NCBI GenBank assembly: GCA_002269645.1 | Contig: NIVC01000168.1 | Coordinates: 1 to 64,000 of the forward strand | Origin: Macrostomum lignano | Lineage: Eukaryota | Reading direction: 5' to 3' | Length of the DNA stretch: 64,000 nt | In this document: one piece after another, positions 1 to 64,000 of the stretch | Numbering within the stretch: the stretch's first letter is position 1 | How the letters are laid out: each line of letters begins with the position of its first letter | The notes under the pieces: generated by a model | The model's database searches: none | What the model saw: only the letters and a program-made list of their open reading frames with translations | What the model was told of the DNA's origin: nothing | Program-made: the position numbers and the translations under genes

Positions 1-400
1 CCACCCATAACACCACCACCCCATAGCACCAACCACCCCACAGCAATCGCCACCCCACAGCACTCGCTATTCCATAAAAACCACTACACCATAGCACCCA
101 CCACCACAGCACTCGCCACCCCACAGCACACGCCACCCCACAACAACCACCACCCCAAAGCACCCACCCCCACAGCACTCGCCACCCCACAGCACACGCC
201 ACCCCACAACAACCACCACCCCAAAGCACCCACCACCCCACAGCACTCGCCACCCCACAGCACTCGCTACCCTACAGCACCCGACCCCACAACACCCACC
301 ACCCTGCACTCGCCACCTCACGGCACCCGCCACCCACGGCACCCGCCACCCAGCAGCACCCACCGCCAAAGCACTTGCAAATAGCACCCACCACTCCACA
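1..400. repeat. C/A-rich degenerate tandem repeat (GCCACCCCCACAGCAC-like units), truncated by the window edge
   Basis: Recurring gccacccccacagcac / accaccaccccaaagcac blocks. The 67..399 ORF is their low-complexity translation. Confidence 0.85.
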
Positions 401-1805
401 CCACAGCAAACACCTTGTCCACGAGTAAACCTTTTCTACAAGGGTGGCTAAATGTAATGAAACTGCATATATCTAAATACTTTTACATCTCTTCGATGGA
501 ACAGTAATAAAAACAAAGAAATAAGACGCATATTTTTAATTCACGCATAAAATTGCTGTGTATACTCGTGTATATAGTGATAATTACGCTCGTAATCAAT
601 ATTGACCCGATCTTTAAGCTTTTCAAATGAAACTTTTTATTAATTATAATCATAAGCAATATACAGAAAAACACAAGCAAAGCAAACAGGAATAACTTGA
701 TGATAGTAAGCTAGCAGCGCATTTTATTTATATTAAATTTATAAATGTATATTATATCAATAATTTAAGATCCCAAGAACCTCGCAAAATACCTTCATAT
801 CCTAAAGACTTCCCATCTGTCACAATCCCCATCCGTCACGGTCCTCATAACCACAATTCCAATGCGTCACGATCCCATCCATAAAAATCCCCAACGCTTC
901 ATACCCCCCCCCCCCAAATGTTCTTAACGACAGTACACAAATAAAAATAATTATTGTTAATGCGATTTTAAAAGAGCTTGCATTGCACAAAACCTTTGGG
1001 GAATGTAAAAAAAACTCGGGCAATTAACAACACAATCACCTAATTGAGCTGGCAGTTTAACTGATTAGCAAATAATGCGCAGTTGATAACTCGGAAAAAA
1101 AACTTGAACAAATCATAGGACAGATAAGCGAGACAGACCAATATTCTATAGTTAAGTCTTCTTATTTTGTTATAAATTTGATCGATAATTACTCGTATAT
1201 GATAATTGACACATCAATTTGAAGTTGGCATTCAAATGCAGTTTTACTGAAGCACTTTCGAATTCGAAAGCAAGCAAGCAAATTTTCTCTCGTTCAAGTT
1301 TATTGAAAGCTATTGTCTTTCCAAGAAATACTACCGGATTCCGTATTGATGCTTTCCAAAACCCCTTTAATACCTTTTCAACTTTGAATCTGTTGCAGTG
1401 AGTGAAATTCGTCAAACACAGACACTCAGAATTTGACTTATGGGATAGGTAAAACCTTTTTGTCTATGGCAGAAAGCTGAGCAAAGTGACATCATTCTGA
1501 GAAATAATTGAACTGTGTCTGTAACGGCCTGCCTCTCTGCCTCTTGTCACAATGCTACGAGTAGTAACTTACGATTTTTAAAACTAGAATTGATTTTCAC
1601 TTCCATAAATAATTCTTTGTTAGTTGTGAGTTGACCTTCATTTCTTCGTCGAAAATTTTCTAAAAAAACTTCATTTAGGATTCCTGGCAAGTCCAGAAGA
1701 TGAGAGGAGCGAACTGGATTAAACTATTATTGTTTTGTTCTTTCAAGTAAAAAAATCATTGTTGACATAAGGTCAATCGGTTTTAGTCTGCCTGGCTTGA
1801 TGCTG

Positions 1806-2187
1806 TCAAGACTCGAACCCGGTGCTCGCTAATAAGATGTCGAACTGTTGGGGCGCAGCAGCAGCAGCATCAGAAGCACTGCCAGACTGTTGAACCAAAC
1901 CAACTGGACCTTTCTCACAGTCGGCGCAGATCAAATATCGCCCGTCAACAGTGTTAGTGAAGCCAATATTTTCAAACTGCATCATGTCGAGTACGCACCA
2001 CCATTGACCTGGACAAGATTCTAAAGGAAAATCTGACGGCTTGCTAGCCTGTTTGGCGTGCATTGCGGCAGCTGGTGAGTCTCTTCTGATGGACAGATTG
2101 TTGCTACGCCGCCTGCAAAATCAAACTGCCGCAGTATTGACAGGCAAGATTGTGAGGGTTTGTTGAGTCAGCTGGTGCTGATGACAT
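1806..2187 (-). CDS. RABIF: MSS4/RABIF-like Rab chaperone/GEF, reading frame interrupted by two apparent 1-bp deletions (about 127 aa if restored)
   Basis: N-part MSSAPADSTNPHNLACQYCGSLILQA (ATG 2187, first CxxC). Middle GVATICPSEETHQLP in a shifted frame. C-part MHAKQ...WWCVLDMMQFENIGFT...YLICADCEKGPVG (FENIGF and CADCE-GP-G are MSS4 hallmarks). Stop at 1806-1808. Pyrimidine tract plus AG at 2199-2200, just upstream of the ATG. Confidence 0.85.
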
Positions 2188-2260
2188 TGTGGCCACTGCT
2201 GGCAGAAAAAGAAGTGAAATCAGCATACTTTTATACTCTAAAATAGAAGTTGAGACTGTT

Positions 2261-3322
2261 GTGACTCTGTGTAGCCATACTCTAACCCCAGTGACTCTCT
2301 GAGTAGCCATACTCTAACCCCAGTGACTCTCTGAGTAGCCATACTCTAACCCCAGTGACTCTCTGAGTAGCCATACTCTAACCCCAGTGACTCTCTGAGT
2401 AGCTATACTCTAACCCCAGTGACTCTCTGAGTAGCCATACTCTAACCCCAGTGACTCTCTGAGTAGCCATACTCTAACCCCAGTGACTTTCTGAGTAGCC
2501 ATACTCTAACCCAGTGACTCTCTGAGTAGCCATACTCTAACCCCAGTGACTCTCTGAGTAGCCATACTCTAACCCCAGTGACTCTGAGTAGCCATACTCT
2601 AACCCCAGTCTGAGTAGCCATACTCTAACCCCAGTGACTCTCTGAGTAGCCATACTCTAACCCCAGTGACTCTCTGAGTAGCCATACTCTAACCCCAGTG
2701 ACTCTCTGAGTAGCCATACTCTAACCCCAGTGACTCTCTGAGTAGCCATACTCTAACCCAGTGACTCTCTGAGTAGCCATACTTGAACCCCAGTGACTGA
2801 GTAGCCATACTCTAACCCCAGTGACTCTCTGAGTAGCCATACTCTAACCCCAGTGACTCTCAGTAGCCATACTCTAACCCCAGTCTGAGTAGCCATACTC
2901 TAACCCCAGTCTGAGTAGCCATACTCTAACCCCAGTCTGACTCGAACCCCAGTCTGAGTAGCCATACTCTAACCCCAGTGACTCTCTGAGTAGCCATACT
3001 CTAACCCCAGTGACTCTGAGTAGCCATACTCGAACCCCAGTCTGAGTAGCCATACTCTAACCCCAGTGATTCTCTGAGTAGCCATACTCTAACCCCAGTG
3101 ACTCTCTGAGTAGCCATACTCTAACCCCAGTGACTCTCTGAGTAGCCATAATCTAACCCCAGTGACTCTTTGAGTAGCCATAATCTAACCCCAGTGACTC
3201 TCTGAGTAGCCATACTCTAACCCCAGTGACTCTCTGAGTAGCCATACTTCAACCCCAGTCTGAGTAGCCATACTGTAACCCCAGTGACTCTCTGAGTAGC
3301 CATAATCTAACCCCAGTGACTC
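2261..3322. repeat. 32-bp minisatellite (CTCTAACCCCAGTGACTCTCTGAGTAGCCATA), about 33 copies
   Basis: Period 32 read directly (tctaacccca at 2281 and 2313), with shortened variants. Confidence 0.97.
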
Positions 3323-4095
3323 AGATTATAAAGAAACTGAAACAAATAAAAAAGAAAAAATTGTCTGACACAGGGAAAATTAAAATCCGAAGTTATTATA
3401 TTACAATTTATTTTTTTAAACAGCGCCCTTGAAGTCACTGAAAGATAGTTTAGTAGTGGCTCAGTCACAAACGCACACAAACACAAAAACACACTTATTT
3501 TTCTAGATTATTAGACACGGCAGTCAAAAAGAAATTGTCATCGCATACACTGGAAAGTAAAACTTGAGGGCTGAGTTTATTGTATGTCCAACAAAAGCCA
3601 TTTTAAAGGTAATTAAAAATGCCAAAATATGAAATTCATATGATTATTTTTTTACAAAGTTGCATTAAGTTTTTCAAGTTGAACGAAAATAAACAGGCAC
3701 TAGCCGTTATATCGTACTAATAGTAGTACCATAGCGAAGTCAGCACACTTTGTGTACATTTCTAGGTTAGGCAAGAAAAATGCAATATTTTTTTTATAAC
3801 AGAAACTATATTTTTTCTCGGCTGCATTCATATACACTGATTACGTAATATCTTAACAATAATATCGATTGACCTCATTATTTATCAAAAGCGGAACTAA
3901 ATATGGTTTAGAAAATCTTTAATACAATTATAAATCAAACTGAAATAAGCGCAATAAAATTTCTGGATAAACAGATGCAGACAGCTAAAGAGTGCCAATT
4001 GAGAAGGTTTATATAAACAAAAATATTTTACAAATTTCAACGAACCATTGGTCTATGTAATAGGAAGAGATACATATCCTCGGAATACTCGTAGT

Positions 4096-5800
4096 TGTAT
4101 CTGTCCTGTTCACAGGTGTCTGTCATAATCCCATGTATCTGTCCTGTCTACAGGTGTCTATCCTATCAACAGGTGTCTGTCAAATTCCCATGCATCTGTC
4201 CTATTTACAGGTGTCTGTCATATTCCCATGTATCTGTCCTGTCTACAGGTGTCTGTCATATTCCCATGCATCTGTCCTATCAACAGGTGTCTGTCAAATT
4301 CCCATGCATCTGTCCTATTTACAGGTGTCTGTCATATTCCCATGTATCTGTCCTGTCTACAGGTGTCTGTCATATTCCCATGCATCTGTCCTATCAACAG
4401 GTGTCTGTCAAATTCCCATGCATCTGTCCTATTTACAGGTGTCTGTCATATTCCCATGTATCTGTCCTGTCTACAGGTGTCTGTCATATTCCCATGCATC
4501 TGTCCTATCAACAGGTGTCTGTCATATTCCCATGTATCTGTCCTGTCTACAGGTGTCCGTCATATTCCCATGTATCTGTCCTGTCTGTAGACAGGTGTCT
4601 ATCCTATCAACAGGTGTCTGTCATATTCCCATGTATCTGTCCTGTCTACAGGTGTCTATCCTATCCACAGGTGTCTGTCATATTCCCATGTATCTGTCCT
4701 GTCTACAGGTATCTGTCCTATCCACAGGTGTCTGTCATATTCCCATGTATCTGTCCTGTCTACAGGTGTCTATCCTATCCACAGGTGTCTGTCATATTCC
4801 CATGTATCTGTCCTATTTACAGGTGTCTGTCCTATCCACAGGTGTCTGTCATATTCCCATGTATCTGTCCTGTCTACAGGTATCTGTCCTATCCACAGGT
4901 GTCTGTCATATTCCCATGTATCTGTCCTGTCTACAGGTATCTGTCCTATCCACAGGTGTCTGTCATATTCCCATGTATCTGTCCTATTTACAGGTGTCTG
5001 TCCTATCCACAGGTGTCTGTCATATTCCCATGTATCTGTCCTGTCTACAGGTATCTGTCCTATCCACAGGTGTCTGTCATATTCCCATGTATCTGTCCTG
5101 TCTACAGGTATCTGTCCTATCCACAGGTGTCTGTCATATTCCCATGTATCTGTCCTGTCTACAGGTATCTGTCCTATCCACAGGTGTCTGTCATATTCCC
5201 ATGTATCTGTCCTGTCTACAGGTATCTGTCCTATCCACAGGTGTCTGTCATATTCCCATGTATCTGTCCTGTCTACAGGTATCTGTCCTATCCACAGGTG
5301 TCTGTCATATTCCCATGTATCTGTCCTGTCTACAGGTGTTTGTTCTATCCACAGGTGTCTGTCATATTCCCATGTATCTGTCCTGTCTACAGGTGTTTGT
5401 TCTATCCACAGGTGTCTGTCATATTCCCATGTATCTGTCCTGTCTACAGGTGTTTGTTCTATCCACAGGTGTCTGTCATATTCCCATGTATCTGTCCTGT
5501 CTACAGGTGTTTGTTCTATCCACAGGTGTCTGTCATATTCCCATGTATCTGTCCTGTCTACAGGTGTTTGTTCTATCCACAGGTGTCTGTCATATTCCCA
5601 TGTATCTGTCCTGTCTACAGGTGTTTGTTCTATCCACAGGTGTCTGTCATATTCCCATGTATCTGTCCTGTCTACAGGTGTTTGTTCTATCCACAGGTGC
5701 TGTCCTGTTCACAGGTGTCTGTCCTGTCAACCGGTGCCTGTCCTATTCACAGGTGTTTGTCCTATTTACAGGTGTCTGTCCTAGTGTCCTGTTGAAATGT
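4096..5800. repeat. 19-bp-monomer minisatellite arranged as 114-bp then 57-bp higher-order repeats
   Basis: Monomers acaggtgtctgtcatattc / ccatgtatctgtcctgtct / acaggtatctgtcctatcc. Translated periods are 38 aa at the left and 19 aa at the right. Confidence 0.95.
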
Positions 5801-5946
5801 GTCTGCCTACCACACTACCTGTCTTTCTGTCTAATGTCTGTTCCTTCTGTCTGCTTTTACAATTCTTATAGGACGTATCCTCATATCTTAAAAACAGCAG
5901 TCTTATTTATATAAAAATCAATACAGCAAAAAACATAAAAATTCGA

Positions 5947-8900
5947 TCAAAGATCAGGCATTTCATTGCAATCATTGTCGCTACAATCCTTATCATTAGA
6001 ACTACCGTTATTGTTATTATTATTATTAATAGCATACTTGACCAGCTTCCTCTCGGCATTCTTTCGCCTTTTAGTCTCTTCAGCTAGCAGTCGTCTAAGC
6101 GTGAGCACCTCGGCAGCCAGACGGTCCACAGCGGCAGATTTGCTAGCCGCATAGCGCCACGACTGCAACAGCTCAGCAGCTTGAGGCCGTCTGGCCGGAT
6201 CTGGATGAGTCAGCTTCAGGATGACATCGGCTTCTTGCGGATAGCGCAACGCCAGATCGTCGGGCAGTCGATGCTCCCGTCTCAGTTCGTTTAGCAATCG
6301 TTGGCGCTCGTGACCGCTAGAGAACGGCTGGTAGAGCTCGAATAGGATGACCCCTAAGCTGAACATGTCGGTCTTCTGGTCGTACTGCAGGCCGGCCCGC
6401 AGCTCCGGGCTCTGGTAGCTGGCGGTGCCCACAGTGGACATTTTCAAGCGTGGCGCGTCAGCGCGCCTCGGATCTGCCGGGCTGGCTACTGAACGGGCGA
6501 GACCGAAATCCCCGATTCGAACTCGATAGCGGCATCTTGGGGATTGATGGGGGGCATGAAAGATTCGATGGGATTCAACATTTATCGCCTCTTCTACTTT
6601 TCTCCCCGATTCTATCCTTGATTCTACTTTTCTTCTTCCCGATTCTATCCTTGATTCTACTTTTCTTCCCAATTCTTTCCTATTCTATTTTTCTTCTTCC
6701 CGATTCTATCCTTGATTCTACTTTTCTTCTTCCCGATTCTATCCTTGATTCTACTTTTCTTCTTCCCGATTCTATCCTTGATTCTATTTTTCTTTCCGAT
6801 TACATCCTTGATTCTATTTTTTTTCTTTCCGATTACATCCTTGATTCTATTTTTTTTCTTTCCGATTACATCCTTGATTCTATTTTTTTTCTTTCCGATT
6901 CTATCCTTGATTCTACTTTTCTCCTTCCCGATTCTATCCTTGATTCTACTTTTCTTCTTCCCGATTCTATCCTTGATTCTACTTTTCTTCTTTCCGATTC
7001 TATCCATTGATTCTACTTTTCTTCTTCCCGATTCTATCCTTGATTCTACTTTTCTTCTTTCCGATTCTATCCATTGATTCTACTTTTCTTCTTCCCGATT
7101 CTATCCTTGATTCTACTTTTCTTCCCGATTGTATCCTTGATTCTACTTTTCTTCTTCCCGATTCTATCCTTGATTCTATTTTTCTTCCTGATTCTTTCCT
7201 TGATTCTACTTTTCTTCTTCCCGATTCTATCCTTGATTCTATTTTTCTTTCCGATTCTATCCTTGATTCTATTTTTCTTTCCGATTCTATCCTTGATTCT
7301 ATTTTTCTTTCCGATTACATCCTTGATTCTACTTTTCTTCTTCCCGATTCTATCCTTGATTCTATTTTTCTTCCCGATTCTATCCTTGATTCTACTTTTC
7401 TTTCCGATTATATCCTTGATTCTACTTTTCTTCTTTCCGATTCTATCCTTGATTCTACTTTTCTTCTCCCCCAATTCTATCCTTGATTCTATTTTTCTTT
7501 CCGATTCTATCCTTGATTCTATTTGTCTTTCCGATTATACCCTTGATTCTACTTTTCTTCTTTCCGATTATATCATTGATTCTACTTTTCTTCTTCCTGA
7601 TTCTATCCTTGATTCTACTTTTTTTCTTCCCGATTCTATCCTTGATTCTACTTTTATTCTTCGATTCTATCCTTGATTCTACTTTTCTTCCCGATTCTAT
7701 CCTTGATTCTACTTTTCTACCCGATTCTACCCTTGATTCTATTTTTTCTTTCCGATTCTATCCTTGATTCTACTTTTCTTCCCGATTCTATCCTTGATTC
7801 TATTTTTCTTTTACTTTCCTTCCAATTTTATCCTATCTTTTTCTTGACTGTGTTATTGATTTGGATTCTAATTCTATATTTTATTTTCATTTTTACTTTC
7901 CCTTTGAACTGCCATTCTTTAATTCAATTGTCATATAAGTCTACTATAGGCTTATTTGAATTTTTCTAAATTCCCAGTCTCCCCCCCCCTATAATACTAC
8001 TCACTTAGTAGTCTCCGGCGATTCAACCAGTTGCAAAAACACATTCGTGCATTTCAAGTCGCGATGCAGAATGCCCTGACCGTGAATGTACTCAATGCCG
8101 CGAAGGAGCTGATGAAAAATGTCGTGATTCTCGTAGTCGTCAATGACTGGGCCAGTGGGGGCGCTGGTGGAATTTCTCCGATCGAGGTGAGCCTGCAGGT
8201 TGGTGTCGCACAGCTGCATCTGGATGAAGAGCACCAGTTCGCTACTGCGCAGAGTCATCATACGGTTGAGCGGAGCGCGATGCGACAGCGGCATCAGCTG
8301 GTGATGCCGCTTCTTGGATGCTGGCCGTCTGGCATTGCCGCCGTTGCGATGGTTACCGTCTATGGCAGATGATGAAGCCTCTTCGAGGGACAGCACACGC
8401 CTAGCGGTGCGGTTGAAATGCAGTTAATAGTTTCTTAAAGCTCTGGTGACTGTGGGATTTAGCGATATCCCATCGACTCAGCTCCATCCAGGGACTAAGG
8501 AACTGGAAGGCTGGCTCAGCAACTGAGGATCTGAGAAGCTGGCCAAGCAACTGAGGATCTGGAAGGCTGGCTAAGCAACTGAGGATCTGGGAGGCTGGGA
8601 AGTTGGCCAAGCAACTGAGGATCTGGGAAGCTGGCCAAGCAACTGAGGATCTGGGAAGCTGGCCCAGCAACTGAGGATCTGTGAAGCTGGCCAAGCAACT
8701 GAGGATCCGGGAGGCTGATGACCCAGCAACTGAGGATCTGGGAAGCTGGCCAAGCAACTGAGGATCTAGGAGGCTGATGACCCAGCAACTGAGGATCTGG
8801 GAGGCTGATGACCCAGCAACTGAGGATCTGGAAGGCTGGGTGAAGGATCCAGCAACCAAAGATTCTTCAAGATTTTAAATACTGTTAAATCCTATCTCAT

Positions 8901-11834
8901 CTACTTGTAACTCGGTACAGGAGCCGAAGCCAGTTCCGAATCCGAGCCCAGCTGTTGCCAGCTCTCAGCCAGTTCTGCTGTCCAGCCACCATTGGAGCGA
9001 AGTTGCCAATTAATGGCGGAGGTGCCAATTTTTAGCGACCTAAAATTTTATAAGAAAAAAGGAGATAAAGAATGGTAAAATAAAAAGAAAGATAAACGTC
9101 AAAGACGTCAAACTTACAGATCTTTATCAAACTGTTCTTCTCCACTAAGACAAGCTTCGCTATCCTGATAATTTCCCAATGGTTTCCCAGCATCCTTCAT
9201 CCGACTTTTTTCTTCGGCCTCATCGTTGCGAAACACAATCATGGAGTCGGATTGCTCCATTTTAGCAGAATTAGTCGCCGAAGAAGACTTCGAAGACGAT
9301 ATGGACGTTGAAGTCGAAGACGAAGACGTTTCTGATGGCAGCGAATCGCCTCTGGCTTCGCGTTCGCTCTCGCTCAGACTGGTCACTCGGGCGCCGAAGG
9401 CTGCGCCTCTGGGGTGGGTCAGGATGGGATTTTTAATTGTGGGTCAAGATGGGAATTTTATAATTGTGGGTCAAGATTGGAATTTTTAATTGTGGGTCAA
9501 GATGGGATTTTTAATTGCGGGTCAAGATGGGGATTTTTAATTGTGGGTCAAGATTAGAATTTTTTAATTGTGGGTCAAGATGAGGATTTCTCATTGATGG
9601 GTCAAGATGGGGATATCTGAGAGTGGGTCAAGACAAGATGGGAATATCTGAGAGTGGGTCAAGACAAGATGGGAATATCTGAGAGTGGGTCAAGACAAGA
9701 TGGGAATATCTGAGAGTGGGTCAAGACAAGATGGGAATATCTGAGAGTGGGTCAAGATGGGGATATCTGAGAGTGGGTCAAGATGGGGATACATTATCTG
9801 TGCGTGTGTCAAGATGGGGACATTTAAGAGTGGGTCAACATGGTGATTTCTCTTTTATAGGTCAAAATGGGGATTTTTTGTGAGTGAGAGTTATTGAGAG
9901 TTTCTGACAGCAAACTAACTCACTTAGGCAGTATCTCAGTCCAAGAAGCGTGATATCGAACAATATTGCGATGATCTAATCGACAAAGCGTGGCCACCTC
10001 TCGATGAACTCGATGCAGCTCAGTTAGATCAAGCCGTCGAAGGCGAATTTTCTTAATAGCATAGAGACCGCCATCGGTGAGGTTCTTCGCTCGATGGACG
10101 ACACCGAAAGCGCCACTGCCCAATCGAGCTTGCTCTTCAAAGTTGCTCTGATACCAGTTAGGAGTGTTGTCCAGTCTGAATAAATTTTATGCAATAATAA
10201 TTAACTACTATTAGTAATACACTGGCATAGGGAGGCAAAAACAGTAAAGTTGTTGGGCCAATCTAGCGCCACAGACTCGAGACTCTAAGCGGCCAATCTA
10301 GCACCATAAACGAGACTTTAAGCGCCAATCTAGCGCCACAGAAGAGACTCTAAGCGCCAATCTATGCGCCATTGGCGAGACTTTAAGCGCCAATCTAGCG
10401 CCATAGGTGACTATAAGCGCCAATCTAGCGCCACGTGAGACTCTAAGCGCCAATCTAGCGCCACTGGCGAGACTTTAAGCGCCAATCTAGCGCCATAGGT
10501 GACTATAAGCGCCAATCTAGCGCCATAGGTGACTATAAGCGCCAATCTAGCGCCACGTGAGACTCTAAGCGCCAATCTAGCGCCACTGGCGAGACTTTAA
10601 GCGCCAATCTAGCGCCATAGGTGACTATAAGCGCCAATCTAGCGCCATAGGTGACTATAAGCGCCAATCTAGCGCCATAGGTGACTATAAGCGCCAATCT
10701 AGCGCCACGTGAGACTCTAAGCGCCAATCTAGCGCCACTGGCGAGACTTTAAGCGCCAATCTAGCGCCATAGGTGACTTAAAGCACCAATCTAGCGCCAT
10801 AGGTGACTATAAGCGCCAATCTAGCGCCATAGGTGACTATAAGCGCCAATCTAGCGCCATAGGAGACGCTAAGCGCAAATTTAGCGCCGTTTAGATCGTC
10901 AAAAAAGTTTTTTTTGATAAAAAATCAATAAGAAAATCAACAAGAGGCTTACGAAAGTCTTCGAGGAACGTCATCGCAGTTGAGTTTCGGTATAACTATT
11001 GAGCACTGGGAAGACTGAAAAAGAAACAAAAAGATAAAATTTAAGTATTAAAATACAGTACAATTTCTTAAGTTTCGTTCAAACAAAAAATACGATACTA
11101 CTACTTACCAACACCCCGACAGTAGTCTGTTCAAACAATCGGGCAAACGCACTTTCAAAAAGCGGATTTACGGTTAGAAAATTCTTCATAGCCTTAGTCT
11201 TCCAGCGAAGTATGCCGTTAGCGCGTAGCATGCGAAATACGGCTGAAATTGGGTTATTTGATGGAAAAAATACTTGTAAAGTCCATTTCTCTTACTAACA
11301 GTAGGGCGTACAGTATTGGCGCGCTTCTACCTGTTTGCAATCCCTATTCTGCCAGTGCCATGACGTAACTTTTAGACAAAAACAGATGGATAGAACACAA
11401 GGTAACACTCACTCTGAAATTTGACATCAGCTTCATAGTCGTTACTGCTAGACAGTCGGCAAATATGCTTAATAGCTACAGAGCATAGCGTTAATAATCG
11501 ATAATTATCCTGATCGATTTTGCCATCGCCTTGATGTCTAATACTGACAGCTGATGTTGGATCCACTGAGGCGGAGCTTTCAGCGGAGCCAGGGGTGGCC
11601 AATGCAAAAGTGGCATTGTCATCTAGTGTACGACCGCTCGCTGATGACAGCAGAGTACCCGCTGGGCGCTCCAGTGGATCTTCAAATCAGTTAGGAGTGA
11701 CAGCAAAATTATAACACAGTAATTTACAACTAATTACCATAGTTACTATATAAAATATAAAATTTTAGGCAAGAACTTAACTACTCACCATCAAACTGCA
11801 GAATTGGCATATTAGCCACTAATTGCCTTCTCAT
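5947..11834 (-). CDS. EIF2AK1: HRI-like eIF2-alpha kinase, 9 coding exons, about 723 aa
   Basis: Exons (minus): 11834-11789, 11679-11413, 11242-11109, 11014-10953, 10175-9924, 9408-9118, 9039-8905, 8400-8005, 6535-5947. All introns are GT-AG with compatible phases, total 2172 nt. Motifs: LGSGAFGVV, YAIKKI, EVATLCRLDHRNIVRYHASW, long kinase insert, LFIQMQLC, HRDLK, IGDFGLA, VGTASYQSPE, DMFSLGVILFEL. The HRI-type N-terminal domain (KHICRL) and C-terminal coiled coil favour HRI over PERK/GCN2/PKR. The start codon is inferred (acceptor at 11880-81 upstream). Confidence 0.88.
6595..7810. repeat. 33/30-bp pyrimidine-rich minisatellite (CCCGATTCTATCCTTGATTCTACTTTTCTTCTT) in kinase intron 8
   Basis: The 11-aa period RIKDRIGKKKS in the ORF track. 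It lies within intron 6536-8004. Confidence 0.97.
8500..8855. repeat. 28-31-bp minisatellite (GCAACTGAGGATCTGGGAAGCTGGCCAA) in kinase intron 7
   Basis: About 12 copies of caactgaggatc inside intron 8401-8904. Confidence 0.95.
9423..9870. repeat. Composite 25-31-bp minisatellite (GATGGGA...GTGGGTCAA) in kinase intron 5
   Basis: gatgggatttttaattgtgggtcaa units followed by gatgggaatatctgagagtgggtcaagacaa units, inside intron 9409-9923. Confidence 0.9.
10250..10890. repeat. 30-32-bp minisatellite: constant GCGCCAATCTAGCGCC plus three alternating spacer variants, kinase intron 4
   Basis: Spacers ataggtgactataa, acgtgagactctaa and actggcgagactttaa recur in a pattern. Confidence 0.95.
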
Positions 11835-14800
11835 TTTGTTAGTGCCATTGTTAGAATTTATTGGTACTGTTGACTCGGCCTGAAAATAATCGATTTTCAC
11901 TTTTGAAATTTGAAAATAGTGGCATACTGAAGTTAAATATAAGTGTAGTAGGGGATTATAACAAAGTTATATTTTATTACAATAATAATTAACTTAATTT
12001 ATTTTAACTATAGAACCAGGACCCACATCCTACGAGTAAAAATAAATATTTGAAAATTCAAGTTAGATTAATAAATAATTAGTGTTTTAAAACAAATTTG
12101 CTAAAGTTGTATACTGCATACATTAGGGACACCTTTTCTGTAACAAAGATGGCCTTTGCTCTTGTTTTGCACCAAGAACTACTCAAGTAGAAGAGTAGGA
12201 AACTATGCTTTTTGGAAAATTGCAAAGGCAGTTTTTTTTAAATTTAGTAATGCAGATAAGAATTTTTTCAGTTTGTAATTGTTATTGCTTTCATTAGGAG
12301 GTAGATCCAATTCTTGTCTTTTGATATGTTTTTTCTTTCTTATACATATAGTTTTATCGATTTTTGTACAGCTATTTATTTAGAAAATTAGGACTTTGTT
12401 TTATTAAATATCTTACATATTAAATCTTACATATTTATCAACATTGAAAAGTTGCCATCACAGAACAGAAGATTTAGTCTATGATTATGATTTTCACTTT
12501 TGAGAGTGCAGGTAAAGTCTCTCAACTTTTGCAAATGTGTTGTGATACAACTTAGCTATGCCATAGCAGGTTGAAGTTATGTGGTTAAATATAAATGTCA
12601 ATGTCCTATATTTAAAAATAAAAAAATGCATTGCACAGCTTAATCCATTGGTTTTATAAATATATTTTACCATCTCTGTTACATAATTTGGTAAATTCAG
12701 CTAAAATGATCATATATGTCAGATTCATTAAATTTCACATTATTAAGATATTTTTAAGGTTTTTAGATATAGGACATATATAATTATACATAGAAAAAAT
12801 AACATAGAAACCCTAATTTTTTAAACAAAAGCTTGATAAACATAAATAAAGCTATAAGAAAAACTAAAATAAAAAATATGAACATTAGGTCTACTTCCTA
12901 TTAAAAGCAATAACAAATTTTTATAGTGAAAAACAAAGCACTTATTAGGCACTTAGGTAAATGTGAAAATATTTGTAGTGTTATAATTTCTTGTTATGCT
13001 CGTAGACTTATATTTTTGTTTTTTTTTGTTTGCTTCTTTGATCAAATTGACATTGTCATAAAAGTTAAAAATGAAGTTTTCATTAACTCACAAAACTTGA
13101 TGCAAAAATCTTTATGGCAGCCTGTTAATGTTAATAAAAACTCTTAGTCTTAATGCTTATTAACACTTATTAACAGACTGGTGCCCAATACTATACATTA
13201 GATTGCTATTATAATATATTAAAACAATACTATGGTATAGATAAAGAGTTCTAAGAGTGTTGCAAAGAAGATTGTTAGAAAATTGGGAGCAATGATTTCA
13301 TGCAAAAGGGAGTACTAAGAGTAAGTGCTGTGACCCTCTAATCTCGGTAATGCCTAGACAAGAGGATTGTATATATAGTTACCAACAACAACAACAACAA
13401 AATACACAACCCTGCATGCAAAGTTAGAGCAGGGTGCATCAGATGGCGCGCTGCAGAGCCTAGGAGCAAACAAAGTCAGCTCCATAGGCAGTGTTGGGCG
13501 CCCTAGCATTGCACAGCAGGCAGTCCACATATCGATGGGTTTGGGCCTGACCCTGCCTGAATGGACCCTGCAAGGTGAGCAGCAGTGACCTCTTGAACAG
13601 GTTGGGGGCAGTAGCCCTCAGCCTGGATCACATAACCCACCAGTTGAAGTCACCACTGGTGCAAAATGGTGGATGGGCGCTTAGTTACCAGTAAGACAAT
13701 TTAGGCCAAATCTACTAAGAATGCTACCAGAATGCTACCAGAATAGTATTAAAAATTAAAAATTAGGACAATAGGATTTAGTACAACTTTAGTGGCTTTA
13801 CAGTAAGATAGAAGTTACCCCTGACAACTTTGGTGGCATTAGTGGGATTTCTTATTGTGTAGGAACCAGTGCTACAACACTTATTATGAATTTTTATTGT
13901 AGCACAAAGGCATTACATGCAATCAAGTCATTTAAAGTTTTGTGCGTTGGTCCATTTATCAAATTGCAGCCATTTGTTGTCTTGGTGTCTTTTTTTCTAA
14001 TTGTTAAGTAGCATTTTCAGGGTTGCTAGAAGATTATCATTGATTCTAAATTGGAGTCTTGGTGGTCTCAAGCAAGTCTGGGCCAGTTTTTTGTGCTAGG
14101 GCATGCTAACCCTGTCCAAGGCCAAGATGACAGAGGTGCAGTGCCTCCCCACCTAGTTGCTTTGAGATGCTAAATGTGGCAGCCACCACTGGCAACTTGC
14201 GGAAAGACCCAGTCTGGACCCAGAAGGTTGTCCAAGCTACTATGGCAGTCCACCAGCTGGCAGTTGAGACTGTCTGCCGGATAGTAACCACTTGCGCTGG
14301 CTAGATCCAGGGCACCCAGTGGCCAATAGCCAATGCCTTCTTGTGGCATGCCGGGGCATGCCTGGCACCTGATAGCCTGCCGCTGGCCTTGCTACATGCA
14401 ACCCTGCAGGCCTGCCAAGTGGGCTCTAGCTGTACCACCCACCAACTGGCTAAGGCCCCCACAGCAACATGGCATAGCCTGCTGCTAGGACAAGCGCTAA
14501 GTAAGATACTAGCCATTGTATTTAGGACTTTTTAAATTTTTTGTTGGCTTGCAGGGGATTTAGTAGGCATGGCCTCTACTAGTCCCACCAAATGTAATTT
14601 TATTTTCCTCTATGTGGATTTTACTCACCAAATTAACATTATACATGCTGACATCATTTCTCTATGTGGAAATCCCCTTTTTTTCTTAGTGTATTTTGGG
14701 CTCCCACTCCTTATAACTTTTGTTTTATTGTGTAAGTAGTAGGGTACACCCAGTATTTACTTGTCACCACCCAATGTACCTGATCATTTTCTATTGCACA

Positions 14801-16703
14801 TCATGCTCTTCTTACCCAGGGTAACCCATTTCCTCTTAGTGGCTCATGAGAGCTCATTTAAGAGTTTGCACTCTTCTCTCCCAGCTAGACTCTTGTTTGG
14901 AATTGCCCCTCTTGTTTTGGAACCACCCAACTCTTGTTTAGGACCCTAGCAGACTCTTTTGCAGCCCCATTCCAGACTTCAAGATACAAGGGGACCCTAT
15001 GTATAAAACTGAAATCCCAGACCTGACTAGCTCTTCCCAATTTGCCAATTTAGCATTTGCTTATCAAGTAACCTTGCTTAACCACCAAAACAACAATAAT
15101 AACTATATCTAATAGCAAATCTGATTAATAACTGCCAATTTAACTTTTTTAATTTAATTACAGCAGTACTTACAGCAAACTACTACTTACAATAACACAC
15201 TTAGCAAATTAGTCTATTTTAAGTTTCCTTATATTGGCTATACTTGGCTATACTCCTCATCCAAATAGCAATACTAGACCACTCAGCCACAACCACAGTT
15301 ACCCTCCCACTGAACCTGAGGAATGCAACAGCTGGAGCTCCCCATTATTTGCACCCAAGATTTTTGCCCAAGTTTTTGAATTGTCAGGAATCACACCAAT
15401 TTGAATGGCCCAAAAAGCAGTATGTGGCAAAACAAACCAACTGACAACAAAACCCCCATCCTCAGTAACAAGTCAATTTGCCAAAAGTTAATTTGCTAAA
15501 TTATGATTCACCAAAATGAGTTTGTTTTGCAAAAGTTGTTTTTTTAACAAATAAACAATGCAAAAATATAAGAGTAAACCCAAGACATCCAGATTGGAAT
15601 GAAATTGGGAATATTGCAATAAAATTGAAATAATTTCAATAATTACAATTTTATTTCCCAAAAATTAGTTAAATTGCAATTTGCTTTTGCAAGTCACTTG
15701 TAATTATTGCAATTCTAGTCAAATGTTTTACTTTCCACTTACAGTAGAATACTTAGAATATTAAATTGTACAGATTACAACTTGATTATGAATTTTTATA
15801 TATTATATATATAGTATATCAGTATATATCTATATCATAGAGTTGGTGTAGTGACTTGGCTTGTATTGTGTGGGGTGCTAAGGGGGTTGCTGCGTACACT
15901 TTACCATTGTGCTCTAACTCTCCTTTGCTTGTTCTTTTGTGCATATGTGCACGTGACTAATCTAATATGTCCATTTTGCAGTTCCAAAATTATTGATCAG
16001 TTAAAATACTATTTTGACAAATACATTTATAAATGATTTTATCATGCTATCACATAAGCATCTCTCTGCCACACAAACTAAGTGAAGTTTTTACAGTGGG
16101 CCTATTGTATAGACTATAGATCAGATAGAGGTGGCATGTAAGCCTGGCCCTATAAGATTTTACCTCACCTATAAATGTAATTTAACTTAGTTAGCTATGG
16201 TAGCACACTTGCCTCAGGCCTATTGCTTTGTGATAGTGTAATATATTTCAGTAAATATACTATATGTAACATATACTTTTTTACATATAGGCCTACTAAA
16301 TGCAAAAAAGCAATCATAAATTGTTGCAATTGGCATAAATTAGTTTTGTTTTTTAAACTTGTTTGTTATTTTCTAATAGGCAAGCATGTATTTATATGCA
16401 TAAGGAAAATCCATAAACCATGTATTCTATAAAACATAAATCAATGCAGTATATTACTGTGATGAATTGAGATTGAGACAAAGTGATTGAATTGGCTTGA
16501 GCTGCAAGTTGTAGACAGCGTTTCTAAACTGATGTTTTGGTCCTTTATATTGTATTATAGAACTGAGTACATATAGTTAGGACGAACAATGTACATTGCG
16601 AAGAAGTACTATATGCATAAATAGAAATCGATCAGTTCAGTGCAGGGGGAGGGTCTACAATGGTAAGCTAAAATTGAGCAGCCAAGCGCACAAAGCAGTA
16701 TAG

Positions 16704-17491
16704 GGCTCATTCCATATAAGCATGGTCGTAACATGACAGGTTATTTTTACTTATAAAATGAAATCTAATAATAGAATATACTAAGCCAATATTTTAAATG
16801 AAAGATTATTTTGTCTAGAATATATGTATAGAGTTTCATATAGATATCATCATTAGTATAGATGCTATTAAACCTTAAATGACACTTATGGTCGTAACGA
16901 CAGGATTTTTGACATATAGAAACTAAAAGGTAAAAGTCTTATAACATTTTTCATTTTTGATATTTTGCAATTACATTTTTAAAATTTGACTAAGAACATC
17001 TTTAGAAATCATACTCTTTTTATTAGAATATATAAACTCAAAAGGCAACAAAGATACAAAAGAAAAGGCAGCCTTATGGTCGTAACATTATGGTCGTAAC
17101 ATATTTTTTTCTGTCAATTCAGTAACTTTGAGGTACTAATACATTAAAAATATAATAGATTATTTGGTCACCAATGCTTTTATCTGATGATGCAAGTACT
17201 ATACTTTTATCTATAGTTTGTTTCAACCTTCAAAAGCTTTCTATTTGTTTTTAAAAGGTACAAAATCTTAATGATGTCTTTTGCTTCGAAAAATGTCCAA
17301 ATTTTTACAAAAATGACTTTTTGCCAATTGATAACATACTAATCCAACATTTTACCATTCCTTTATTCTTAGATTGTATATATTGCACAATATAAACATT
17401 TGGTAAAAAAATAGGCTAATTAGGCAATGGCAAGCAAAAATATTGACTTTTTTCTATTTTCCAAATATGTCCATCTTATATGGAATGAGCC
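16704..17491. mobile_element. 788-bp non-autonomous DNA transposon (MITE), 17-bp perfect TIR, 4-bp TSD
   Basis: GGCTCATTCCATATAAG at 16704-16720 and CTTATATGGAATGAGCC at 17475-17491. ATAG flanks both sides (16700-03, 17492-95). ATGGTCGTAAC occurs four times inside. Confidence 0.85.
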
Positions 17492-19366
17492 ATAGTTCAA
17501 ATCGGTATAAGACAGCCAATTCATAATTACTTGTATATATTACTAGTAACAGCAAGATAAAAAGAAAAATTACAAGCAGAATTACTTAAGCAAGTTAAAA
17601 TTTGATTGCCAATTAAATTGTAATTGTCACAATTGTAATCTAATTATAATCTGCTTGTTGAGATTGAAATTTAAATATATTTTTTTTATCAAGATTGACA
17701 ATCAATTGCCATTGCCAATTAATTTGCAATAATTTCCCAGTTTAGTTAACTCAATTGTAATTAATGTTCAATTATCACAATTTTAGGCATCTTTAAAATA
17801 AACAGCAAACAATGTATATTTATGATATCTAATATATGTTTACTTGTTTTTTTTTAAATTGCTGTTTAATAATCTGGAAATCCCTTTACCCTGTGCATAG
17901 CTGCTATTTAGTCAATCCGGCAATAGGACAAATCCAGCAACAAACAATCCTTAAAGAATGTTTATATTTTAGGATTGTCGAATTTTAATTTAAGTTTTAA
18001 CAATTTAAGTATTTGTGCAAGTGTCTGTTGATATATATTGGTTCACCTACTATAGCCTATATAAGTGACAAGATGTTGCACAAGAAACTATATATTGTCT
18101 TTATATTTCTTATAAAAATTGCATTTTAGCAAAAATAAGAATTCTGTAGTGCCTAATCAATCATGAATTAAAATAATTCTTAGCAATGAAAACTAATTAA
18201 TAGAACTTTTAGGACCTTTAGCACATTAGGCCTACCAATCAAGTTTTTAGTGAATTGATTTTTGGCAAAAAAAGCATTTGACAAATGGGTATTGGACCAG
18301 ACTAATTGTTTGCCTTTGCTAGCTATCCATCTACAGGCAAAAGAATGGTCCAAATTGAAAAGTTTTAAAATTTTCAAGACATGCTGCACTAATAAGCAAT
18401 AAGATCCTAAAATGTTTTTTAATTATTCACTTATATTCTAGAATTTTTTAAAATAAAGAAAAAGTTGACTTAAAAGTACATACTTTTTCAGAATTTGTTT
18501 GTGAAATGCATATATACATGTACATATGTTATATATTTGTCATATAAATGTAGAATTATAAATATCTCAGAGCAGCAATATAATATAATAAGTTCAAGTT
18601 GAATGTGCCATTATTTTGGGGATAGGCCTATTGTTTGGTAAAATACGATATTTGCTAGTTGCTTATGCGTTATGCCAAACTTAATGAGTGACATAAATGA
18701 CTAAAAAAAAGTTAGGAACTCTACTTACTAGGCCTTTGCTTGCTATAAGTTACTACAATGTCTGTACTCTGTTGCCAATATGACTTATTGCTCAAACAAC
18801 TATTGTCAAAGCATCTTGTCACTATGTCTTGAATAGTAGAAACCTAACCTAAGTTGGTTAAGGCCTACTACATCCACTATTTAGCACTGACAGATGAATA
18901 ATAGTCCACTGGCCAATTGCCTAGGGCAGAGGAATAGTCTAGCAGACATATTGACTTTTGGCAAAAAGGTTTTTGGCAAATTATCTAGCATTTATTTTAT
19001 TTAAAAATCTAGGGGGCCTAATTTAATTAGATTGCGAGGACTTAGCACACAATAAGATGTGCATAGGCCTAGTTAATCGTCTTATTTATCTAATTATGCA
19101 AAAAATTAAAAAAAATCTTTTTCACTTCCAGCACAATTTTTATTACGGATATATGCTACCTTACCCCTGGCCCTACCTACTTGTACGCCATTTTATTTAC
19201 TAGGCTCACAGTTTTTAAGCAAATAAAAAAGAAAAAATTGGCAAGTAGGGATAGCAACGTCCTACTGCTTGTTTTAAAAAGGATTATTATCATTATCTAA
19301 TCTATTGCTTTTATTTAACAAGTAAAAAATCCGAAACAGATATGCTAAATCCAATCACAATACACT

Positions 19367-19636
19367 GAGGCTTTTCATATTACCAATTCCAGAATCAGAA
19401 TCGGTTCGGATCTTCCAAGAAAAACAGCAGTAACTAGGCCTATTTAATTTTGTTGAATGTTTGACTGACTTAACAACCTCACTTAGCAAAATTTTTCACT
19501 TTCTTCTTGGCGATTGTCATTCAATAATAAAAACTTTATAGCACGTATCTCCCTCTAGTTATGGAGACAAAAGTTATACTTCACATCACAAATTGGTTCT
19601 GGTTCTGCAACCAGAACAAGCAATATGAAAAGGCTC
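19367..19636. mobile_element. About 270-bp MITE (PIF/Harbinger-like), copy 1
   Basis: Ends GAGGCTTTTCATATT...AATATGAAAAGGCTC with ACT on both flanks. Near-identical interior to copy 2. Confidence 0.8.
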
Positions 19637-19657
19637 ACTGAGGACGATGACGAAACA

Positions 19658-19925
19658 GGGCCTTTTCATATTACCAATTCCAGAACCAGAATCGGTTCGG
19701 AATTCCAAGAAAAACAGCAGTATAACTATTAAACTCTGTTAATATTTGACTGCCTTAACAACCTAACTTAGCACAATTTTTCACTTTCTTCTTGGTGATT
19801 GTGACATTGTCATTCAATAATAAAAACTTTATAGTACGTATCTCCCTCTAGTTATGGAGACAAAAAGTTATACTTCACAAATTGGTTCTGGTTCTGGAAC
19901 CAGAGCAAGCAATATGAAAAGGCCC
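19658..19925. mobile_element. 268-bp MITE (PIF/Harbinger-like), copy 2
   Basis: Perfect GGGCCTTTTCATATT...AATATGAAAAGGCCC TIR with a 3-bp TSD ACA. Confidence 0.85.
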
Positions 19926-20277
19926 ACAGACAATCGTCATCAGTTAGTAAGCAGCGTCGTCACTTGCAAGCAGGCATACCATGGGATTTAAATCTTAAGA
20001 TGAAATAATATTAACTAAGCAAAAAAATTTAAGGATAAAATAATAATAAGTTAAAGACAAATTTTTTGAAGTAGCTTCAAATTGTTTTTTTTGTATTTAA
20101 ATTAAAAACAAAAAAGCTAATTTTTGCTTACGACTTTAGTTTTCGGTTTGTAGTAGGCAGTTCTTTAAATTTCAATGCCGTGTTAAATAAGACTGCTCGG
20201 CCGTCCGTCTGTCCAGATAAACTTTAGCTGTTGTTAGTGATTTTATCCCGCTAATTTCGTTCATTTGAGTTAAATCA

Positions 20278-23200
20278 ATGGATATCACCGGGTTTTTTGA
20301 CCCCGTCAAGCATGGACTGAAGTCTGACTTCCGACTTACCAAGTTGTCAGATCTAAAAGGATGAGGGTGTAAAGTTCCTCAGGCAGTGTTGCACACACTG
20401 CTAGAGGAACTAAAGAATGAGCCCGTTTCTTCTAATAAAAATGCTGAAGGTACTGTAGATTCAACTAATCATAATGGTTCTTTTAATTCTTCAAATAAAC
20501 CAATAATTGGTAAGCAACTTATGTTATGCCTACATATAAAATTAAACTTAAGAAAATAATTTATTGTTCTTTTGTTCATCATTGTCATTGACCTAAGGTT
20601 CTACATATAGACATCAGACAGGATCCCAATCCCAAAATCTCAGGATCCTGAGGAAAATTGGATTCCCACAGGACTAGGATCCCAACCCTAAAAAACTTAA
20701 GAATTGGGAATAGGTCTTTTATAGTTTTGATTAAAAATTTATAGAATTAGTGATTACTTGAATGTATTTTGTTTTAACTTGCACTCATTACATTATTACT
20801 TTGTTGGTTATAAAACTTTGCATCCATTTTGTTATGTTTTACTTTTTGATTTTGACATTTTTGCTCAATTTTGTTTAATTTTATATGGACCAATAGTCAG
20901 GAAGGTAGCATAGTGTGTGCCAGAATAATTTTTGGGAGAGGGTCTATGCACCTTTTGAATGTGGTTTGTATGCTGTTTATGTGCTCTCTATGCATTGCTT
21001 CTAGTTCTATTCTACATGATAATAAATTATAATTAATGAAAATGTTGATAAATATATTTTTAATAAATTATAATAACTAAAAACATTGCTCTGAAACATT
21101 TAAAAAAGGAATAAAGTGAGCATTTTTTGTTTTAAACTATAACTTAATTCTCTAAAAAGAATTACTTAGAAAAGTTTTTTTATCAAGATGGCCACAGCTT
21201 TTAATGGCTAAATCAATAATAATAAACCTAGGTCTTTATATTTTATTTATTTCTTATTAATAGTAGTTTATGTTAGGTTTAGGTCTTCAAGTCTTAAGGA
21301 GATAGATACTGTAATAGAACTATATTACATAATAATAATTTCTTTTAGCTTCAACTTTTATTGTAACCTGACCTATGGATATTTATCCACTAAATAAAGC
21401 AAGTACATAGCCTAGTACAAAATGAAAACCTTATTGTATGTCTATCTTATTTTTGCATAGCATTACCACTAGCAATGGTATCTTGATAAACTAATAAATG
21501 TAACAATAGAGAATAAATTGGTACAAACATAAAGTTTTTGTATTATAGATAATTAGTTTCAAATCTATTATTGTTCCAGTATTTATGAATATGATTGATT
21601 AAAGATGTATAATAATTAATATAATAATAGCTATTAAGTTTCTAAATTAATGGTAAAGAGTAAGTAGATATAATAGAGATTCAATATTGTGGCTATCTTG
21701 GTCTTACATCTTATGTCCTAGCTATATTATTATTACTATAGTGCATTTGTAGTGCATTACTATAGTGCTCTTACATAGTAGTACAACTATAAATTTGTTT
21801 GAGGGGGTGGATTCTAGAGGGTAAAGAGTTGGGAGAAGGGGATAAAGGAATGGCTTTATTTTTGGTGAAAATTCACTTGAAAATTTACAAATTCACCCTT
21901 TTGATTTTTTAGACATTCATCTAAAGAGTGCAAAAATTGCATAGATAGGAATAGGTCTATATATTTTTCCTATCCCACCATAGGCATCACCAGTGTTATT
22001 TCTATTGCACTATTGGCTCTGCCTCTAATTGAGATAAGATATTTAGAACATTTGGATAATAGTTTTAAATATTTCATTGTGCCAGTGTTTTTAAAATTAT
22101 AGTAACATTCTTTTTCAATAAAATAGCCATTTTGGTAATAACCACTTCGGTAAAAAATCATGACTAATTTGGTAACAGCTGCTTTTGGTAACAAATGCAA
22201 TAAATGAATAATTAGGTTGGACAATATTGAATTTTCAAGATTTTTGAGATTTGATTTTTTCAACTAAACAATATAAGATTTGATCAAGTTTTTAAGATAC
22301 TTAATTCAGATAAAACAAAGCTAAAGACTGAAAAAACTGTTTTATTGGTACAAATTTTATATACTCAAAATAAGTATAAACTTCATGCACTTTTGTTAAA
22401 AATCACAACCTTTAATTTGTAAAAAGCATAGAAATTTTAGGTGCATTATTTTTCCAAACATGGCTAAATCCTAAACGCCTTAATATAGGTAACACTGATG
22501 ACAATGAGTTAATTTTTTGGCAATAATTTGATTCATGTAGAATTTAATGCATTTATATTGATGTCTAGGTAATCTATGCTATCAATTCAAAAGATTAGTA
22601 TTCAACCTTGGGCTCTTTGTTTTCCTTTATAAGAATTCTTTATATATAAATTATTTATTATTTAATCTAAAGTTAGACTCACTACAAAACTTTGTATATA
22701 GAGATTCAGATAAAGGTTAAAGTAGAGTTAAGGCTGAAAGTTATGAGAGATATACAACAAACAAAATGAAATAAATTTGTCTTAAGTAAGATTTTAGGCG
22801 CATGACCAAGACCGCCACATACCAAGACTACCACATACCAAGACCGCCACAGCTCTTACTGACTATTGGAATTGAGGGGAAGTTACCAATCTTCTAGCAT
22901 TGCTATTGGTTATGATGGGTTGTGGAGTTAGATGAGGAGGAAGTGACCCAAGATTGGTCACTAATAAGATGAATAAGTGGCCCAAAATGATTTCAAGTCA
23001 ACCAGGGCAATTTTAACAATTCAAATTAAATGAAAAAAACAAGGAGCCTGGCTCACTCACCTACCTGGCCAGGCTGGCCTGCTCACCAGTTCCTCTCTCG
23101 TGGCTTTGTCTTGCTGGCTCTCCCCATCTCACCCTTCATCAGCACCATCCAATAACATGGCAAGCCAAATTCCTCCCTCCTAGCTCTCCCAAGTGTGGCG

Positions 23201-26200
23201 GTCTTGGTGTGTGGCGGTCTTGGTCCTACACCAGATTTTATGCATTTGAATTTTTCTCTTTTCTCTTTTCTCTTTTTCTCCTTTCTTATCTTATCTTATC
23301 TATCATCTCATCTCTTTCCTTTGTTATCTTTTATCCTTTCTTATATCTTCTTTATCCTCTTTTTTACCCTTTGATTCTTTAGTTGTAGGTGGTTCTAGGC
23401 ATCAAGATGCAATAAGGTATAGCTGTCTATTCTGCTAACCTCTTAAGTCTTCTCTCTATTTTCTATTCTCTTGTTTTTTCTTCTCTAGTCTATCATTTTG
23501 CTTCTCTTCTCTTCTTTTTTTCTAGGCTATCATTTTTTCTTTCCTTTTTTTCCTCTCTTCTCTTTTCTCTTTACTCTCTCATTTCCTCTCTTTAGTCTTA
23601 TCTCTTCTCTTTTTTTAACATAAAGAAATAATTATGTTACTCTTATAAGGTAGTAGCTTTGATCAGATGTTTATCATATACTCATATAAGCTATTAAGGC
23701 TAAGTGCTAACTAATTAATTGTAGTGAGTTATCTATAAGCAAGATTGTAATTATGGCTACCAACCAATAAAGAGAAAAAGAGAGATTAGAGATTTGAGAG
23801 CAAAGATAAAAGAGGAAATAAGTTTTAAAGAATTTGAAGGTCATAGATAAAGGCAAAGGCCAGAGTTTGCCAATGTATGTTTTAGACAAAATTTGCAAAT
23901 TCTGATTAGTACCCCAGCCTATGTTATCATTTGTCTCAATATTATTTTAGCACAAATTTGCTCCATTTCTTACTCAATTTTTGTTTAGTATGACCATGAA
24001 TGTGCAAAAATAGTTCTAGAGTTTTTTTTCAGCAGATCCTATGCCTGGCTACATGTATGTAAATAAACTTGATACATATCTGAACTTGTAATGCATTTTC
24101 CTGCTTGTGACAGTGTCCTTTTAAGTAAATTGAGTGTATTAAATTTAATTAGACTTTGAATGTAAATGCTAGTATATCATAGCTTGGCTGGACACTGACA
24201 GGTAACTGTTACTTTTCAATTATATCATGTTAATTAATTAATTAATTTTTAGGAATTGGCTTGGACTCGTGTGTTATACCTCTTCGACATGGCGGACTGC
24301 ATCTGATTCAAACTACGGACTTTTTCTATCCTCTAATTGATGATCCATACACTATGGTAAATGCTTAGCTTATCTCTTACTTGTTTTAAGTCTGTGTGTG
24401 CATTTGTTTGAAGATTCATTTTTTCTGTCAAATACTAAAATATAAAACCAGAATGCTAGCTAGTCAAAAATTTACTCTGACCAGGGCTGGGCGAGTATTG
24501 GTTCTGTGACTGGCCGAGTACTTTGTGTGTGGCTTCTTTTTGAAAGTTGATTAGCTGCCTTTTCTGGGAAAGAAAATCGTTAATATTCCAATCTGGGGGA
24601 TGCTTGTGTGCTAGGCCTCTTGGCTCTGTCTTATAAAGTCCTAATTCTGAGCCTCTGCCTAGTCCTTATGCTGCCACCAAAGTTGTCAAAGGGCTAAACT
24701 CCTGCTTTATAAATGTTGGTAGCTGCCACCAGGATTATCCTATTAATAAATTATGAGTTTATCAATCTTAGAATAATCCGAGAAACGTTTCTTAGAATTG
24801 ATCTGAGTATATATCTTAGTATTTAGTCTGAGTATTTAGTCTGAGTATTATTCTTGGAAACTATTAGCCCTTAAAGATTTTATTCCTCTGTTATTCTGGT
24901 AGCGTTTATTCGGATTCCGGTAGCGTTTGCTGTACTTTTGGCCTGAGTGGTCTATTGGCTATACTGGTATATGTATTCCATGTACTTTGCAAGTCCTTGG
25001 GCGTTACCGAGATCAGAGGGTCACAGCCTCCGGTTATTCTTACACGTATCACTTCAGATCTACTTCGTATTCTCTTACTACTCAATACTGCTGCTTCTCA
25101 ATAGTATGTACTGTATACGCTTCAGTCTATTTCACTCTTACTTCTTAAAAGGAATTAACACAGAAAACACTTCTTCAAATTCTTATTTTCTCGGAACTCT
25201 TACTATTCGCTATCAATCACTTATTGCGGAACCGCGATGCGCAAGGTAGAAGGTTAGTTCCTCTTTCGCCGGAATCGCTTTTATTTATACTAAAATTTCC
25301 TATAGTTTTAAACAAAAATTCGTTAGCGCAAAATATTATAGAAAATAAGAGTATTAAAACAAAATATCTTTCTTAGTTTTGGCGTGAATTCAAATAGACT
25401 AAACGGTGACTATTTTATAAAGAAATCGGGAGGGGCCTGCACACTTGCTATCTGCGGGATGCTTGCTGTCTTGGGGATATGTTTTCTATTTAGGTAGAGT
25501 GTCTGTTATCTTTGTGAAGGCTTTATTTTGTTGTCTTTTTGTTACTTTTAGAAAACAGACATTCATAGCAAACAATTTTACCATGATAATTTTACTCGAA
25601 TAAAGTGATTTATAAAACTGAAGAAGGAATTGGTTCTTAAGAAAATGTGCTTCCTAATGGATTTGCATAAATAATTTTTGCTCCTTTCTTATTGGTCGCC
25701 TCGAAGAGGGGCACTAAATTGCTAGTTACTTTTCTAATAATCATCAAAACTTGATTTTAAACGAGTACTGAGTGCCAAATACCCAATACCGAGTACAATA
25801 CCTAGGGCCGTTTCTGACTCTGAGAAGTTGCAGAAGTCTTCTCCAGACTCTATGTTTTTAGGCATTGACAGAGAGAAAATTGATAAAAGCCTTTAAATCT
25901 TAAGAATCACAATAAAATGAAATATAAATTAATAATAATATCAAACGAATCGAATGGTATCCAAATTTAAAAACTTACACTAGTGCCGAAGTTGATGTGT
26001 CATGACATACGCTGTTCCACAACAAAACCTATCATCAGAGAACAATTTTAATAACAAACTCTAAAATAAAACAAAACAACATGTACAGGGTCGCATCACC
26101 TGTGCCAACGTTCTAAGCGACCTATACGCTATGGGAGTGACCGAATGCGACAACATGCTAATGCTGCTTGGCGTTAGCAACAAACTGTCTACGGACGAGA

Positions 26201-28420
26201 AGGAGATTGTTGTTAAATTAATTATGCAAGGATTTCGCGACTGCGCACTGGAAGCTGGTACATCGATTCAAGGCGGTCAGACTGTTGTGAATCCTTGGAT
26301 GGTGATTGGCGGTGTGGCTACGTCTGTTTGTCTGCCTAGCGAGTACTGCCAGCCTGATGGCGCCGTGCCTGGCGATGTGTTGGTCCTTACTAAAGCTCTG
26401 GGGACGCAGGTATGTGAATAATTTGCATTGTATTAATTGTACATGTAGTTTGCTAGCTTCTGCCGCTGAATGTCTTTTGAAGTTGCTTTAATCTTAATTC
26501 TTAACGTTCCCTCATTTCTGTGACCCTGTTTTACTCCCTCTCAGGTGTACTGTCACTTTCTTCCTTAGTCTCTTCAGGTGTACTGTCACTTTCTTCCTTA
26601 GTCTCTTCAGGTGTACTGTCACTCTTCCTTAGTCTCTTCAGGTGTACTGTCACTCTTCCTTTGTCTCTTCAGGTGTACTGTCACTCTCTTCCTTAGTCTC
26701 TTCAGGTGTACTGTCACTCTCTTCCTTAGTCTCTTCAGGTGTACTGTCACTTTCTTCCTTAGTCTCTTCAGGTGTACTGTCACTCTTCCTTTGTCTCTTC
26801 AGGTGTACTGTCACTCTTCCTTAGTCTCTTCAGGTGTACTGTCACTCTCTTCCTTAGTCTCTTCAGGTGTACTGCCACTCTCTTCCTTAGTCTCTTTAGG
26901 TGTACTGTCACTCGTCTTCCTTAGTCCCCAAAGGTGTACTGTCACTCGTCTTCCTTAGTCCCCAAATGTGTACTGTCACTCTTCCTTAGTCTATACAGGT
27001 GTACTGTCACTCTCTCCTTGGTCTCTTCAGACAGATGTGTGTACTGTCACCCCCTTAATCTCTTCAGTTTTAGTCACTTCTTTTCCTTAAAGTCTTGGAA
27101 TGTAGTGTCACTCCTCTAGACACTAGATGAACTATCAGTCTTCTAGCTATTCTCTTCAGGTAAGCTACCTGTCTACATTCCTAAGTACCTTAATATCGGT
27201 TGTTTTCACTTCCTCTTTAGTCTTCTCATGTTGAATCTGCTATTTTATAAATCAAATTGTTTTATAAAATTTCCACAATACAGGTAGCAGTGAATGTACA
27301 CCAGTGGCTAATTGAACAGTCGGATCGTTGGCGTCAGGTATCAACGGTGCTCACTGAGCAGCAAGCACGTCAGGCTTATCAGTCAGCAACCAGACAGATG
27401 GCTCGCCTTAATCGCACGGCGGCCCGTCTGATGCGGCAGTACAATGCGCACGCGTGCACCGACGTGACCGGCTTCGGACTGTTAGGGCACGCCAACAATT
27501 TGGCAGCTTGCCAGAAAGCCGACGTGTCTATGGTGGTGCACAATCTGCCAATCATTGCCGGTATGGCGGCTGCTAGCGCTCATCTGGGCGGTGCTTTCGG
27601 TTTGTTGCGAGGCACTTCGGCTGAGACTTCCGGCGGATTGTTAGTTGCTATGTCTAGAACTGATGCGGCAGAGTATTGCAAGGTGAGGATCATTTCTTTA
27701 TGTATTGTATTTATTTAGCATTTTAATAGTAAATTGATTACACCTGCCCCAATCGCAGCTATTGCGCAGCGCATCTGAAAGCTGCGTGCGGCTGTTCAGT
27801 CCACGGACTGGGGGTCGGCACACACCCTCAGTTACCCCAGCTAAATGCTGGCACCCATTTTACAGCTGGATGAACTGAAGCAATACAGAGTTGAGTGTCT
27901 TGCTTAAGGGCACAAATTGTTCCGATTGTGGGATCGAGAATTGAACCCTCGACCTTCAAGTTGCGAGTCAAATCAAATCAAATCAAAATTAGTATATCGA
28001 TAGCTTTTGCACTGTTTGTCTGTCTGTGTAATTCATTTTTTCAAGAACCATCTGGCGAAGAAATAATAGCCGATATGTATCGTTTGTCGATCTGCTCGGA
28101 ACAATTTGCGTCCTTGAGCAAGACACTTAACTCTGCATTGCTTCAATTCACCCAGCTGTAAAATGGGTGCCAGCCATTTAGGTGTCTATGGCGACCCCTC
28201 CAGTCGTTGGACTGAACAGTTACTATGTTCTATCCTATTAATAAAATCTAAAAGATAATCATTTCCAAATTCTATTTCAAAGGCTCTCGAAGCCACGTCA
28301 AGCTCTGACGGCGGCGGTGCAGCATGGATTGTTGGTGTTGTTGAAGCTGGCAGTCGGTCAGCTGTCATTGCTGACAAGCCGCGTATTATTGAAGTCAATG
28401 CCGCTGGTAATACCGAGTAA
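20278..28420 (+). CDS. SEPHS2: Selenophosphate synthetase with in-frame UGA (selenocysteine) at codon 29, SPS2-type selenoprotein, 5 exons, 397 aa
   Basis: Exons 20278-20509, 24253-24356, 26089-26409, 27284-27682, 28283-28420 (1194 nt, GT-AG, in phase). [14 protein letters not shown](20362-64)-[82 protein letters not shown]. Confidence 0.95.
20373..20411 (+). promoter_or_regulatory. Stem-loop 8 nt downstream of the UGA (Sec redefinition element, SRE-like)
   Basis: AGTTCCTC (20373-80) pairs with GAGGAACT (20404-11). GCAGTG (20383-88) pairs with CACTGC (20396-401). Confidence 0.75.
22797..23232. mobile_element. 436-bp MITE with GG...CC ends, subterminal repeats and 8-bp TSD (Merlin-like) in SPS intron 1
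   Basis: AGATTTTA at 22789-96 and 23233-40. ACCAAGACCGCCAC-type motif three times at the left end, and its reverse complement twice at the right end. Confidence 0.85.
26542..27050. repeat. 31-33-bp minisatellite (CAGGTGTACTGTCACTCTTCCTTAGTCTCTT) in SPS intron 3
   Basis: About 15 copies of ggtgtactgtcact inside intron 26410-27283. Confidence 0.95.
27742..27975 (-). mobile_element. tRNA-derived CORE-like SINE, 5'-truncated
   Basis: The reverse complement shows a B-box GGTTCAATTC, then CTTAAGCAAGACACTCAAC...CAGCTGTAAAATGGGTGCCAGC and the same 3' tail as the copy at 32661. Confidence 0.8.
28080..28222 (+). mobile_element. CORE-like SINE fragment, inverted relative to the 27742 copy
   Basis: ggaacaatttgcgtccttgagcaagacacttaactctgcattgcttcaattcacccagctgtaaaatgggtgccagc...ggactgaacag. 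Confidence 0.8.
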
Positions 28421-29335
28421 AATTTATTTTCAATAGTTGAGGCAGTAGAATCAGTCCGTTGTTTTTGTGTGCAGTCCTCAAAGTTGACTATCTGTGCTGA
28501 ATTTTAACAAAAGCCTTTGCATCCTTGAATTGCTTTATGGCAATCGGTTCTTAAGAGCAGACTATTGAATTTTTTCTTAGAAAGAGGAGTCCAAGCCTAT
28601 TCCAAGTTGTTTTTGCCAATTTTACCCGACTTATTCATTGCTGTCATGTTTTGATTATCAATCCATTTGTCTGATGATTTTTTCTGGTACTCTTTCAGAT
28701 CGATAAACACAGGAACGTTTTTTCATTAGAAATTCAAATATAGAAAATTACGCAAATAAATCAGTGGTTTAAATCTGACACTTAATAAGCGTACTTTAAG
28801 ATTTCGAAGCTCGAAAGTTTACTAGCTCGAAACTTCATTAAGCTCAATTTTTGACAATTTCAACGACAAACCTGATTGCATACCATTTCAACCTACTATT
28901 TTTATATTAGCACAATTGATTTAGCTTCGCGGCCTTCAAATTATGCTGTAAGTCCGGTGAATGGTGCTTAAGGTGATCAATGTTTTTGGGCTGAAAGCTT
29001 ACGAACAGGTTGAAATGATATGCAATTAGCTTTGTGTGAGGCAGATTTCTCGTCGATAGTTTTCAACAATACAGCTAGATGACTTTCAAGATGTGACTGC
29101 AAAATCGTAAAATCAAAGTTTGCCCTTGTGAAAACGTTTCTGTGTTTGTTTAAGAAGGCTACTAGTTTTGTCCTAATTGTTAATGTCATTTATGATTTCC
29201 TGTAGCTAACAACACACGATATTAATTCAAGTCAGTAAAATTGTTGTTTCATTTCAAGAATTCGGAGATTCAATCGTAGCAAAATGGTACGCTCTTTTTA
29301 TAGGTCTATGCATTGCGATTCGGACAGCAATAAAC

Positions 29336-29391
29336 ATGACGATACAGTTTGAAAATCAGTTCGTTGTTAAAACTGACCGACTGTGTCCGAA
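29336..29391 (+). promoter_or_regulatory. SECIS element (form II) in the SPS 3' UTR
   Basis: ATGAC (29336-40); helix II GATACAGTTTG / CCGACTGTGTC (8 contiguous pairs including one GU); AAA at 29352-54; apical mini-stem TCAGT/ACTGA; CGAA (29388-91) closes the GA quartet. Confidence 0.85.
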
Positions 29392-29624
29392 TAGAAGATG
29401 GAGGAATGCCTCCCTTATCCGATCGCATTGCTTTGACTGGGGCTGTGTGATTTTAAAAACAAGTTGCTGTGGTTCTTTGTTTTTTTTTCAAATCTAGCTT
29501 GTAGAAGTTGTAAAGCTTTTTCTTGAAGTTAAGTTCAATTTATATTTATTTAGCCAACAGCTATGAAGTTTTAAAGAAATACTGGAAAATATTGTTTAGT
29601 GACTAATTACTAAATGAGAATCAG

Positions 29625-29895
29625 AAGTGACTGTATGATGAGGATTAGAAGTTTCTCTATGATGAGGATCATAAGCGACTCTTTAGTGAGGATCAAGAGT
29701 GACTTTAGGGAGGAATAATATTGACTTTTTAGTGAGGATCAAAAGTGACTCTTTAGTGAGGATCAGGATTGACTCTATGGTGAGGATGAGGAGTGACTCT
29801 GGTGAGGATCAGGAGTGACTCTACGGTGGGGATCAGGAGGGACTCTAATGAGGAATAGGTTAACTCTTATGAGGATCAGGAGTGACTCTCCAATA
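29625..29895. repeat. Degenerate ~24-bp tandem repeat (GTGACTCT..GTGAGGATCAGGA)
   Basis: About 11 imperfect copies of gaggatca/gtgactct. Confidence 0.8.
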
Positions 29896-30178
29896 AGGAT
29901 TATGAGTAAATACTTAAGTTAAAATTTCAAATGTGCTCTTTTAGGTGAAAAATTATTAATCAATAAAGCATTTGTTTACGTGCATTGCTTCTACTTAGCT
30001 AGGCATATATACAAGCTAATTAAAACCTCACGTATTGAATCTGCTAGTAAACTGAGCTAACTAGCACAGTAGCGAAGATTTGCTTGATATCTTTGTATTT
30101 TCGTTCCAGAGCTCATAAGTCAATCGATATTCTGTCAATCTTTGAATAAAACGTCAAGTAAGATAAAAAAACGTAAAA

Positions 30179-32182
30179 ATGTCGAATACTGAACAAGAAG
30201 CAGCCAAATGCATCTCGCGGTTTTGCGAACGGACAGCTGATGGCGAAAGTCCCTTCTCTGTTTTTCCTTTGTGCCAAGAACATCTTGACGAAGATTTGCA
30301 AAGATGTGAAAATCGAAAGGCTGATATTCTTGAAAAGGTCGATAAGCTCTCTTGCAAGTTGGGGAGACAGTCGCTTCAGTTAGAGAAGCAGGCTTTGGCT
30401 ATAGAAATCCAGGAGATTGCCGATATGTTCGATTCCATTCAAGAAAATCTACAGCAGTGGAAAGAAAAACTTATTTCGAGTGTGCAGAACGTGCACGATG
30501 GTGTGTCTGACAGGCTTGAAATTGCATCTGAATCAGACGTATGCGCCAAAGACATAGCTACAGTGTCTAACTCTGGGAATATGCGCGACCTGATACAGCT
30601 TACAGTGTCCATGGAATCCTGGCTAGATGCTGCCACTAGAAGAACTGCTGAATTTGATCAAAAAAGAGCTCAGTTGCGACAGCGACAGAACAATAACTTT
30701 GGTATTCGTTCTGTCGGAGATGTCGCTGCTGGTGTCCAGCACTTGCAAAATTTGTTTGACAGGCATCTGAACGACGTGATGAAGACTTGCTGGCTTGATG
30801 ATGGGGAAACTAAACCAACAGGAATGTTAGAGCATGATTCTGAAATAGGCGATTTAACGAGCAAACCAACACATGTTGCAGCGTGCACTAACACTGCTGG
30901 ATTTTTCGGCGATGCCTCAGGTCGGGTAGTTCGAGCTGACTCAGTTGGGCATGAAATCTCCCAAACGTTGCCACAGCCTTGTATTTTTGTGGCCTTTGAA
31001 AATCAGAGCGCCGACCATCTATTGGTACTGTCACTTGATGGTTCGGTGAGACTTAAATGTCAAGGTGAGTCAGTCAGCGGTCAAACCGCTATCAAAGGAT
31101 TCGAGTGCGACAGTAGACGCCAGCTGTTGTATGTTGGCCGTGCAAATCTTGTTTCTGTCGCTGACTTAAGTGGCACTCTGCTTCATACTATAGACGGTGA
31201 ACGTATCAAGCGTCCTTTTGGTACCGTTCACGGCATGACAGCCAACTCTGATAAGTTGTTTATGCTTTGTTCGACAGACAACGTATTACTGTGGACAGAC
31301 AACGTATTACTGTGTATTAATAAAGATTCACTTCTAGTCGACTCAGAAATCAGATCTAGAGTATTTAACTGTTTAACATCTGCCTCTGTTGGAGTCGGAC
31401 TACATGGCGGTAAAATTATACTATCGGATGCAAAATTGGTGACTCAAGGAAAAACTAGGAAGTACAAAACTTCGGTCTACAAGATTTGCAGTGTCAGTGG
31501 CGAACTAATTCGTTGCGTTAATTTTGTGAGTTCTTTGCCTGATGAAAATAGACACATGTGCCAAGTTTCGGTCTCTAACACTGGCTTCTTATTCTTGTGC
31601 AACTTGGCAACATTAAGAGTTTTATCTGGTTACAATTTTGAGAGTTTAGCTTCTACTTCTCACTCGGAAGCACCAAGCGATCTGGCTCTGCTGCAGTCGC
31701 AGATTATTGTGACAAGTATCGTTACAAATTTATTCTCGAGTCGGTCAAAATTGCACTGTTATAAGTTTCATGGTGAGTTGAAAATTATGCATGTATGTAA
31801 AATCCTCCACGCTGAAAATTTCAAGAACAGAAACCAGAAATTTAGCTGTTATTCATGGCTTTATTAGCTTAATTAGCTCGTAGCACGCTGTGTTTTAATA
31901 ATTAGCGTTTTTACACTTCTGATAAGAAATTTGATAAGAAATTCTTATCAGAAATCTGATAAGAAATTCTTATCAGAAATCTGATAAGAAATTCTTATCA
32001 GAAATCTGATAAGAATGTAACACACGCTTATGCAATTAAAGTAGTCTGTTCATCAAGTCAAGAGCTTCTGTTAACATTTGATTTAATGGAACATTGAATG
32101 ATTTCGAATCTTTGTCTATAAAGTTTCGAAGTTGTAAAGATGGGGATATTGTTGTTTTTATTTATTTCTAATTACAGTTTGA
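30179..32182 (+). CDS. Array gene 1: Zn-finger (B-box-like)/coiled-coil/beta-propeller protein (TRIM-NHL-like, no RING), about 532 aa spliced
   Basis: ORF 30179-31867 with C-x4-C-x15-C-x2-H, a heptad helical region and a propeller-like C-half. Donor GTGAGT at 31773 and acceptor ctaattacag at 32177 give ...CYKFHV*, matching the paralogue ends. The unspliced alternative is 562 aa. Confidence 0.8.
31917..32015. repeat. Tandem array of a 25-bp palindromic unit (TCTGATAAGAA-A-TTCTTATCAGA-AA)
   Basis: tctgat at 31955, 31980 and 32005. The arms are exact reverse complements. Confidence 0.9.
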
Positions 32183-32315
32183 TTCTTTTTTCTTTTTAAG
32201 TGATTCAATTGAGTTATACGAGCCGTATTTATGCTAGCCGTAGCCCGCTATTGTAAATTATACGTTTAAGTGCCCAGGAATAGAAAAAAGTTAGTCGCTG
32301 ATGTGTAGCTGTCTA

Positions 32316-32603
32316 TACTCAGCAACATTGGAAAATTGCCATCAGAAGATTCGGTCTGTGGACCTGTGGTCGCCACTTTTCAAAGTGTAGGTAAAGTCTC
32401 TCAACCTTGCGAGTGACGCAACCTACATGTAGCTACGCCACGCGACAACATTTAGGTCGAGGAATGAAGTGGGGGAATCTCGGTGTGCGAGGATTAGACG
32501 GATTAAAGCTACCCCTCAGTTTTCTCGTATCATTTATTTCAGAATTGTCAAAGATAAATGCTCACTGGCGCATATAGTGACGAGTTTTCAATGTTGCTGA
32601 GTA
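32316..32603. mobile_element. About 290-bp MITE with TACTCAGCAACATTG TIR and TA TSD (Tc1/mariner-like)
   Basis: CTATACTCAGCAACATTG (32313-30) and CAATGTTGCTGAGTATAG (32589-606). A diverged interior homologue lies at about 12440-12590. Confidence 0.75.
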
Positions 32604-32660
32604 TAGCTACTTAATAGTTATTTATTATTCTATACTGGGGTGGGCTATTGGGATATTACA

Positions 32661-32950
32661 GGTTGTAGCTTAGTGGTTAGAGCGTCGGACTTACGACTTG
32701 AAGTCGGGGGGGGGGTTCGATTGTCGACCCACTCAGAACAATTTGTGTCGTTGAGCAAGACGCTTAACTTTGCATTGCTTCATTAACTAATAGCTGTAAA
32801 ATGGATGCCAGCATTAGCTAGGGCAGTTGAAAGTGTGTGTCACCCCCAGTCCTTGGACTGAACAGCCATACGCAGCCTTCAGATGCGCTGCGCAAAAGCT
32901 GTGGCTGAGCTGTCGGTTGCGCATGTGACCCAATTAGGGCAGGTAAAATC
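32661..32950 (+). mobile_element. Full-length tRNA-derived CORE-like SINE
   Basis: A-box TAGCTTAGTGG (32666-76), B-box GGTTCGATT (32714-22), CORE-like GAGCAAGAC...GCTGTAAAATGG, and a 3' region shared with the 27742 copy. Confidence 0.85.
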
Positions 32951-34635
32951 AATTATTAGGGGTATAGGGGTGAAGTTATGCGTGATTATACGAGAGTTGA
33001 CAAAAAAACAAATATACAACTTTAAGCGAGAGGGGCAGAGAGCGCAATCTGTGTCATACTGCCATAAAAGTCAGAAAAAATAATAATTCTAATAATAATA
33101 ATAAATAACAATTATTTTCATCTGGTATATTGTTTATTATCACAGCTATATCAACATCCATCCTCCATTACACAGCCGAGTGTTTTTCGTTTCAAGCCGT
33201 AGCCAGCGGATGAGTTTCACTCTCATGGACAGACGCGGAACAAGCATATTTGAGCACTTACTCGTATTCACGTGTAAGCTAAATACGAGTAACATTTTTA
33301 TTGACTCGGTTGAATTTTTTATCGAAGTGTATACAAACTATACTAATGACCCGTGTCCTTAATGAAGTTTTCGTCTTAATAGTCTTAATTTAAGCTTTGT
33401 GTCCTCTGTTGCCTCCTTATCTTCATTTGTAAAGAATATTAGAATATCCAATTAAGTGAGCCTGTTCAAGTATTTTACTCTTAGCACTGAACTGATCAAA
33501 TAAAAAATAAGCTCAGATATGCAAGCAGATAGCTTAGTAAGTTACTCGTTGCTAGTTAATAAGAAGGTAACGTTCGTTACTTCGTTACCGCTTATCAAAA
33601 AATTACCGATATATTGAAATTATATTAGTTAAAATGATCATAAAGTTTTTTTGGTAGCAGAAAAAGAAACAAAGCTTATTTTCAATTTCAAGTCAACTAA
33701 GGTATCCTATTTTATTTACTGCTCTACAGATTCGATTAAACGTACAGAAAGAAGCTTGTTTTGCCTACTGAAAGCAGCTAGTAGACTTGTTAGCATCGTG
33801 TTTTAATCGATCTCAATCAAACGGAAAAGTAACTCTAAAGTAACAAGTACTTATCGCTACTTAGTTTCTGGCACCGATAATAGAATGACTAAGGTATGCC
33901 ACTCAAAAAATGCGCTCATTTACTCTCTAAGTATAGCGACAATAGTTTTTGCACTTAAACTTGTAAAACTAATAAATTTTACAAGACTTCTGACTTTCTG
34001 TAAGCAGAGTCTCACCAAACCCATTAATTGTCCTAGATTCTAAGTGATTTTTTATGAAATCCTAAAGGTCTTAAAGACTGAAGATAGCGCTCTTGATACC
34101 AGCAAGGCTGATGAAATTGTTACCTTATTTTCCTACTATTGTTTTTGTTGACGTTTATTTTCCTAAGAATTTATGTCATAAAATGTTGCTACTTCGTCCA
34201 TCTCTGATACATGTATACGCGATTGCGATTTTTATGTATCCATTGATATGTTATACTATATGTTATATGTTATATCAACTCAACAGTGACATGAAAAGTT
34301 TTTAGTTCAGACTATTCTGAACATTTTTCTTTAAATTTTATTAGTAAGCATTAGTAGCGGAAAGTTAAGTTGATACTATGCTTAGTTTTGTGTTTATGAT
34401 TTTATTTTATGTCGTAGCTTAACCTTTTCATGTAACGTTTTTTGCGTCTTGCATGCAGCCTTCTACATCTCTGTCAGATTCTTACAATAAATATGCCGCG
34501 CACAGCTGAATGAGTATCTACTAAATTCAATAGAAAAATTAATTGGTTCATTTTTGATGTCATTTTTTTTCATATAAAACTAGTATAATACTCGTAATAA
34601 TAAAAAACTGATTTACCTGACCAACTGCCCGGAAA

Positions 34636-34990
34636 GTGCCCGTCAACATAAGCTCATAAAGTTCATAAGCTCATGAGCCCGAGTAGCCTATGCACAAAAA
34701 TGACACGTCATTCTGCTCACAGTAATACCGGGAAGCTGGGTTTGGCAATAAGAGGGACACAAATTGGACTTAAGAGAACGAGCAAGGGGATGGTTAGGGA
34801 TTATTATGTCAACCTAAGCTCATAAAGTAGAGTCCCTAATTATCCCATTGCTTGTTTTTTCCTATCCCAAGTCGAATTTGCATCGCTCTTTTTGCCAAAC
34901 CTAGCTTCCTAGTGTCATTGTCAGTAGAATATTATTTGTGTACATAACTTACTCGGGCTCCACTTTATGATCCTAAGTTAACAGCCCATT
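34636..34990. mobile_element. Foldback/MITE with about 130-bp imperfect inverted arms
   Basis: gagcccgagta...ggaagctgggtttggcaa (from 34675) mirrors ttgccaaacctagcttcc...tactcgggctc (to 34960). Confidence 0.7.
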
Positions 34991-35428
34991 TAAAGTGCCA
35001 AATGGAAAGATGTGTAAATTTTTATGCAGCGTTCTAGCCTACTTTTCAAGCTTTGAAGTACGTATAATAGGTTTTAGTTCAGCCAATTTGCCAAGAAAAT
35101 GAGCCCACGAGCGTATATTTTGTCCTTATTAGGTATACAATGTATACGCAGTTTGCTAGGGACGATTTAAAGCCGTTCTTTCTACGTTGTTGATATACGA
35201 GCTATTACAACTGCTGTGTAAAGTAATTTCGATGGCATATGATATAGAAAATTCATAAAGCTGCTGAAGCTTCTTAAATCCAAGTAGTGATGTTTCTTTT
35301 GATAGTTATTTTCTCTTTAATATTTGGTAGGATTTGTTTATAGATTTCTCTAGCAACTATTGAACACATATGGGTATTAATTTCAATAAATTGAAGGCTA
35401 ACCGGTTGCTTTAAATTGTTTTCTTTGC

Positions 35429-37027
35429 ATGCCGAAAATGTCAAGTGAACAGCAAATCTGCATTGCTAGATCCTGCGATCGTCCGGCTGAAGACACGAGT
35501 CCATACTCTGGTTTTGCTTTCTGTCGGCAGCATCTTGCCACTGAGATTCAGCGTCTAGAGAAACGACAACAAGAACTGCTAGATAAGCTTGACAAACTTA
35601 GCAACTGTTCAGAAAGACAGGCAATGCGTCTTGGTCAACAAGTTTTGATTGTTGAGATGCAGGAGATTACAGACATGTTTGAAGCTGTTCATAATAGACT
35701 GCACCAGTGGAAGGATCGGTTGGTGTCGCATGTGCAAAAGATCCATGACAATATTGCTACCACGCTTAAGGATGTAGACGAGGCCGATGCTTGTAAGCAG
35801 GAACTAATGCAGGCTCGGGATTCGGGACAGCTGCGCAAAGTGATGGAGCTTGTTGTTTCCATGGAATCATTCGCTGATGACGCTATGGACCGATTGCCAG
35901 AGCATGAAGAACTTCGAGCCGAATTGAAGCAAGATGCTCCCAATCGAATCATTGGCGATGTGTCAGTTGGAGTACAGCAGCTTCAGTTCAAGATCGATCG
36001 ACATTTCACAGATTTGACACAGCACTGTAAGCTTAAAGACATGCCTTCTGATGACTCACCGCAGTGCAATGTGTGCAAGTTCGATAGCACTGTCTCCGAG
36101 CTTCCAAGTGGACCTCGGTACATAACTTTGTGTCAAAACACGAAAAATTATGCTGCCAACCATACAGGAGTGATTATTCCTGCTAAACAAGCTGATAAGA
36201 GAAGTTTAGAACTGCCAGAACAGTGCTTATTTATAGCATTTGATAGGAACAAGGCGGATTATTTGTTGGTGATATCACTAAACAGACGTGATTCTATCGA
36301 TGAGCTAAAGTATCGCTGCGAACAGTTTAACTGGAGCAAGGACATATATGGCATTCATTGCGACAGCAATCGGCAGCAGCTGTTTATAGCTCAGGATCAC
36401 GCTGTGACAGTGACAGACCTGTGTGGCCGAATTGTTAGAGTGGTGACTTCTGATCTGTTCGGTTGGCCTGTTGGAAAGATTTCTGGAATCTCTTGCAACG
36501 GAGACAAAGTTTTTGTGCTAGTGTTGGGCAGCCGCAACCAGAAGGTGCATTCATTTAGCAAGAACTCCGGAAATTTGGAGTCCAGCCTTGATTTAAAAGG
36601 CCATTTTGATGGCGACTTGCGCAAAATCTGCCTGCAAGAGAGCAAGATTTGGCTAGCTGATTGGAAATACCCGAAAGTTTACAAAGTTTGCGGCATTTCT
36701 GGGAAGTTAATTGAAACCATTGATTGCATTGAATCATGTGTTGGTGATATTAAGAAAACGAAATTTTCGCCAATACACATTTGCACTGATGACAGAGGCC
36801 TTTTGTTTGCTAGCCTGATGTCGGCAAATAGCGTAGAAATTTTTGTTGGAGATTCCGTTATTATTAAGTTTCTGGTAGATTTCAACATCGAAGGCGAAGA
36901 AAACGACGACTGCTTTGATCGCCCGGCAGACATGATCATTTTTAACGACGAGACAAAGAACTGCAAGAAGTTAATAGTTTGCGATTATGCTAACGAGAGG
37001 CTCTGTATTTTCTTGCTTTCCACTTAA
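35429..37027 (+). CDS. Array gene 2: B-box-like/coiled-coil/beta-propeller protein, 532 aa, intronless
   Basis: CIARSC...FCRQH, coiled coil, propeller-type blades (IHCDSNRQQLFIA, IWLADW, RPADMII, IVCDYANERLCIF). Confidence 0.88.
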   Translation: MPKMSSEQQICIARSCDRPAEDTSPYSGFAFCRQHLATEIQRLEKRQQELLDKLDKLSNCSERQAMRLGQQVLIVEMQEITDMFEAVHNRLHQWKDRLVSHVQKIHDNIATTLKDVDEADACKQELMQARDSGQLRKVMELVVSMESFADDAMDRLPEHEELRAELKQDAPNRIIGDVSVGVQQLQFKIDRHFTDLTQHCKLKDMPSDDSPQCNVCKFDSTVSELPSGPRYITLCQNTKNYAANHTGVIIPAKQADKRSLELPEQCLFIAFDRNKADYLLVISLNRRDSIDELKYRCEQFNWSKDIYGIHCDSNRQQLFIAQDHAVTVTDLCGRIVRVVTSDLFGWPVGKISGISCNGDKVFVLVLGSRNQKVHSFSKNSGNLESSLDLKGHFDGDLRKICLQESKIWLADWKYPKVYKVCGISGKLIETIDCIESCVGDIKKTKFSPIHICTDDRGLLFASLMSANSVEIFVGDSVIIKFLVDFNIEGEENDDCFDRPADMIIFNDETKNCKKLIVCDYANERLCIFLLST

Positions 37028-37418
37028 ACCGATGGATCAAGCTTAGCTCAAGTAAAGCGGTTATTGACCGAAGAATGTGAATATCGTAACTCGTCGTTTG
37101 TAACAGTTTTCTCAAAACACATTCTTTTACTTGAAGATATATGTATACCTAATATTTCATTTATAAATTTTATAAATATTTATATTAATCTTAATTTTGG
37201 TGCTTGCTTATCTTAAATCTTTTTAATTGCAAGCAGAATGTTCAATCGCCATAGCGTACAGAATTTTTCACGTTTTTTGCTACGCTGCATTTTTACATAT
37301 CTATTGTACTTTCAGTACCGCATGGCAAGTGTTTGTCGTATTTAACAGTTAAAATTTATTTCTTTATTTATTAGTAATCGTTACACATTGTTTTTTGGTT
37401 CCAAGTAGCTCGTACTTA

Positions 37419-38428
37419 TACTCAGCAGCAGTCAAAAGTGCTATCCAACTTCCACTTCTCAATTAAAATTCAACCCACGAGTTTTACGTAACTATGTAGC
37501 CAAGTCAAGGGACAGTAACAGGGTAACAGTCTATCTCAATAGAGTGCTTTATTTTTAGTTTTTTTCGGTAATGTAGGAAAATAGCCAAATCAATTTGCAA
37601 AATTACCGATTCGGAGTTACCAAAGACCAAGTTAAGTGCATCATAGTTAATTTAAGTAGCAGAATCGTTTGGTTCTGTATACTTTTTATGCCCATGTACT
37701 CTGCCAAGCGCAGGCAGTCTTCTCTTTGCTCAAGTGCGTCTTTCAATCGCTGCTTAATCCTCAGCGGATATTCTGGCTCGGGCGGCAGCCATTTACTGTT
37801 GAGTTGGCATTGTCCCACCAGGTTTGGCCTTTTGTATCCATCGTTGTCACTGCGCAACAGATTAGCGCTCTTATTGGCTAATTTACAATTTGAACTGGTG
37901 TTTGCACTTGACTTGGTTAGATAATTAACTGGTTTTTGACCTTGCATTGTTATAGTATCCTCAGGAGAATTTTTATAACAAAAAACATCAGCCCTAAAGG
38001 CCAGCTATATCGCCTAAGATATCTGTATCTCCTTTGAGCTTTGGCATCAACGCCTCCCTTTAGGCCATTATTTAATCCTATTTCTCCCTTCGATCTACCT
38101 TTGGCTTGGCCTACCAAAAACTTCAAAATGAACCTTCTAAATGAAACTTCCAAATATCTCATTAACACTCCCTAAACCGCCACAGCATTTCAGCAATTCC
38201 CCCATAAGCTTTGACATGTCAGGGATCCTCCCTGAGAGCCTCAGCAGATTTGGCTATTTGCCAGATAAACTGAATTTTATGCATTTGGGATGTGGAACTT
38301 AAGTTGGATATAGTACTACGTGACCGAAAATGCCTATAAAGTGTGTACAGTTTTTGTAAGCTATCTAAAGTGCAAAATTTTCGACTTGCGTGAAGGGTAG
38401 CACTAGCACTTTTGACTATTGCTGAATA
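37419..38428. mobile_element. About 1-kb internally decayed DNA transposon, TA TSD
   Basis: TATACTCAGCAGCAGTCAAAAGTGCTA (37417-43) and TAGCACTTTTGACTATTGCTGAATATA (38404-30), 27 bp with about 3 mismatches. No recognisable transposase motif. Confidence 0.7.
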
Positions 38429-39504
38429 TACGCGCCAGAAAATTCAAGATTTTCTGTCGTTGTGGTGCTACTAAACTTAAGACACAATAAGTACGTCGTA
38501 AAATATTAGACTCATTTACTCGCCATATATTTTTGTAGGGTCCCACCTCGAGAACAAACTCTATGTGCCTTGCGTCCTATTGTCATGCAACTATATAGTC
38601 CATTGTGTAATAATTTACGCATGCTCAACATCTGCATCGTAGCTCTCGTCATTGAGGCACAGTGCTTTTCGAAAGCTGTAAATCTTACACTGCGTCCCAT
38701 TGCTAGCCGTGTGTGCAGGCCTAAGTTGTCTCGTCTTGTTTGTGGGGTTGTTTGAAAGGCTCATTTACAGGTATATAACTTTAAGTGAGTTGTGCGTACT
38801 TTTACGCTTAGAATTCACTCGTAATTAAAATAAAGCAAGTGTATCTTGCTTCTCTTGCTTGTATTTTTTGTGTGCTTATTATTGTAAAATTAATTCTTTT
38901 GGCGCTTTTGCAGCATGTTTAATAATAATTTGATAAGTTTAATACCGAGTGAAAAAGTTTGCTTAAAAGTTCGGAATGCTTGTGCTTTTATTTTGATTCA
39001 ACTCCAAACTTCTTTAGCTGTGTATTTCAACATCTAGCTAGGTTATTGCAATATTAAATGAAGTTTTAGTATATGTTTGCCTTTATAATAGATCGTCCAC
39101 TGAAAAGTTGCAAAGATTTACTTTGATACCTTAACTAATTGTAGCTCGTAACTAACTGATTGCTAAATAGAACTTCCAACGTGTGTACTAAACTCGTGTG
39201 CTTCGAACGGTTAAGACCAAAAGGACTAAAAACTGAGAAACTGTTTGTGGCCTATTGCAAGGTCTAAACTCACTTTAAGACTCTAATGTACGAGCTCGTA
39301 GAAGAACGCAGCAGTTCCCTGAAATTGTCTACTAGCTAGCCGCCCTGATCCTTGAGATGAGATACTCGTAGAGCTGGTAGAGTTGCAGTGTGGTGACAAT
39401 ATAAGATGTCGCCTACTGATTACTTGTACTTGCATTGGTTCAGACTAATTACAGAAAAATGATTGAATTTTTGTTTATATGCATGCCGGACGCTAACCGC
39501 AGCC

Positions 39505-41142
39505 ATGTCCAGCGATACCCACCGCATGTGCATTGTCAGATCCTGTTACCAAGCGTCTGATAGCGTGAGTCCTTATTCCGGATTCGCTCTGTGTCAGCAA
39601 CATCTTGGTAGCGATCTTGAACGGCTTGAACAGAGAGAAACTGAAGTTTTAAATAAACTGAATACTGTCGCGGCTAATTCGGAGAAGCAAACTTTTCGAC
39701 TAGAACAGCAAGCGATTCAAATAGAAATGCAAGAAATTGACGACATGTTTGAATCTGTGCAGGCGAGGCTCCAGCTGTGGAAAGAGCAGCTGGTTTCCAG
39801 TGTCCAACAGATCCACGATGCATTTGCTAGTAGGCTGAGAGATGTCGCCGATGCTGAGCATTGTCTGAAAGACATTCATTCGGCACGGTCCAGCGGGAAG
39901 TTGCGCAAAGTGATGAAGCTAATACTATCTGTTGAAAACTTTGCCGATGAAGCCGTCGATAGATCGGCAATTTTTGACGACTTTCGAGCAAGGCTTCGTG
40001 AAATTACTATGGAACGCGATAAGGATAATGACTCTGATGACGATAATGGTGATGAAGATGAAGACGAGTCTTTGAAAACTACTATCTATCGATGCATTGG
40101 TGATGTGTCATCTGAAGTGCAGATGCTACAATCACTGATTGACAAGCATATGCATAGTGTAATGGAGTATTGCCAAATTGACGGCGAATCGCCAGACAAG
40201 CCAGTTTGTCCACCTTTGAAGCAGTCAATTACTCTGCCAGGAGAGCCGCGTTATCTAACTCTGTGTACGAACACAAGTGGATACGTGTGCAACATGAATG
40301 ACTGCGTGGTTTCGCTCAAGTCTGTTGCGAACGCCTCTTATCGAGAATTACCAATGCCCACTATCTTTGTTGCGCTAAGACCAGGTAGCAGTTCTTTACT
40401 GCTGGGCGTTTCTTTTAACATGCGTCGCAAGTTTAAACTAATCTGCGAGAAATTCGACTGGAACAAGGCTATTACCGGCCTTCATTGTGACAATTTGCGT
40501 CAGAGATTATTTTTAGCTCAGGAGCACGCAGTGACAGTGACAGATTTGTGCGGCCAAGTTATTAGAGTAGTTGCTACAAGCCAATTGGGCTTGACTGCAG
40601 GACGAATCTCCGGTATGTCCTGCAATGGTGACAAAGTGTTTGTAATTGTACTGGGAACTAATCAACAAGTGCTTTCGTTTAGTAAGGCCTCTGGAGTGCT
40701 CGAATCCTGCCTCGATGTGAGCGCCTACGGCGAAGGTACATGTGGTCTGCGAAAGCTGTGTCTGCAAGAGGGCAAGATCTGGCTCGCTGACTGGAAGTCA
40801 TCGAAGGTGCTAAAAGTTTGCAGCATCACTGGACAGTTGATTTCAACTACAAAGGCCGATTTTCGGTCTTCTATGACGGAAATAATGCCTCTGCACCTAG
40901 CAAGCGACGATTATGGTCGACTGTACGTCAGCGAGCTGAAGAATCACAGCGTTCAGTCCATTTCAAGCGCAACTGACAATGACGAATTTTTATTTGGAAG
41001 TCCAGGCGAAGCGGGTAATAGCGAAGAAGTCTTCAATAGGCCTGCCGATATAATTGTTTTCAACAGTGAGGCTGTTGGCTACAAGATTCTAGTCGTAGCT
41101 GATACTAACAACATGCGTTTGTGCGCTTTTCGTCTTGTTTAA
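39505..41142 (+). CDS. Array gene 3: B-box-like/coiled-coil/beta-propeller protein, 545 aa, with an acidic linker insertion
   Basis: ATG at 39505 within ORF 39463-41142. Closest to gene 2. Insertion DKDNDSDDDNGDEDEDE. NHL-like end FNRPADIIV...VVADTNNMRLCAF. Confidence 0.88.
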   Translation: MSSDTHRMCIVRSCYQASDSVSPYSGFALCQQHLGSDLERLEQRETEVLNKLNTVAANSEKQTFRLEQQAIQIEMQEIDDMFESVQARLQLWKEQLVSSVQQIHDAFASRLRDVADAEHCLKDIHSARSSGKLRKVMKLILSVENFADEAVDRSAIFDDFRARLREITMERDKDNDSDDDNGDEDEDESLKTTIYRCIGDVSSEVQMLQSLIDKHMHSVMEYCQIDGESPDKPVCPPLKQSITLPGEPRYLTLCTNTSGYVCNMNDCVVSLKSVANASYRELPMPTIFVALRPGSSSLLLGVSFNMRRKFKLICEKFDWNKAITGLHCDNLRQRLFLAQEHAVTVTDLCGQVIRVVATSQLGLTAGRISGMSCNGDKVFVIVLGTNQQVLSFSKASGVLESCLDVSAYGEGTCGLRKLCLQEGKIWLADWKSSKVLKVCSITGQLISTTKADFRSSMTEIMPLHLASDDYGRLYVSELKNHSVQSISSATDNDEFLFGSPGEAGNSEEVFNRPADIIVFNSEAVGYKILVVADTNNMRLCAFRLV

Positions 41143-42061
41143 ATCGTTGGATCAGTTAAGCTTTTTCGTCTGGGTGCTTACGAACACTTGCTAAATTTTA
41201 CATAAAACTTTTCTGATGCGTAGATTTGACGAATTTTACTAACCTAAACTTCTTTGATGATTCCTTTTAAAACTTTTTTACTCCTCAATTTTTTCTTTCC
41301 TGTTGCTAATATTTTTTTAATTTCTACTGTTATTAATTTTTAGTCCTGCTTATTAAACGATTCTGTTCTACTTGAAGATGGCGAGAATTTAAATTTGATG
41401 TTGCATTTCTGACCAGATGTTAAAATGTTCTTGCAAATACCTACGAGTGTTTTTTTAACAATTAGAAATTTCGATTGAATTTTTGTTCCGAATTACTGCT
41501 TAAACTTTTCTAGAAACTGACTGGTGCAGATACGAGTATATACGCTATATTTTGCTATACGAGTGTAAATGCAAGATTGCAAGTATTAGTCCAATATAAT
41601 GTGCATTTTTATAGTTTATGGAACGTCTGGCGCTTGTTATTGATATGCAATAAAATATTTAAAAATAGATAGCTATAGCTTTGTGCTTTCAAAAATATAC
41701 AGTTTTAATCGTTCTAGTTTATCTAAATATACTGGCTACTAATTTTTCCTCAAAGGAAAACTCAACAAAGATAATTTATTTGGACGTAAAACTGTTTAAC
41801 TTAATACATCTACTTTAGAAGCCCTTAGAGATGTACTTTTGTGATTTAATGGTTTTGTGATTCAACACTTTGTTTTCTAAATCATATTATAATAGTGACA
41901 CAAGAGTGTTATGCCACTAAAGCGGGCCACTATAGTGGGGAAAATTCAGGACCATTCTTTTTTCCGAGTTGATTTAAAGAGTATATAGGCTAAGAAACTT
42001 AGACTACTTATTATGTTTTACAAGTTTCACATTGTATTTTTCTACCTCACTCAAGAGAAAA

Positions 42062-43642
42062 ATGAAGCGCAAATACTGCAGTACAGAAAATCTAAATGAA
42101 AATAAATGCTCGTCTAAATTTTGCAACCATCAAGCTATGGGTATGAGTCCACTTACTGGACTGCCATTCTGTGAACAGCATCTCACAAGTGAACTAGAAA
42201 AGGTCAAAAAGCGTCGAACAGATTTATTAGAAAAACTTGAGACCGTCATCGCTGAGTCTGAGAGACGCTCGCTGCGACTGGAGCAGCAGGCCCTGGCCAC
42301 AGAGTTGCAGGAGGTCGCGGACATGTTCGATGCGGCTCAGGAGCGACTCCAGCAGTGGAGAGACCGGCTGATGTCGCGTGTGCAGGAGGTGCACGATGCA
42401 GTCGCCGAGAGGCTGCGAGACGCGAGCCAAGCAGAAGAGTGCGCCAAGGAGGTGAAGGATGAGAACTCTCAGGTCGGGGACTGTGGAAAGCTGTTTGCCT
42501 CAGTAGAGTCGTGGCTCGACGAGGCCTGCAGTCGGTCGGAGAAGTTCAGCCAGCAACAAGTCGAGCTGCGCAATCGGCAGAGCCGTCAGCTGGACGATCA
42601 GGCAGCAGCAGGTACTGTTTTCCGGTGTGTGGGAGACGTAACAGCAGGTGTTGAGCAGCTGCAGTTCGAGATCGACAGACATCTGACAGGTGTGATGCGG
42701 CAGTGCTGGCTCGATGACAGAGAGGCGTCTCCCGTGCTCCGGCCTTCGGGCTCGATCTCGGATCTGCCGAGCGGTCTTCGGTATCTGGCGCTGTGCAGCA
42801 ACACTCGGGGCTTCGCAGCCGACCCGTCGGGTCGCATAGTTCGAATCGACGCTTCGACTGAGGTGTGCGAGCCTCTGCCTGAACTTTGCGTCATTGTGGC
42901 ATTCCATATAAATTCAGTTGAATATCTACAAATGATTTCACTTGATGGAGGCCTTCGACTTCCATGCGAGATTGACTTGGATTGGAATAGTTTTATATAT
43001 GGTGTCCGGTGTGACAATATTCGCCAAAATTTGTATGTAGCGCAAGGCGAAGTGGTTAGTGTCGCCGATTTGTCTGGTCGTATGCTTCGCCAGATCAGGG
43101 ATACTGAAATTGCTGAAGCTAACTGCGTTATCTGCTCAATCGATTGTAACTCAGATAAACTATTTGTTCTGACGACAACTCCGAATCGACTGGTTGGTTT
43201 TAACAAGGATTCTTGGAAGATTGAACTGTCAGTCGATATTGATTCCGTATGCCCTTCAAGCGGGGTTCACAAGTTATCAATTGTTAACTGCAAGGCTATT
43301 TTATCTTATCAGGGTTGCTCTCGAGTTCTTCGAGTCTGTTGCATAACTGGTCAGCTATTAATGTCGTATCCCGTTGATTATCGCCTTATTAAAAAGATTC
43401 GTCGACCTATGCAAGTTGCTTTTAATAGCCGCGGCCTTCTGTTTGTGAATGAGAACCGCCAATTTGTTCGAGTTTTGACTAACGATGGAGTTTGTCTACA
43501 AGTTCTGTGTAGACCAGATGGTCTAGGCAGACAGCAGTTTAATTGTGCGATGGGTGTCCTGGTCTGCACTGAGACCAGTCCGAACGTGCTTCTTGTTGCC
43601 GATTCTGTTGATGAGAAGCTGTATGTGTTTGATATCGTTTAA
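42062..43642 (+). CDS. Array gene 4: B-box-like/coiled-coil/beta-propeller protein, 526 aa
   Basis: ATG at 42062. CSSKFC...FCEQH. RRPMQVAFNSRGLLFV and QQFNCAMGV are NHL-like. Confidence 0.88.
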   Translation: MKRKYCSTENLNENKCSSKFCNHQAMGMSPLTGLPFCEQHLTSELEKVKKRRTDLLEKLETVIAESERRSLRLEQQALATELQEVADMFDAAQERLQQWRDRLMSRVQEVHDAVAERLRDASQAEECAKEVKDENSQVGDCGKLFASVESWLDEACSRSEKFSQQQVELRNRQSRQLDDQAAAGTVFRCVGDVTAGVEQLQFEIDRHLTGVMRQCWLDDREASPVLRPSGSISDLPSGLRYLALCSNTRGFAADPSGRIVRIDASTEVCEPLPELCVIVAFHINSVEYLQMISLDGGLRLPCEIDLDWNSFIYGVRCDNIRQNLYVAQGEVVSVADLSGRMLRQIRDTEIAEANCVICSIDCNSDKLFVLTTTPNRLVGFNKDSWKIELSVDIDSVCPSSGVHKLSIVNCKAILSYQGCSRVLRVCCITGQLLMSYPVDYRLIKKIRRPMQVAFNSRGLLFVNENRQFVRVLTNDGVCLQVLCRPDGLGRQQFNCAMGVLVCTETSPNVLLVADSVDEKLYVFDIV

Positions 43643-44978
43643 AACTTTTGTAATGTTTCAGTTTTTACAATGTAGTGAGGGTATGGAGCTAAAAATCGAC
43701 ATTTTTCTTATCTAGAGCGATATCCTTAGGTTTTGTGTGAAAAATTCAACATCTATGCTAAAACACATGTGACAACAAGGAGATGGCTACTTACTTTCAA
43801 TAAAACTGACGTAGCTGCCAAACCAATTTTTCATAGAAATTGCATAGAAACTGCCCAGTCCAGGAAGTGTCCGAGTATGCGTCATGCTTGCTTGCTCGTA
43901 CTTACATATACTTGACTTGGCCCGTGCCGTGAGCAGTCCTGACTCCACTTACGAAGTTACATACAAGAGTGTAGAAATACGTTAAGAAAATTAAACGCAA
44001 CCTTTGCTCTAATTTTATAATTTTTAACTTTCAGTATCTTCTTTAAGATTCACAAGTTAGCAAACAGCATTACCCATTTCGCTCCACCTGCCTTTTAATG
44101 TATCTTCCTTGGACCAATACTTTCAATACGACTGTAAATTGATTTTATATTTTAATAGCATGCGATAAAAATTTTTGTTTGCTGTAGTGTAAGCAATGAT
44201 ATTTTTTGTACGGTACACACTATTTTGTAAGTAGGTGGGAATCTTCCAAGTTCCAATATTGCAACAAATGTTCGTTTTAAATGTATTCAGACAAATTTTC
44301 GGCTCTAAAATCTGATGCCTGTGTGTAAATTGATTTGCTAAGTTCTTTTTTTAAGTAGCGTGCAAAAGGCAGCATTATCAATCTATTTCTATTGGTGTAC
44401 AACGAGTACAAATAAAAAGTGTATTCGGCATTCATCGCTCAGCTTCTACGATCAAGTAACGCAATAGAATTATTCCTATTCTATTTGATTTGTTTTCTGA
44501 GCTTAGTATACAGGATTTAGTTTAAACTTTGACTTTAAAATATTCCTTTAATTTTGTAGGGCAAATCCCACACGAACCTCAGAAAACAAAGCTACTGCCT
44601 CGTTCTACTGTTTACTTTTGCTACACTACAAACAAACTTGCATGCAACTCGTCGTTCAGGAAAACGGGTGGGCTAGATTAAAAATTGTGCTTGTAATCAT
44701 TCGCCTGAAAGTGATAAACCCTGGCGTATAATAATTATTATAAAAACCGTCTCTTAAGAAAAAACAATCTGATACGACCTATCTACATTAAAAAAGCATT
44801 TTTGTTTAGGAATGTGTCGGATTACGGATAAATATGCATTTTTTTGCTTGTTAGGCCAAATTAGTTGATTTTTTGGTTGCCATTTTTTTGCTTCATTTTT
44901 GGAGTCTAAAAAGGGCATTTAAGAAAACAAATACCACTTACAAACGTTATAAAATCCCTTTCTGACTAAATAGAAAGG

Positions 44979-46559
44979 ATGACCTCAACCGCCGACTCCA
45001 CCGACTGCTGCTCGTCAAAATTCTGTGGTCAGACGGCAGCCGGTGTAGGCAGACTCACCTGTCTGCCTTTCTGCGAGAAACATCTTCAGGTTGACATGAA
45101 AAGACTGGAAAAGCGGAAAACAGATCTGCTTGAGAGACTTAAGACCGTCATCTCTGAGTCTGAAAGACGCTCGCTCCGACTGGAGCAGCAGGCCCTGGCC
45201 ACAGAGTTGCAGGAGGTCGCGGACATGTTCGATGCAGCTCAGGAGCGACTCCAGCAGTGGAGAGACCGGCTGATGTCGCGTGTGCAGGAGGTGCACGATG
45301 CAGTCGCCGAGAGGCTGCGAGACGCGAGCCAAGCAGAAGAGTGCGCCAAGGAGGTGAAGGATGAGAACTCTCAGGTCGAGGACTGTGGAAAGCTGTTTGC
45401 CTCAGTAGAGTCGTGGCTCGACGAGGCCTGCAGTCAGTCGGAGAAGTTCAGCCAGCAACGAGTCGAGCTGCGCAATCGGCAGAGCCGTCAGTTGGACGAT
45501 CAGGCAGCAGCAGGTAATGTTTTCCGGTGTGTGGGAGACGTAGCAGCAGGTGTTGAGCAGCTGCAGTTCGAGATCGACAGACATCTGACAGGTGTGATGC
45601 GGCAGTGCTGGCTCGATGACAGAGAGGCGTCTCCCGTGCTCCGGCCTTCGGGCTCGATCTCGGATCTGCCGAGCGGTCCTCGGTACCTGGCGCTGTGCAA
45701 CAACACTCGGGGCTTCGCAGCCGACCCGTCGGGTCGCATAGTTCGAGCCGACGCTTCGAATGAGGCGTGCGAGCCCCTGCCTGATGTGTGTGTCATAGCT
45801 AGTTTTGAGCTAAATACTGTAGCTTATTTACTACTAATTTCACTTAAGTCCGATGTTCGACTTCGCTGCGAGACCAATTTGAATTGGGCCCGCCGTATTT
45901 ACGGGCTTCAGTGTGACAGCAAGCGGCAGCATGTGTACGTTGCGCAGGCTCAAGCTGTGACCGTGATCGACCTGTCTGGTACCGTGATTCGCAGTGTCAG
46001 CAAAGCCGATTTTGTTAGCACTGTTGGTCCAATCCGATCCATTGATTCCAGCTCAGACAAATTGTTTGTATTGGCTACTGACCCCTATCGATTATTTTGC
46101 TTCTGCAAAGATTCGTGGCAATGCGAGCTGTTGACTGATTTGTCTGAACTGACTTCTAGTTGCATGGTCAACAGTTTTTCAGTTCATGGTAGCAAAATTC
46201 TTTTGTGCGATAGAACTTGCGGTCGGATTCTACGAGTGTGCGGAATTAGCGGTCAGCTACTAAAGTCATATACCCTATCTGGTGAAGTTGTTGACAGTTT
46301 TTACCGCACACTGCATCTAGTTCTGAGCAACTGTGGCCTGTTATTTGTTAGCGATCTAAAACATCACGTTGTAAAAGTCATGAAGTCCAGCGGACCACAT
46401 ATTCAGACAGTCGGTACTCCGGGTCAGTGCGGTCAGTTAAATCATCAGTTTAATGGGCCTGCCGGTATTGTTATTACCAGTGACATGAGCTCGAATCAAC
46501 TTTTCGTGGCTGATTCAAACAACAAAAGAGTTTGCATTTTTGAGCTTACGTTTATGTGA
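44979..46559 (+). CDS. Array gene 5: B-box-like/coiled-coil/beta-propeller protein, 526 aa
   Basis: Intact ORF. HQFNGPAGIVI...LFVADSNNKRVCIF is an NHL-type blade. Confidence 0.88.
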   Translation: MTSTADSTDCCSSKFCGQTAAGVGRLTCLPFCEKHLQVDMKRLEKRKTDLLERLKTVISESERRSLRLEQQALATELQEVADMFDAAQERLQQWRDRLMSRVQEVHDAVAERLRDASQAEECAKEVKDENSQVEDCGKLFASVESWLDEACSQSEKFSQQRVELRNRQSRQLDDQAAAGNVFRCVGDVAAGVEQLQFEIDRHLTGVMRQCWLDDREASPVLRPSGSISDLPSGPRYLALCNNTRGFAADPSGRIVRADASNEACEPLPDVCVIASFELNTVAYLLLISLKSDVRLRCETNLNWARRIYGLQCDSKRQHVYVAQAQAVTVIDLSGTVIRSVSKADFVSTVGPIRSIDSSSDKLFVLATDPYRLFCFCKDSWQCELLTDLSELTSSCMVNSFSVHGSKILLCDRTCGRILRVCGISGQLLKSYTLSGEVVDSFYRTLHLVLSNCGLLFVSDLKHHVVKVMKSSGPHIQTVGTPGQCGQLNHQFNGPAGIVITSDMSSNQLFVADSNNKRVCIFELTFM

Positions 46560-47259
46560 CTTAACTTGAAGACTTTGATCAATTTATGCAGCTGTTTGAT
46601 AGATCAGCAACAAAGGTGCTCTTGACCTTGCGCTTTCTAGTTGAGAGCTGTGTACAATGTACAGGGTGTCAGAACGCCCACCCTATTTATACATTGCAGC
46701 TTCTAACTGCTTACCCTATTACATTAGGGCGAACTCAAGCCCTGCTGCAATTGTGATGTCCTTATTCAAGCGCCTGGAACAGTTTGTTAATTTTAAGATG
46801 TCTACTGAGATTTAGAATATAAGAATCTGTATTCACTATGTACATTATGTTTTGTATTGAACAAATTTATTTTCATTATTCTCGCATTATTAAGCAAATG
46901 CAAATTCTCAAATTAAAAAACTACAAGCAAGGTAGCTTTTGATAGTCTTTTGCATACCGTCTTTGTTGTCTATTTATCGATTTGTACGAGTGTAGTTGTT
47001 TAAAGTACATTGAACTTCGGTGCTGCAAGACAGGCATTCCATCTAGAGTAGCCATAAGAAATATTGTACGTACACTGGAATTGTTAAAGCAGAACATTTT
47101 TTTTAAAACTACTTAACTGTTTCCGTTTAGTTTAAATTTCCTAGGCTTTACATTTTAACTACTGTCTACAAGATTATTTGTATGTTTGCTTCTTTCGTAC
47201 GGTAATCACACATTTAATCATATACATGTATTTCTCACGTTTCAGGTGACAGATTCAGT

Positions 47260-48861
47260 ATGGAGCCAGAATCCGACAGCTCCTGTGCTGAAAACTTTGA
47301 AAGCTGTACATCAAAGTTCTGCAATCAACGGGTAACGTCGCTCTGCCCACTCACTGGCTTGGGATTCTGTGAGCAGCATTTCAGCGTTGAAATAAAGAAG
47401 CTGGAAAGGAGGAAGACGGATGTTCTAAAGAGACTCGATACGGTCATCTCTGAATCTGAAAGAGGCTCGCTACGACTGGAGCAGCAGGCCCTGGCCACAG
47501 AGTTGCAGGAGGTCGCGGACATGTTCGATGCGGCTCAGGAGCGACTCCAGCAGTGGAGAGACCGGCTGATGTCGCGTGTCCAAGAGGTGCATGATGCAGT
47601 CGCCGAGAGGCTGCAAGACGCGAGCCAAGCAGAGGAGTGCGCCAAGGAGTTGGAAGAGAAATGCAACGATGGATTTTGCAATAAAGACGGCATAAAGCTT
47701 ATCGTCTCCCTAGAGTCGTGGCTCGACGAGGCCTGCAGTCGGTCGGAGAAGTTCAGCCAGCAACGAGTCGAGCTGCGCGATCGGCAGAACCGTCAGCTGG
47801 ACGATCAGGCAGCAGCAGGTACTGTTTTCCGGTGTGTGGGAGACGTAGCAGCAGGTGTTGAGCAGCTGCAGTTCGAGATCGACAGACATCTGACAGGTGT
47901 GATGCGGCAGTGCTGGCTCGATGACAGAGAGGCGTCTCCTGTGCTCCGGCCTTCGGGCTCAATCTCGGATCTGCCGACCAGTCCTTCGTACCTGGCCCTG
48001 TGCAGCAACACTCGGGGCTTCGCAGCCGACCCGTCGGGTCGCATAGTTCGAGCCGACGCTTCGACTGAGGCGTGCGAGCCCCTACCGGATGTGTGTGTTG
48101 CTGTGTCGTTTACTGAAAAGGATGTTGAATATATTCTCCTCATGTCGCTAGATGGTAGCATTCGTTTTCGATGCCAAAGCGAGCTGGATTGGAGCAGCCG
48201 GATATTTGGTCTTCAGTGTGACAGCAGTCGTCAGCAGTTGTATGTCGCCCAGGCTAATGCAGTGACAGCGATAGATTTGTCGGGTCAGGTTGTTCACCTC
48301 ATTACGAGGTCGGATTGCGGTGATGTATTCGGCACCATTTGCTCGGTAGACTGCTCTTTGGATAAAATATTTATTCTCAGTGAAAAACCTTACTGGTTAG
48401 TTGCTTTTAGCAAAGCATCGTTTGAGTGTGAGCTAACGGTAGATATGTCTCCATTCAGTACTGTTGATGGCGTCCGCAAAGTGTCTCTTAAAGGTCATAA
48501 AGCGCTTCTTTGCAACCCATTCAGCGGTCAATTAATTCGAATTTGTGGCATCACTGGTCAGCTGATAATGGCTTACCCCGTCAAATCAAATAATCAAGGA
48601 AGACTTTTTCAACCAGGGCAAGTAACTTTCAATGGTCGTGGCCTGCTGTTTTTTTCTGACTCTCACTGCGTCCGAATCATGACCCATGATGGAGCTATCC
48701 AGCAGACTCTTGGGGCTCCAACTGAACCTGGTTGTGGTGAACGGCAGTTTAAAAATCCTTTTGGTGTCATGACTACCGAAAAGACCAATCCTCACAAACT
48801 GTTCTTGGCTGATGTGGCGAACAATAGAATTTGCGTCTTTGAACTTTTTAATCCTGTTTAA
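47260..48861 (+). CDS. Array gene 6: B-box-like/coiled-coil/beta-propeller protein, 533 aa
   Basis: Intact ORF with an acceptor at about 47245 upstream. LFQPGQVTFNGRG and QFKNPFGV...LFLADVANNRICVF are NHL-type. Confidence 0.88.
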   Translation: MEPESDSSCAENFESCTSKFCNQRVTSLCPLTGLGFCEQHFSVEIKKLERRKTDVLKRLDTVISESERGSLRLEQQALATELQEVADMFDAAQERLQQWRDRLMSRVQEVHDAVAERLQDASQAEECAKELEEKCNDGFCNKDGIKLIVSLESWLDEACSRSEKFSQQRVELRDRQNRQLDDQAAAGTVFRCVGDVAAGVEQLQFEIDRHLTGVMRQCWLDDREASPVLRPSGSISDLPTSPSYLALCSNTRGFAADPSGRIVRADASTEACEPLPDVCVAVSFTEKDVEYILLMSLDGSIRFRCQSELDWSSRIFGLQCDSSRQQLYVAQANAVTAIDLSGQVVHLITRSDCGDVFGTICSVDCSLDKIFILSEKPYWLVAFSKASFECELTVDMSPFSTVDGVRKVSLKGHKALLCNPFSGQLIRICGITGQLIMAYPVKSNNQGRLFQPGQVTFNGRGLLFFSDSHCVRIMTHDGAIQQTLGAPTEPGCGERQFKNPFGVMTTEKTNPHKLFLADVANNRICVFELFNPV

Positions 48862-50559
48862 TCCAACTTCTACTTTTTTCCGATGAAGGTAAGAAAAAAA
48901 TAGCGTTCTCACAGCATTTACAGGTGCTGAGCTTGTTTTCTTAGCGTTATTGGTTTTTTGGTAATGTTTGAGGTCCAGCTTTACACTGCGTACTTATTGA
49001 CCGAAATCTGATTACTTGTTACTTATAAACAGTGCCCTAATGCTCCATTTGACATGGTAGTTACTTTTTTATTCACTTTTCTATTCCGAAGTTAGTCTGC
49101 CAAAAATATCTGATTAGCGAAGATACTATACAAACAAAACACTACTAAACAAAAGATACCAAACAAAACTGTCATCTTTGCGATCGTGAAAAAGATATTC
49201 AATGCGCAATGTTTGATACAATGATTGTTAATCGTTTACTACAAACAGTATTTTGTTACAACAAACAGATTTCCTTAAAAATTTGTGCCATTAAAAGCGC
49301 GAGTATTATTATTTCTGAACTTTGTTTTTAGAAAAGCACAGCCAACAACTTTCTTAAAATCTTCCAGAACGTCATTTACATCCTGGCCTATTGTATGTTA
49401 AAATGTCCTTTGAATTTTACTAACAGGTTTCATCGGCACCAATTCAGGCGTTATTATTATTACTGCTTTTTAGTATGAGCCGAAATCATAAGCTGCATGT
49501 ATCCTGCGTTTGCTATGCATTACCTGCTAATTTATGAGCGTATTTGCTTTTTTGTGATCGAAAACTGTATACTTTGCTGTTTTAGACTGTACTAACTGTA
49601 ACCTAAATATTAAGCGTTTCCTAATTATTTTTGTTTGCTAATTAATATTGTGTAAATTCAAATTATGGGCCCGATTTATTAGTTTTGATTGCTACTGTAC
49701 ATGCTTCTATTTACTGTAGAATTTAAATGCATATGATTTCAACGTACGTTATTTCAAATTTGTACTGTGCACTGAAGTGCTATTACAAACATATAGTCAC
49801 TTACATGGCAGTTAAGTTTTTGCTTTGGTTAACTTTTTTACTAAACAGTTTGTGAAAACTCCACTTCGGGGGTAAACCCCCCCCCCAAAGGCAGAGAGCT
49901 TGTATTTAAATATAGCTGGCCAACAATAATTAAAGGTTGTCTGACAATAAAGCGTAAGCCAATCACACGCGCGCGTGCAGGTGATTACACTGCACTGTAC
50001 ATTACACTGAGCGGAGCAACTGAGCAGACCCACGCTACCACACAGTTAGATGAAAAATGTGCAAGTACATCGATCTAGGCTCGTGTCCGCTCTGCAGCTT
50101 ATACCTGGGCTTTTCGCTCGTACATGTAGCATTAATTCAATTCTCACTTAATTCATGCCAAAAAACGACTAAAATAGAAATACAAGAATCATATTAAAGG
50201 ATCTGAATAGGGCCGCATATCAAATAAGCCATGCAGAAAGCAGTCAGATTTTGATTGATACAATCGACCTAGATTGATACTCGTACTTTGCAACTATACA
50301 GCTGCATAAAAATGGACCAGGAAAGTATTTAATGTGAACTTATACGTACCGCGCCCACAACTACTGAGGAAAAAACAGCATTCTTCCTGTTTACTAACAG
50401 TAGTAGTCTGAGCTCTGCTCAGTGCTTGCGGTCCCAATGCCCAAATGAGTGCCCTAACATCACCGATTCCATTAAAAAGTGTAGGAATAGGACTAGTAAT
50501 AGGAATTTAGTCACAGAATTATTGCTTAATTTTGCACCCTCCCCCATGCAGAAGGAAAA

Positions 50560-50562
<3 letters not shown>

Positions 50563-50598
<36 letters not shown>
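50563..50598. repeat. (GT)18 microsatellite
   Basis: Direct reading. Confidence 0.97.
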
Positions 50599-50600
<2 letters not shown>

Positions 50601-52399
50601 CTATGAATCGAGTCAATGCGCGATTTCTTGAGTGCCCGCCCTGCCGGATCAACTGCATTTACACAAACAATGCAAATGGCGACGCCAAATGATGAAGCTG
50701 ACGATTTGTGTACTCGCCACTCTGCACCTCACCGATTGCGTACATTATACATGTGTGAGCACCACTGCAGTCGCAGTTTTAAAAACATTAGGGTAAATGC
50801 CACCATTTTCATGCAGTTAGCACTGTAATACTCGTACATTGAAGCCAATTTGATAATATAGAAATTTTACACGTCGAATAAATTAATAGTACCAGTATTA
50901 ATTATATTCCATTAATATTCTAAATTTCAAACTCTAAAGTTATTTAAAAAAATTAAAATTACCGATTTGTTAAAGTTTGTTTATTCTTTAAGCGGGTTTA
51001 AATTTTCTTTTTTTCTTATAAAATCCTGTTTCCTGTAAAGCGTTAGCAAGTGAATAGTGTAGTGAGGTGGGGGTGGAGAAGAATTTTCTTGGAAACTCTC
51101 GGTTTCAAAATTTTGCTGACACCAGTGAAATGGGGCGGATTCCTCGTTTGAATTGCCGCCTGCGTTGTAGAAGCACGAATAAAGCCGGAAAATTGCACAA
51201 ATTGCTGCGCTGATTCTTCTCCTAGGTTACTCCGTCTGCCGGGTCCTCAATTCCGGGGGGAGGGTAGTCGTAATCGCAGTCGAGCGGTCTAGTAGCGGCC
51301 CGAGTCGTTCTGAATAGGTCCTCAGACACCGTAAACTCGTAGTTCGTCGAATATGCTCGTTTGGTTACTAACAGTAGTAGAGTAGCGCTGCCACCACCGT
51401 AAATGTCGTTTTACGGAACGTTTAGGGTCTCAGAGCTTTCTTTGAGATGAGACTGATTGGTTATTTTACGCCCCGCGGGCAAATGACTCAATAGAAACTA
51501 AAGGCTTCGATTCTGAACAACTGAATGAATATTAAATGTTGCGAACTTATTATTATTATAACGTTAATTGTTGTTACGGATTGTTATTATTATTGTTACT
51601 TATTTATTACTACGCGAGATGAAATGAGCAGAAACAAAAGGGAGAACTATAAAACTAAAACCAAAAACCAGAGAAAGCAAAAACAAAACCTTTAAACTTG
51701 ACTTCAGAGATAACTCAAATAAATAACATTTTGGCAGGAAGGATCCCAGGGGTGGGACGGAGGATGGGACAAGGGAAGGGACAACGAAGGGAAAAAGGAA
51801 AACCCGGCCGCTGGAAACATTAAAACAACAGGGGCCAAGGGAGGGAACAGAAAAGGGAACAGACGAGGGAGCAAGGGCGGGAACAACCGGGGGGAACAAG
51901 CCAGGGAACAAAAGTTGAAAAAAATGACGTCAGCCCGTCCGGCCGTCCTCATGTCGTTGCCCGCGGGAGGTCTGCCGTCGTTCACCCCAGTGGTAGACCG
52001 GCCTACCACAGTAGGAAGAAGAATTGGAGTAGAGTACATTGTGCTTGCGCAAGCAGTGTATTTGTATTATAGACTTCTAGTCTGGATAATTTGATTTGCC
52101 TATAAAAACTCTTTATTTGACCTATCTAGTCTATTGTTTGTCGAGTTAATTAATTAGGGATACACCGAGTCACCGACTTACTAAGTTACTACCTATCTTG
52201 AACTTGAATGACGATTAATCAAAGTAGTAAAATATTCAATAAATCCCATTTATTAAATAAAACCTAACGCCGAACGGGATAATTTAAGCTGCACCTTTCA
52301 TTTTTTGGCTTAGTGTTGTCAGTTCTAGGTTCTAGGATGGTTTTGTAGAATGAGTTTTTCTTTGCGACCACACAGTTAAAAGCCTTTCTGACTAGTCTA

Positions 52400-55300
52400 A
52401 TGCCTGAGCAAGTTGTTCGAATTGGTGTGACAGATTTTGTCACATATACATATGAAGATTTGCAGGATGCAACCAACAGTAGATTCATTCAAAAAATACT
52501 ACAACTAAGGAAAACTGTGGATTCAATTTCTTATGTATGTCAATTTTTTATTTTTATTGCCTGATTTTTAATATATAACCCATTTTAACTTTTTGACTAT
52601 GGCCTAAGAAAATAAATATTTTTTATGACAATATGACATGAATCCTTATTAACATTAGGCTAGAGCCTAGGTGAATTACAAATTTGAATGTTAAAAGAAT
52701 ATGCTTTTATAGGCCGGCATTCTTTCATTTTACGATCCCTGAGCAGGTCAAGTTTTGTCTTATGATCCCCATTAAAAAAGAGTCAAAAAGACACTTTAGT
52801 TCAACAAAAAAAGTACATTTCACATTTATTTTCCAAGAACAAAATCATTGCAACTCACTTTCTAGTCAACCTAATTCATCACTGCAACTCACTTTCTAGT
52901 CAACTTGAAGATTGTGGGTGTAGCATTAGTTATAAAAGCATGTAGCTTATATTCATTTTCGTCATATGATCATTTTAATGGTAAAGTTATATGTAGATGA
53001 TCGCAAGATGAAACTAAAAGAGCTTGTAGGTTTTGAATTACAATTACCGCATTGGTAGAATTGTATTAGAGGGATCGTATGACGAAAGTAAATGGATTAC
53101 ATATTACATCCCTGGTAAAGTTGCACCAATTCATGGCAGCTTTGGATACAAATTGCTACATTGATCTCTATCAACTCCATGATCTACAGGGTTCAAATAT
53201 AAGATTCACAAGTGCTGTCCCTCCCCTCACTTTCGTCATACAATCTACCTAGTTCATTGGACCTATGTGTTATACTAAGGGGTGATCATATGACAAAAGT
53301 GAAAGGGAGCATGGGGTGGCAGTGGCAACCAAAAAGGTATGCAAAAAGAGCCATGTAAAAAGAGCCAGGTGGCTTTTGGTTCACAGACATATTAGAGGCT
53401 ACGATTGATTGTTTGGTTGAAATGTCTATTATAGCAACAATTTCCTACCATTTCATCATACAATCCCTCCAATACAATTTTACTATTGGTGTGATAGTAA
53501 GTCGAAATCTACAAGCTCTTTCAGTTTTGTCTTGCAATCATCTGCATATAAATTCACTATTTAAATGATTGCACAATGAAAGTGAATATAAGGACAGGCT
53601 TCTAACTTTTATAAGACATAAGATTTTATGTTAAAATGACACACTTAGAAGTGGTCCCATTTTTAAGTTTGATTTTAAGATCAATTTCCATCCTGTATGG
53701 GGGGATCATATAACAAAAGTCCCAACTCCTATAGGGACAGTGCTAGGTGATTGTAAAACAAAAGAATGCCTATAGGCCTATGCTTATTTTATTATATGCA
53801 ACTGTCCAAGATAGAATTCTTGCACAAAATTTATTATGCATATCTATATGTGCTTGTCAAATTTATCCATAGGTTTATGCTAAAAATGGGCCTATCTGTT
53901 TGCATATACTTTAAAAAAAGTGTATATAGTAATTGTGTGCATTTGTACAAAAAACTATTTGCCATATAATCATAATGCATACAATACAAACATAGCAACT
54001 TCTATATTTCTTTAGTTTACCTTGTGTTCTTGATTGTTTATTTTCTTATGAAGTTTAGTCTAGACTTCTCTCTCTCCCTCTCTTCATTCTAATTGGTTCT
54101 CACTTTATCATTCTAGCCTTTTTTACCCTTTCATTCCATTTGTATAGCTAGCCCCAGAGTGCTTTCACAAGGTCGAAATTTCATGTTGAAAAGTAAATTA
54201 TTTCACAAGGTTGAAACTTCACAAGGTAAAAATTTCACAACATCAAAACCTTTAGCAAAGGACTTCATAAGGTTGAAATTTCACAACATAGAAAACTCAA
54301 ATGGCAGCCACTTTCACAAGGTCACAATTTTACAAAATTGAAATTTCACAATACCAAAACTCTAGCAGGAGATTTCATAAAGTCAAATTTTCACAAGGTC
54401 AAAATTTCATAACATTGAAAACTCAAATAGCATCTACTTTCACAGGGTTGAAATTTCATAAGCTCAAAATTTCACAACATCGAAAATTTAATATAACAAG
54501 AACTATAGAGTAGTTTTCTACGTTGTGAAATTTTGACCTTGTGAAATTTCGACCCTGTGAAAGTATATGCTATTTGAGTTTTCGATGTTATGAAATTTTG
54601 ACCTTGTGAAAATTTGACTTTATGAAATCTCCTGCTAGAGTTTCCGTGTTGTGAAATTTCAATTTTGTAAAATTGTGACCTTGTGAAAGTGGCTGCTATT
54701 TGAGTTTTTAATGTTATAAAATTTCACACTTCAATCTTGTGAAAGAATGTGCTTTCAACGTTGTGAAATTTGAAGTTTGTGAACCCCCCCCAGCCCCTTT
54801 CTTTTTTTATGCTTAAATCAAAGGCCAACTTCTCAGTTCTTAATGCCCCAATTCCTTTCCTTTATTTTTGAACCAAAAAGCTAATATTAAATTCTTTATT
54901 TATTTTAAATCTTTGCCCTACATCAAAGTGACTAATTGATATTTAGATTGTCAACTTTCAATTCTAATTCAAAATATATTATCTGTTCTTGACATTAACT
55001 ATTGCTACTAGAAGATATTCTATTAATTTGATTATTTGACAAAATTTTCAAATATTTGTCTCATTTCTATTTAATAAGGTGACAAAGTCTAAGGCTATTA
55101 GTCTAATTAGATAATGCTAGGTATATGCTAAAAATAGATAGAATATAAGATGTCTGCACTTTTCTTATTTTCCTTGTTATTTTTATTTCTTTAATTAAAA
55201 AACTTTTTCTCCTTGTTTCTCTGGTTTAGCATTTTTTGTTTTAGATTCTCATATTTATAACCTATATTATATTTAGTTAACCAATACAATTGTATCTTTT

Positions 55301-58300
55301 ATTCTTGCTAATAGGATTTGCTTTTTCTTTGACTTATCTTTTATTTCATTATGCCTTTAAGGGGTTTGGCCTAAAATTGTATTAATTTGACTTGAATAAA
55401 ATATAACCCAAGAGAAGAAAACTATTCAACATCAACAAACTCTACTTATTTATACCTATTAGGAAGGTAGTATAAAGGGGTTTTGTAGTGCCAGTTGGTT
55501 ATAATAGATTGTTAATTGAGTTTATTGATAGATTGGACCCAGTGCTATACTATAGTCAGTCTATGGTACTGTGGGTGATATTGCTAGTATATGTATGTGT
55601 GGAGATAATAGCTGCATAGATGACTTGATTGGATAGCTATCCATGAGCCTATGTTGGTATAGTGGGTCTTGACTTACTTGACTTAGCTGCAGGGGGCATC
55701 TGGCGGATGCAGCAAGGAGTTAGAGGAGACTGCCCATTCTACTAGCCCCTGGCAACCAATGACTTCCATTGAAGTGATGTCGCTCAGGGGGACCCGTCAG
55801 TCTCACATGCAGCGCGGTCCTCCTCACCAACGATAGGGAAGAATTCAGCTCATCCCATGTCCCTGAGGTACCAGGCAAACAGTGGGATGCTCTTGGGCCT
55901 GCAAACATTGGAGAGAACCAGGTTTGGCCCAAAATGAGTGAGCCTGGCCCTGGTAAAGACCAGACAGTGGCAGATAAAGTGCTTGGCATTTTCACTGCTT
56001 GAGCAGCAGAAGGGGCACCGCTCCTTGGGTACTTGGCCCTGAAGGAAACGGTGGTAAGAGAAGCAGCCATGCCCAGAGAGGGCTATGCTGACTGCTCTGA
56101 GGTCTTTGCGGTTGAGCCTGAGGAGGGCTCTATGCAGGAGAGGAAAGGGGCAGGGAATGGCAGCATGGGATTGCCTACAATTCTGGGTGTCATGCCCATA
56201 CATGCGCAACCTCCAAAATTCTGTTGGCCATGCGACTTAGTTTTAACAAAAATGCGACATAGTTTTTGGCCAAAAATGCGACTTATATGTAAAGAAACCC
56301 TAATGAAAAATTAACGCAACTTTGGGTAAACGGCAAGAGTAACTATGATTGTCTTATTAAGTCAAAATGCAAAATGCTACTTAGTACTACTACTTTGGTT
56401 TTTTTTCGGGTGGGCATTTTTGCAACTTCCTTGGTTGGCCACCAAATCGGTTGGCCAGATCGGCCGACTGTTGCGCATGTATGGTCATGCCACCTGTGGA
56501 GATGCTCGGAGTCACTCCAGCGCTTAACATGGGAACTGATCACCAAGGTGGGGATGGGGGCTCCTGGGCCCCGTCATTAGTGAGTGCCTTAACCATGGGG
56601 GCTACGGGGTGAGAGCCCTTAAGCCTTTTGCAGTATTGGCTTCCCCAATGGTAGCAGGTAGTATGTCCGCAGAGTCTACTTCGGTTAGAAGCCATTGGCT
56701 GGAAGTAAAAAAGGTGGGACTTCCTGCAAAACACAGGCAAAGAGCCACAAGCCTGAACCTGTAAACCAAGCAACAGGTCCCCAAAAAGCAAAATACCACC
56801 CTGCAGGGGGACCTCAAAGACGCAAGGGGAACCGTTAGCAACCAGATTACTCCCTGGCCAAGCATCCATCAGCATGGAGTTACAGTGGGACATTAAAGGT
56901 TGCATTTATATGGTCACATCAGCTCTGCAAGGTCCAAGAAGGCCTGCCTTAATACCCACGGGAGGATTACCCTTTGAAGTGCACCTTGCAAGGTGAAAAT
57001 CAGGAGACAGAGTCTTTTGAGCTATCAGCCTACCAGGAAAGGCAGGTGTGAGCATTGCTGGCTGGGATAAGAGCCATACCAGTCTCATACTGCATAGATA
57101 GTTCACCATGCCATTGCATGCAGGACCCAGGGTCCTGGGGGCAATAGCCCAGGTTATAGTGTGGGTAGGTTAAGATATATTAAGATATTGTGTCATTTGT
57201 GGGAACAGTGAGGCTGCCAATGGTTTAGCTATATTTATTATATGATAGCAATGGCAATGCAATGAGATTGAAAAGTAATGATGGCAGGCAATGGACAATG
57301 GTGCTTCAGGTGTCACTAGCAATGGAGTGCTGATTGCAAATGATGGCATGATGACATGTAAACACATTCTCAAAGAGGCTACTCGATGCCTCAATGGACC
57401 ATTTGTAGAAGGTTTTTGTTGGTTAGTGGATAAAAAAAAGGCGGTGGTTCTTTTAGTAGTATATCAATAGAAATGAGATTGGGGGTTTAGAGAAAAAAGG
57501 GGCGTGATTTGCGTCACTACCATCACCATATATTTATATATTTGTAAATGCTTTCTAGAAATTTCTAGAAAGATTTAATGCATCTTAACAAAGTGATTAA
57601 ACACTTAATTGTATACATTACAGAAATACAAGTAGAATGTTGACAGTTAAGTATTAATTAATTATTTACTATTTATAATGTGTGTATTATAGATAAGCTG
57701 CTAACTCAAAGAAGTTTCTAGAAAGACATAATAATGAATATTTCAACTTTTAGAAATCTGACAAAATTTCAAGAAAGTTATTTCAGAACACTATAGTATC
57801 AGTATTCATAGAATATTTAATATGTACTAGGAAGGTATTTATGCATGATAGTCTATAATTTATCTGTAATATTGAGTATCTATCTATTCATTAATATGAT
57901 ACTTAGTAAAAACAAATGTTGGCTAGGCAAATATTAAAAAAGAAAATAATTTAATTATTGTCATTAGTATTTTTTAGTCATTTTAAATCTTGTTATTCTG
58001 TTTGAATATATATCCACCTATACTAAATCTCTAAATAGTATATCTAAATTTCAAAATTGCACACAAAAATCTTGTTTTAAACACAAAGAATTATTGTTTG
58101 AGCAAATAAAAATCCGAGTTGTTTTAACTGGACTCTAAGCTACAATACTATATAACCTCCTAAGTATCCTAAGTAAATAGTCTTGTCTGCTCTTGTCCAT
58201 GCTAATGGACACTTTTTGTAACTATATTTGGATCTTATTTAAGCAGTTTTACTGTATTTTTATAATTTAAGTTTTGTTTTAATACCAAGTGTAAGATGAT

Positions 58301-58825
58301 AATGTATCATCTTTAACATGTATATGCATACTCTAACAGATTCTAAAATAGTATTTCCTCAATTCAAAACAAAAAATTCTAAGTAGAATGCAAACAAAAT
58401 ACAAATTTTTAATAATTCAAATACCTCTCATTAATAGGACTTGGACTTAGACAAAGCAGCTCTGAACAAGGTTCGCAAATCAGTGAAAGCTGTTTATGGA
58501 TCTGGAAAATGTAAGTTATATTTTTTAATTAAACTACTGGCATTATTTCTCGCATAGTAACACTTGCACCCCTGTCTTGTACCTGCAGCACACATTCAAA
58601 GCGAAAGCGATCTGTCTAATTTGCTAGCCGAGCTGGGCAACTATGCCATCGACGAGGGTGCCGATTCTGTTGGCAGCGCGCTGTCCAAATTCTCTGTTGT
58701 TACCAAGGAAACGAATTCTTATTTTGCTAATTTGGTATGCTCTGCTGCTGGCGGTTGATGTCACTTTTTTAGTGTTTCTTAGATGGATAGATTTATATAT
58801 ATATATATAGATAGATAGATAGAAG

Positions 58826-58884
<59 letters not shown>

Positions 58885-59811
58885 GGATAGGTATATAGAT
58901 AGATGGATAGATAGATAGGTTCATTGAAAGAAAAACAATGATGAAACTCAACAAACTGAAAAATCATTAACCCGCCCCCTCCATCAGATGCAAAACCTGT
59001 CCAACATAGTGCTAAGCCCGTTGGAAACTTTCATCAAAGTGGAAATGAAGTCCGACATGAAGAAAGGCTTCGACAAGGCATTGAAAGAATACGAATCAAA
59101 ATTCGACAAGATTCGTAAAGAAAAGATTCAAGCCGCTAAAGAGGCTGGTCACACCAAGACAGACGTGTCAATGACCGAGGTAAACAATAGATTGGACTGA
59201 TTTGTCTATTTTCTTGACTTAGAAATTGAATCTAGTCAATAAAAGTAGATTAATATCCACTGAATATCGACATCGTCTCACAGCAACCAGGGCTGAAGCA
59301 ATGCTGCCCATTCTACCGACTCTTAAGCACATTCCTTAGCACGCACTCACACACACGCTCACACAGGGTGTACAACAGCCCGGCTTTCTAATCGTTCAAG
59401 GCATGTACACTCTCTGTGCTTTGGCGGTTGGCCCAAATTTGCTGTGAATCGCACGGCAACACTAATCTCCATTTTCGTGCACACAAGCCCCATATAAATG
59501 TGGGCCGCTCACAGAATCGAACCACGGGCTGTGTTGCAAGAGACTCAGACTCGTTTATTGAAATAAAAAAGACAAAAGCAAAGACAAACATTTATTTAAT
59601 ATTCATTCTTTTTAGACAACTGCTATATGGTTCCATGCTTAAAAAATAATTCTAGTTGTATATATGTGCACTCTAAACATCAAAACTTTATTAATATCTA
59701 TAACTTGCTTACTATAAAATGAAATTATCCGATACTAAAAAAAACACTGCCTTGCAGATTCAAGAGGAACTTGAACGGGAACGGCGGTCCTTGCAGCTGC
59801 AACTGTGCGAG
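52400..59811 (+). CDS. ASAP: ASAP-type ArfGAP (BAR-domain N-terminus), 5' part, first five exons; the gene presumably continues beyond the window
   Basis: Exons 52400-52534, 58438-58510, 58589-58734, 58988-59179, 59758-59811 splice in phase: [21 protein letters not shown]...[10 protein letters not shown]|[24 protein letters not shown]...KFSVVTKE...[23 protein letters not shown]...[18 protein letters not shown], collinear with the ASAP1/2 BAR domain as recalled. Confidence 0.88.
52720..53740. mobile_element. About 1-kb foldback-like element with long diverged inverted arms (ASAP intron 1)
   Basis: 52945-53095 mirrors 53447-53592 (roughly 80% identity by eye). The outer motif ttttgtcttatgatcccc (about 52755) mirrors ggggatcatataacaaaa (about 53701). 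Confidence 0.7.
54160..54785. mobile_element. Palindromic element built from TTTCACAAGGTC-type subrepeats
   Basis: Arm at about 54292-54486 is the reverse complement of about 54514-54710 (about 195 bp, few mismatches), with a spacer of about 27 bp. Confidence 0.85.
55780..57100 (-). mobile_element. Degenerate non-LTR retrotransposon, 3' part of ORF2 (R1/LOA-like C-terminus)
   Basis: W...[14 protein letters not shown]...[19 protein letters not shown]...[18 protein letters not shown] resembles the C-terminal Cys/His region of R1/LOA/I-group elements. Upstream frames are broken, and no RT core motif could be read. Confidence 0.7.
56196..56484. mobile_element. 289-bp MITE with 15-bp TIR and 6-bp TSD inserted in the LINE relic
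   Basis: CCATACATGCGCAAC / GTTGCGCATGTATGG, with TCATGC at 56190-95 and 56485-90. Removal restores the LINE reading frame. Confidence 0.9.
58807..58918. repeat. (TAGA)n microsatellite in ASAP intron 3
   Basis: Direct reading. Confidence 0.97.
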
Positions 59812-60652
59812 GTTTGTTCTAGTTTAATAAAACATACCTGTTACTGTTTCTTAATACTTTTGTTCACCTCTATCAAACGCTGTTTTTTAAATACTAGAGA
59901 TAATATACAGCATAGTTCTAAATAAGTGTTTTTTCACTCTGCTCATTTTTTTCTCGCAATATGGTCCAAGAAACGGGTCTATGCAGGTTTATTTTGCGTG
60001 CAAGTAAATTGCTTTGGACAGACAGATAATAATAGTAGTAGGAATAATAAGAATGCCAGCCACAATAATGTAAAATATCCAATAAGAATGGTAAGTAAGT
60101 TTGTTACTCAGTTTAGAAAGAGTAGATATAATACAGGATCGAGTGGTCTCTCGAGTTGCTATGGGAAATGAGGAAAAATAAGAGATATTTGTACAGAAAA
60201 AATAGTCGACAAAGCAAATTATTAAAAGCAGAGCGGCACCGAGTGTACGATAAAAATATGTGCTTTTATACATTGGTTGTAACTTGGCAGGTTGCTTTAT
60301 TCTCAGATCATCAAAAGTTCGGGCCCGTTAGGCGTGGAAGCTAGATTGGCATTGAGACGGAGAGTGTATGCGTATACAATAATAATAATTTAAATTGCAG
60401 ACAAGCTGGTCTGGCGTTTGATAAGAAGCTGCCTATTGATATTGCAATAATATTAATTTAGATCTTAGAATAATAATAATAATAATGGATTAGAATGTGG
60501 AGCTGCTTTACCGAAAGAAATGTCGTTATAGAATGCAAGATATTGTGTGCTCAAAATGGATCTCACATGCATCTGTCTCGTCTTCTTGTTGCGTCTTTCG
60601 AATGTGTCGAGTGTCTCTGTCTGCATTATGTTAGATGAATTATTTAATATTA

Positions 60653-63495
60653 TTAAATAAACTCCGTACCCTCTAGCGGTGTGTCGAATACGCGGACCAT
60701 TTGGTAGCACTTTGGTCGCCTAACATTGCCGCCTCCTACGTGTAGAATCTGGGCCTTGCCTTTTGATAATCGGCGCTTACCGATTCGTCTGCCAGTTTTA
60801 TTTCCAGGCCGGCGTTGCCTTGTCGCCGATCTAGCGGAGCTTGCATTAGTTTGGCTTCCAGTTGCAACAGCAGCCTCTTGCGTTGGTACTATTGGAAGTT
60901 GTTCGTCTTCATCGGCGTCTTCTATCGTTTCGAATGCCGTATCGATTGTTGTTGTTATTGGCGCAATTGGTTTGTTTGTCGCTGTCCGTGTTCTTGCTGC
61001 TTTTACTTCTGCTTCTGCTGCTTGGCGTTTGAGGTCCTCTAAAATGCGGCTGTAGATATCGGCTAGAGCTGCATCCGCTGCGTTGCCTTCTAGTACGCTG
61101 CGCTCTCTTAACTGAGCAATCTGGTTTGCTAGCGTCTCTGCTACGTCTTCGTTCACATTTTGGTGGTCCTGTTCGACTTCTTGTGCCGCCTGCCAGTGCT
61201 GGGCTTCCTGTTCCAGCTCGTCTAGTCCGACTTTGTCTTCCGCTTCGGAAACTGACTCGCACCGGATTAAGTCGTGCTCCGCAGCTATCTCATCCTCCTG
61301 CTCGGTCTCTTCGTTAGCGACGAATTTCTCTTCGTTGGAGTCTTCTGTTAGATTTTTGCGCGGGCGTCGCTTGATCTTGACGAAGCTGACGTGGCCGGGT
61401 TTAACTGAATCGCACAGTTGAGGACTGTCGCCTTCGTTGACGAACAGATACGGGCTGTCCGAGACAGATACTAGTTGTTCAACTTGCTGCTGCTGCTGCT
61501 GGTTGGCGTCGGACGATATGTTTATATTGCTAGCATTTTTAGCATTACGACGAGCGTCGCGGTTTTTGTTGTGCTTCAACAGGGCTTGCGGATCGGCGGT
61601 TGGCGGCTTGCCTAGTCTCAGGTTTAGGTAAACGCTCTTGATGTCAGCAAGTTTCTCCATCTCGCTACGGATCATGTAGTTTGACGCTTTCTCGCTCCGA
61701 TTCAGGTCCAGGATTACTCCCAACCGCACGTCTGCGAACGTGTTCTGAAGATTTGGATTTAGTTGGAAGTCGATCTCGTCATCAAAGCTATATGGCGGAA
61801 ATTCAGCTTCCAAAAAGCGAATCAGCTGTCTGCTGTGCAACAAGACGTGATATAAAATTCCAATCAGTCGCTTTATAGTCCTAGCTAGAATAAGACGCTT
61901 GTTATTTGCCTTCTTAGTCGGATTAACGTGCGCATGTTTCTGCTTTTTATCGCCCTTCTGCATCTTATTTAACTTGTCAATATTGTCGAATTGTTGCTGT
62001 AGCAGATTTAACAGTAGCACGGCAGCGTTGCGCGCGTCGCGATTCTGCATTTCCACCAGCTTTTTTTTGGCCTTGACCGCATCCGGTGGCAAATTGTTGC
62101 CTCCTTTGCCTTTCTTTTTTTTGGGCGGCGGTTCAATTACAAATAAGCCGCGCTTGATGTACACGTCTACAGTGTCTAGTAGCGGTTGTAAAGGCGTCTT
62201 GTTAGCCACTTTGGCGCCAGTTTTCAGCGCGTGCAGCAGCACTCTAGTGGCTTCGGACGCATACGGCCCTGGGTCAGAGGCCGAGTTCTTGCCTTTCTTA
62301 GCCGCGGCGGCATTGTTATTAGCGTTGGCGCCGGGGTCCTCAGCCTCGTAGCCCGCATCGTAGTCTTGAGCTTGGGCCATCACAATCTGCGGATTATAAC
62401 CGTCGGCAATCATCTCTTTGATACAATTTCGAACCTCTTCGTAGCGCACTCTGGTCTGCTGATAGCTGGCGTAATCTTCGGCGATTTCCATTAACGATTT
62501 CGTGCCAATCATTCGAGCACCGTGCGGCAGGTTATCCACTTCGATTAGTCCGGTTTGAACGCGTTGATTTTCATTTTTCGGATTAACAATCGACATTGGC
62601 AAGCGTTGGAATTTGTAAAACGCCGGATCAAAAGTCATGTTATGTACGAGGCGAGCTAGCGGCAACAATGGTCGTTCGTTCATCAGCCACAGACAGTAAT
62701 CTAACCAGTCCGTGAAGTAGTAGGCTCGACGTTCGTATCTCCGTCTTGCTGGCATGCAGATTGGCTCTAGTGCCTCCCACTTGTTCATTAGCATGTCGGG
62801 CACGTATTCGTAGCAACCGCTTCGTAGAACGATCACCGACAGCGGGTAGGCGTGAAAATCTCCAGTGACCGTGTCTTGGACGTGAGTGGCGTACTGCGGC
62901 TCCTTCAACGTGTAAAGCGCATCTCCTATGGGATCTCGATAAGCCAGAGCCATTTTCACCACGTCGACCTGTGATTATTGGGGAATTGCAGTTGTGAATA
63001 TTTTAATTTAGACTTTGATATCGAGTTAGTTACCTGTGTTAACAACTATCCAATTATCGTGAGTGTCAATAATGACCTACTTGTCAATAAGTTTATTTCC
63101 ATGACACCACGTTCTTCTCTATCTTATGCTCCTCGATTCAATAGATGATTAAATTTAAGTTTTAAAAAGAGACTTACACTCTTCAGATAGAAGGCCATTC
63201 CGAGCACAGTTAGATAGATAATCGCCTGCTTGTGAAACAGACTGTTAGCAGATGGATCGGCGCTATTGTACATTTGGGGATGGTCTAGCAGTTGAAAATA
63301 GCTAGTCTTGAACGCTTCCGGTTTCAACTCCATCTTGCGTCTGATCCGATCAACGTCTTGATTTTTTAGCATGGACGCTAGCCAGCGGGTATTAGGATGA
63401 TCTAGAGTATAGTACTTCGGTATGGCATAATAGAAGCACGTGTCCAAACCGTACAATGGATCCAAATAGGCCGATGGCGTTGGAAGCTTCACCAT
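60653..63495 (-). CDS. Uncharacterised two-exon gene, about 877 aa, antisense to and probably nested in an ASAP intron
   Basis: Exon 63495-63178 (donor GTAAGT at 63177) joins exon 62968-60653 (acceptor ...AATCACAG at 62969-70) in phase 0: ...AFYLKS|VDVVKMALAYRD.... The 2.3-kb open exon has coding-like composition. Confidence 0.8.
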
Positions 63496-64000
63496 TTCTT
63501 TAATTAGTTGCTTAGCACTTAGCTAGCTAGACTGAGCGTGTAGTTGAGCTTCTGCACGAGTAGTTAAGTGCCGCAAGATTAGTTAAAGAGAAGATGGATG
63601 GACCTGGCTCGATCGCATTTTAGTGCCATAGACTATTAATTTTCTGACCTTTGTGAGATGTCAGTTTGATAGTTTTTGTTATTTAGTCGATAAATTTGTT
63701 AATTCCATAATTTTTTGTTTTCAGTTTTTCATCAAAGCCAACGACGTGAAAACTAAGAAACGTTCGGGGCTGATGCAGTATTTGATTGACTATTATACTG
63801 CTCAGATGATGTGAGAATTTTCTCTGTTTAATTGATTGCATTTCTGGGTGATTCGAACAACTTGCTCTTTCTGAACTTAAAAAAACAATCATTCTTAGCT
63901 TTATCTATTCGATTATATTATTCAGAGAATGTTAGGGATATGCTATCCATCAGGAATCTACCCTTCCTTCTTTTCATCTAATATCTGTGTAATTTCTACC

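What the first reader, a model, noticed from the sequence alone, without database searches (positions are those of the whole stretch)
20278..29431. Complete selenoprotein SPS gene hidden from the ORF track: in-frame UGA, downstream hairpin and SECIS
Seen: exon 1 reads [20 protein letters not shown], with the TGA at codon 29. The five exons splice to 397 aa, and a form-II SECIS sits about 915 nt after the stop. Established: this is the Sec/Cys catalytic site of SelD/SPS2, so the enzyme that makes the selenium donor itself needs Sec. Inference: automatic annotation would truncate this gene or start it at exon 3. The organism should encode tRNA-Sec, eEFSec and SBP2.
Basis: partly seen in the sequence, partly recalled or inferred. 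Interest (0 to 1): 0.85.

Follow-up and report, generated by a model that had tools for sequence, protein, structure and literature searches.

The report
Flatworm selenophosphate synthetase selenoprotein gene
This is an ordinary, correctly read gene for selenophosphate synthetase 2 of the flatworm Macrostomum lignano, which uses a UGA codon for selenocysteine; its only news is that the public annotation cuts off the first 111 residues.

Summary
Five GT-AG exons (20278-20509, 24253-24356, 26089-26409, 27284-27682, 28283-28420) splice to 397 codons. TGA at 20362-20364 is codon 29, inside [18 protein letters not shown].

The product is a SelD/SPS protein: TIGR00476 E 1.2e-75, and human SEPHS1 structures at E 1.5e-145 over residues 6-391. 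The TGA sits on the Sec/Cys (Thr in SPS1) catalytic position.

A 16-bp hairpin lies 8 nt after the TGA (20373-20411). It is in the same register in six other UGA-containing SPS mRNAs, with compensatory changes, so it is the known Sec redefinition element.

A form-II SECIS (AUGA 29336, AAAA 29352, GA 29389) lies 915 nt after the stop. It is one of only two sites this good in 128 kb of both strands.

The window is the start of Macrostomum lignano contig NIVC01000168.1. A second genomic copy keeps the TGA and differs by 7 substitutions, all synonymous.

SPS2-Sec with SRE and SECIS is textbook and already reported as the single SPS of flatworms. This is a new, mis-annotated member of a known kind, and interest is low.

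The parts
20278..20509 (+). Exon 1 (start codon to GT donor). It encodes residues 1-77 plus the first base of codon 78, and includes the N-terminal glycine-rich catalytic loop and the variable linker.
   Evidence: An in-frame stop lies 4 codons upstream. The alignment to human SEPHS1 starts at residue 6 of both proteins. This exon is identical in the second genome copy, L001.
20362..20364 (+). In-frame TGA, codon 29: the selenocysteine codon at the SelD/SPS catalytic Sec/Cys position (KG-U-GCKVPQ).
   Evidence: The same LKG*GCKVP context is found in transcripts L004-L010. The TGA is also present in the second copy, L001.
20373..20411 (+). Sec redefinition element (SRE): a 16-bp interrupted hairpin inside the coding sequence, starting 8 nt after the TGA.
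   Evidence: The 85-nt stretch around it folds at -30.9 kcal/mol, z -4.5. Pair list. It is in the same register in 6 other SPS2-UGA mRNAs. 85.7% of cells are paired against 31-53% for slid partners, and 4 pairs show changes on both sides.
24253..24356 (+). Exon 2 ([14 protein letters not shown]...DDPYTM). Its last codon, ATG 24354-24356, is the false start of the public 286-aa annotation.
26089..26409 (+). Exon 3 (AIRS N-terminal domain).
   Evidence: It has 4 differences from the second copy, all synonymous.
27284..27682 (+). Exon 4 (AIRS_C domain). This is the only part visible as a long ORF in a bacterial-style ORF list.
   Evidence: It has 3 differences from the second copy, all synonymous.
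28283..28420 (+). Coding part of exon 5, including the TAA stop at 28418-28420.
28421..29309 (+). 3' UTR between the stop codon and the SECIS. This is inferred; no transcript data are available.
   Evidence: It is contiguous in both genome copies, with 9 mismatches in 1680 nt plus indels. AATAAA hexamers lie at 28755 and 29329.
29310..29431 (+). Form-II SECIS element. Its parts are: helix I (29310-29324 with 29418-29431); 5' internal loop (29325-29335); core AUGA 29336-29339 opposite GA 29389-29390; helix II (29341-29351 with 29377-29387); unpaired AAAA 29352-29355; mini-stem (29356-29361 with 29371-29376); and an extra 5-bp hairpin (29400-29413) in the 3' internal loop.
   Evidence: Its single difference from the second copy, at 29328, falls in a loop.

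Best explanation
Window 20278-29431 (+) holds the complete selenophosphate synthetase 2 (SPS2/SEPHS2-type, SelD family) gene of Macrostomum lignano.

Shown here:
- Five exons give a 397-residue AIRS/PurM-fold kinase. Codon 29 is UGA, at the catalytic Sec/Cys position of the N-terminal loop.
- A conserved stem-loop (SRE) begins 8 nt after the UGA.
- A form-II SECIS lies 915 nt into the 3' UTR.

Inferred from established knowledge of eukaryotic Sec decoding:
- SBP2 bound to the SECIS recruits eEFSec and Sec-tRNA(Sec) to the ribosome at UGA-29.
- The SRE slows or disfavours termination there.
- The full-length enzyme then makes selenophosphate from selenide and ATP. Selenophosphate is the selenium donor for Sec-tRNA synthesis, so the pathway's first enzyme depends on its own product.

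The public 286-aa gene models are truncations. They arise because the UGA is read as a stop.
For: Gene model: GT-AG at all four introns and 397 codons.

Homology: TIGR00476 selD, 254.6 bits against a cutoff of 125. Pfam AIRS and AIRS_C. Human SEPHS1 structures 3fd5/9hjt match at E 1.5e-145, collinear across every exon junction. U29 lies opposite Thr29 of SPS1, and the [23 protein letters not shown] and TD-TGFG motifs are kept.

Same UGA context in other organisms: six independent transcripts or contigs.

SRE: z -4.5. Conserved in register with covariation. Score 0.289 against 0.185 for shuffles (0 of 500 reach it) and at most 0.116 for slid controls.

SECIS: satisfies AUGA / 12 nt / AAAA / mini-stem / GA. 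The local fold has z -3.9. It has the same geometry as the SECIS found in the 3' UTRs of SPS2 transcripts L008, L009 and L010, including an unpaired nucleotide next to the quartet. Only 2 of 502 ATGA sites in the window score this well.

Purifying selection: the second genomic copy (L001/L003) keeps the TGA, and 7 of 7 CDS differences are synonymous.

Literature: flatworms carry a single SPS2-Sec, and all UGA-containing SPS genes have an SRE (PMC4561486). Flatworm TGR and TR are selenoproteins with a SECIS (PMC2873472).
Against: - No transcript or protein data were available, so the splice junctions, the 3' end and the inclusion of the SECIS in the mRNA are inferred.
- Rfam's SECIS_1 model gave no hit. 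It also missed the SECIS of the control SPS2 transcripts, so this negative carries little weight.
- The SECIS has two unusual features: a C-C mismatch next to the quartet, and a long 27-nt 3' internal loop that holds an extra hairpin.
- An alternative in-phase donor at 20449|20450 could shorten the linker by 20 aa.
- Exons 1 and 2 are identical between the two copies, so the selection test says nothing about them.
- No Sec machinery could be looked for, and no tRNA lies in the window.
Confidence: 0.9

Rival explanations
1. SPS1-UGA-type gene. The UGA is read through with a standard amino acid, helped by the stem-loop as in Hymenoptera, and the protein has the non-selenophosphate 'SPS1' function. 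The 3' element is not a working SECIS. A milder form of this reading: both Sec and non-Sec isoforms are made from the one gene.
For: A strong hairpin lies next to the UGA. Mariotti et al. propose that metazoan single-copy SPS2-Sec genes, flatworms named among them, have dual function, and that SRE/HRE promote Sec-independent readthrough (PMC4561486). AATAAA hexamers at 28755 and 29329 could in principle give SECIS-less transcripts.
Against: A well-formed SECIS is present and nearly unchanged in both copies. The hairpin is the simple SRE form, not the three-stem HRE with the UGA in an apex. Flatworms use selenoproteins and therefore need a working SPS2 (PMC2873472). AATAAA is expected by chance about 1.6 times in 1.8 kb at this base composition.
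Confidence: 0.06
2. Pseudogene or nonsense allele. The TGA is a disabling mutation, and exons 1-2 are relics.
For: None beyond the stop codon itself. The public annotation ignores exons 1-2.
Against: The TGA sits exactly on the Sec position shared by other SPS2 mRNAs. It is present in both genome copies. All 7 CDS differences between the copies are synonymous. The SRE and the SECIS are intact. There are no frameshifts or other stops in 397 codons.
Confidence: 0.02
3. The annotated 286-aa protein (M112-E397) is the real product, translated from a transcript that starts in intron 1 or exon 2.
For: This is the deposited model.
Against: It would lack the catalytic N-terminal loop and the first conserved aspartates (GIGLDSC, TTDFF), which align perfectly with human SPS1. 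Exons 1-2 are conserved, in frame and flanked by canonical splice sites. Truncation at the first Met after a Sec-UGA is the known annotation artefact for selenoproteins (PMC13134290 abstract).
Confidence: 0.02

Closest known systems
Metazoan SPS2 / SEPHS2 (selenophosphate synthetase 2, Sec-containing; e.g. human SEPHS2, Drosophila SPS2)
   Same: The same SelD fold and motifs. UGA at the same catalytic position (KG-U-GCKVPQ). An SRE stem-loop just after the UGA. A SECIS in the 3' UTR. The same tendency to be truncated by automatic annotation.
   Different: Short N-terminus: Sec is at residue 29, as in insects, not about 60 as in the mammalian protein (residue numbers for those species are from my own knowledge). 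A lineage-specific Asn/Ser-rich linker, residues 47-77. It is presumably the only SPS gene of the organism, as reported for flatworms (PMC4561486), rather than one of an SPS1/SPS2 pair.
Human SEPHS1 (SPS1; PDB 3fd5, 3fd6, 9hjt, 9hju)
   Same: The best solved-structure match: E 1.5e-145, collinear over residues 6-391.
   Different: SPS1 has Thr at the position that is UGA here, has no SECIS, and does not make selenophosphate.
Hymenopteran SPS1-UGA with HRE (PMC4561486)
   Same: An in-frame UGA at the same codon, with an RNA structure next to it.
   Different: Those genes lack a SECIS. [quoted passage not shown] Here a SECIS is present and the hairpin is the simple downstream SRE.
Bacterial SelD-Sec with bSECIS
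   Same: The same enzyme family (TIGR00476), with UGA at the same site and a hairpin right after it.
   Different: Bacterial decoding uses only the adjacent hairpin (with SelB). Here there is a kink-turn-type SECIS 915 nt into the 3' UTR, and the gene has spliceosomal introns.

Membership tests
SelD / selenophosphate synthetase (TIGR00476; Pfam AIRS + AIRS_C) | Whole-protein score above the curated cutoff of the equivalog model | tested here: met
   TIGR00476: 254.6 bits against a cutoff of 125, E 1.2e-75. PF00586 and PF02769 are both above their gathering scores.
SelD / selenophosphate synthetase (TIGR00476; Pfam AIRS + AIRS_C) | N-terminal glycine-rich loop with Sec/Cys followed by G-C-K, plus the conserved aspartate motifs | tested here: met
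   [30 protein letters not shown] and CTDVTGFG all align column for column with human SEPHS1.
Eukaryotic SPS2-Sec selenoprotein gene | In-frame UGA at the catalytic position in an otherwise open, conserved reading frame | tested here: met
   TGA at 20362-20364 is codon 29. There is no other stop in 397 codons. The same position is UGA in L004-L010. It is kept in the second copy, and 7 of 7 differences between copies are synonymous.
Eukaryotic SPS2-Sec selenoprotein gene | SECIS element in the 3' UTR | tested here: met
   Consensus and fold scan and native fold. The Rfam covariance model was negative for this element and for the controls alike, so that test was inconclusive. SECISearch3 was not available.
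Eukaryotic SPS2-Sec selenoprotein gene | SRE stem-loop downstream of the UGA | tested here: met
Eukaryotic SPS2-Sec selenoprotein gene | Sec actually inserted at the UGA; Sec machinery (tRNA-Sec, SBP2, eEFSec, PSTK, SEPSECS) encoded in the genome | not testable with these tools
The literature reports selenoproteins and tRNA-Sec in other flatworms (PMC2873472, PMC5330540).
Eukaryotic SECIS, form II | AUGA on the 5' strand and GA on the 3' strand, forming the non-Watson-Crick quartet | tested here: met
   AUGA 29336-29339 and GA 29389-29390, with G-A/A-G apposed. The adjacent C29340-C29388 is unpaired, as in control L008.
Eukaryotic SECIS, form II | Helix II of about 9-12 bp, with unpaired AA 10-13 nt after the core, followed by an additional mini-stem | tested here: met
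   9 bp plus 1 bp. AAAA begins 12 nt after AUGA. The mini-stem is 6 bp with a 9-nt apical loop.
Eukaryotic SECIS, form II | Helix I closing a short internal loop below the core | tested here: inconclusive
   A 13-bp helix exists (29310-29324 with 29418-29431). The loops it closes are long: 11 nt on the 5' side and 27 nt on the 3' side, the latter with an extra 5-bp hairpin. That is atypical.
Hymenopteran-type SPS1-UGA / HRE | No SECIS, and a three-stem structure with the UGA in an apical loop | tested here: not met
   A SECIS is present. The UGA lies 8 nt upstream of a single hairpin.

The most novel reading that the evidence does not exclude
Macrostomum lignano has only this one SPS gene, and it serves both the SPS2 function (Sec isoform, SECIS-dependent) and the SPS1-like function (non-Sec readthrough isoform helped by the SRE). 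Poly(A) signals upstream of or touching the SECIS (AATAAA at 28755 and 29329) might regulate which isoform is made. That would make this transgenesis-ready flatworm a direct test bed for the 'ancestral dual-function SPS' hypothesis of Mariotti et al. 2015. The atypical SECIS, with its long outer helix and extra 3' hairpin, could be part of such regulation.
Probability: 0.1. Interest if true: 0.55.

Novelty: new member of a known kind. Interest (0 to 1): 0.2.

Why it matters
The practical value is a corrected gene model. The M. lignano proteins found here in NCBI and UniProt (245-294 aa, one fragment of 140 aa) all lack the catalytic N-terminus, including Sec-29, so any analysis based on them is wrong. 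Full-text searches turned up no description of M. lignano SPS2 or its selenoproteome.

The locus also marks M. lignano as a selenium-using species and gives a species-specific SRE and SECIS for finding its other selenoproteins.

Conceptually it adds nothing new. SPS2 being itself a selenoprotein, its SRE, its SECIS and its mis-annotation are all well described, for flatworms included (PMC4561486).

Tried and rejected
- Rfam scans for SECIS over 19000-31000 and over 29280-29460 found no SECIS family. The same scan also missed the SECIS of control SPS2 transcripts, so I rejected it as evidence against.
- My first gap-free SECIS scan found the site but missed the controls. I replaced it with a constrained-fold scan.
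- The only better-scoring SECIS-pattern site in the window (55759-55841) does not adopt that fold natively (z -0.98), so it is a chance match.
- Transcripts L005-L007 gave no SECIS with my scanner. Either the element is non-canonical or it lies outside the contig. I left this unresolved.
- An exact look-up of UniProt model P0001 found no contig. P0121 did, and it gave the three genomic loci.
- No M. lignano transcript carrying the gene surfaced in the protein search, so the splice junctions could not be checked against RNA.
- ARAGORN found no tRNA in the window, and so no tRNA-Sec.
- The alternative donor at 20449|20450 was considered and ranked lower. The 20509 donor preserves the conserved P-x-[ILV]-G-I-G motif (KPII-GIG here, against PRL-GIG, PVV-GIG, PKI-GIG and PRI-GIG in homologues).
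- The weak mir-26-like hit at 19605-19689 (-), E 0.58, 20.9 bits against a gathering score of 57, was dismissed as chance.
Full report
**1. The observation**

Reading 20100-30600 and splicing the candidate exons confirms the finding. ATG 20278 is preceded by an in-frame stop four codons upstream. Exon 1 runs to 20509 and reads [37 protein letters not shown], with TGA at 20362-20364 as codon 29.

Exons 24253-24356, 26089-26409, 27284-27682 and 28283-28420 follow. Every intron is GT...AG. The CDS is 1194 nt, giving 397 residues and TAA at 28418-28420. In a prokaryote-style ORF list only exon 4 shows up (27257-27718), so the gene is indeed hidden from an ORF track.

**2. What the protein is**

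- Pfam finds AIRS and AIRS_C.
- NCBIfam TIGR00476 (selD, equivalog) scores 254.6 bits against a cutoff of 125.
- The best solved structures are human selenide, water dikinase 1 (3fd5, 9hjt), at E 1.5e-145. They align collinearly from residue 6 to 391 and run smoothly across all four exon junctions.
- In that alignment the UGA codon sits opposite Thr29 of SPS1, inside the LKG-x-GCKVPQ loop. This is the position that is Sec or Cys in catalytically active SelD/SPS2 (established knowledge, and PMC4561486).
- The metal and ATP-binding motifs are all kept: [20 protein letters not shown] and TDVTGFG.

**3. The organism and the public annotation**

The nearest database protein is a 289-aa 'Selenide, water dikinase' of Macrostomum lignano, at 98% identity but only 71% coverage. 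Its cluster holds six M. lignano models of 140-294 aa.

Fetching the contigs that encode the 286-aa NCBI model (PAA46211/PAA54132/PAA88987) gave three loci of assembly GCA_002269645.1. One of them, NIVC01000168.1 positions 14354-38420, is 100% identical to window 14354-38420. The window is therefore the first 64 kb of that contig.

The 286-aa model equals residues 112-397 of my model exactly. It starts at the ATG that is the last codon of exon 2.

**4. A second copy as a test of selection**

Loci L001 and L003 (NIVC01002962.1 and NIVC01004991.1) carry a diverged copy. It could be a haplotype or a homeologue; M. lignano is known to be partly polyploid (my own knowledge).

- Exon 1, including the TGA and the hairpin, is identical in L001. 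L003 begins downstream of exon 1.
- The CDS differs at seven positions, all synonymous.
- Splice sites are kept.
- The 141-nt SECIS region differs at one base (29328), which lies in an internal loop.

This argues against a pseudogene. The test says nothing about exons 1-2, because those exons carry no differences.

**5. The hairpin after the UGA**

Bases 20373-20411 form an 8+8 bp stem with a 5-nt loop. The 85-nt stretch around it folds at -30.9 kcal/mol with z = -4.5, and none of 200 shuffles folds as well.

To see whether this is more than a local accident, I pulled six other SPS transcripts or contigs whose called proteins begin just after the Sec position. All have LKG-UGA-GCKVP. All fold into a hairpin in the same register, starting 8-9 nt after the UGA.

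On a 7-sequence alignment (A1) the structure is paired in 85.7% of cells, against 31-53% when the partners are slid by 1-3 columns. Four of the 16 pairs change on both sides, for example column pair 21-53 (CG/GC/UA) and column pair 29-45 (AU/CG). The covariation score of 0.289 exceeds all 500 shuffles.

This is the Sec redefinition element (SRE) already reported for all UGA-containing SPS genes (PMC4561486).

**6. The SECIS**

The native fold of 29300-29440 (-43.4 kcal/mol, z -3.9; pair list) gives the following layout:

| Element | Coordinates |
|---|---|
| Helix I (13 bp) | 29310-29324 with 29418-29431 |
| 5' internal loop (11 nt) | 29325-29335 |
| Core AUGA | 29336-29339 |
| Helix II (9 bp + 1 bp) | 29341-29351 with 29377-29387 |
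| Unpaired AAAA | 29352-29355 |
| Mini-stem (6 bp), 9-nt apical loop | 29356-29361 with 29371-29376 |
| Core GA | 29389-29390 |

This is the form-II consensus, and AUGA begins 915 nt after the stop.

Rfam reported no SECIS family. It also reported none in the control SPS2 transcripts, so that negative is uninformative.

I therefore wrote a constrained-fold scanner: ATGA, a closed single stem-loop, unpaired AA 9-14 nt from the core, then GA.

- In the controls it finds one SECIS each in the short 3' UTRs of L008, L009 and L010. These have the same geometry as here: AUGA + 11-13 nt + AAA(A) + mini-stem. L008 even has the same unpaired C...C next to the quartet.
- In the M. lignano 3' region it finds 29336 at -14.0 kcal/mol, plus a weak GTGA site inside a tandem repeat.
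- Over all 502 ATGA sites on both strands of the window, five pass at <= -9 and two at <= -14. The other strong one (55759) does not fold that way natively (z -0.98).

The chance expectation for a 1.7-kb 3' region is thus about 0.03-0.07.

Two features are atypical: the C-C mismatch next to the core, and a 27-nt 3' internal loop that holds an extra 5-bp hairpin (29400-29413).

**7. Mechanism**

Shown: a UGA at the catalytic codon, an SRE, a SECIS and a conserved SelD body.

Inferred from the established eukaryotic pathway: SBP2 binds the SECIS kink-turn and brings eEFSec with Sec-tRNA(Sec) to the ribosome at UGA-29. The SRE disfavours termination. The resulting enzyme phosphorylates selenide with ATP to make selenophosphate, which SEPSECS uses to make Sec-tRNA. 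The enzyme is thus a product of the pathway it feeds.

**8. Rivals**

- Non-Sec readthrough, as in hymenopteran SPS1-UGA. This is disfavoured by the SECIS and by the simple form of the hairpin. A minor readthrough isoform, the dual-function idea of PMC4561486, cannot be excluded.
- Pseudogene. Disfavoured by sections 4-6.
- The 286-aa model being real. Disfavoured because it lacks the catalytic loop.
- Alternative donor. A second in-phase donor at 20449|20450 would remove 20 linker residues. The 20509 donor keeps the conserved P-x-[ILV]-GIG motif of homologues, so the 397-aa model is preferred but unproven.

**9. Comparison with what is known, and novelty**

SPS2 as a selenoprotein, its SRE, its SECIS, its presence as the single SPS gene of flatworms, and the routine mis-annotation of selenoproteins are all published (PMC4561486, PMC2873472, PMC13134290 abstract).

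A full-text search for Macrostomum plus selenoprotein found nothing specific, and none of the database models found is full length. This is therefore a new, correctly resolved member of a known kind. It is not a new phenomenon.

**10. Verdict**

Confidence in the SPS2-Sec reading is 0.9. Interest is low (0.2), because a specialist would expect exactly this.

Noticed in passing
window 1-64000 (= NIVC01000168.1 1-64000); window 1-11000: The window is the first 64 kb of a Macrostomum lignano contig (GCA_002269645.1). Its first ~11 kb is mostly satellite arrays with periods of 66, 32, 57, 33, 28, 31 and 30 nt and strong strand skews.
   Followed up: partly
window 20449-20509: A second GT donor (GAAG|GTACTG at 20449|20450) is in the same phase as the 20509 donor. 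It would give a 377-aa isoform lacking 20 residues of the Asn/Ser-rich linker. Homology favours the distal donor, but only RNA data can decide.
   Followed up: partly
window 26541-27030 (intron 3): A 33-nt unit is repeated about 15 times (92% matches). The array length differs between the window and the second genome copy (L001/L003).
   Followed up: partly
window 27847-27925 / 28096-28174 (intron 4) and 22797-22851 / 23194-23232 (intron 1): MITE-like inverted repeats. In intron 4 the arms are 79 nt, 91% complementary and 170 nt apart. Intron 1 has 31-39-nt arms built from a 16-nt unit.
   Followed up: no
window 29615-29889: A 24-nt tandem array (about 12 copies, TGAGGATCAGGAGTGACTCTAG-like) lies between the SECIS and the next gene. 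Its copy number differs in the second genome copy.
   Followed up: no
window 28755, 29329, 29962, 30145: AATAAA hexamers. One lies upstream of the SECIS, and one ends one base before the SECIS AUGA. If used as poly(A) signals they would give SECIS-less transcripts. Their number is not clearly above chance at this AT content.
   Followed up: no
window 30179-48861 (+): Six tandem, apparently intronless paralogues lie directly downstream of SPS2: 30179-31867, 35429-37027, 39463-41142, 42032-43642, 44979-46559 and 47260-48861. They are 526-562 aa long and 31-64% identical to one another. Each has a Cys/His-rich N-terminus and a coiled-coil-like stretch, and some have weak NHL-repeat hits.
   Followed up: partly
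window 60653-62962 (-): A 769-aa ORF with no Pfam match.
   Followed up: no
window 55759-55841 (+): The only other strong hit of the SECIS-pattern scan. It does not adopt that fold on its own (z -0.98), so it is taken as chance.
   Followed up: yes
L005, L006, L007 (SPS2-UGA transcripts from Logan and marine metatranscriptomes): These UGA-containing SPS2 transcripts have 1.0-1.2 kb of 3' UTR, yet my scanner found no canonical SECIS in them. Either the element is non-canonical or it lies beyond the contig end.
   Followed up: no

Follow-up and report, generated by a model that had tools for sequence, protein, structure and literature searches.

A tandem array of RING-less NHL-propeller genes expanded in the flatworm Macrostomum lignano

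TRIM-NHL proteins have been studied as regulators of stem cells, the germline and development, and are usually few and conserved. Three TRIM-NHL genes are counted in flies, four in worms and five in mammals (PMC4015489), and the NHL-class TRIMs form part of the conserved, slowly evolving group 1, while the group 2 TRIMs have been reported as absent from invertebrates (PMC2533329). Brat is a RING-less 'incomplete TRIM' of the TRIM-NHL kind, which acts without E3 activity of its own; the RNA-binding members carry an electropositive top surface on their propeller, which is negative in NHL domains that do not bind RNA, such as those of PknD and PAL (PMC4015489). TRIM proteins homodimerise in antiparallel fashion through their coiled coil, and association has been described between the paralogues TRIM2 and TRIM3 (PMC9732051).

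The window analysed here is a 64-kb stretch of the Macrostomum lignano genome (assembly GCA_002269645.1, contig NIVC01000168.1:1-64000), which contains at 30179-48861 six intact single-exon ORFs on the plus strand, 526-562 aa long and without internal stops. These are g1 (30179..31867, 562 aa), the most divergent paralogue; g2 (35429..37027, 532 aa) and its sister g3 (39505..41142, 545 aa counted from the first ATG), the latter with an acidic insert in its linker; g4 (42062..43642, 526 aa counted from the first ATG); g5 (44979..46559, 526 aa), the protein chosen for modelling; and g6 (47260..48861, 533 aa). All six are mutually homologous (tblastn E 1e-77 to 0), and a chance origin is excluded because they are six homologous ORFs of >1.5 kb in DNA of ~40% GC. 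No extra copies or fragments were found by tblastn across the 64-kb window. An earlier note, made from the letters of this DNA, had described six co-oriented, intact, essentially intronless genes in subgroups 2+3, 4+5+6 and 1, and both points are borne out, the latter by amino acid identities of 44% for g2-g3, 60-64% within g4-g6 and 31-39% between g1 and all others; the lengths it gave, 526-545 aa, hold for g2-g6 and not for g1. The common order of finger, helices and propeller that it had proposed was recovered by alignment, AF2 modelling, Foldseek and profile searches. The array is a real family expansion, of a kind of system that is already known. Tandem repeats are abundant in the window as a whole.

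Each protein has near its N-terminus a finger with four ligands, C-x4-C-x15-C-x2-H, whose codons were located by regular expressions on six-frame translations, on the plus strand, at 30209-30283 (g1), 35459-35533 (g2), 39529-39603 (g3), 42107-42181 (g4), 45009..45083 (g5) and 47305-47379 (g6); the AF2 model of g5 has a beta unit at residues 10-32. The proteins are RING-less, as had been thought: neither a RING (C3HC4, 8 ligands) nor a B-box2 pattern gave a regular-expression match in six frames of the 64 kb, tblastn with the RING of a RING-bearing relative, P0102, found nothing in the window, and each ATG is preceded by an in-frame stop 3-30 codons away. The likeness to a B-box, in contrast, gained no support from the searches. 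Pfam zf-B_box gave no match at E<=10 with five finger fragments and the full-length proteins, a 26-member finger profile matched no PDB chain, and Foldseek with the finger model of g5 (pLDDT 89) returned nothing significant, MID1 B-box1 standing at rank 16 (E=5.6) in a non-specific list of assorted small zinc fingers. A B-box has 7-8 ligands at two zinc sites; the Cys/His finger, present in all six proteins, has only four that are invariant across 26 diverse family members. On the other side stand its position in P0102, between RING and helices as for a B-box, and a spacing, C-x2/4-C-x15-C-x2-H, which we take to be that of site 1 of the B-box2 consensus. The finger is probably what is left of the N-terminal zinc modules, a single four-ligand unit with predicted zinc binding.

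Directly after the finger comes H1, a proline-free amphipathic helix of 88 residues, which is followed by two shorter helices. In the AF2 monomer model of g5 the helices span residues 33-123, 134-178 and 185-209, with a pLDDT of 34-59 over the region; the helical region, previously put at about 170 aa, runs over about residues 33-209. The hydrophobic periodicity of H1 is 3.65 residues in all six proteins (z=5.7-7.3; reached by 0/500 shuffles), a value that suits a hendecad-rich coiled coil and equally any long amphipathic helix. Together with the modelled helices it points to a long coiled-coil-type helix in each protein, in keeping with the coiled coil first suggested.

The C-terminal domain is, on the evidence of both profiles and models, a true NHL-type propeller. 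Pfam NHL (PF01436) scores 25.9 bits in g3 and 26.0 bits in g5 against a cut-off of 20, and the family profile matched, among PDB chains, Thin (8e-33), TRIM71 (2e-30), TRIM2 (1.5e-22), TRIM3 (4e-21) and Brat (3e-12), bacterial PknD reaching only 2e-8. In the g5 model the propeller occupies residues 221-523 (pLDDT 80-93), and its best Foldseek matches are the NHL domains of Thin, TRIM3, TRIM2 and TRIM71 (target-normalised TM 0.70-0.75). Resemblance to the textbook NHL repeat is confined to the last two blades, and unit-versus-unit hhalign is weak. The model has 26 strands in seven A-B-C units, starting at about residues 234, 271, 307, 352, 397, 447 and 494; the best structural matches are six-bladed and leave ~53 query residues unaligned, as estimated from Foldseek alignment lengths. 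The most conserved family motifs in the alignment are C-x-NT-x-GF, HCDS-x-RQ and VTV-x-DLSG. The b-c and d-a loops, putatively on the top face, are the most variable part (entropy 2.79, versus 2.21 in bottom loops and 2.11 in strands), which is consistent with the diversified recognition family that the earlier note had envisaged.

When 1.84 billion proteins were searched exhaustively with an HMM, ~30 representatives of the family were found, several of them in further tandem arrays; all 27 with a named organism are from M. lignano, and three others come from JGI metagenome contigs. As judged by this search, the family is restricted to M. lignano and a few environmental contigs, as expected for the lineage-specific, expanded group that had been proposed. 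One relative, P0102 (P0102/P0184, Mlig004596), combines in one continuous, intronless genomic ORF of M. lignano a RING (residues 8-48), a finger at residue 95, helices and a propeller. It shares with the array proteins the finger (CSQLNC...CESH, between the C3HC4 RING and the helices), the family-specific propeller motifs and the lack of introns, but it has a RING, and its propeller is interrupted by a long insert of low complexity; its match to the family profile (E=5e-15) covers positions 329-483 only, and its helical region is very divergent. Unlike the array genes, it is a singleton, located between an FHA/STRIPAK-type gene and an Rpb4 gene.

Compared with described systems, the closest propeller relatives are those of class VII (TRIM32/Thin, TRIM71/LIN-41, TRIM2 and TRIM3). 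The order zinc module-coiled coil-NHL is common to this class and the array, and P0102 reproduces the full RING-bearing order; what sets the array proteins apart from the class VII TRIM-NHL ligases is that they lack a RING, a filamin domain and any B-box that Pfam detects. Brat/NCL-1 has the same composition, namely no RING, an N-terminal zinc module, a long coiled coil and a C-terminal NHL propeller. However, where the array proteins have a single four-ligand finger, Brat carries canonical B-boxes that each hold two zinc sites; Brat also lacks the possible seventh blade-like unit and is a conserved gene, whereas the array belongs to a family of lineage-specific members in tandem arrays. In its expansion and clustering the family departs from group 1 NHL-class TRIMs and resembles the vertebrate TRIM-SPRY 'group 2', with tandem clusters, recent paralogues, a common scaffold, a diversified C-terminal recognition domain and species-specific repertoires in both; TRIM-SPRY proteins are, however, vertebrate, with a RING and a PRY/SPRY domain, in place of a flatworm NHL propeller without RING. 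It is otherwise the SPRY-class 'immune' TRIMs that typically expand in tandem like this.

The reading that we favour, and consider moderately probable, is that the array proteins are Macrostomum-restricted TRIM-NHL descendants that have lost the RING and act as dimeric, non-catalytic propeller binders. By analogy with known TRIMs, the long helix and the two shorter ones would form an antiparallel dimer with one propeller at each end, the variable acidic face of the b-c and d-a loops would be the ligand surface, more probably for a protein or peptide than for RNA, and, with no RING, the role would be that of a binder, scaffold or adaptor. That they serve as adaptors or decoys for RING-bearing partners, as was first proposed, is speculative. 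If the favoured reading is right, an NHL-class lineage in the regeneration model M. lignano has lost its RING, kept one finger of its zinc modules and produced ~30 divergent paralogue lineages in tandem arrays.

Among the alternatives, it is possible though unlikely that the array encodes Brat-like post-transcriptional regulators, whose propeller top face would bind specific mRNA motifs and which would repress the translation of their targets or destabilise them, the array diversifying RNA specificity in, say, the germline or stem cells. The architecture of the Brat kind is in line with this, as are the nearest solved propellers, which include the RNA-binding TRIM71, Brat and Mei-P26. Against it, in each of the six proteins the putative top loops have a net charge between -1 and -10, which makes the top face acidic, approximately so given that top and bottom loops were assigned from secondary structure and not from 3-D coordinates, and with net charges of -3 to +7 (pI 5.8-8.7) the propellers as a whole are close to neutral. 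At the level of sequence, acidic loops stand where Brat and other RNA-binding TRIM-NHL proteins have their electropositive top surface (PMC4015489), and the three conserved family motifs are absent from Brat and LIN-41.

Selection was measured between two copies of the locus, NIVC01000168.1 and NIVC01002962.1. These share a near-identical tract of ~6 kb at 33183..39150 (identical runs of 1881 and 4084 nt with one difference between them), which takes in g2, 100% identical in the second locus, and its intergenic flanks; the neighbouring DNA differs by 1-6%. The comparison of the copies gave no sign of positive selection: g3-g6 have a dN/dS of 0.06-0.6, and g1 one of ~1. The most constrained copy is g3 (0.06 in the propeller, 0.18 in the helical part), and the propeller most divergent between loci is that of g6 (73 nt differences, dN 0.071). 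In g1, the propeller has a dN/dS of 1.14 and a degenerate last blade, followed by a 30-aa tail that a 2-nt indel shifts relative to the second locus; the gene also contains a perfect in-frame 21-bp tandem duplication (31273..31314, plus strand, TDNVLLW/TDNVLLC; period 21, 2.0 copies, 100% match). The constraint on g1 is probably relaxed, and the gene seems to be on its way to losing its function. The second-locus g4 has a 2-bp deletion.

These values bear on a distinctly unlikely explanation, namely a diversifying, immune or defence-like family, an invertebrate parallel to the TRIM-SPRY clusters of vertebrates, that would use variable propellers to recognise pathogen or foreign molecules and signal via RING partners such as Mlig004596. 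It would account for a large, tandem, lineage-specific family that exceeds the three to five TRIM-NHL genes of flies, worms and mammals (PMC4015489), for variability concentrated in the putative binding loops, for the strong difference of the g6 propeller between loci and for the presence in M. lignano of a relative with a RING, and the clustered, fast-evolving vertebrate TRIM groups are tied to innate immunity (PMC2533329). However, gene-wide dN/dS never exceeds 1 in the otherwise functional-looking genes, a search for expression or infection data turned up none, and the helical part of P0102 is too divergent for sequence to suggest pairing.

Within g4-g6, a central tract of ~680 bp shows 90-100% nucleotide identity, versus 50-60% in the flanks. 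On the plus strand it lies at 42207..42882 in g4, 95.9% identical to its partner at 45109..45784 in g5, and at 47433..48080 in g6, where identity to g4/g5 is ~91% and a divergent patch occupies about residues 120-140. The dS is 0.07-0.23 in the centre and 1.2-1.4 elsewhere (for g4, 0.074 versus 1.42 in the propeller), and GC3 is 0.66-0.69 inside and 0.38-0.44 outside (0.69 versus 0.38 in g4). The g4 tract spans the distal two-thirds of H1 and then H2 and H3, followed by the linker and first blade unit; the finger and the remaining blades of g4-g6 diverge outside it. The second locus shows the same mosaic, and the only further array with one, P0007-P0009, shows a milder form. GC-biased gene conversion thus homogenises the helical core and first blade of g4-g6, an observation that is new here, and the sharply bounded tract is a clean natural case of concerted evolution limited to certain domains, with the predicted dimerisation core inside it and the recognition domain outside. 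It predicts heterodimerisation: since their helical cores are almost identical, g4-g6 can probably heterodimerise, with mixed pairs of different propellers. The tract may also reflect recombination mechanics without functional meaning.

A more elaborate account, which we hold to be very doubtful, is combinatorial recognition, in which conversion would be kept up, or at least tolerated, for holding the dimer cores of g4-g6 interchangeable, the single-zinc finger would be a new, minimal B-box derivative, the NHL propeller would be seven-bladed and the family would be a flatworm-specific counterpart of the vertebrate TRIM-SPRY clusters. If it were true, free g4/g5/g6 heterodimers would multiply bivalent propeller pairs with differing acidic faces and no E3 of their own. 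Highly improbable is the view that these are largely redundant or decaying duplicates with little function today, thrown up by local duplication in a neopolyploid genome rich in repeats; it would fit the state of g1, the deletion in the second-locus g4 and the repeat-rich window, but not six of six frames intact despite saturated or near-saturated paralogue dS (at least 1.2), purifying selection on g3-g6, zinc ligands and many propeller motifs invariant over ~27 divergent members, or the existence of transcript-based models.

The public annotation is transcript-based and includes models for the locus, whose existence is the sole evidence for expression of g1-g6. Two of these models, Mlig003511.g1 and Mlig030150.g3, are chimeric because of the near-identical conversion tract of g4-g6, which will also mis-assign RNA-seq reads and matters for quantifying g4-g6. 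The sequence tttctcacgtttcAG, 14 nt upstream of the g6 ATG, resembles a textbook splice acceptor.

The forward strand between 30179 and 48861 carries an array of six long ORFs, g1 (30179-31867, 562 aa), g2 (35429-37027, 532 aa), g3 (39505-41142, 545 aa counted from the first ATG), g4 (42062-43642, 526 aa, likewise counted from the first ATG), g5 (44979-46559, 526 aa), and g6 (47260-48861, 533 aa). With each protein as the query, tblastn against the whole window recovered all six loci at E values from 1e-77 to 0, and no seventh copy beyond them. Pairwise identity is about 44% between g2 and g3 and 60-64% among g4-g6, while g1 shares 31-39% with all others. The ORFs, the tblastn matches, and these identities bear out the six-gene array and the subgroups (g1, g2+g3, and g4+g5+g6) proposed in the earlier note; its description of the genes needs revision in the size of g1, which lies outside the 526-545 aa given there, and in the Cys/His finger, which has only four conserved ligands. 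The reading frame ahead of each ATG is closed by a stop at a distance of 3-30 codons, a signal of the type AATAAA or ATTAAA follows the stop codon of each gene after 150-450 nt, and splice-acceptor-like sites precede g1, g2, g5, and g6. The coding regions had also been described as essentially intronless, and indeed all family ORFs examined, including that of P0102 (Mlig004596), a RING-bearing M. lignano relative, are devoid of introns, which is unusual for this genome, where an average Mlig_3_7 gene has 4.9 introns (PMC5730564). This unusual feature would fit a family that arose by retroposition and was then duplicated in tandem. Shared promoters or duplicated flanks were ruled out, since non-coding similarity is absent between the paralogue flanks.

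When 1.84 billion representative proteins were searched exhaustively with an HMM, 35 matched at E<=1e-30. About 30 representatives align through the finger, the helices, and the propeller, and the long tail under the family matches consists of generic NHL-repeat proteins that align in the last blades only. All 27 family representatives that could be traced to a named organism come from M. lignano, as do all close database matches, in agreement with the proposal of a lineage-specific family; three further representatives lie on short contigs from JGI metagenomes. Consecutive accessions on the same contigs reveal at least three more tandem arrays, with 2-3 near-identical copies of each (PAA87157-59, PAA76656-58, PAA86708-11, PAA52242-44, PAA84856-58, and PAA66511-12), and in the database proteins P0179 and P0180 two adjoining family genes have been fused by read-through, thus pointing to another adjacent pair. 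A metagenome scan with a single protein yielded no confirmed loci. In the part of the PMC7336406 supplement that was covered, Mlig018798.g5, to judge from its ID apparently the counterpart of g1 in a second copy of the locus, is assigned to orthogroup OG0000008, which also contains many transcripts of M. spirale and M. pusillum. As a lead only, this suggests relatives in other Macrostomum species; the other family IDs were not found in that part of the supplement, and annotation versions differ.

The C-terminal domain is an NHL-type propeller, as the propeller-like repeats noticed earlier had indicated, and Pfam, the family profile, AF2, and Foldseek all point the same way. Pfam NHL scores above its cut-off in g3 and g5, and a 27-member family profile matches the NHL domains of Thin/TRIM32 (8e-33), TRIM71 (2e-30), TRIM2 (1.5e-22), TRIM3 (4e-21), and Brat (3e-12), with bacterial PknD (2e-8) well below the TRIM-NHL scores. 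The full-length AF2 model of g5 (mean pLDDT 68.9) comprises a small beta unit (residues 10-32, pLDDT about 80), helices at 33-123, 134-178, and 185-209 that have low confidence as a monomer, and an all-beta domain at 221-523 (pLDDT 80-93), for which the top Foldseek ranks are the NHL domains of Thin, TRIM3, TRIM2, and TRIM71 with target-normalised TM scores of 0.70-0.75. Only the last two blades have the appearance of textbook NHL repeats, and the best-conserved motifs, C-x-NT-x-GF, HCDS-x-RQ-x-L-x-VAQ, and VTV-x-DLSG, are family-specific. In the model, 26 strands form seven A-B-C(-D) units, the first two of which also resemble compact NHL repeats, so a seventh blade unit is possible; the closest structural matches, however, have six blades, and profile comparisons between the units showed weak similarity. 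The first helix, H1, has 88 proline-free residues with a hydrophobic periodicity of 3.65 residues in all six proteins (z=5.7-7.3; none of 500 shuffles as strong), which is compatible with a coiled coil rich in hendecads but also with a long amphipathic helix.

At the N-terminus, the only invariant pattern in g1-g6 and in 26 diverse family members is C-x4-C-x15-C-x2-H, with C-x2-C replacing C-x4-C in a few of them. The family had been called RING-less, and correctly so: no RING or B-box2 pattern occurs in any frame of the 64-kb window, which together with the lack of a tblastn match rules out a hidden RING exon. The further suggestion that the finger is B-box-like was not borne out by the sequence and fold searches. 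Pfam zf-B_box gave nothing at E<=10, the finger profile had zero matches in PDB, and Foldseek with a confident model of g5 residues 1-75 folded separately (pLDDT 89) returned nothing significant (best E=2), the list being a mix of zf-HIT, AN1, TtuA, piggyBac, PHD, and MYND fingers with the MID1 B-box1 at rank 16. The strongest argument for a B-box origin is positional. P0102 has a C3HC4 RING at residues 8-48, matched end to end by nine Pfam RING models (best 9e-6, slightly below the curated cut-offs) and also listed as PF15227 in the precomputed annotation of the protein collection; it is followed in a single continuous genomic ORF by the family finger at residue 95, the helices, and the propeller. 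Lying between the RING and the helices, the finger thus occupies the exact B-box position of a TRIM. Its C-x2/4-C-x15-C-x2-H spacing is that of zinc site 1 in the B-box2 consensus, a lead rather than a test. A search with P0102 revealed no bridging homologues. UniProt names such as 'RING-type', 'B box-type', and 'TRIM2' on some family members were rejected as a sign of extra domains, since the named proteins contain none: in P0165 nothing precedes the finger, P0179 and P0180 are the fusions described above, and P0027 and P0030 lack a Pfam B-box. We infer that automatic profile rules, triggered by the finger, assigned these names.

The GenBank locus of one matching M. lignano protein agrees at 100% with window 32056-56559, coordinate for coordinate, which identifies the window as bases 1-64000 of contig NIVC01000168.1 (GCA_002269645.1). 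Contig NIVC01002962.1 carries the entire locus a second time, at 94-98.5% nucleotide identity and between the same neighbours, with an AIRS-domain gene on the upstream side and a BAR-PH-ArfGAP-Ank-SH3 gene on the downstream side; the array is therefore older than the split of the two haplotypes or homeologues. Between the copies, dN/dS is 0.06-0.18 for g3, 0.26-0.61 for g4, and about 0.4 for g5, the g6 propeller has dN of 0.071 and dS of 0.147, and no sign of gene-wide positive selection was detected. For g1, the propeller dN/dS is 1.14 and the tail is shifted by a 2-nt indel. A short ORF at 33180-33362 (+) serves as a 3' exon in the GenBank model of the second-locus g1 (P0003); since it is unlike an NHL blade, the true 3' end of g1 is uncertain. 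The two copies of g2 are identical, but they lie inside an identical tract of ~6 kb (33183-39150) that includes intergenic DNA, which rules out selection as the cause. In the second-locus g4, a 2-bp deletion (AG) at CDS nt 375 (about 22980 in locus record L003) shifts the frame, so that what is left is an ORF of 414 aa starting at an internal Met; the deletion may truly inactivate the gene or may be an indel error of long-read sequencing.

The array paralogues themselves are old, with propeller dS of 1.2-1.4 and dN/dS of about 0.33 among g4-g6 and saturated dS between subgroups. Against this background, g4-g6 share a central tract with sharp borders and 90-100% nucleotide identity (42207-42882 in g4, 45109-45784 in g5, and 47433-48080 in g6; g5 residues about 55-260), whereas the finger side and blades 2 onward are just 50-60% identical. 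Within the tract dS falls to 0.07-0.23, versus 1.2-1.4 in the propellers, and GC3 rises to 0.66-0.69, versus 0.38-0.44 in the same propellers and 0.43-0.45 in the same region of g1-g3. Judged by its base composition and substitutions, the tract bears the signature of GC-biased gene conversion and not of protein-level constraint; purifying selection alone was ruled out because synonymous sites are homogenised too. An assembly polishing artefact is unlikely, since the tracts are 90-98% rather than 100% identical and the independent second locus carries the same mosaic. The array encoding P0007-P0009 has a milder mosaic, limited to H1 (64-78% identity versus 37-44% in the propeller).

Two existing gene models were misled by this near-identical tract. 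P0001 (Mlig003511.g1) spans g4 to g5 (4.5 kb, 42062-46559) and P0002 (Mlig030150.g3) spans g4' to g6' of the second locus (6.7 kb, 10001-16736 in record L002); both are chimeric, with the 5' part of one paralogue joined inside the tract to the 3' part of another. A recombinant five-gene haplotype was ruled out for P0001, whose span is exactly g4-g5 of the same contig, and likewise for P0002 at the second locus. Because of such models, the annotation under-counts the array genes and RNA-seq quantification over the tract will be ambiguous. The Mlig_3_7 annotation is based on transcript evidence only, namely RNA-seq data assembled with the genome as guide and divided at trans-splice and poly(A) sites (PMC5730564), and since transcript-derived models exist at both locus copies, the array genes are transcribed. 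The array gene IDs are absent from the full texts and supplements of the M. lignano papers searched for tissue or condition expression data, and exact-protein look-ups of g5, g2, and g3 gave no RNA-derived contigs.

With strands assigned from the g5 model and the top face defined as the b-c and d-a loops (PMC4015489), the top loops are the most variable part of the propeller (entropy 2.79, versus 2.21 for bottom loops and 2.11 for strands), and g4-g6 are all three identical at 25% of top-loop positions versus 40-42% elsewhere. These putative top loops are net acidic in all six proteins (-1 to -10), the whole propellers being near neutral and Cys-rich (12-17 Cys each). By analogy with TRIM proteins, we consider the family most likely to be non-catalytic, dimeric binding proteins, in which the long helix and the two shorter helices would dimerise, as the TRIM coiled coil does in antiparallel homodimers (PMC9732051), and the two propellers would bind protein or peptide ligands through the variable acidic faces of their loops. 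The near-identity of the putative dimerisation core may also allow g4-g6 to heterodimerise, for which the association of the paralogues TRIM2 and TRIM3 is a precedent (PMC9732051). A rival reading is that the family may serve in immune-type recognition, and another that it may regulate RNA in the manner of Brat. Redundancy or decay is plausible only for g1. RNA regulation of the Brat type is disfavoured, at the level of a sequence approximation, because the putative top loops are acidic whereas the top face of RNA-binding TRIM-NHL domains is electropositive (PMC4015489).

The family almost certainly descends from a TRIM-NHL protein and may work like one. Since it falls short of the tripartite motif in two defining traits, RING and B-box, we classify it as a RING-less family derived from TRIM-NHL proteins rather than as a bona fide TRIM. 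Loss of the RING alone is not new, since Brat is already known as a RING-less TRIM-NHL protein; what is new is the minimal four-ligand finger, the variable face with its putative acidic charge, a blade unit that may be the seventh, concerted evolution limited to one domain region, and the scale and tandem layout of an NHL-class expansion. TRIM-NHL proteins number three in flies, four in worms, and five in mammals (PMC4015489), and TRIMs of the NHL class fall into the conserved 'group 1', clustered lineage-specific expansion being typical of the SPRY 'group 2' (PMC2533329).

The upstream neighbour of the array (~20481-27718, with an exon-like ORF at 27257-27718) is AIR-synthase-related, with an AIRS_C match of 2e-8 in the window ORF; its second-locus model contains PF00586 and PF02769 in 286 aa, and it adjoins the array in both copies. 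The downstream neighbour (~52400-64000, +; 20345-24504 onward in record L001) is multi-exonic, is annotated as a 1261-aa BAR-PH-ArfGAP-Ank-SH3 (ASAP-type) protein, and likewise adjoins the array in both copies. Opposite its span, a 769-aa minus-strand ORF at 60653-62962 has no Pfam match, and the second locus has an 875-aa minus-strand gene model at the matching place. The g1-g2 spacer contains two palindromic (self-reverse-complementary) stretches (31901-32031 and 34675-34960), and a 140-bp element recurs with 77% identity upstream (28080-28219) and downstream (32717-32865) of g1; these may be remnants of small mobile elements. Dense minisatellites, whose periods range from 17 to 152 bp and whose strands differ strongly in composition, occur within 1-11000 (13-364, 2265-3322, 4195-5782, 6592-7810, 8494-8839, 9414-9851, and 10257-10888), with further arrays at 26541-27030 and 29615-29889. 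A 593-aa ORF at 4133-5914 with a weak ANATO-like Cys pattern is a repeat artefact of the 57-bp array at 4195-5782 and not a gene. A (TAGA)n microsatellite of about 35 copies lies at 58780-58918.

Follow-up and report, generated by a model that had tools for sequence, protein, structure and literature searches.

How three neighbouring genes can share an almost identical middle segment while the sequence on either side of it has diverged to saturation is the question raised by the first 64 kb of the Macrostomum lignano contig NIVC01000168.1 (64,000 nt, hereafter the window). Six tandem single-exon genes, g1 to g6, are found in this window, and the segment is carried by the last three of them (Table 1).

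Results

The array genes and their family

Examination of the six genes revealed a common plan, in which a short Cys/His finger is followed by a long helical region and then by a C-terminal six-bladed NHL beta-propeller. Genes g4, g5 and g6 lie head-to-tail with a spacing of 2.3-2.9 kb; the open frame of g4 starts at 42032, upstream of its first ATG at 42062. A profile built from the six genes matched the NHL domains of Thin (E = 7.6e-14) and TRIM71 (E = 9.3e-14) in the PDB, Pfam NHL matches were obtained for g3 and g5, and a Foldseek search with an AlphaFold2 monomer model of g5 returned the NHL domains of Thin, TRIM71, TRIM2 and TRIM3 as best matches. The model places helices at residues 33-210 and the propeller at residues 220-526, the pLDDT of the propeller being 80-93 in blades 1-4 and 50-91 in the last ones. 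The long helix at 33-114 and the further helices up to residue 210 are of low confidence in this monomer model (pLDDT 33-65).

The same C-terminal six-bladed propeller is found in the TRIM-NHL proteins (TRIM71/LIN-41, TRIM2, TRIM3, Thin/TRIM32 and Brat), and the predicted long helical region that precedes it recalls the TRIM coiled coil. Unlike the TRIM-NHL proteins, the array genes are intronless, lie in arrays, and have neither a filamin domain nor a detectable RING or B-box; a RING/B-box architecture is rejected for want of any Pfam match to these domains at E <= 1 in all six genes. The only Cys/His residues invariant in the six genes are C11, C16, C32 and H35 (C-x4-C-x15-C-x2-H), in a finger with no Pfam match, and distant relatives tagged 'RING-type' in UniProt are also without a Pfam match. 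Nearly all recognisable full-length relatives come from M. lignano, and the family, in which a helical region is paired with an NHL propeller, is one expanded in this species. Literature searches on this family or on gene conversion in Macrostomum, including a search with 'Macrostomum lignano' and 'gene conversion', returned nothing specific.

Table 1. Positions of the array genes, the homogenised tract and the unconverted island in the window.
Feature	Position	Strand	Basis	Description
g1	30179-31867	+		paralogue without the tract; internal control
g2	35429-37027	+		paralogue without the tract; internal control
g3	39505-41142	+		paralogue without the tract; internal control
g4 (array gene 4)	42062-43642	+	ORF list, paralogue alignment, NHL profile match in PDB	finger, helical region and NHL propeller
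g5 (array gene 5)	44979-46559	+	ORF list	526 aa; Pfam NHL repeat at residues 491-521; AlphaFold2-modelled protein
g6 (array gene 6)	47260-48861	+	ORF list, paralogue alignment	533 aa
Homogenised GC-rich tract, g4	42240-42882	+	sliding identity, six-sequence alignment	pS 0-0.13, GC3 0.65-0.84, GC 0.616
Homogenised tract, g5	45142-45784	+	sliding identity, alignment, model	residues ~55-269, most of the helical region and the first propeller blade
Homogenised tract, g6	47438-48089	+	alignment	part A (47438-47649) and part B (47713-48089) separated by the private patch
Unconverted island (private patch), g6	47650-47712	+	alignment	63 nt, ~50% diverged from g4/g5, 9-nt insertion, GC 0.40; in the second locus too

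A homogenised tract with sharp edges

A first-pass annotation of this DNA had described a tract common to g4, g5 and g6, covering the coiled coil and first blade, between strongly diverged flanks, and had suggested a GENECONV-type test together with profiles of synonymous divergence and GC3 along the genes. Sliding windows of 60 nt bear this description out, with an identity of 0.93-1.00 over a tract of ~640 nt, against 0.45-0.65 in the coding flanks and ~0.35 in intergenic DNA; the extent fits the model of g5. The edges are ~10 nt wide, and the likeness of g5 and g6 runs ~10 nt beyond the tract end, to ~45794 in g5. The annotated ends were about right (42882, 45784 and 48089), but the starts had been placed ~35 nt too far 3', the true ones lying at ~42240, 45142 and 47438. 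The three annotated intervals (608-618 nt; 618 columns) give a nearly gap-free alignment, with 16 differences between g4 and g5 in 608 positions rather than 'about 10 of 570', 62 between g4 and g6 and 58 between g5 and g6, the differences of g6 falling mostly in its private patch. This patch had also been noticed, and the alignment places it at the same positions, with the 9-nt insertion.

Synonymous divergence is far from uniform along the genes, the Nei-Gojobori pS being 0.00-0.13 in the tract and 0.6-1.0 outside. In a GENECONV-like permutation test based on the 1189 sites that are polymorphic among g1-g6, concordant runs were up to 105 sites long for g4/g5, 78 for g5/g6 and 65 for g4/g6; none of the 2000 permutations reached these lengths, the permutation maximum being 30-35. 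Genes g1-g3 had no significant concordant run with any gene, except for a weak g2/g3 run (16/2000 permutations). The six-gene test replaced one restricted to the trio, since few polymorphic sites are left among three converted copies. No inverted repeats were found at the tract boundaries, and the direct-repeat families D1 and D2 have a g4-to-g5 offset of 2902 nt. No outside donor of the tract was found among family members, the nearest non-array relatives having at most 54% amino acid identity in the tract, and a tract-only protein search for other carrier genes returned only a fragment (P0004) derived from the older ML2 assembly.

Base composition of the tract

The tract is GC-rich, as had been noted, with a GC content of 0.60-0.62 (0.608 in part A and 0.626 in part B of g6) compared with 0.38-0.51 in the gene portions 5' of it and 0.42-0.44 in those 3' of it. 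GC1/GC2/GC3 is 0.70/0.45/0.70 in the tract and 0.57/0.35/0.44 in the same columns of g1-g3, where GC3 ranges over 0.44-0.45; in the 3' flanks GC3 is 0.37-0.43. The tract had also been called CpG-rich, yet its observed/expected ratio is ~0.96 (0.6-1.08 in the rest of the genes), no more than GC content predicts, and its richness in CpG is due to that high GC content.

Among the W/S sites of the tract, GC is the major and AT the minor allele at 26/31, a proportion close to that expected from AT-biased mutation acting on a sequence of 62% GC. A mutational equilibrium GC of ~0.24 is implied, so that mutation cannot by itself maintain a GC of 0.62. GC-biased conversion is consistent with this composition but unproven by it, and we know of no direct evidence of such conversion in Platyhelminthes.

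A second locus and other arrays of the family

A second, separately assembled contig (L002), from the same read set and the same inbred line, carries the same three genes (h4, h5 and h6) in the same order and with unique flanks; its tract boundaries and its gene-6 patch are those of the window. A third copy of the locus lacks g4-g6 through a deletion that ends outside the tract. In the flanks, the differences between the window and the second contig amount to 0-2% for orthologues (~9% in the 3' flank of g6/h6) and to 42-52% for paralogues. Within the tract, all pairs are 2-7% apart (g4/h4 2.9-3.3%, g4/g5 1.8-3.0%): here orthologues are no closer than paralogues, whereas the flanks group by orthology. 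Informative tract sites support incompatible groupings of the copies (4 sites for g4+h4, 5 for h5+g6+h6, 3 for h4+h5 and 2 for h4+g6+h6), and by the four-gamete test 170/325 informative site pairs (52%) are incompatible in the tract, the corresponding shares being 0% for the 5' flank and 4% for the 3' flank. These failures, together with the lack of closeness between orthologues, indicate that exchange between tract copies probably went on after the two loci had split.

The single-base evidence has to be read with the history of the assembly in mind. Polishing was carried out by Pilon with short reads and RNA-seq (PMC5730564), and single-base detail in the tract is therefore not secure. Several h5 tract variants differ between ML2 and Mlig_3_7, which were assembled from the same reads, the ML2-derived protein agreeing with h5 in part A of the tract and not in part B; part of the SNP mosaic that points to 'ongoing' exchange may therefore be consensus noise. 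The earlier claim that conversion is recurrent is thus only partly borne out: the mosaic among the six copies speaks for it, but the claim is weakened by the short-read polishing and by the disagreement of the two assemblies over some of the SNPs.

Other arrays of the same family served as controls. Array L005 has neither a dip in pS nor a rise in GC3, and array L003 has a weaker dip (pS 0.18-0.5), with GC3 of 0.64-0.88, in the same part of the gene.

Discussion

Probable interlocus conversion and its rivals

The account that we favour, and regard as very probable, is that g4, g5 and g6 are old tandem duplicates in which a middle segment of ~640 nt has been repeatedly overwritten from neighbouring genes by non-allelic (interlocus) gene conversion. 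The segment would thus evolve in concert, with the finger and blades 2-6 diverged to saturation. No reading other than ectopic conversion, already proposed in the first-pass annotation, accounts for synonymous divergence near zero between flanks that are saturated within ~10 nt, and with the permutation test such conversion is well supported in g4-g6. As to the molecular mechanism, exchange would require homology and, once the flanks had drifted apart, could start and resolve only within the remaining island; confined in this way, conversion would keep its own boundaries fixed and the island would be self-perpetuating. In g6 the heterologous patch with its indel would cut the island in two. 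Mismatch repair of heteroduplexes towards G or C probably raised GC at all three codon positions. Selection against conversion of the flanks may be needed too for boundaries as sharp as these.

A first rival accepts conversion but makes it old: one or a few events before the loci split and no exchange since, the mosaic being polishing or consensus error. The two loci have identical boundaries and an identical gene-6 patch, which places the main event before the split, and Pilon polishing with multi-mapping reads, the conflict between ML2 and Mlig_3_7 over h5 and the share of singletons (24 of the 50 classified, biallelic, variable tract sites) all speak for such an origin of the mosaic. Against it are the doubleton and tripleton patterns across paralogues and loci, such as the grouping of h5 with g6/h6 over 42382-42417 and that of h4 with h5 at three sites lying apart, since majority-rule polishing would homogenise copies and not reshuffle them. 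Moreover, it is mechanistically unlikely that conversion would begin between sequences already ~50% diverged, and continuous exchange since duplication would be more economical. We hold the old-event reading to be unlikely. The same grade suits the proposal that selection is the driving force, conversion being only the means by which a common dimerisation module is kept, for instance for heterodimers, with the finger and propeller shielded and free to diversify. The sharp boundaries common to three genes and both loci, with pS saturated just outside, suit this proposal, as does the position of the 3' boundary between blades 1 and 2 of the g5 model, and the conserved boundaries of mosaic concerted evolution in mammalian gene pairs have been interpreted along these lines (PMC2720389). 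However, pN/pS in the tract (0.4-0.7) is not below that of the flanks, which points to copying rather than constraint as the source of constancy; of the differences between g4 and g5 in the tract, 13 are nonsynonymous and 6 synonymous, so that some two-thirds alter the protein, and conversion limited by homology gives fixed boundaries without any selection. The dN/dS of the propeller is uninformative here because pS is saturated.

Two further explanations do without conversion. The first-pass annotation had named an assembly collapse or chimera as the alternative, in which the assembler or polisher pasted the tract into three genes, and a repeated region in a polyploid-like, redundant genome polished with short reads invites the suspicion, as do chimeric gene models across the tract. 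Yet the copies are non-identical (16-62 differences, and a 63-nt private patch in one of them), all three are in frame, and Pilon alters only bases with mapped reads, where the copies are already near-identical. PacBio reads should far exceed 640 nt, and on this general ground no collapse is expected. The same structure is present on the second contig, and a UniProt protein from ML2 (P0004) likewise joins a gene-5-type finger to the tract. Together these points largely exclude an artefact, which we regard as very improbable. Slightly less credible still is a constraint at the nucleotide level, imposed by an overlapping structured RNA, antisense gene or regulatory element. Long antisense ORFs do occur in the GC-rich tract (in g4 at 42598-43206, 202 aa), but they are differently placed in g4, g5 and g6 and none is conserved; an Rfam scan of 41000-49500 gave no match at E <= 0.1, no such conservation is seen over the corresponding stretch of g1-g3 or of the L005 array, and variants reshuffled among copies are not a product of constraint.

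Known parallels

As an example of regional gene conversion among tandem paralogues, the tract of g4-g6 is clean but follows the textbook, and it opens no new kind of biology. In teleost protocadherin clusters such as fugu Pcdh2, tandem paralogues likewise have a part of the coding exon that is near-identical, synonymous sites included, beside a diverged part (PMC1852091). Identity exceeds 99% in the homogenised part in fugu, and GC3 is significantly raised there, at 56-69% in homogenised and 40-45% in diverged parts (PMC1852091), compared with 70% and 37-44% in the present array. The likeness extends to a pattern that is lineage-specific and absent from some clusters of the family (PMC1852091), and regional conversion in zebrafish and human protocadherins is credited to Noonan et al. 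2004 as cited there. Unlike the protocadherins, the genes studied here belong to a flatworm, not a vertebrate, and encode a helical region and an NHL propeller in place of cadherin ectodomains; their tract is internal with both flanks diverged, involves only three genes and has an unconverted island in one copy.

In the mammalian pairs BMP8A/B, DDX19A/B and TUBG1/2, too, one part evolves in concert by conversion and another diverges, GC3 being raised in the concerted part and the boundaries stable (PMC2720389). The authors of that study suggest that likeness is preserved in structural or binding regions, with divergence in the ligand-binding parts. Their evidence spans species and 100 million years (PMC2720389), whereas that for g4-g6 comes from two to three locus copies in one line; genome assemblies exist for M. 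cliftonense and M. hystrix (PMC10468722).

Significance of the tract

On a bolder reading, the helical module would be kept identical for pairing among the products of g4, g5 and g6, with selection pinning the boundaries at the edge of blade 1 and shielding the recognition surfaces. We consider this quite improbable, more so than a role of selection in general. If true, three propellers would give six dimer combinations, and the tract would be a conversion-maintained 'constant region' of a combinatorial NHL receptor set in a flatworm.

Under the interlocus conversion that we favour, the tract is of interest for its clarity. It is an unusually clean internal tract, with two sharp edges, unconverted paralogues in the same array and an unconverted island, all of which track GC at a scale of ~60 nt, and with these internal controls it is a possible test case for GC-biased conversion in Platyhelminthes. 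On the practical side, the tract will mislead short-read mapping, expression estimates, RNAi/CRISPR targeting and family phylogenies, and it has already given rise to chimeric gene models in the public annotation (P0001 and P0002).

The array genes and their protein family

The window (NIVC01000168.1, nucleotides 1-64000, assembly Mlig_3_7, GCA_002269645.1) comes from Macrostomum lignano, a free-living flatworm, and carries six single-ORF genes, g1 to g6, arranged head to tail on the + strand. A locus reached via a homologous protein, L001, corresponds to window 32056-56559 at 100%.

Coordinates of the array genes and of the homogenised tract in the window
Feature	Position	Strand	Basis
g1	30179-31867	+	single ORF
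g2	35429-37027	+	single ORF
g3	39505-41142	+	single ORF
g4	42062-43642	+	single ORF
g5	44979-46559	+	single ORF
g6	47260-48861	+	single ORF
tract in g4	42240-42882	+	alignment, sliding identity
tract in g5	45142-45784	+	alignment, sliding identity
tract in g6	47438-48089	+	alignment, sliding identity

Four invariant N-terminal Cys/His residues (C-x4-C-x15-C-x2-H) are found in each of g1-g6. The NHL domains of Drosophila Thin, TRIM71, TRIM2 and TRIM3 were recovered with a profile built from all six proteins (E = 7.6e-14 to 5e-07), and they were also the top Foldseek matches of an AlphaFold2 model of g5. This model (mean pLDDT 69) comprises a helical region of low confidence (residues 33-210) and a propeller (residues 220-526) with pLDDT values of 80-93 in blades 1-4 and 50-91 in the last blades. 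Across g1-g6, Pfam detected NHL repeats alone (in g3 and g5), with no match to RING or B-box, and TRIM-NHL-like is the most fitting description of the family, with a helical region followed by an NHL propeller. By analogy with what is generally known of TRIM proteins, the helical region might mediate dimerisation.

Among 1.84 billion representative proteins searched, full-length relatives are numerous. Nine of the ten relative clusters looked up belong to M. lignano, usually with two or three copies that are nearly identical and sit on separate contigs, and the tenth holds proteins on short JGI/IMG contigs. The sequenced DV1 line carries extra large chromosomes and its assembly is highly redundant (PMC5730564). 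Gene g1 contains an internal duplicated 'DNVLL' stretch, absent from the gene model of a second copy of the locus (L002), and its longer C-terminal tail does not align with the final blades of the others; g1 may be decaying.

A homogenised tract shared by g4, g5 and g6

The first-pass annotation had proposed that genes 4, 5 and 6 share a tract between diverged flanks, kept alike by ectopic gene conversion. Identity, synonymous differences and permutations all confirmed the tract and support the conversion reading. Identity among the three genes is 0.93-1.00 in the tract; it drops to 0.45-0.65 where the flanks are coding and to about 0.35 between genes. The Nei-Gojobori synonymous difference (pS) is 0-0.13 in the tract and 0.6-1.0 (saturated) outside, the synonymous sites of the propeller being saturated in g4-g6. 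In a GENECONV-like test on the polymorphic sites of g1-g6, concordant runs of 65-105 sites among g4-g6 were matched in 0 of 2000 permutations. No pair with g1-g3, which lack the tract, stood out in this test except for a weak g2/g3 run (13 concordant polymorphic sites at window 35832-35845 and 39902-39915, reached in 16 of 2000 permutations), which could reflect an old conversion of small size or simply a conserved motif. On the g5 model, the tract spans residues ~55-269, taking in the greater part of the helical region together with all four strands of blade 1, and its 3' end falls at the start of blade 2.

Public gene models of the array are chimeric: P0001 (window 42056-46559) combines the 5' part of g4 with the 3' part of g5, and in P0002 (L002 10001-16736) the tract of h4, the L002 orthologue of g4, runs on into the 3' part of h6, that of g6. 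The 'intron' of each spans from one identical tract to another.

The tract has a GC content of 0.60-0.62 versus 0.45-0.46 in the homologous columns of g1-g3, with GC1/GC2/GC3 of 0.70/0.45/0.70 versus about 0.57/0.35/0.44; GC3 is 0.37-0.43 in the 3' parts of g4-g6. A 63-nt unconverted island in g6 with a 9-nt insertion (window 47650-47712; hereafter the gene-6 patch) has a GC content of 0.40 and is flanked by parts of the tract at 0.61 and 0.63. Recent variants of the tract are mostly GC-to-AT, with an implied equilibrium GC of ~0.24. The CpG richness also attributed to the tract was not recovered, the observed/expected ratio (~0.96) lying inside the range found elsewhere (0.6-1.08).

Two other arrays of the family served as controls. 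In L005 (NIVC01003278.1, three genes), pS is uniform at 0.5-1.1 and GC3 is about 0.4-0.6 along the whole gene, which indicates that neither GC richness nor silent-site conservation is intrinsic to the family's helical region. In the three genes of L003 (NIVC01000245.1, 6547-16068), a weaker pS dip (0.18-0.5) occupies the same helical region and coincides with a GC3 of 0.64-0.88; its lowest value, 0.18, belongs to one gene pair, the propeller standing at 0.7-1.0. This dip has the appearance of the same process in an older or less frequent form, and it makes the connection of exchange with GC stronger.

Further copies of the locus

L002 (NIVC01002962.1) carries the same array as the window. The two are identical over 33019-39018 (0 mismatches over 6 kb). 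Their divergence is 1-3% across 39018-48454 and exceeds 10%, with many indels, from ~48454 on. The final 400 nt of g6 lie within this last step (g6/h6 pS 0.15, nonsynonymous difference pN 0.07). Recombination between haplotypes or homeologues is one possible source of this stepwise divergence.

The orthologues h4, h5 and h6 share the tract, its boundaries and the gene-6 patch with the window genes. Outside the tract, orthologues are 0-2% apart (9% at the 3' end of g6/h6) and paralogues 42-52%; inside it, every pair from the window and L002 differs by 2-7%, and paralogues (g4/g5, 1.8-3.0%) are at least as close as orthologues (g4/h4, 2.9-3.3%). Some informative tract sites follow orthology (four for g4+h4, three for g6+h6) and others link paralogues of one locus or of both (five for h5+g6+h6, three for h4+h5, two for h4+g6+h6). 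Variants that paralogues have in common lie, among other places, at 42349, 42382-42417, 42538, 42761 and 42877-42880. The four-gamete test is failed by 170 of 325 informative site pairs in the tract (Rmin 13); the count is 0 of 3321 for the 5' flank, and the share is 4% for the 3' flank, which is saturated. Taken at face value, these patterns suggest that the main homogenisation took place before the two loci split and that patches have since been exchanged between paralogues. A 2-nt frame-breaking deletion in the tract of h4 (L002 ~10041, aligned to window 42436-42437) could be a change that turns the gene into a pseudogene, or else an indel of the assembly.

A third copy, L004 (NIVC01002156.1, 1-13629), matches window 36932-40548 at 98.7% and then picks up at 48954, so that it lacks window 40548-48954, which takes away g4, g5 and g6 completely and g3 at its 3' end. 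It represents a copy-number variant of the genes that bear the tract, with breakpoints outside the tract.

Origin of the tract

Mlig_3_7 was assembled with Canu from PacBio reads and then corrected with Pilon, using Illumina and RNA-seq reads placed by Bowtie2 and STAR (PMC5730564). Base calls in the tract are possibly wrong, since short reads are not uniquely placeable in 640 nt present in at least 5-6 copies. This uncertainty at single bases is visible in UniProt A0A1I8JGL6, a protein of the earlier ML2 assembly, which used the same PacBio data (PMC5730564). Over the tract's first half this protein matches h5, private variants included, and over the second it disagrees. The gross structure cannot have arisen from polishing: Pilon edits only bases under aligned reads, the gene-6 patch distinguishes the copies, and all three copies are in frame. 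PacBio reads should also far exceed the tract in length, and an assembly artefact is unlikely. From these arguments we conclude with high confidence that the tract itself is real, and that continuing exchange is probable but unproven. Selection holding the helical module constant is not supported: pN/pS within the tract is 0.4-0.7, and about two-thirds of the g4/g5 differences there alter an amino acid (13 nonsynonymous versus 6 synonymous).

Non-allelic gene conversion among three paralogues in direct repeat, spaced 2.3-2.9 kb, best explains the tract. Strand invasion requires homology, and a first conversion at ~50% divergence being unlikely, continuous exchange since the duplications is the economical history; the flanks presumably escaped exchange and drifted apart. 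Such an island would be self-maintaining but unable to grow, and because it can persist without expanding, the boundaries would be stable and shared. The gene-6 patch and its indel would act as a barrier dividing the tract. Repair of heteroduplex mismatches could be biased toward GC and so raise it, which fits the increase at all three codon positions, the GC-poor patch and the mostly GC-to-AT recent variants. Of the GC-biased conversion proposed at first, the raised GC stands, while the bias itself is plausible from composition.

The same signature is known from fugu protocadherin clusters, in which tandem paralogues have a part more than 99% identical beside a diverged part, with GC3 of 56-69% versus 40-45% (PMC1852091), and from mammalian gene pairs under mosaic concerted evolution, for which the idea of a structural part kept while a binding part diverges has already been proposed (PMC2720389). 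The g4-g6 tract brings in a new family as well as a new phylum, and its internal controls are unusually good.

Other features of the window

Window 1-11000 consists almost entirely of minisatellite arrays with periods of 17-152 nt; the intervals 26541-27030 and 29615-29889 are grouped with it. The 566- and 593-aa 'ORFs' at 4095-5914 were rejected as genes, being artefacts of a 57-nt repeat. A 769-aa open frame on the - strand (60653-62962), without a Pfam match, lies in a region 98% conserved in both other copies of the locus. An ASAP-like ArfGAP gene (BAR-PH-ArfGap-Ank-SH3) begins at ~52400.
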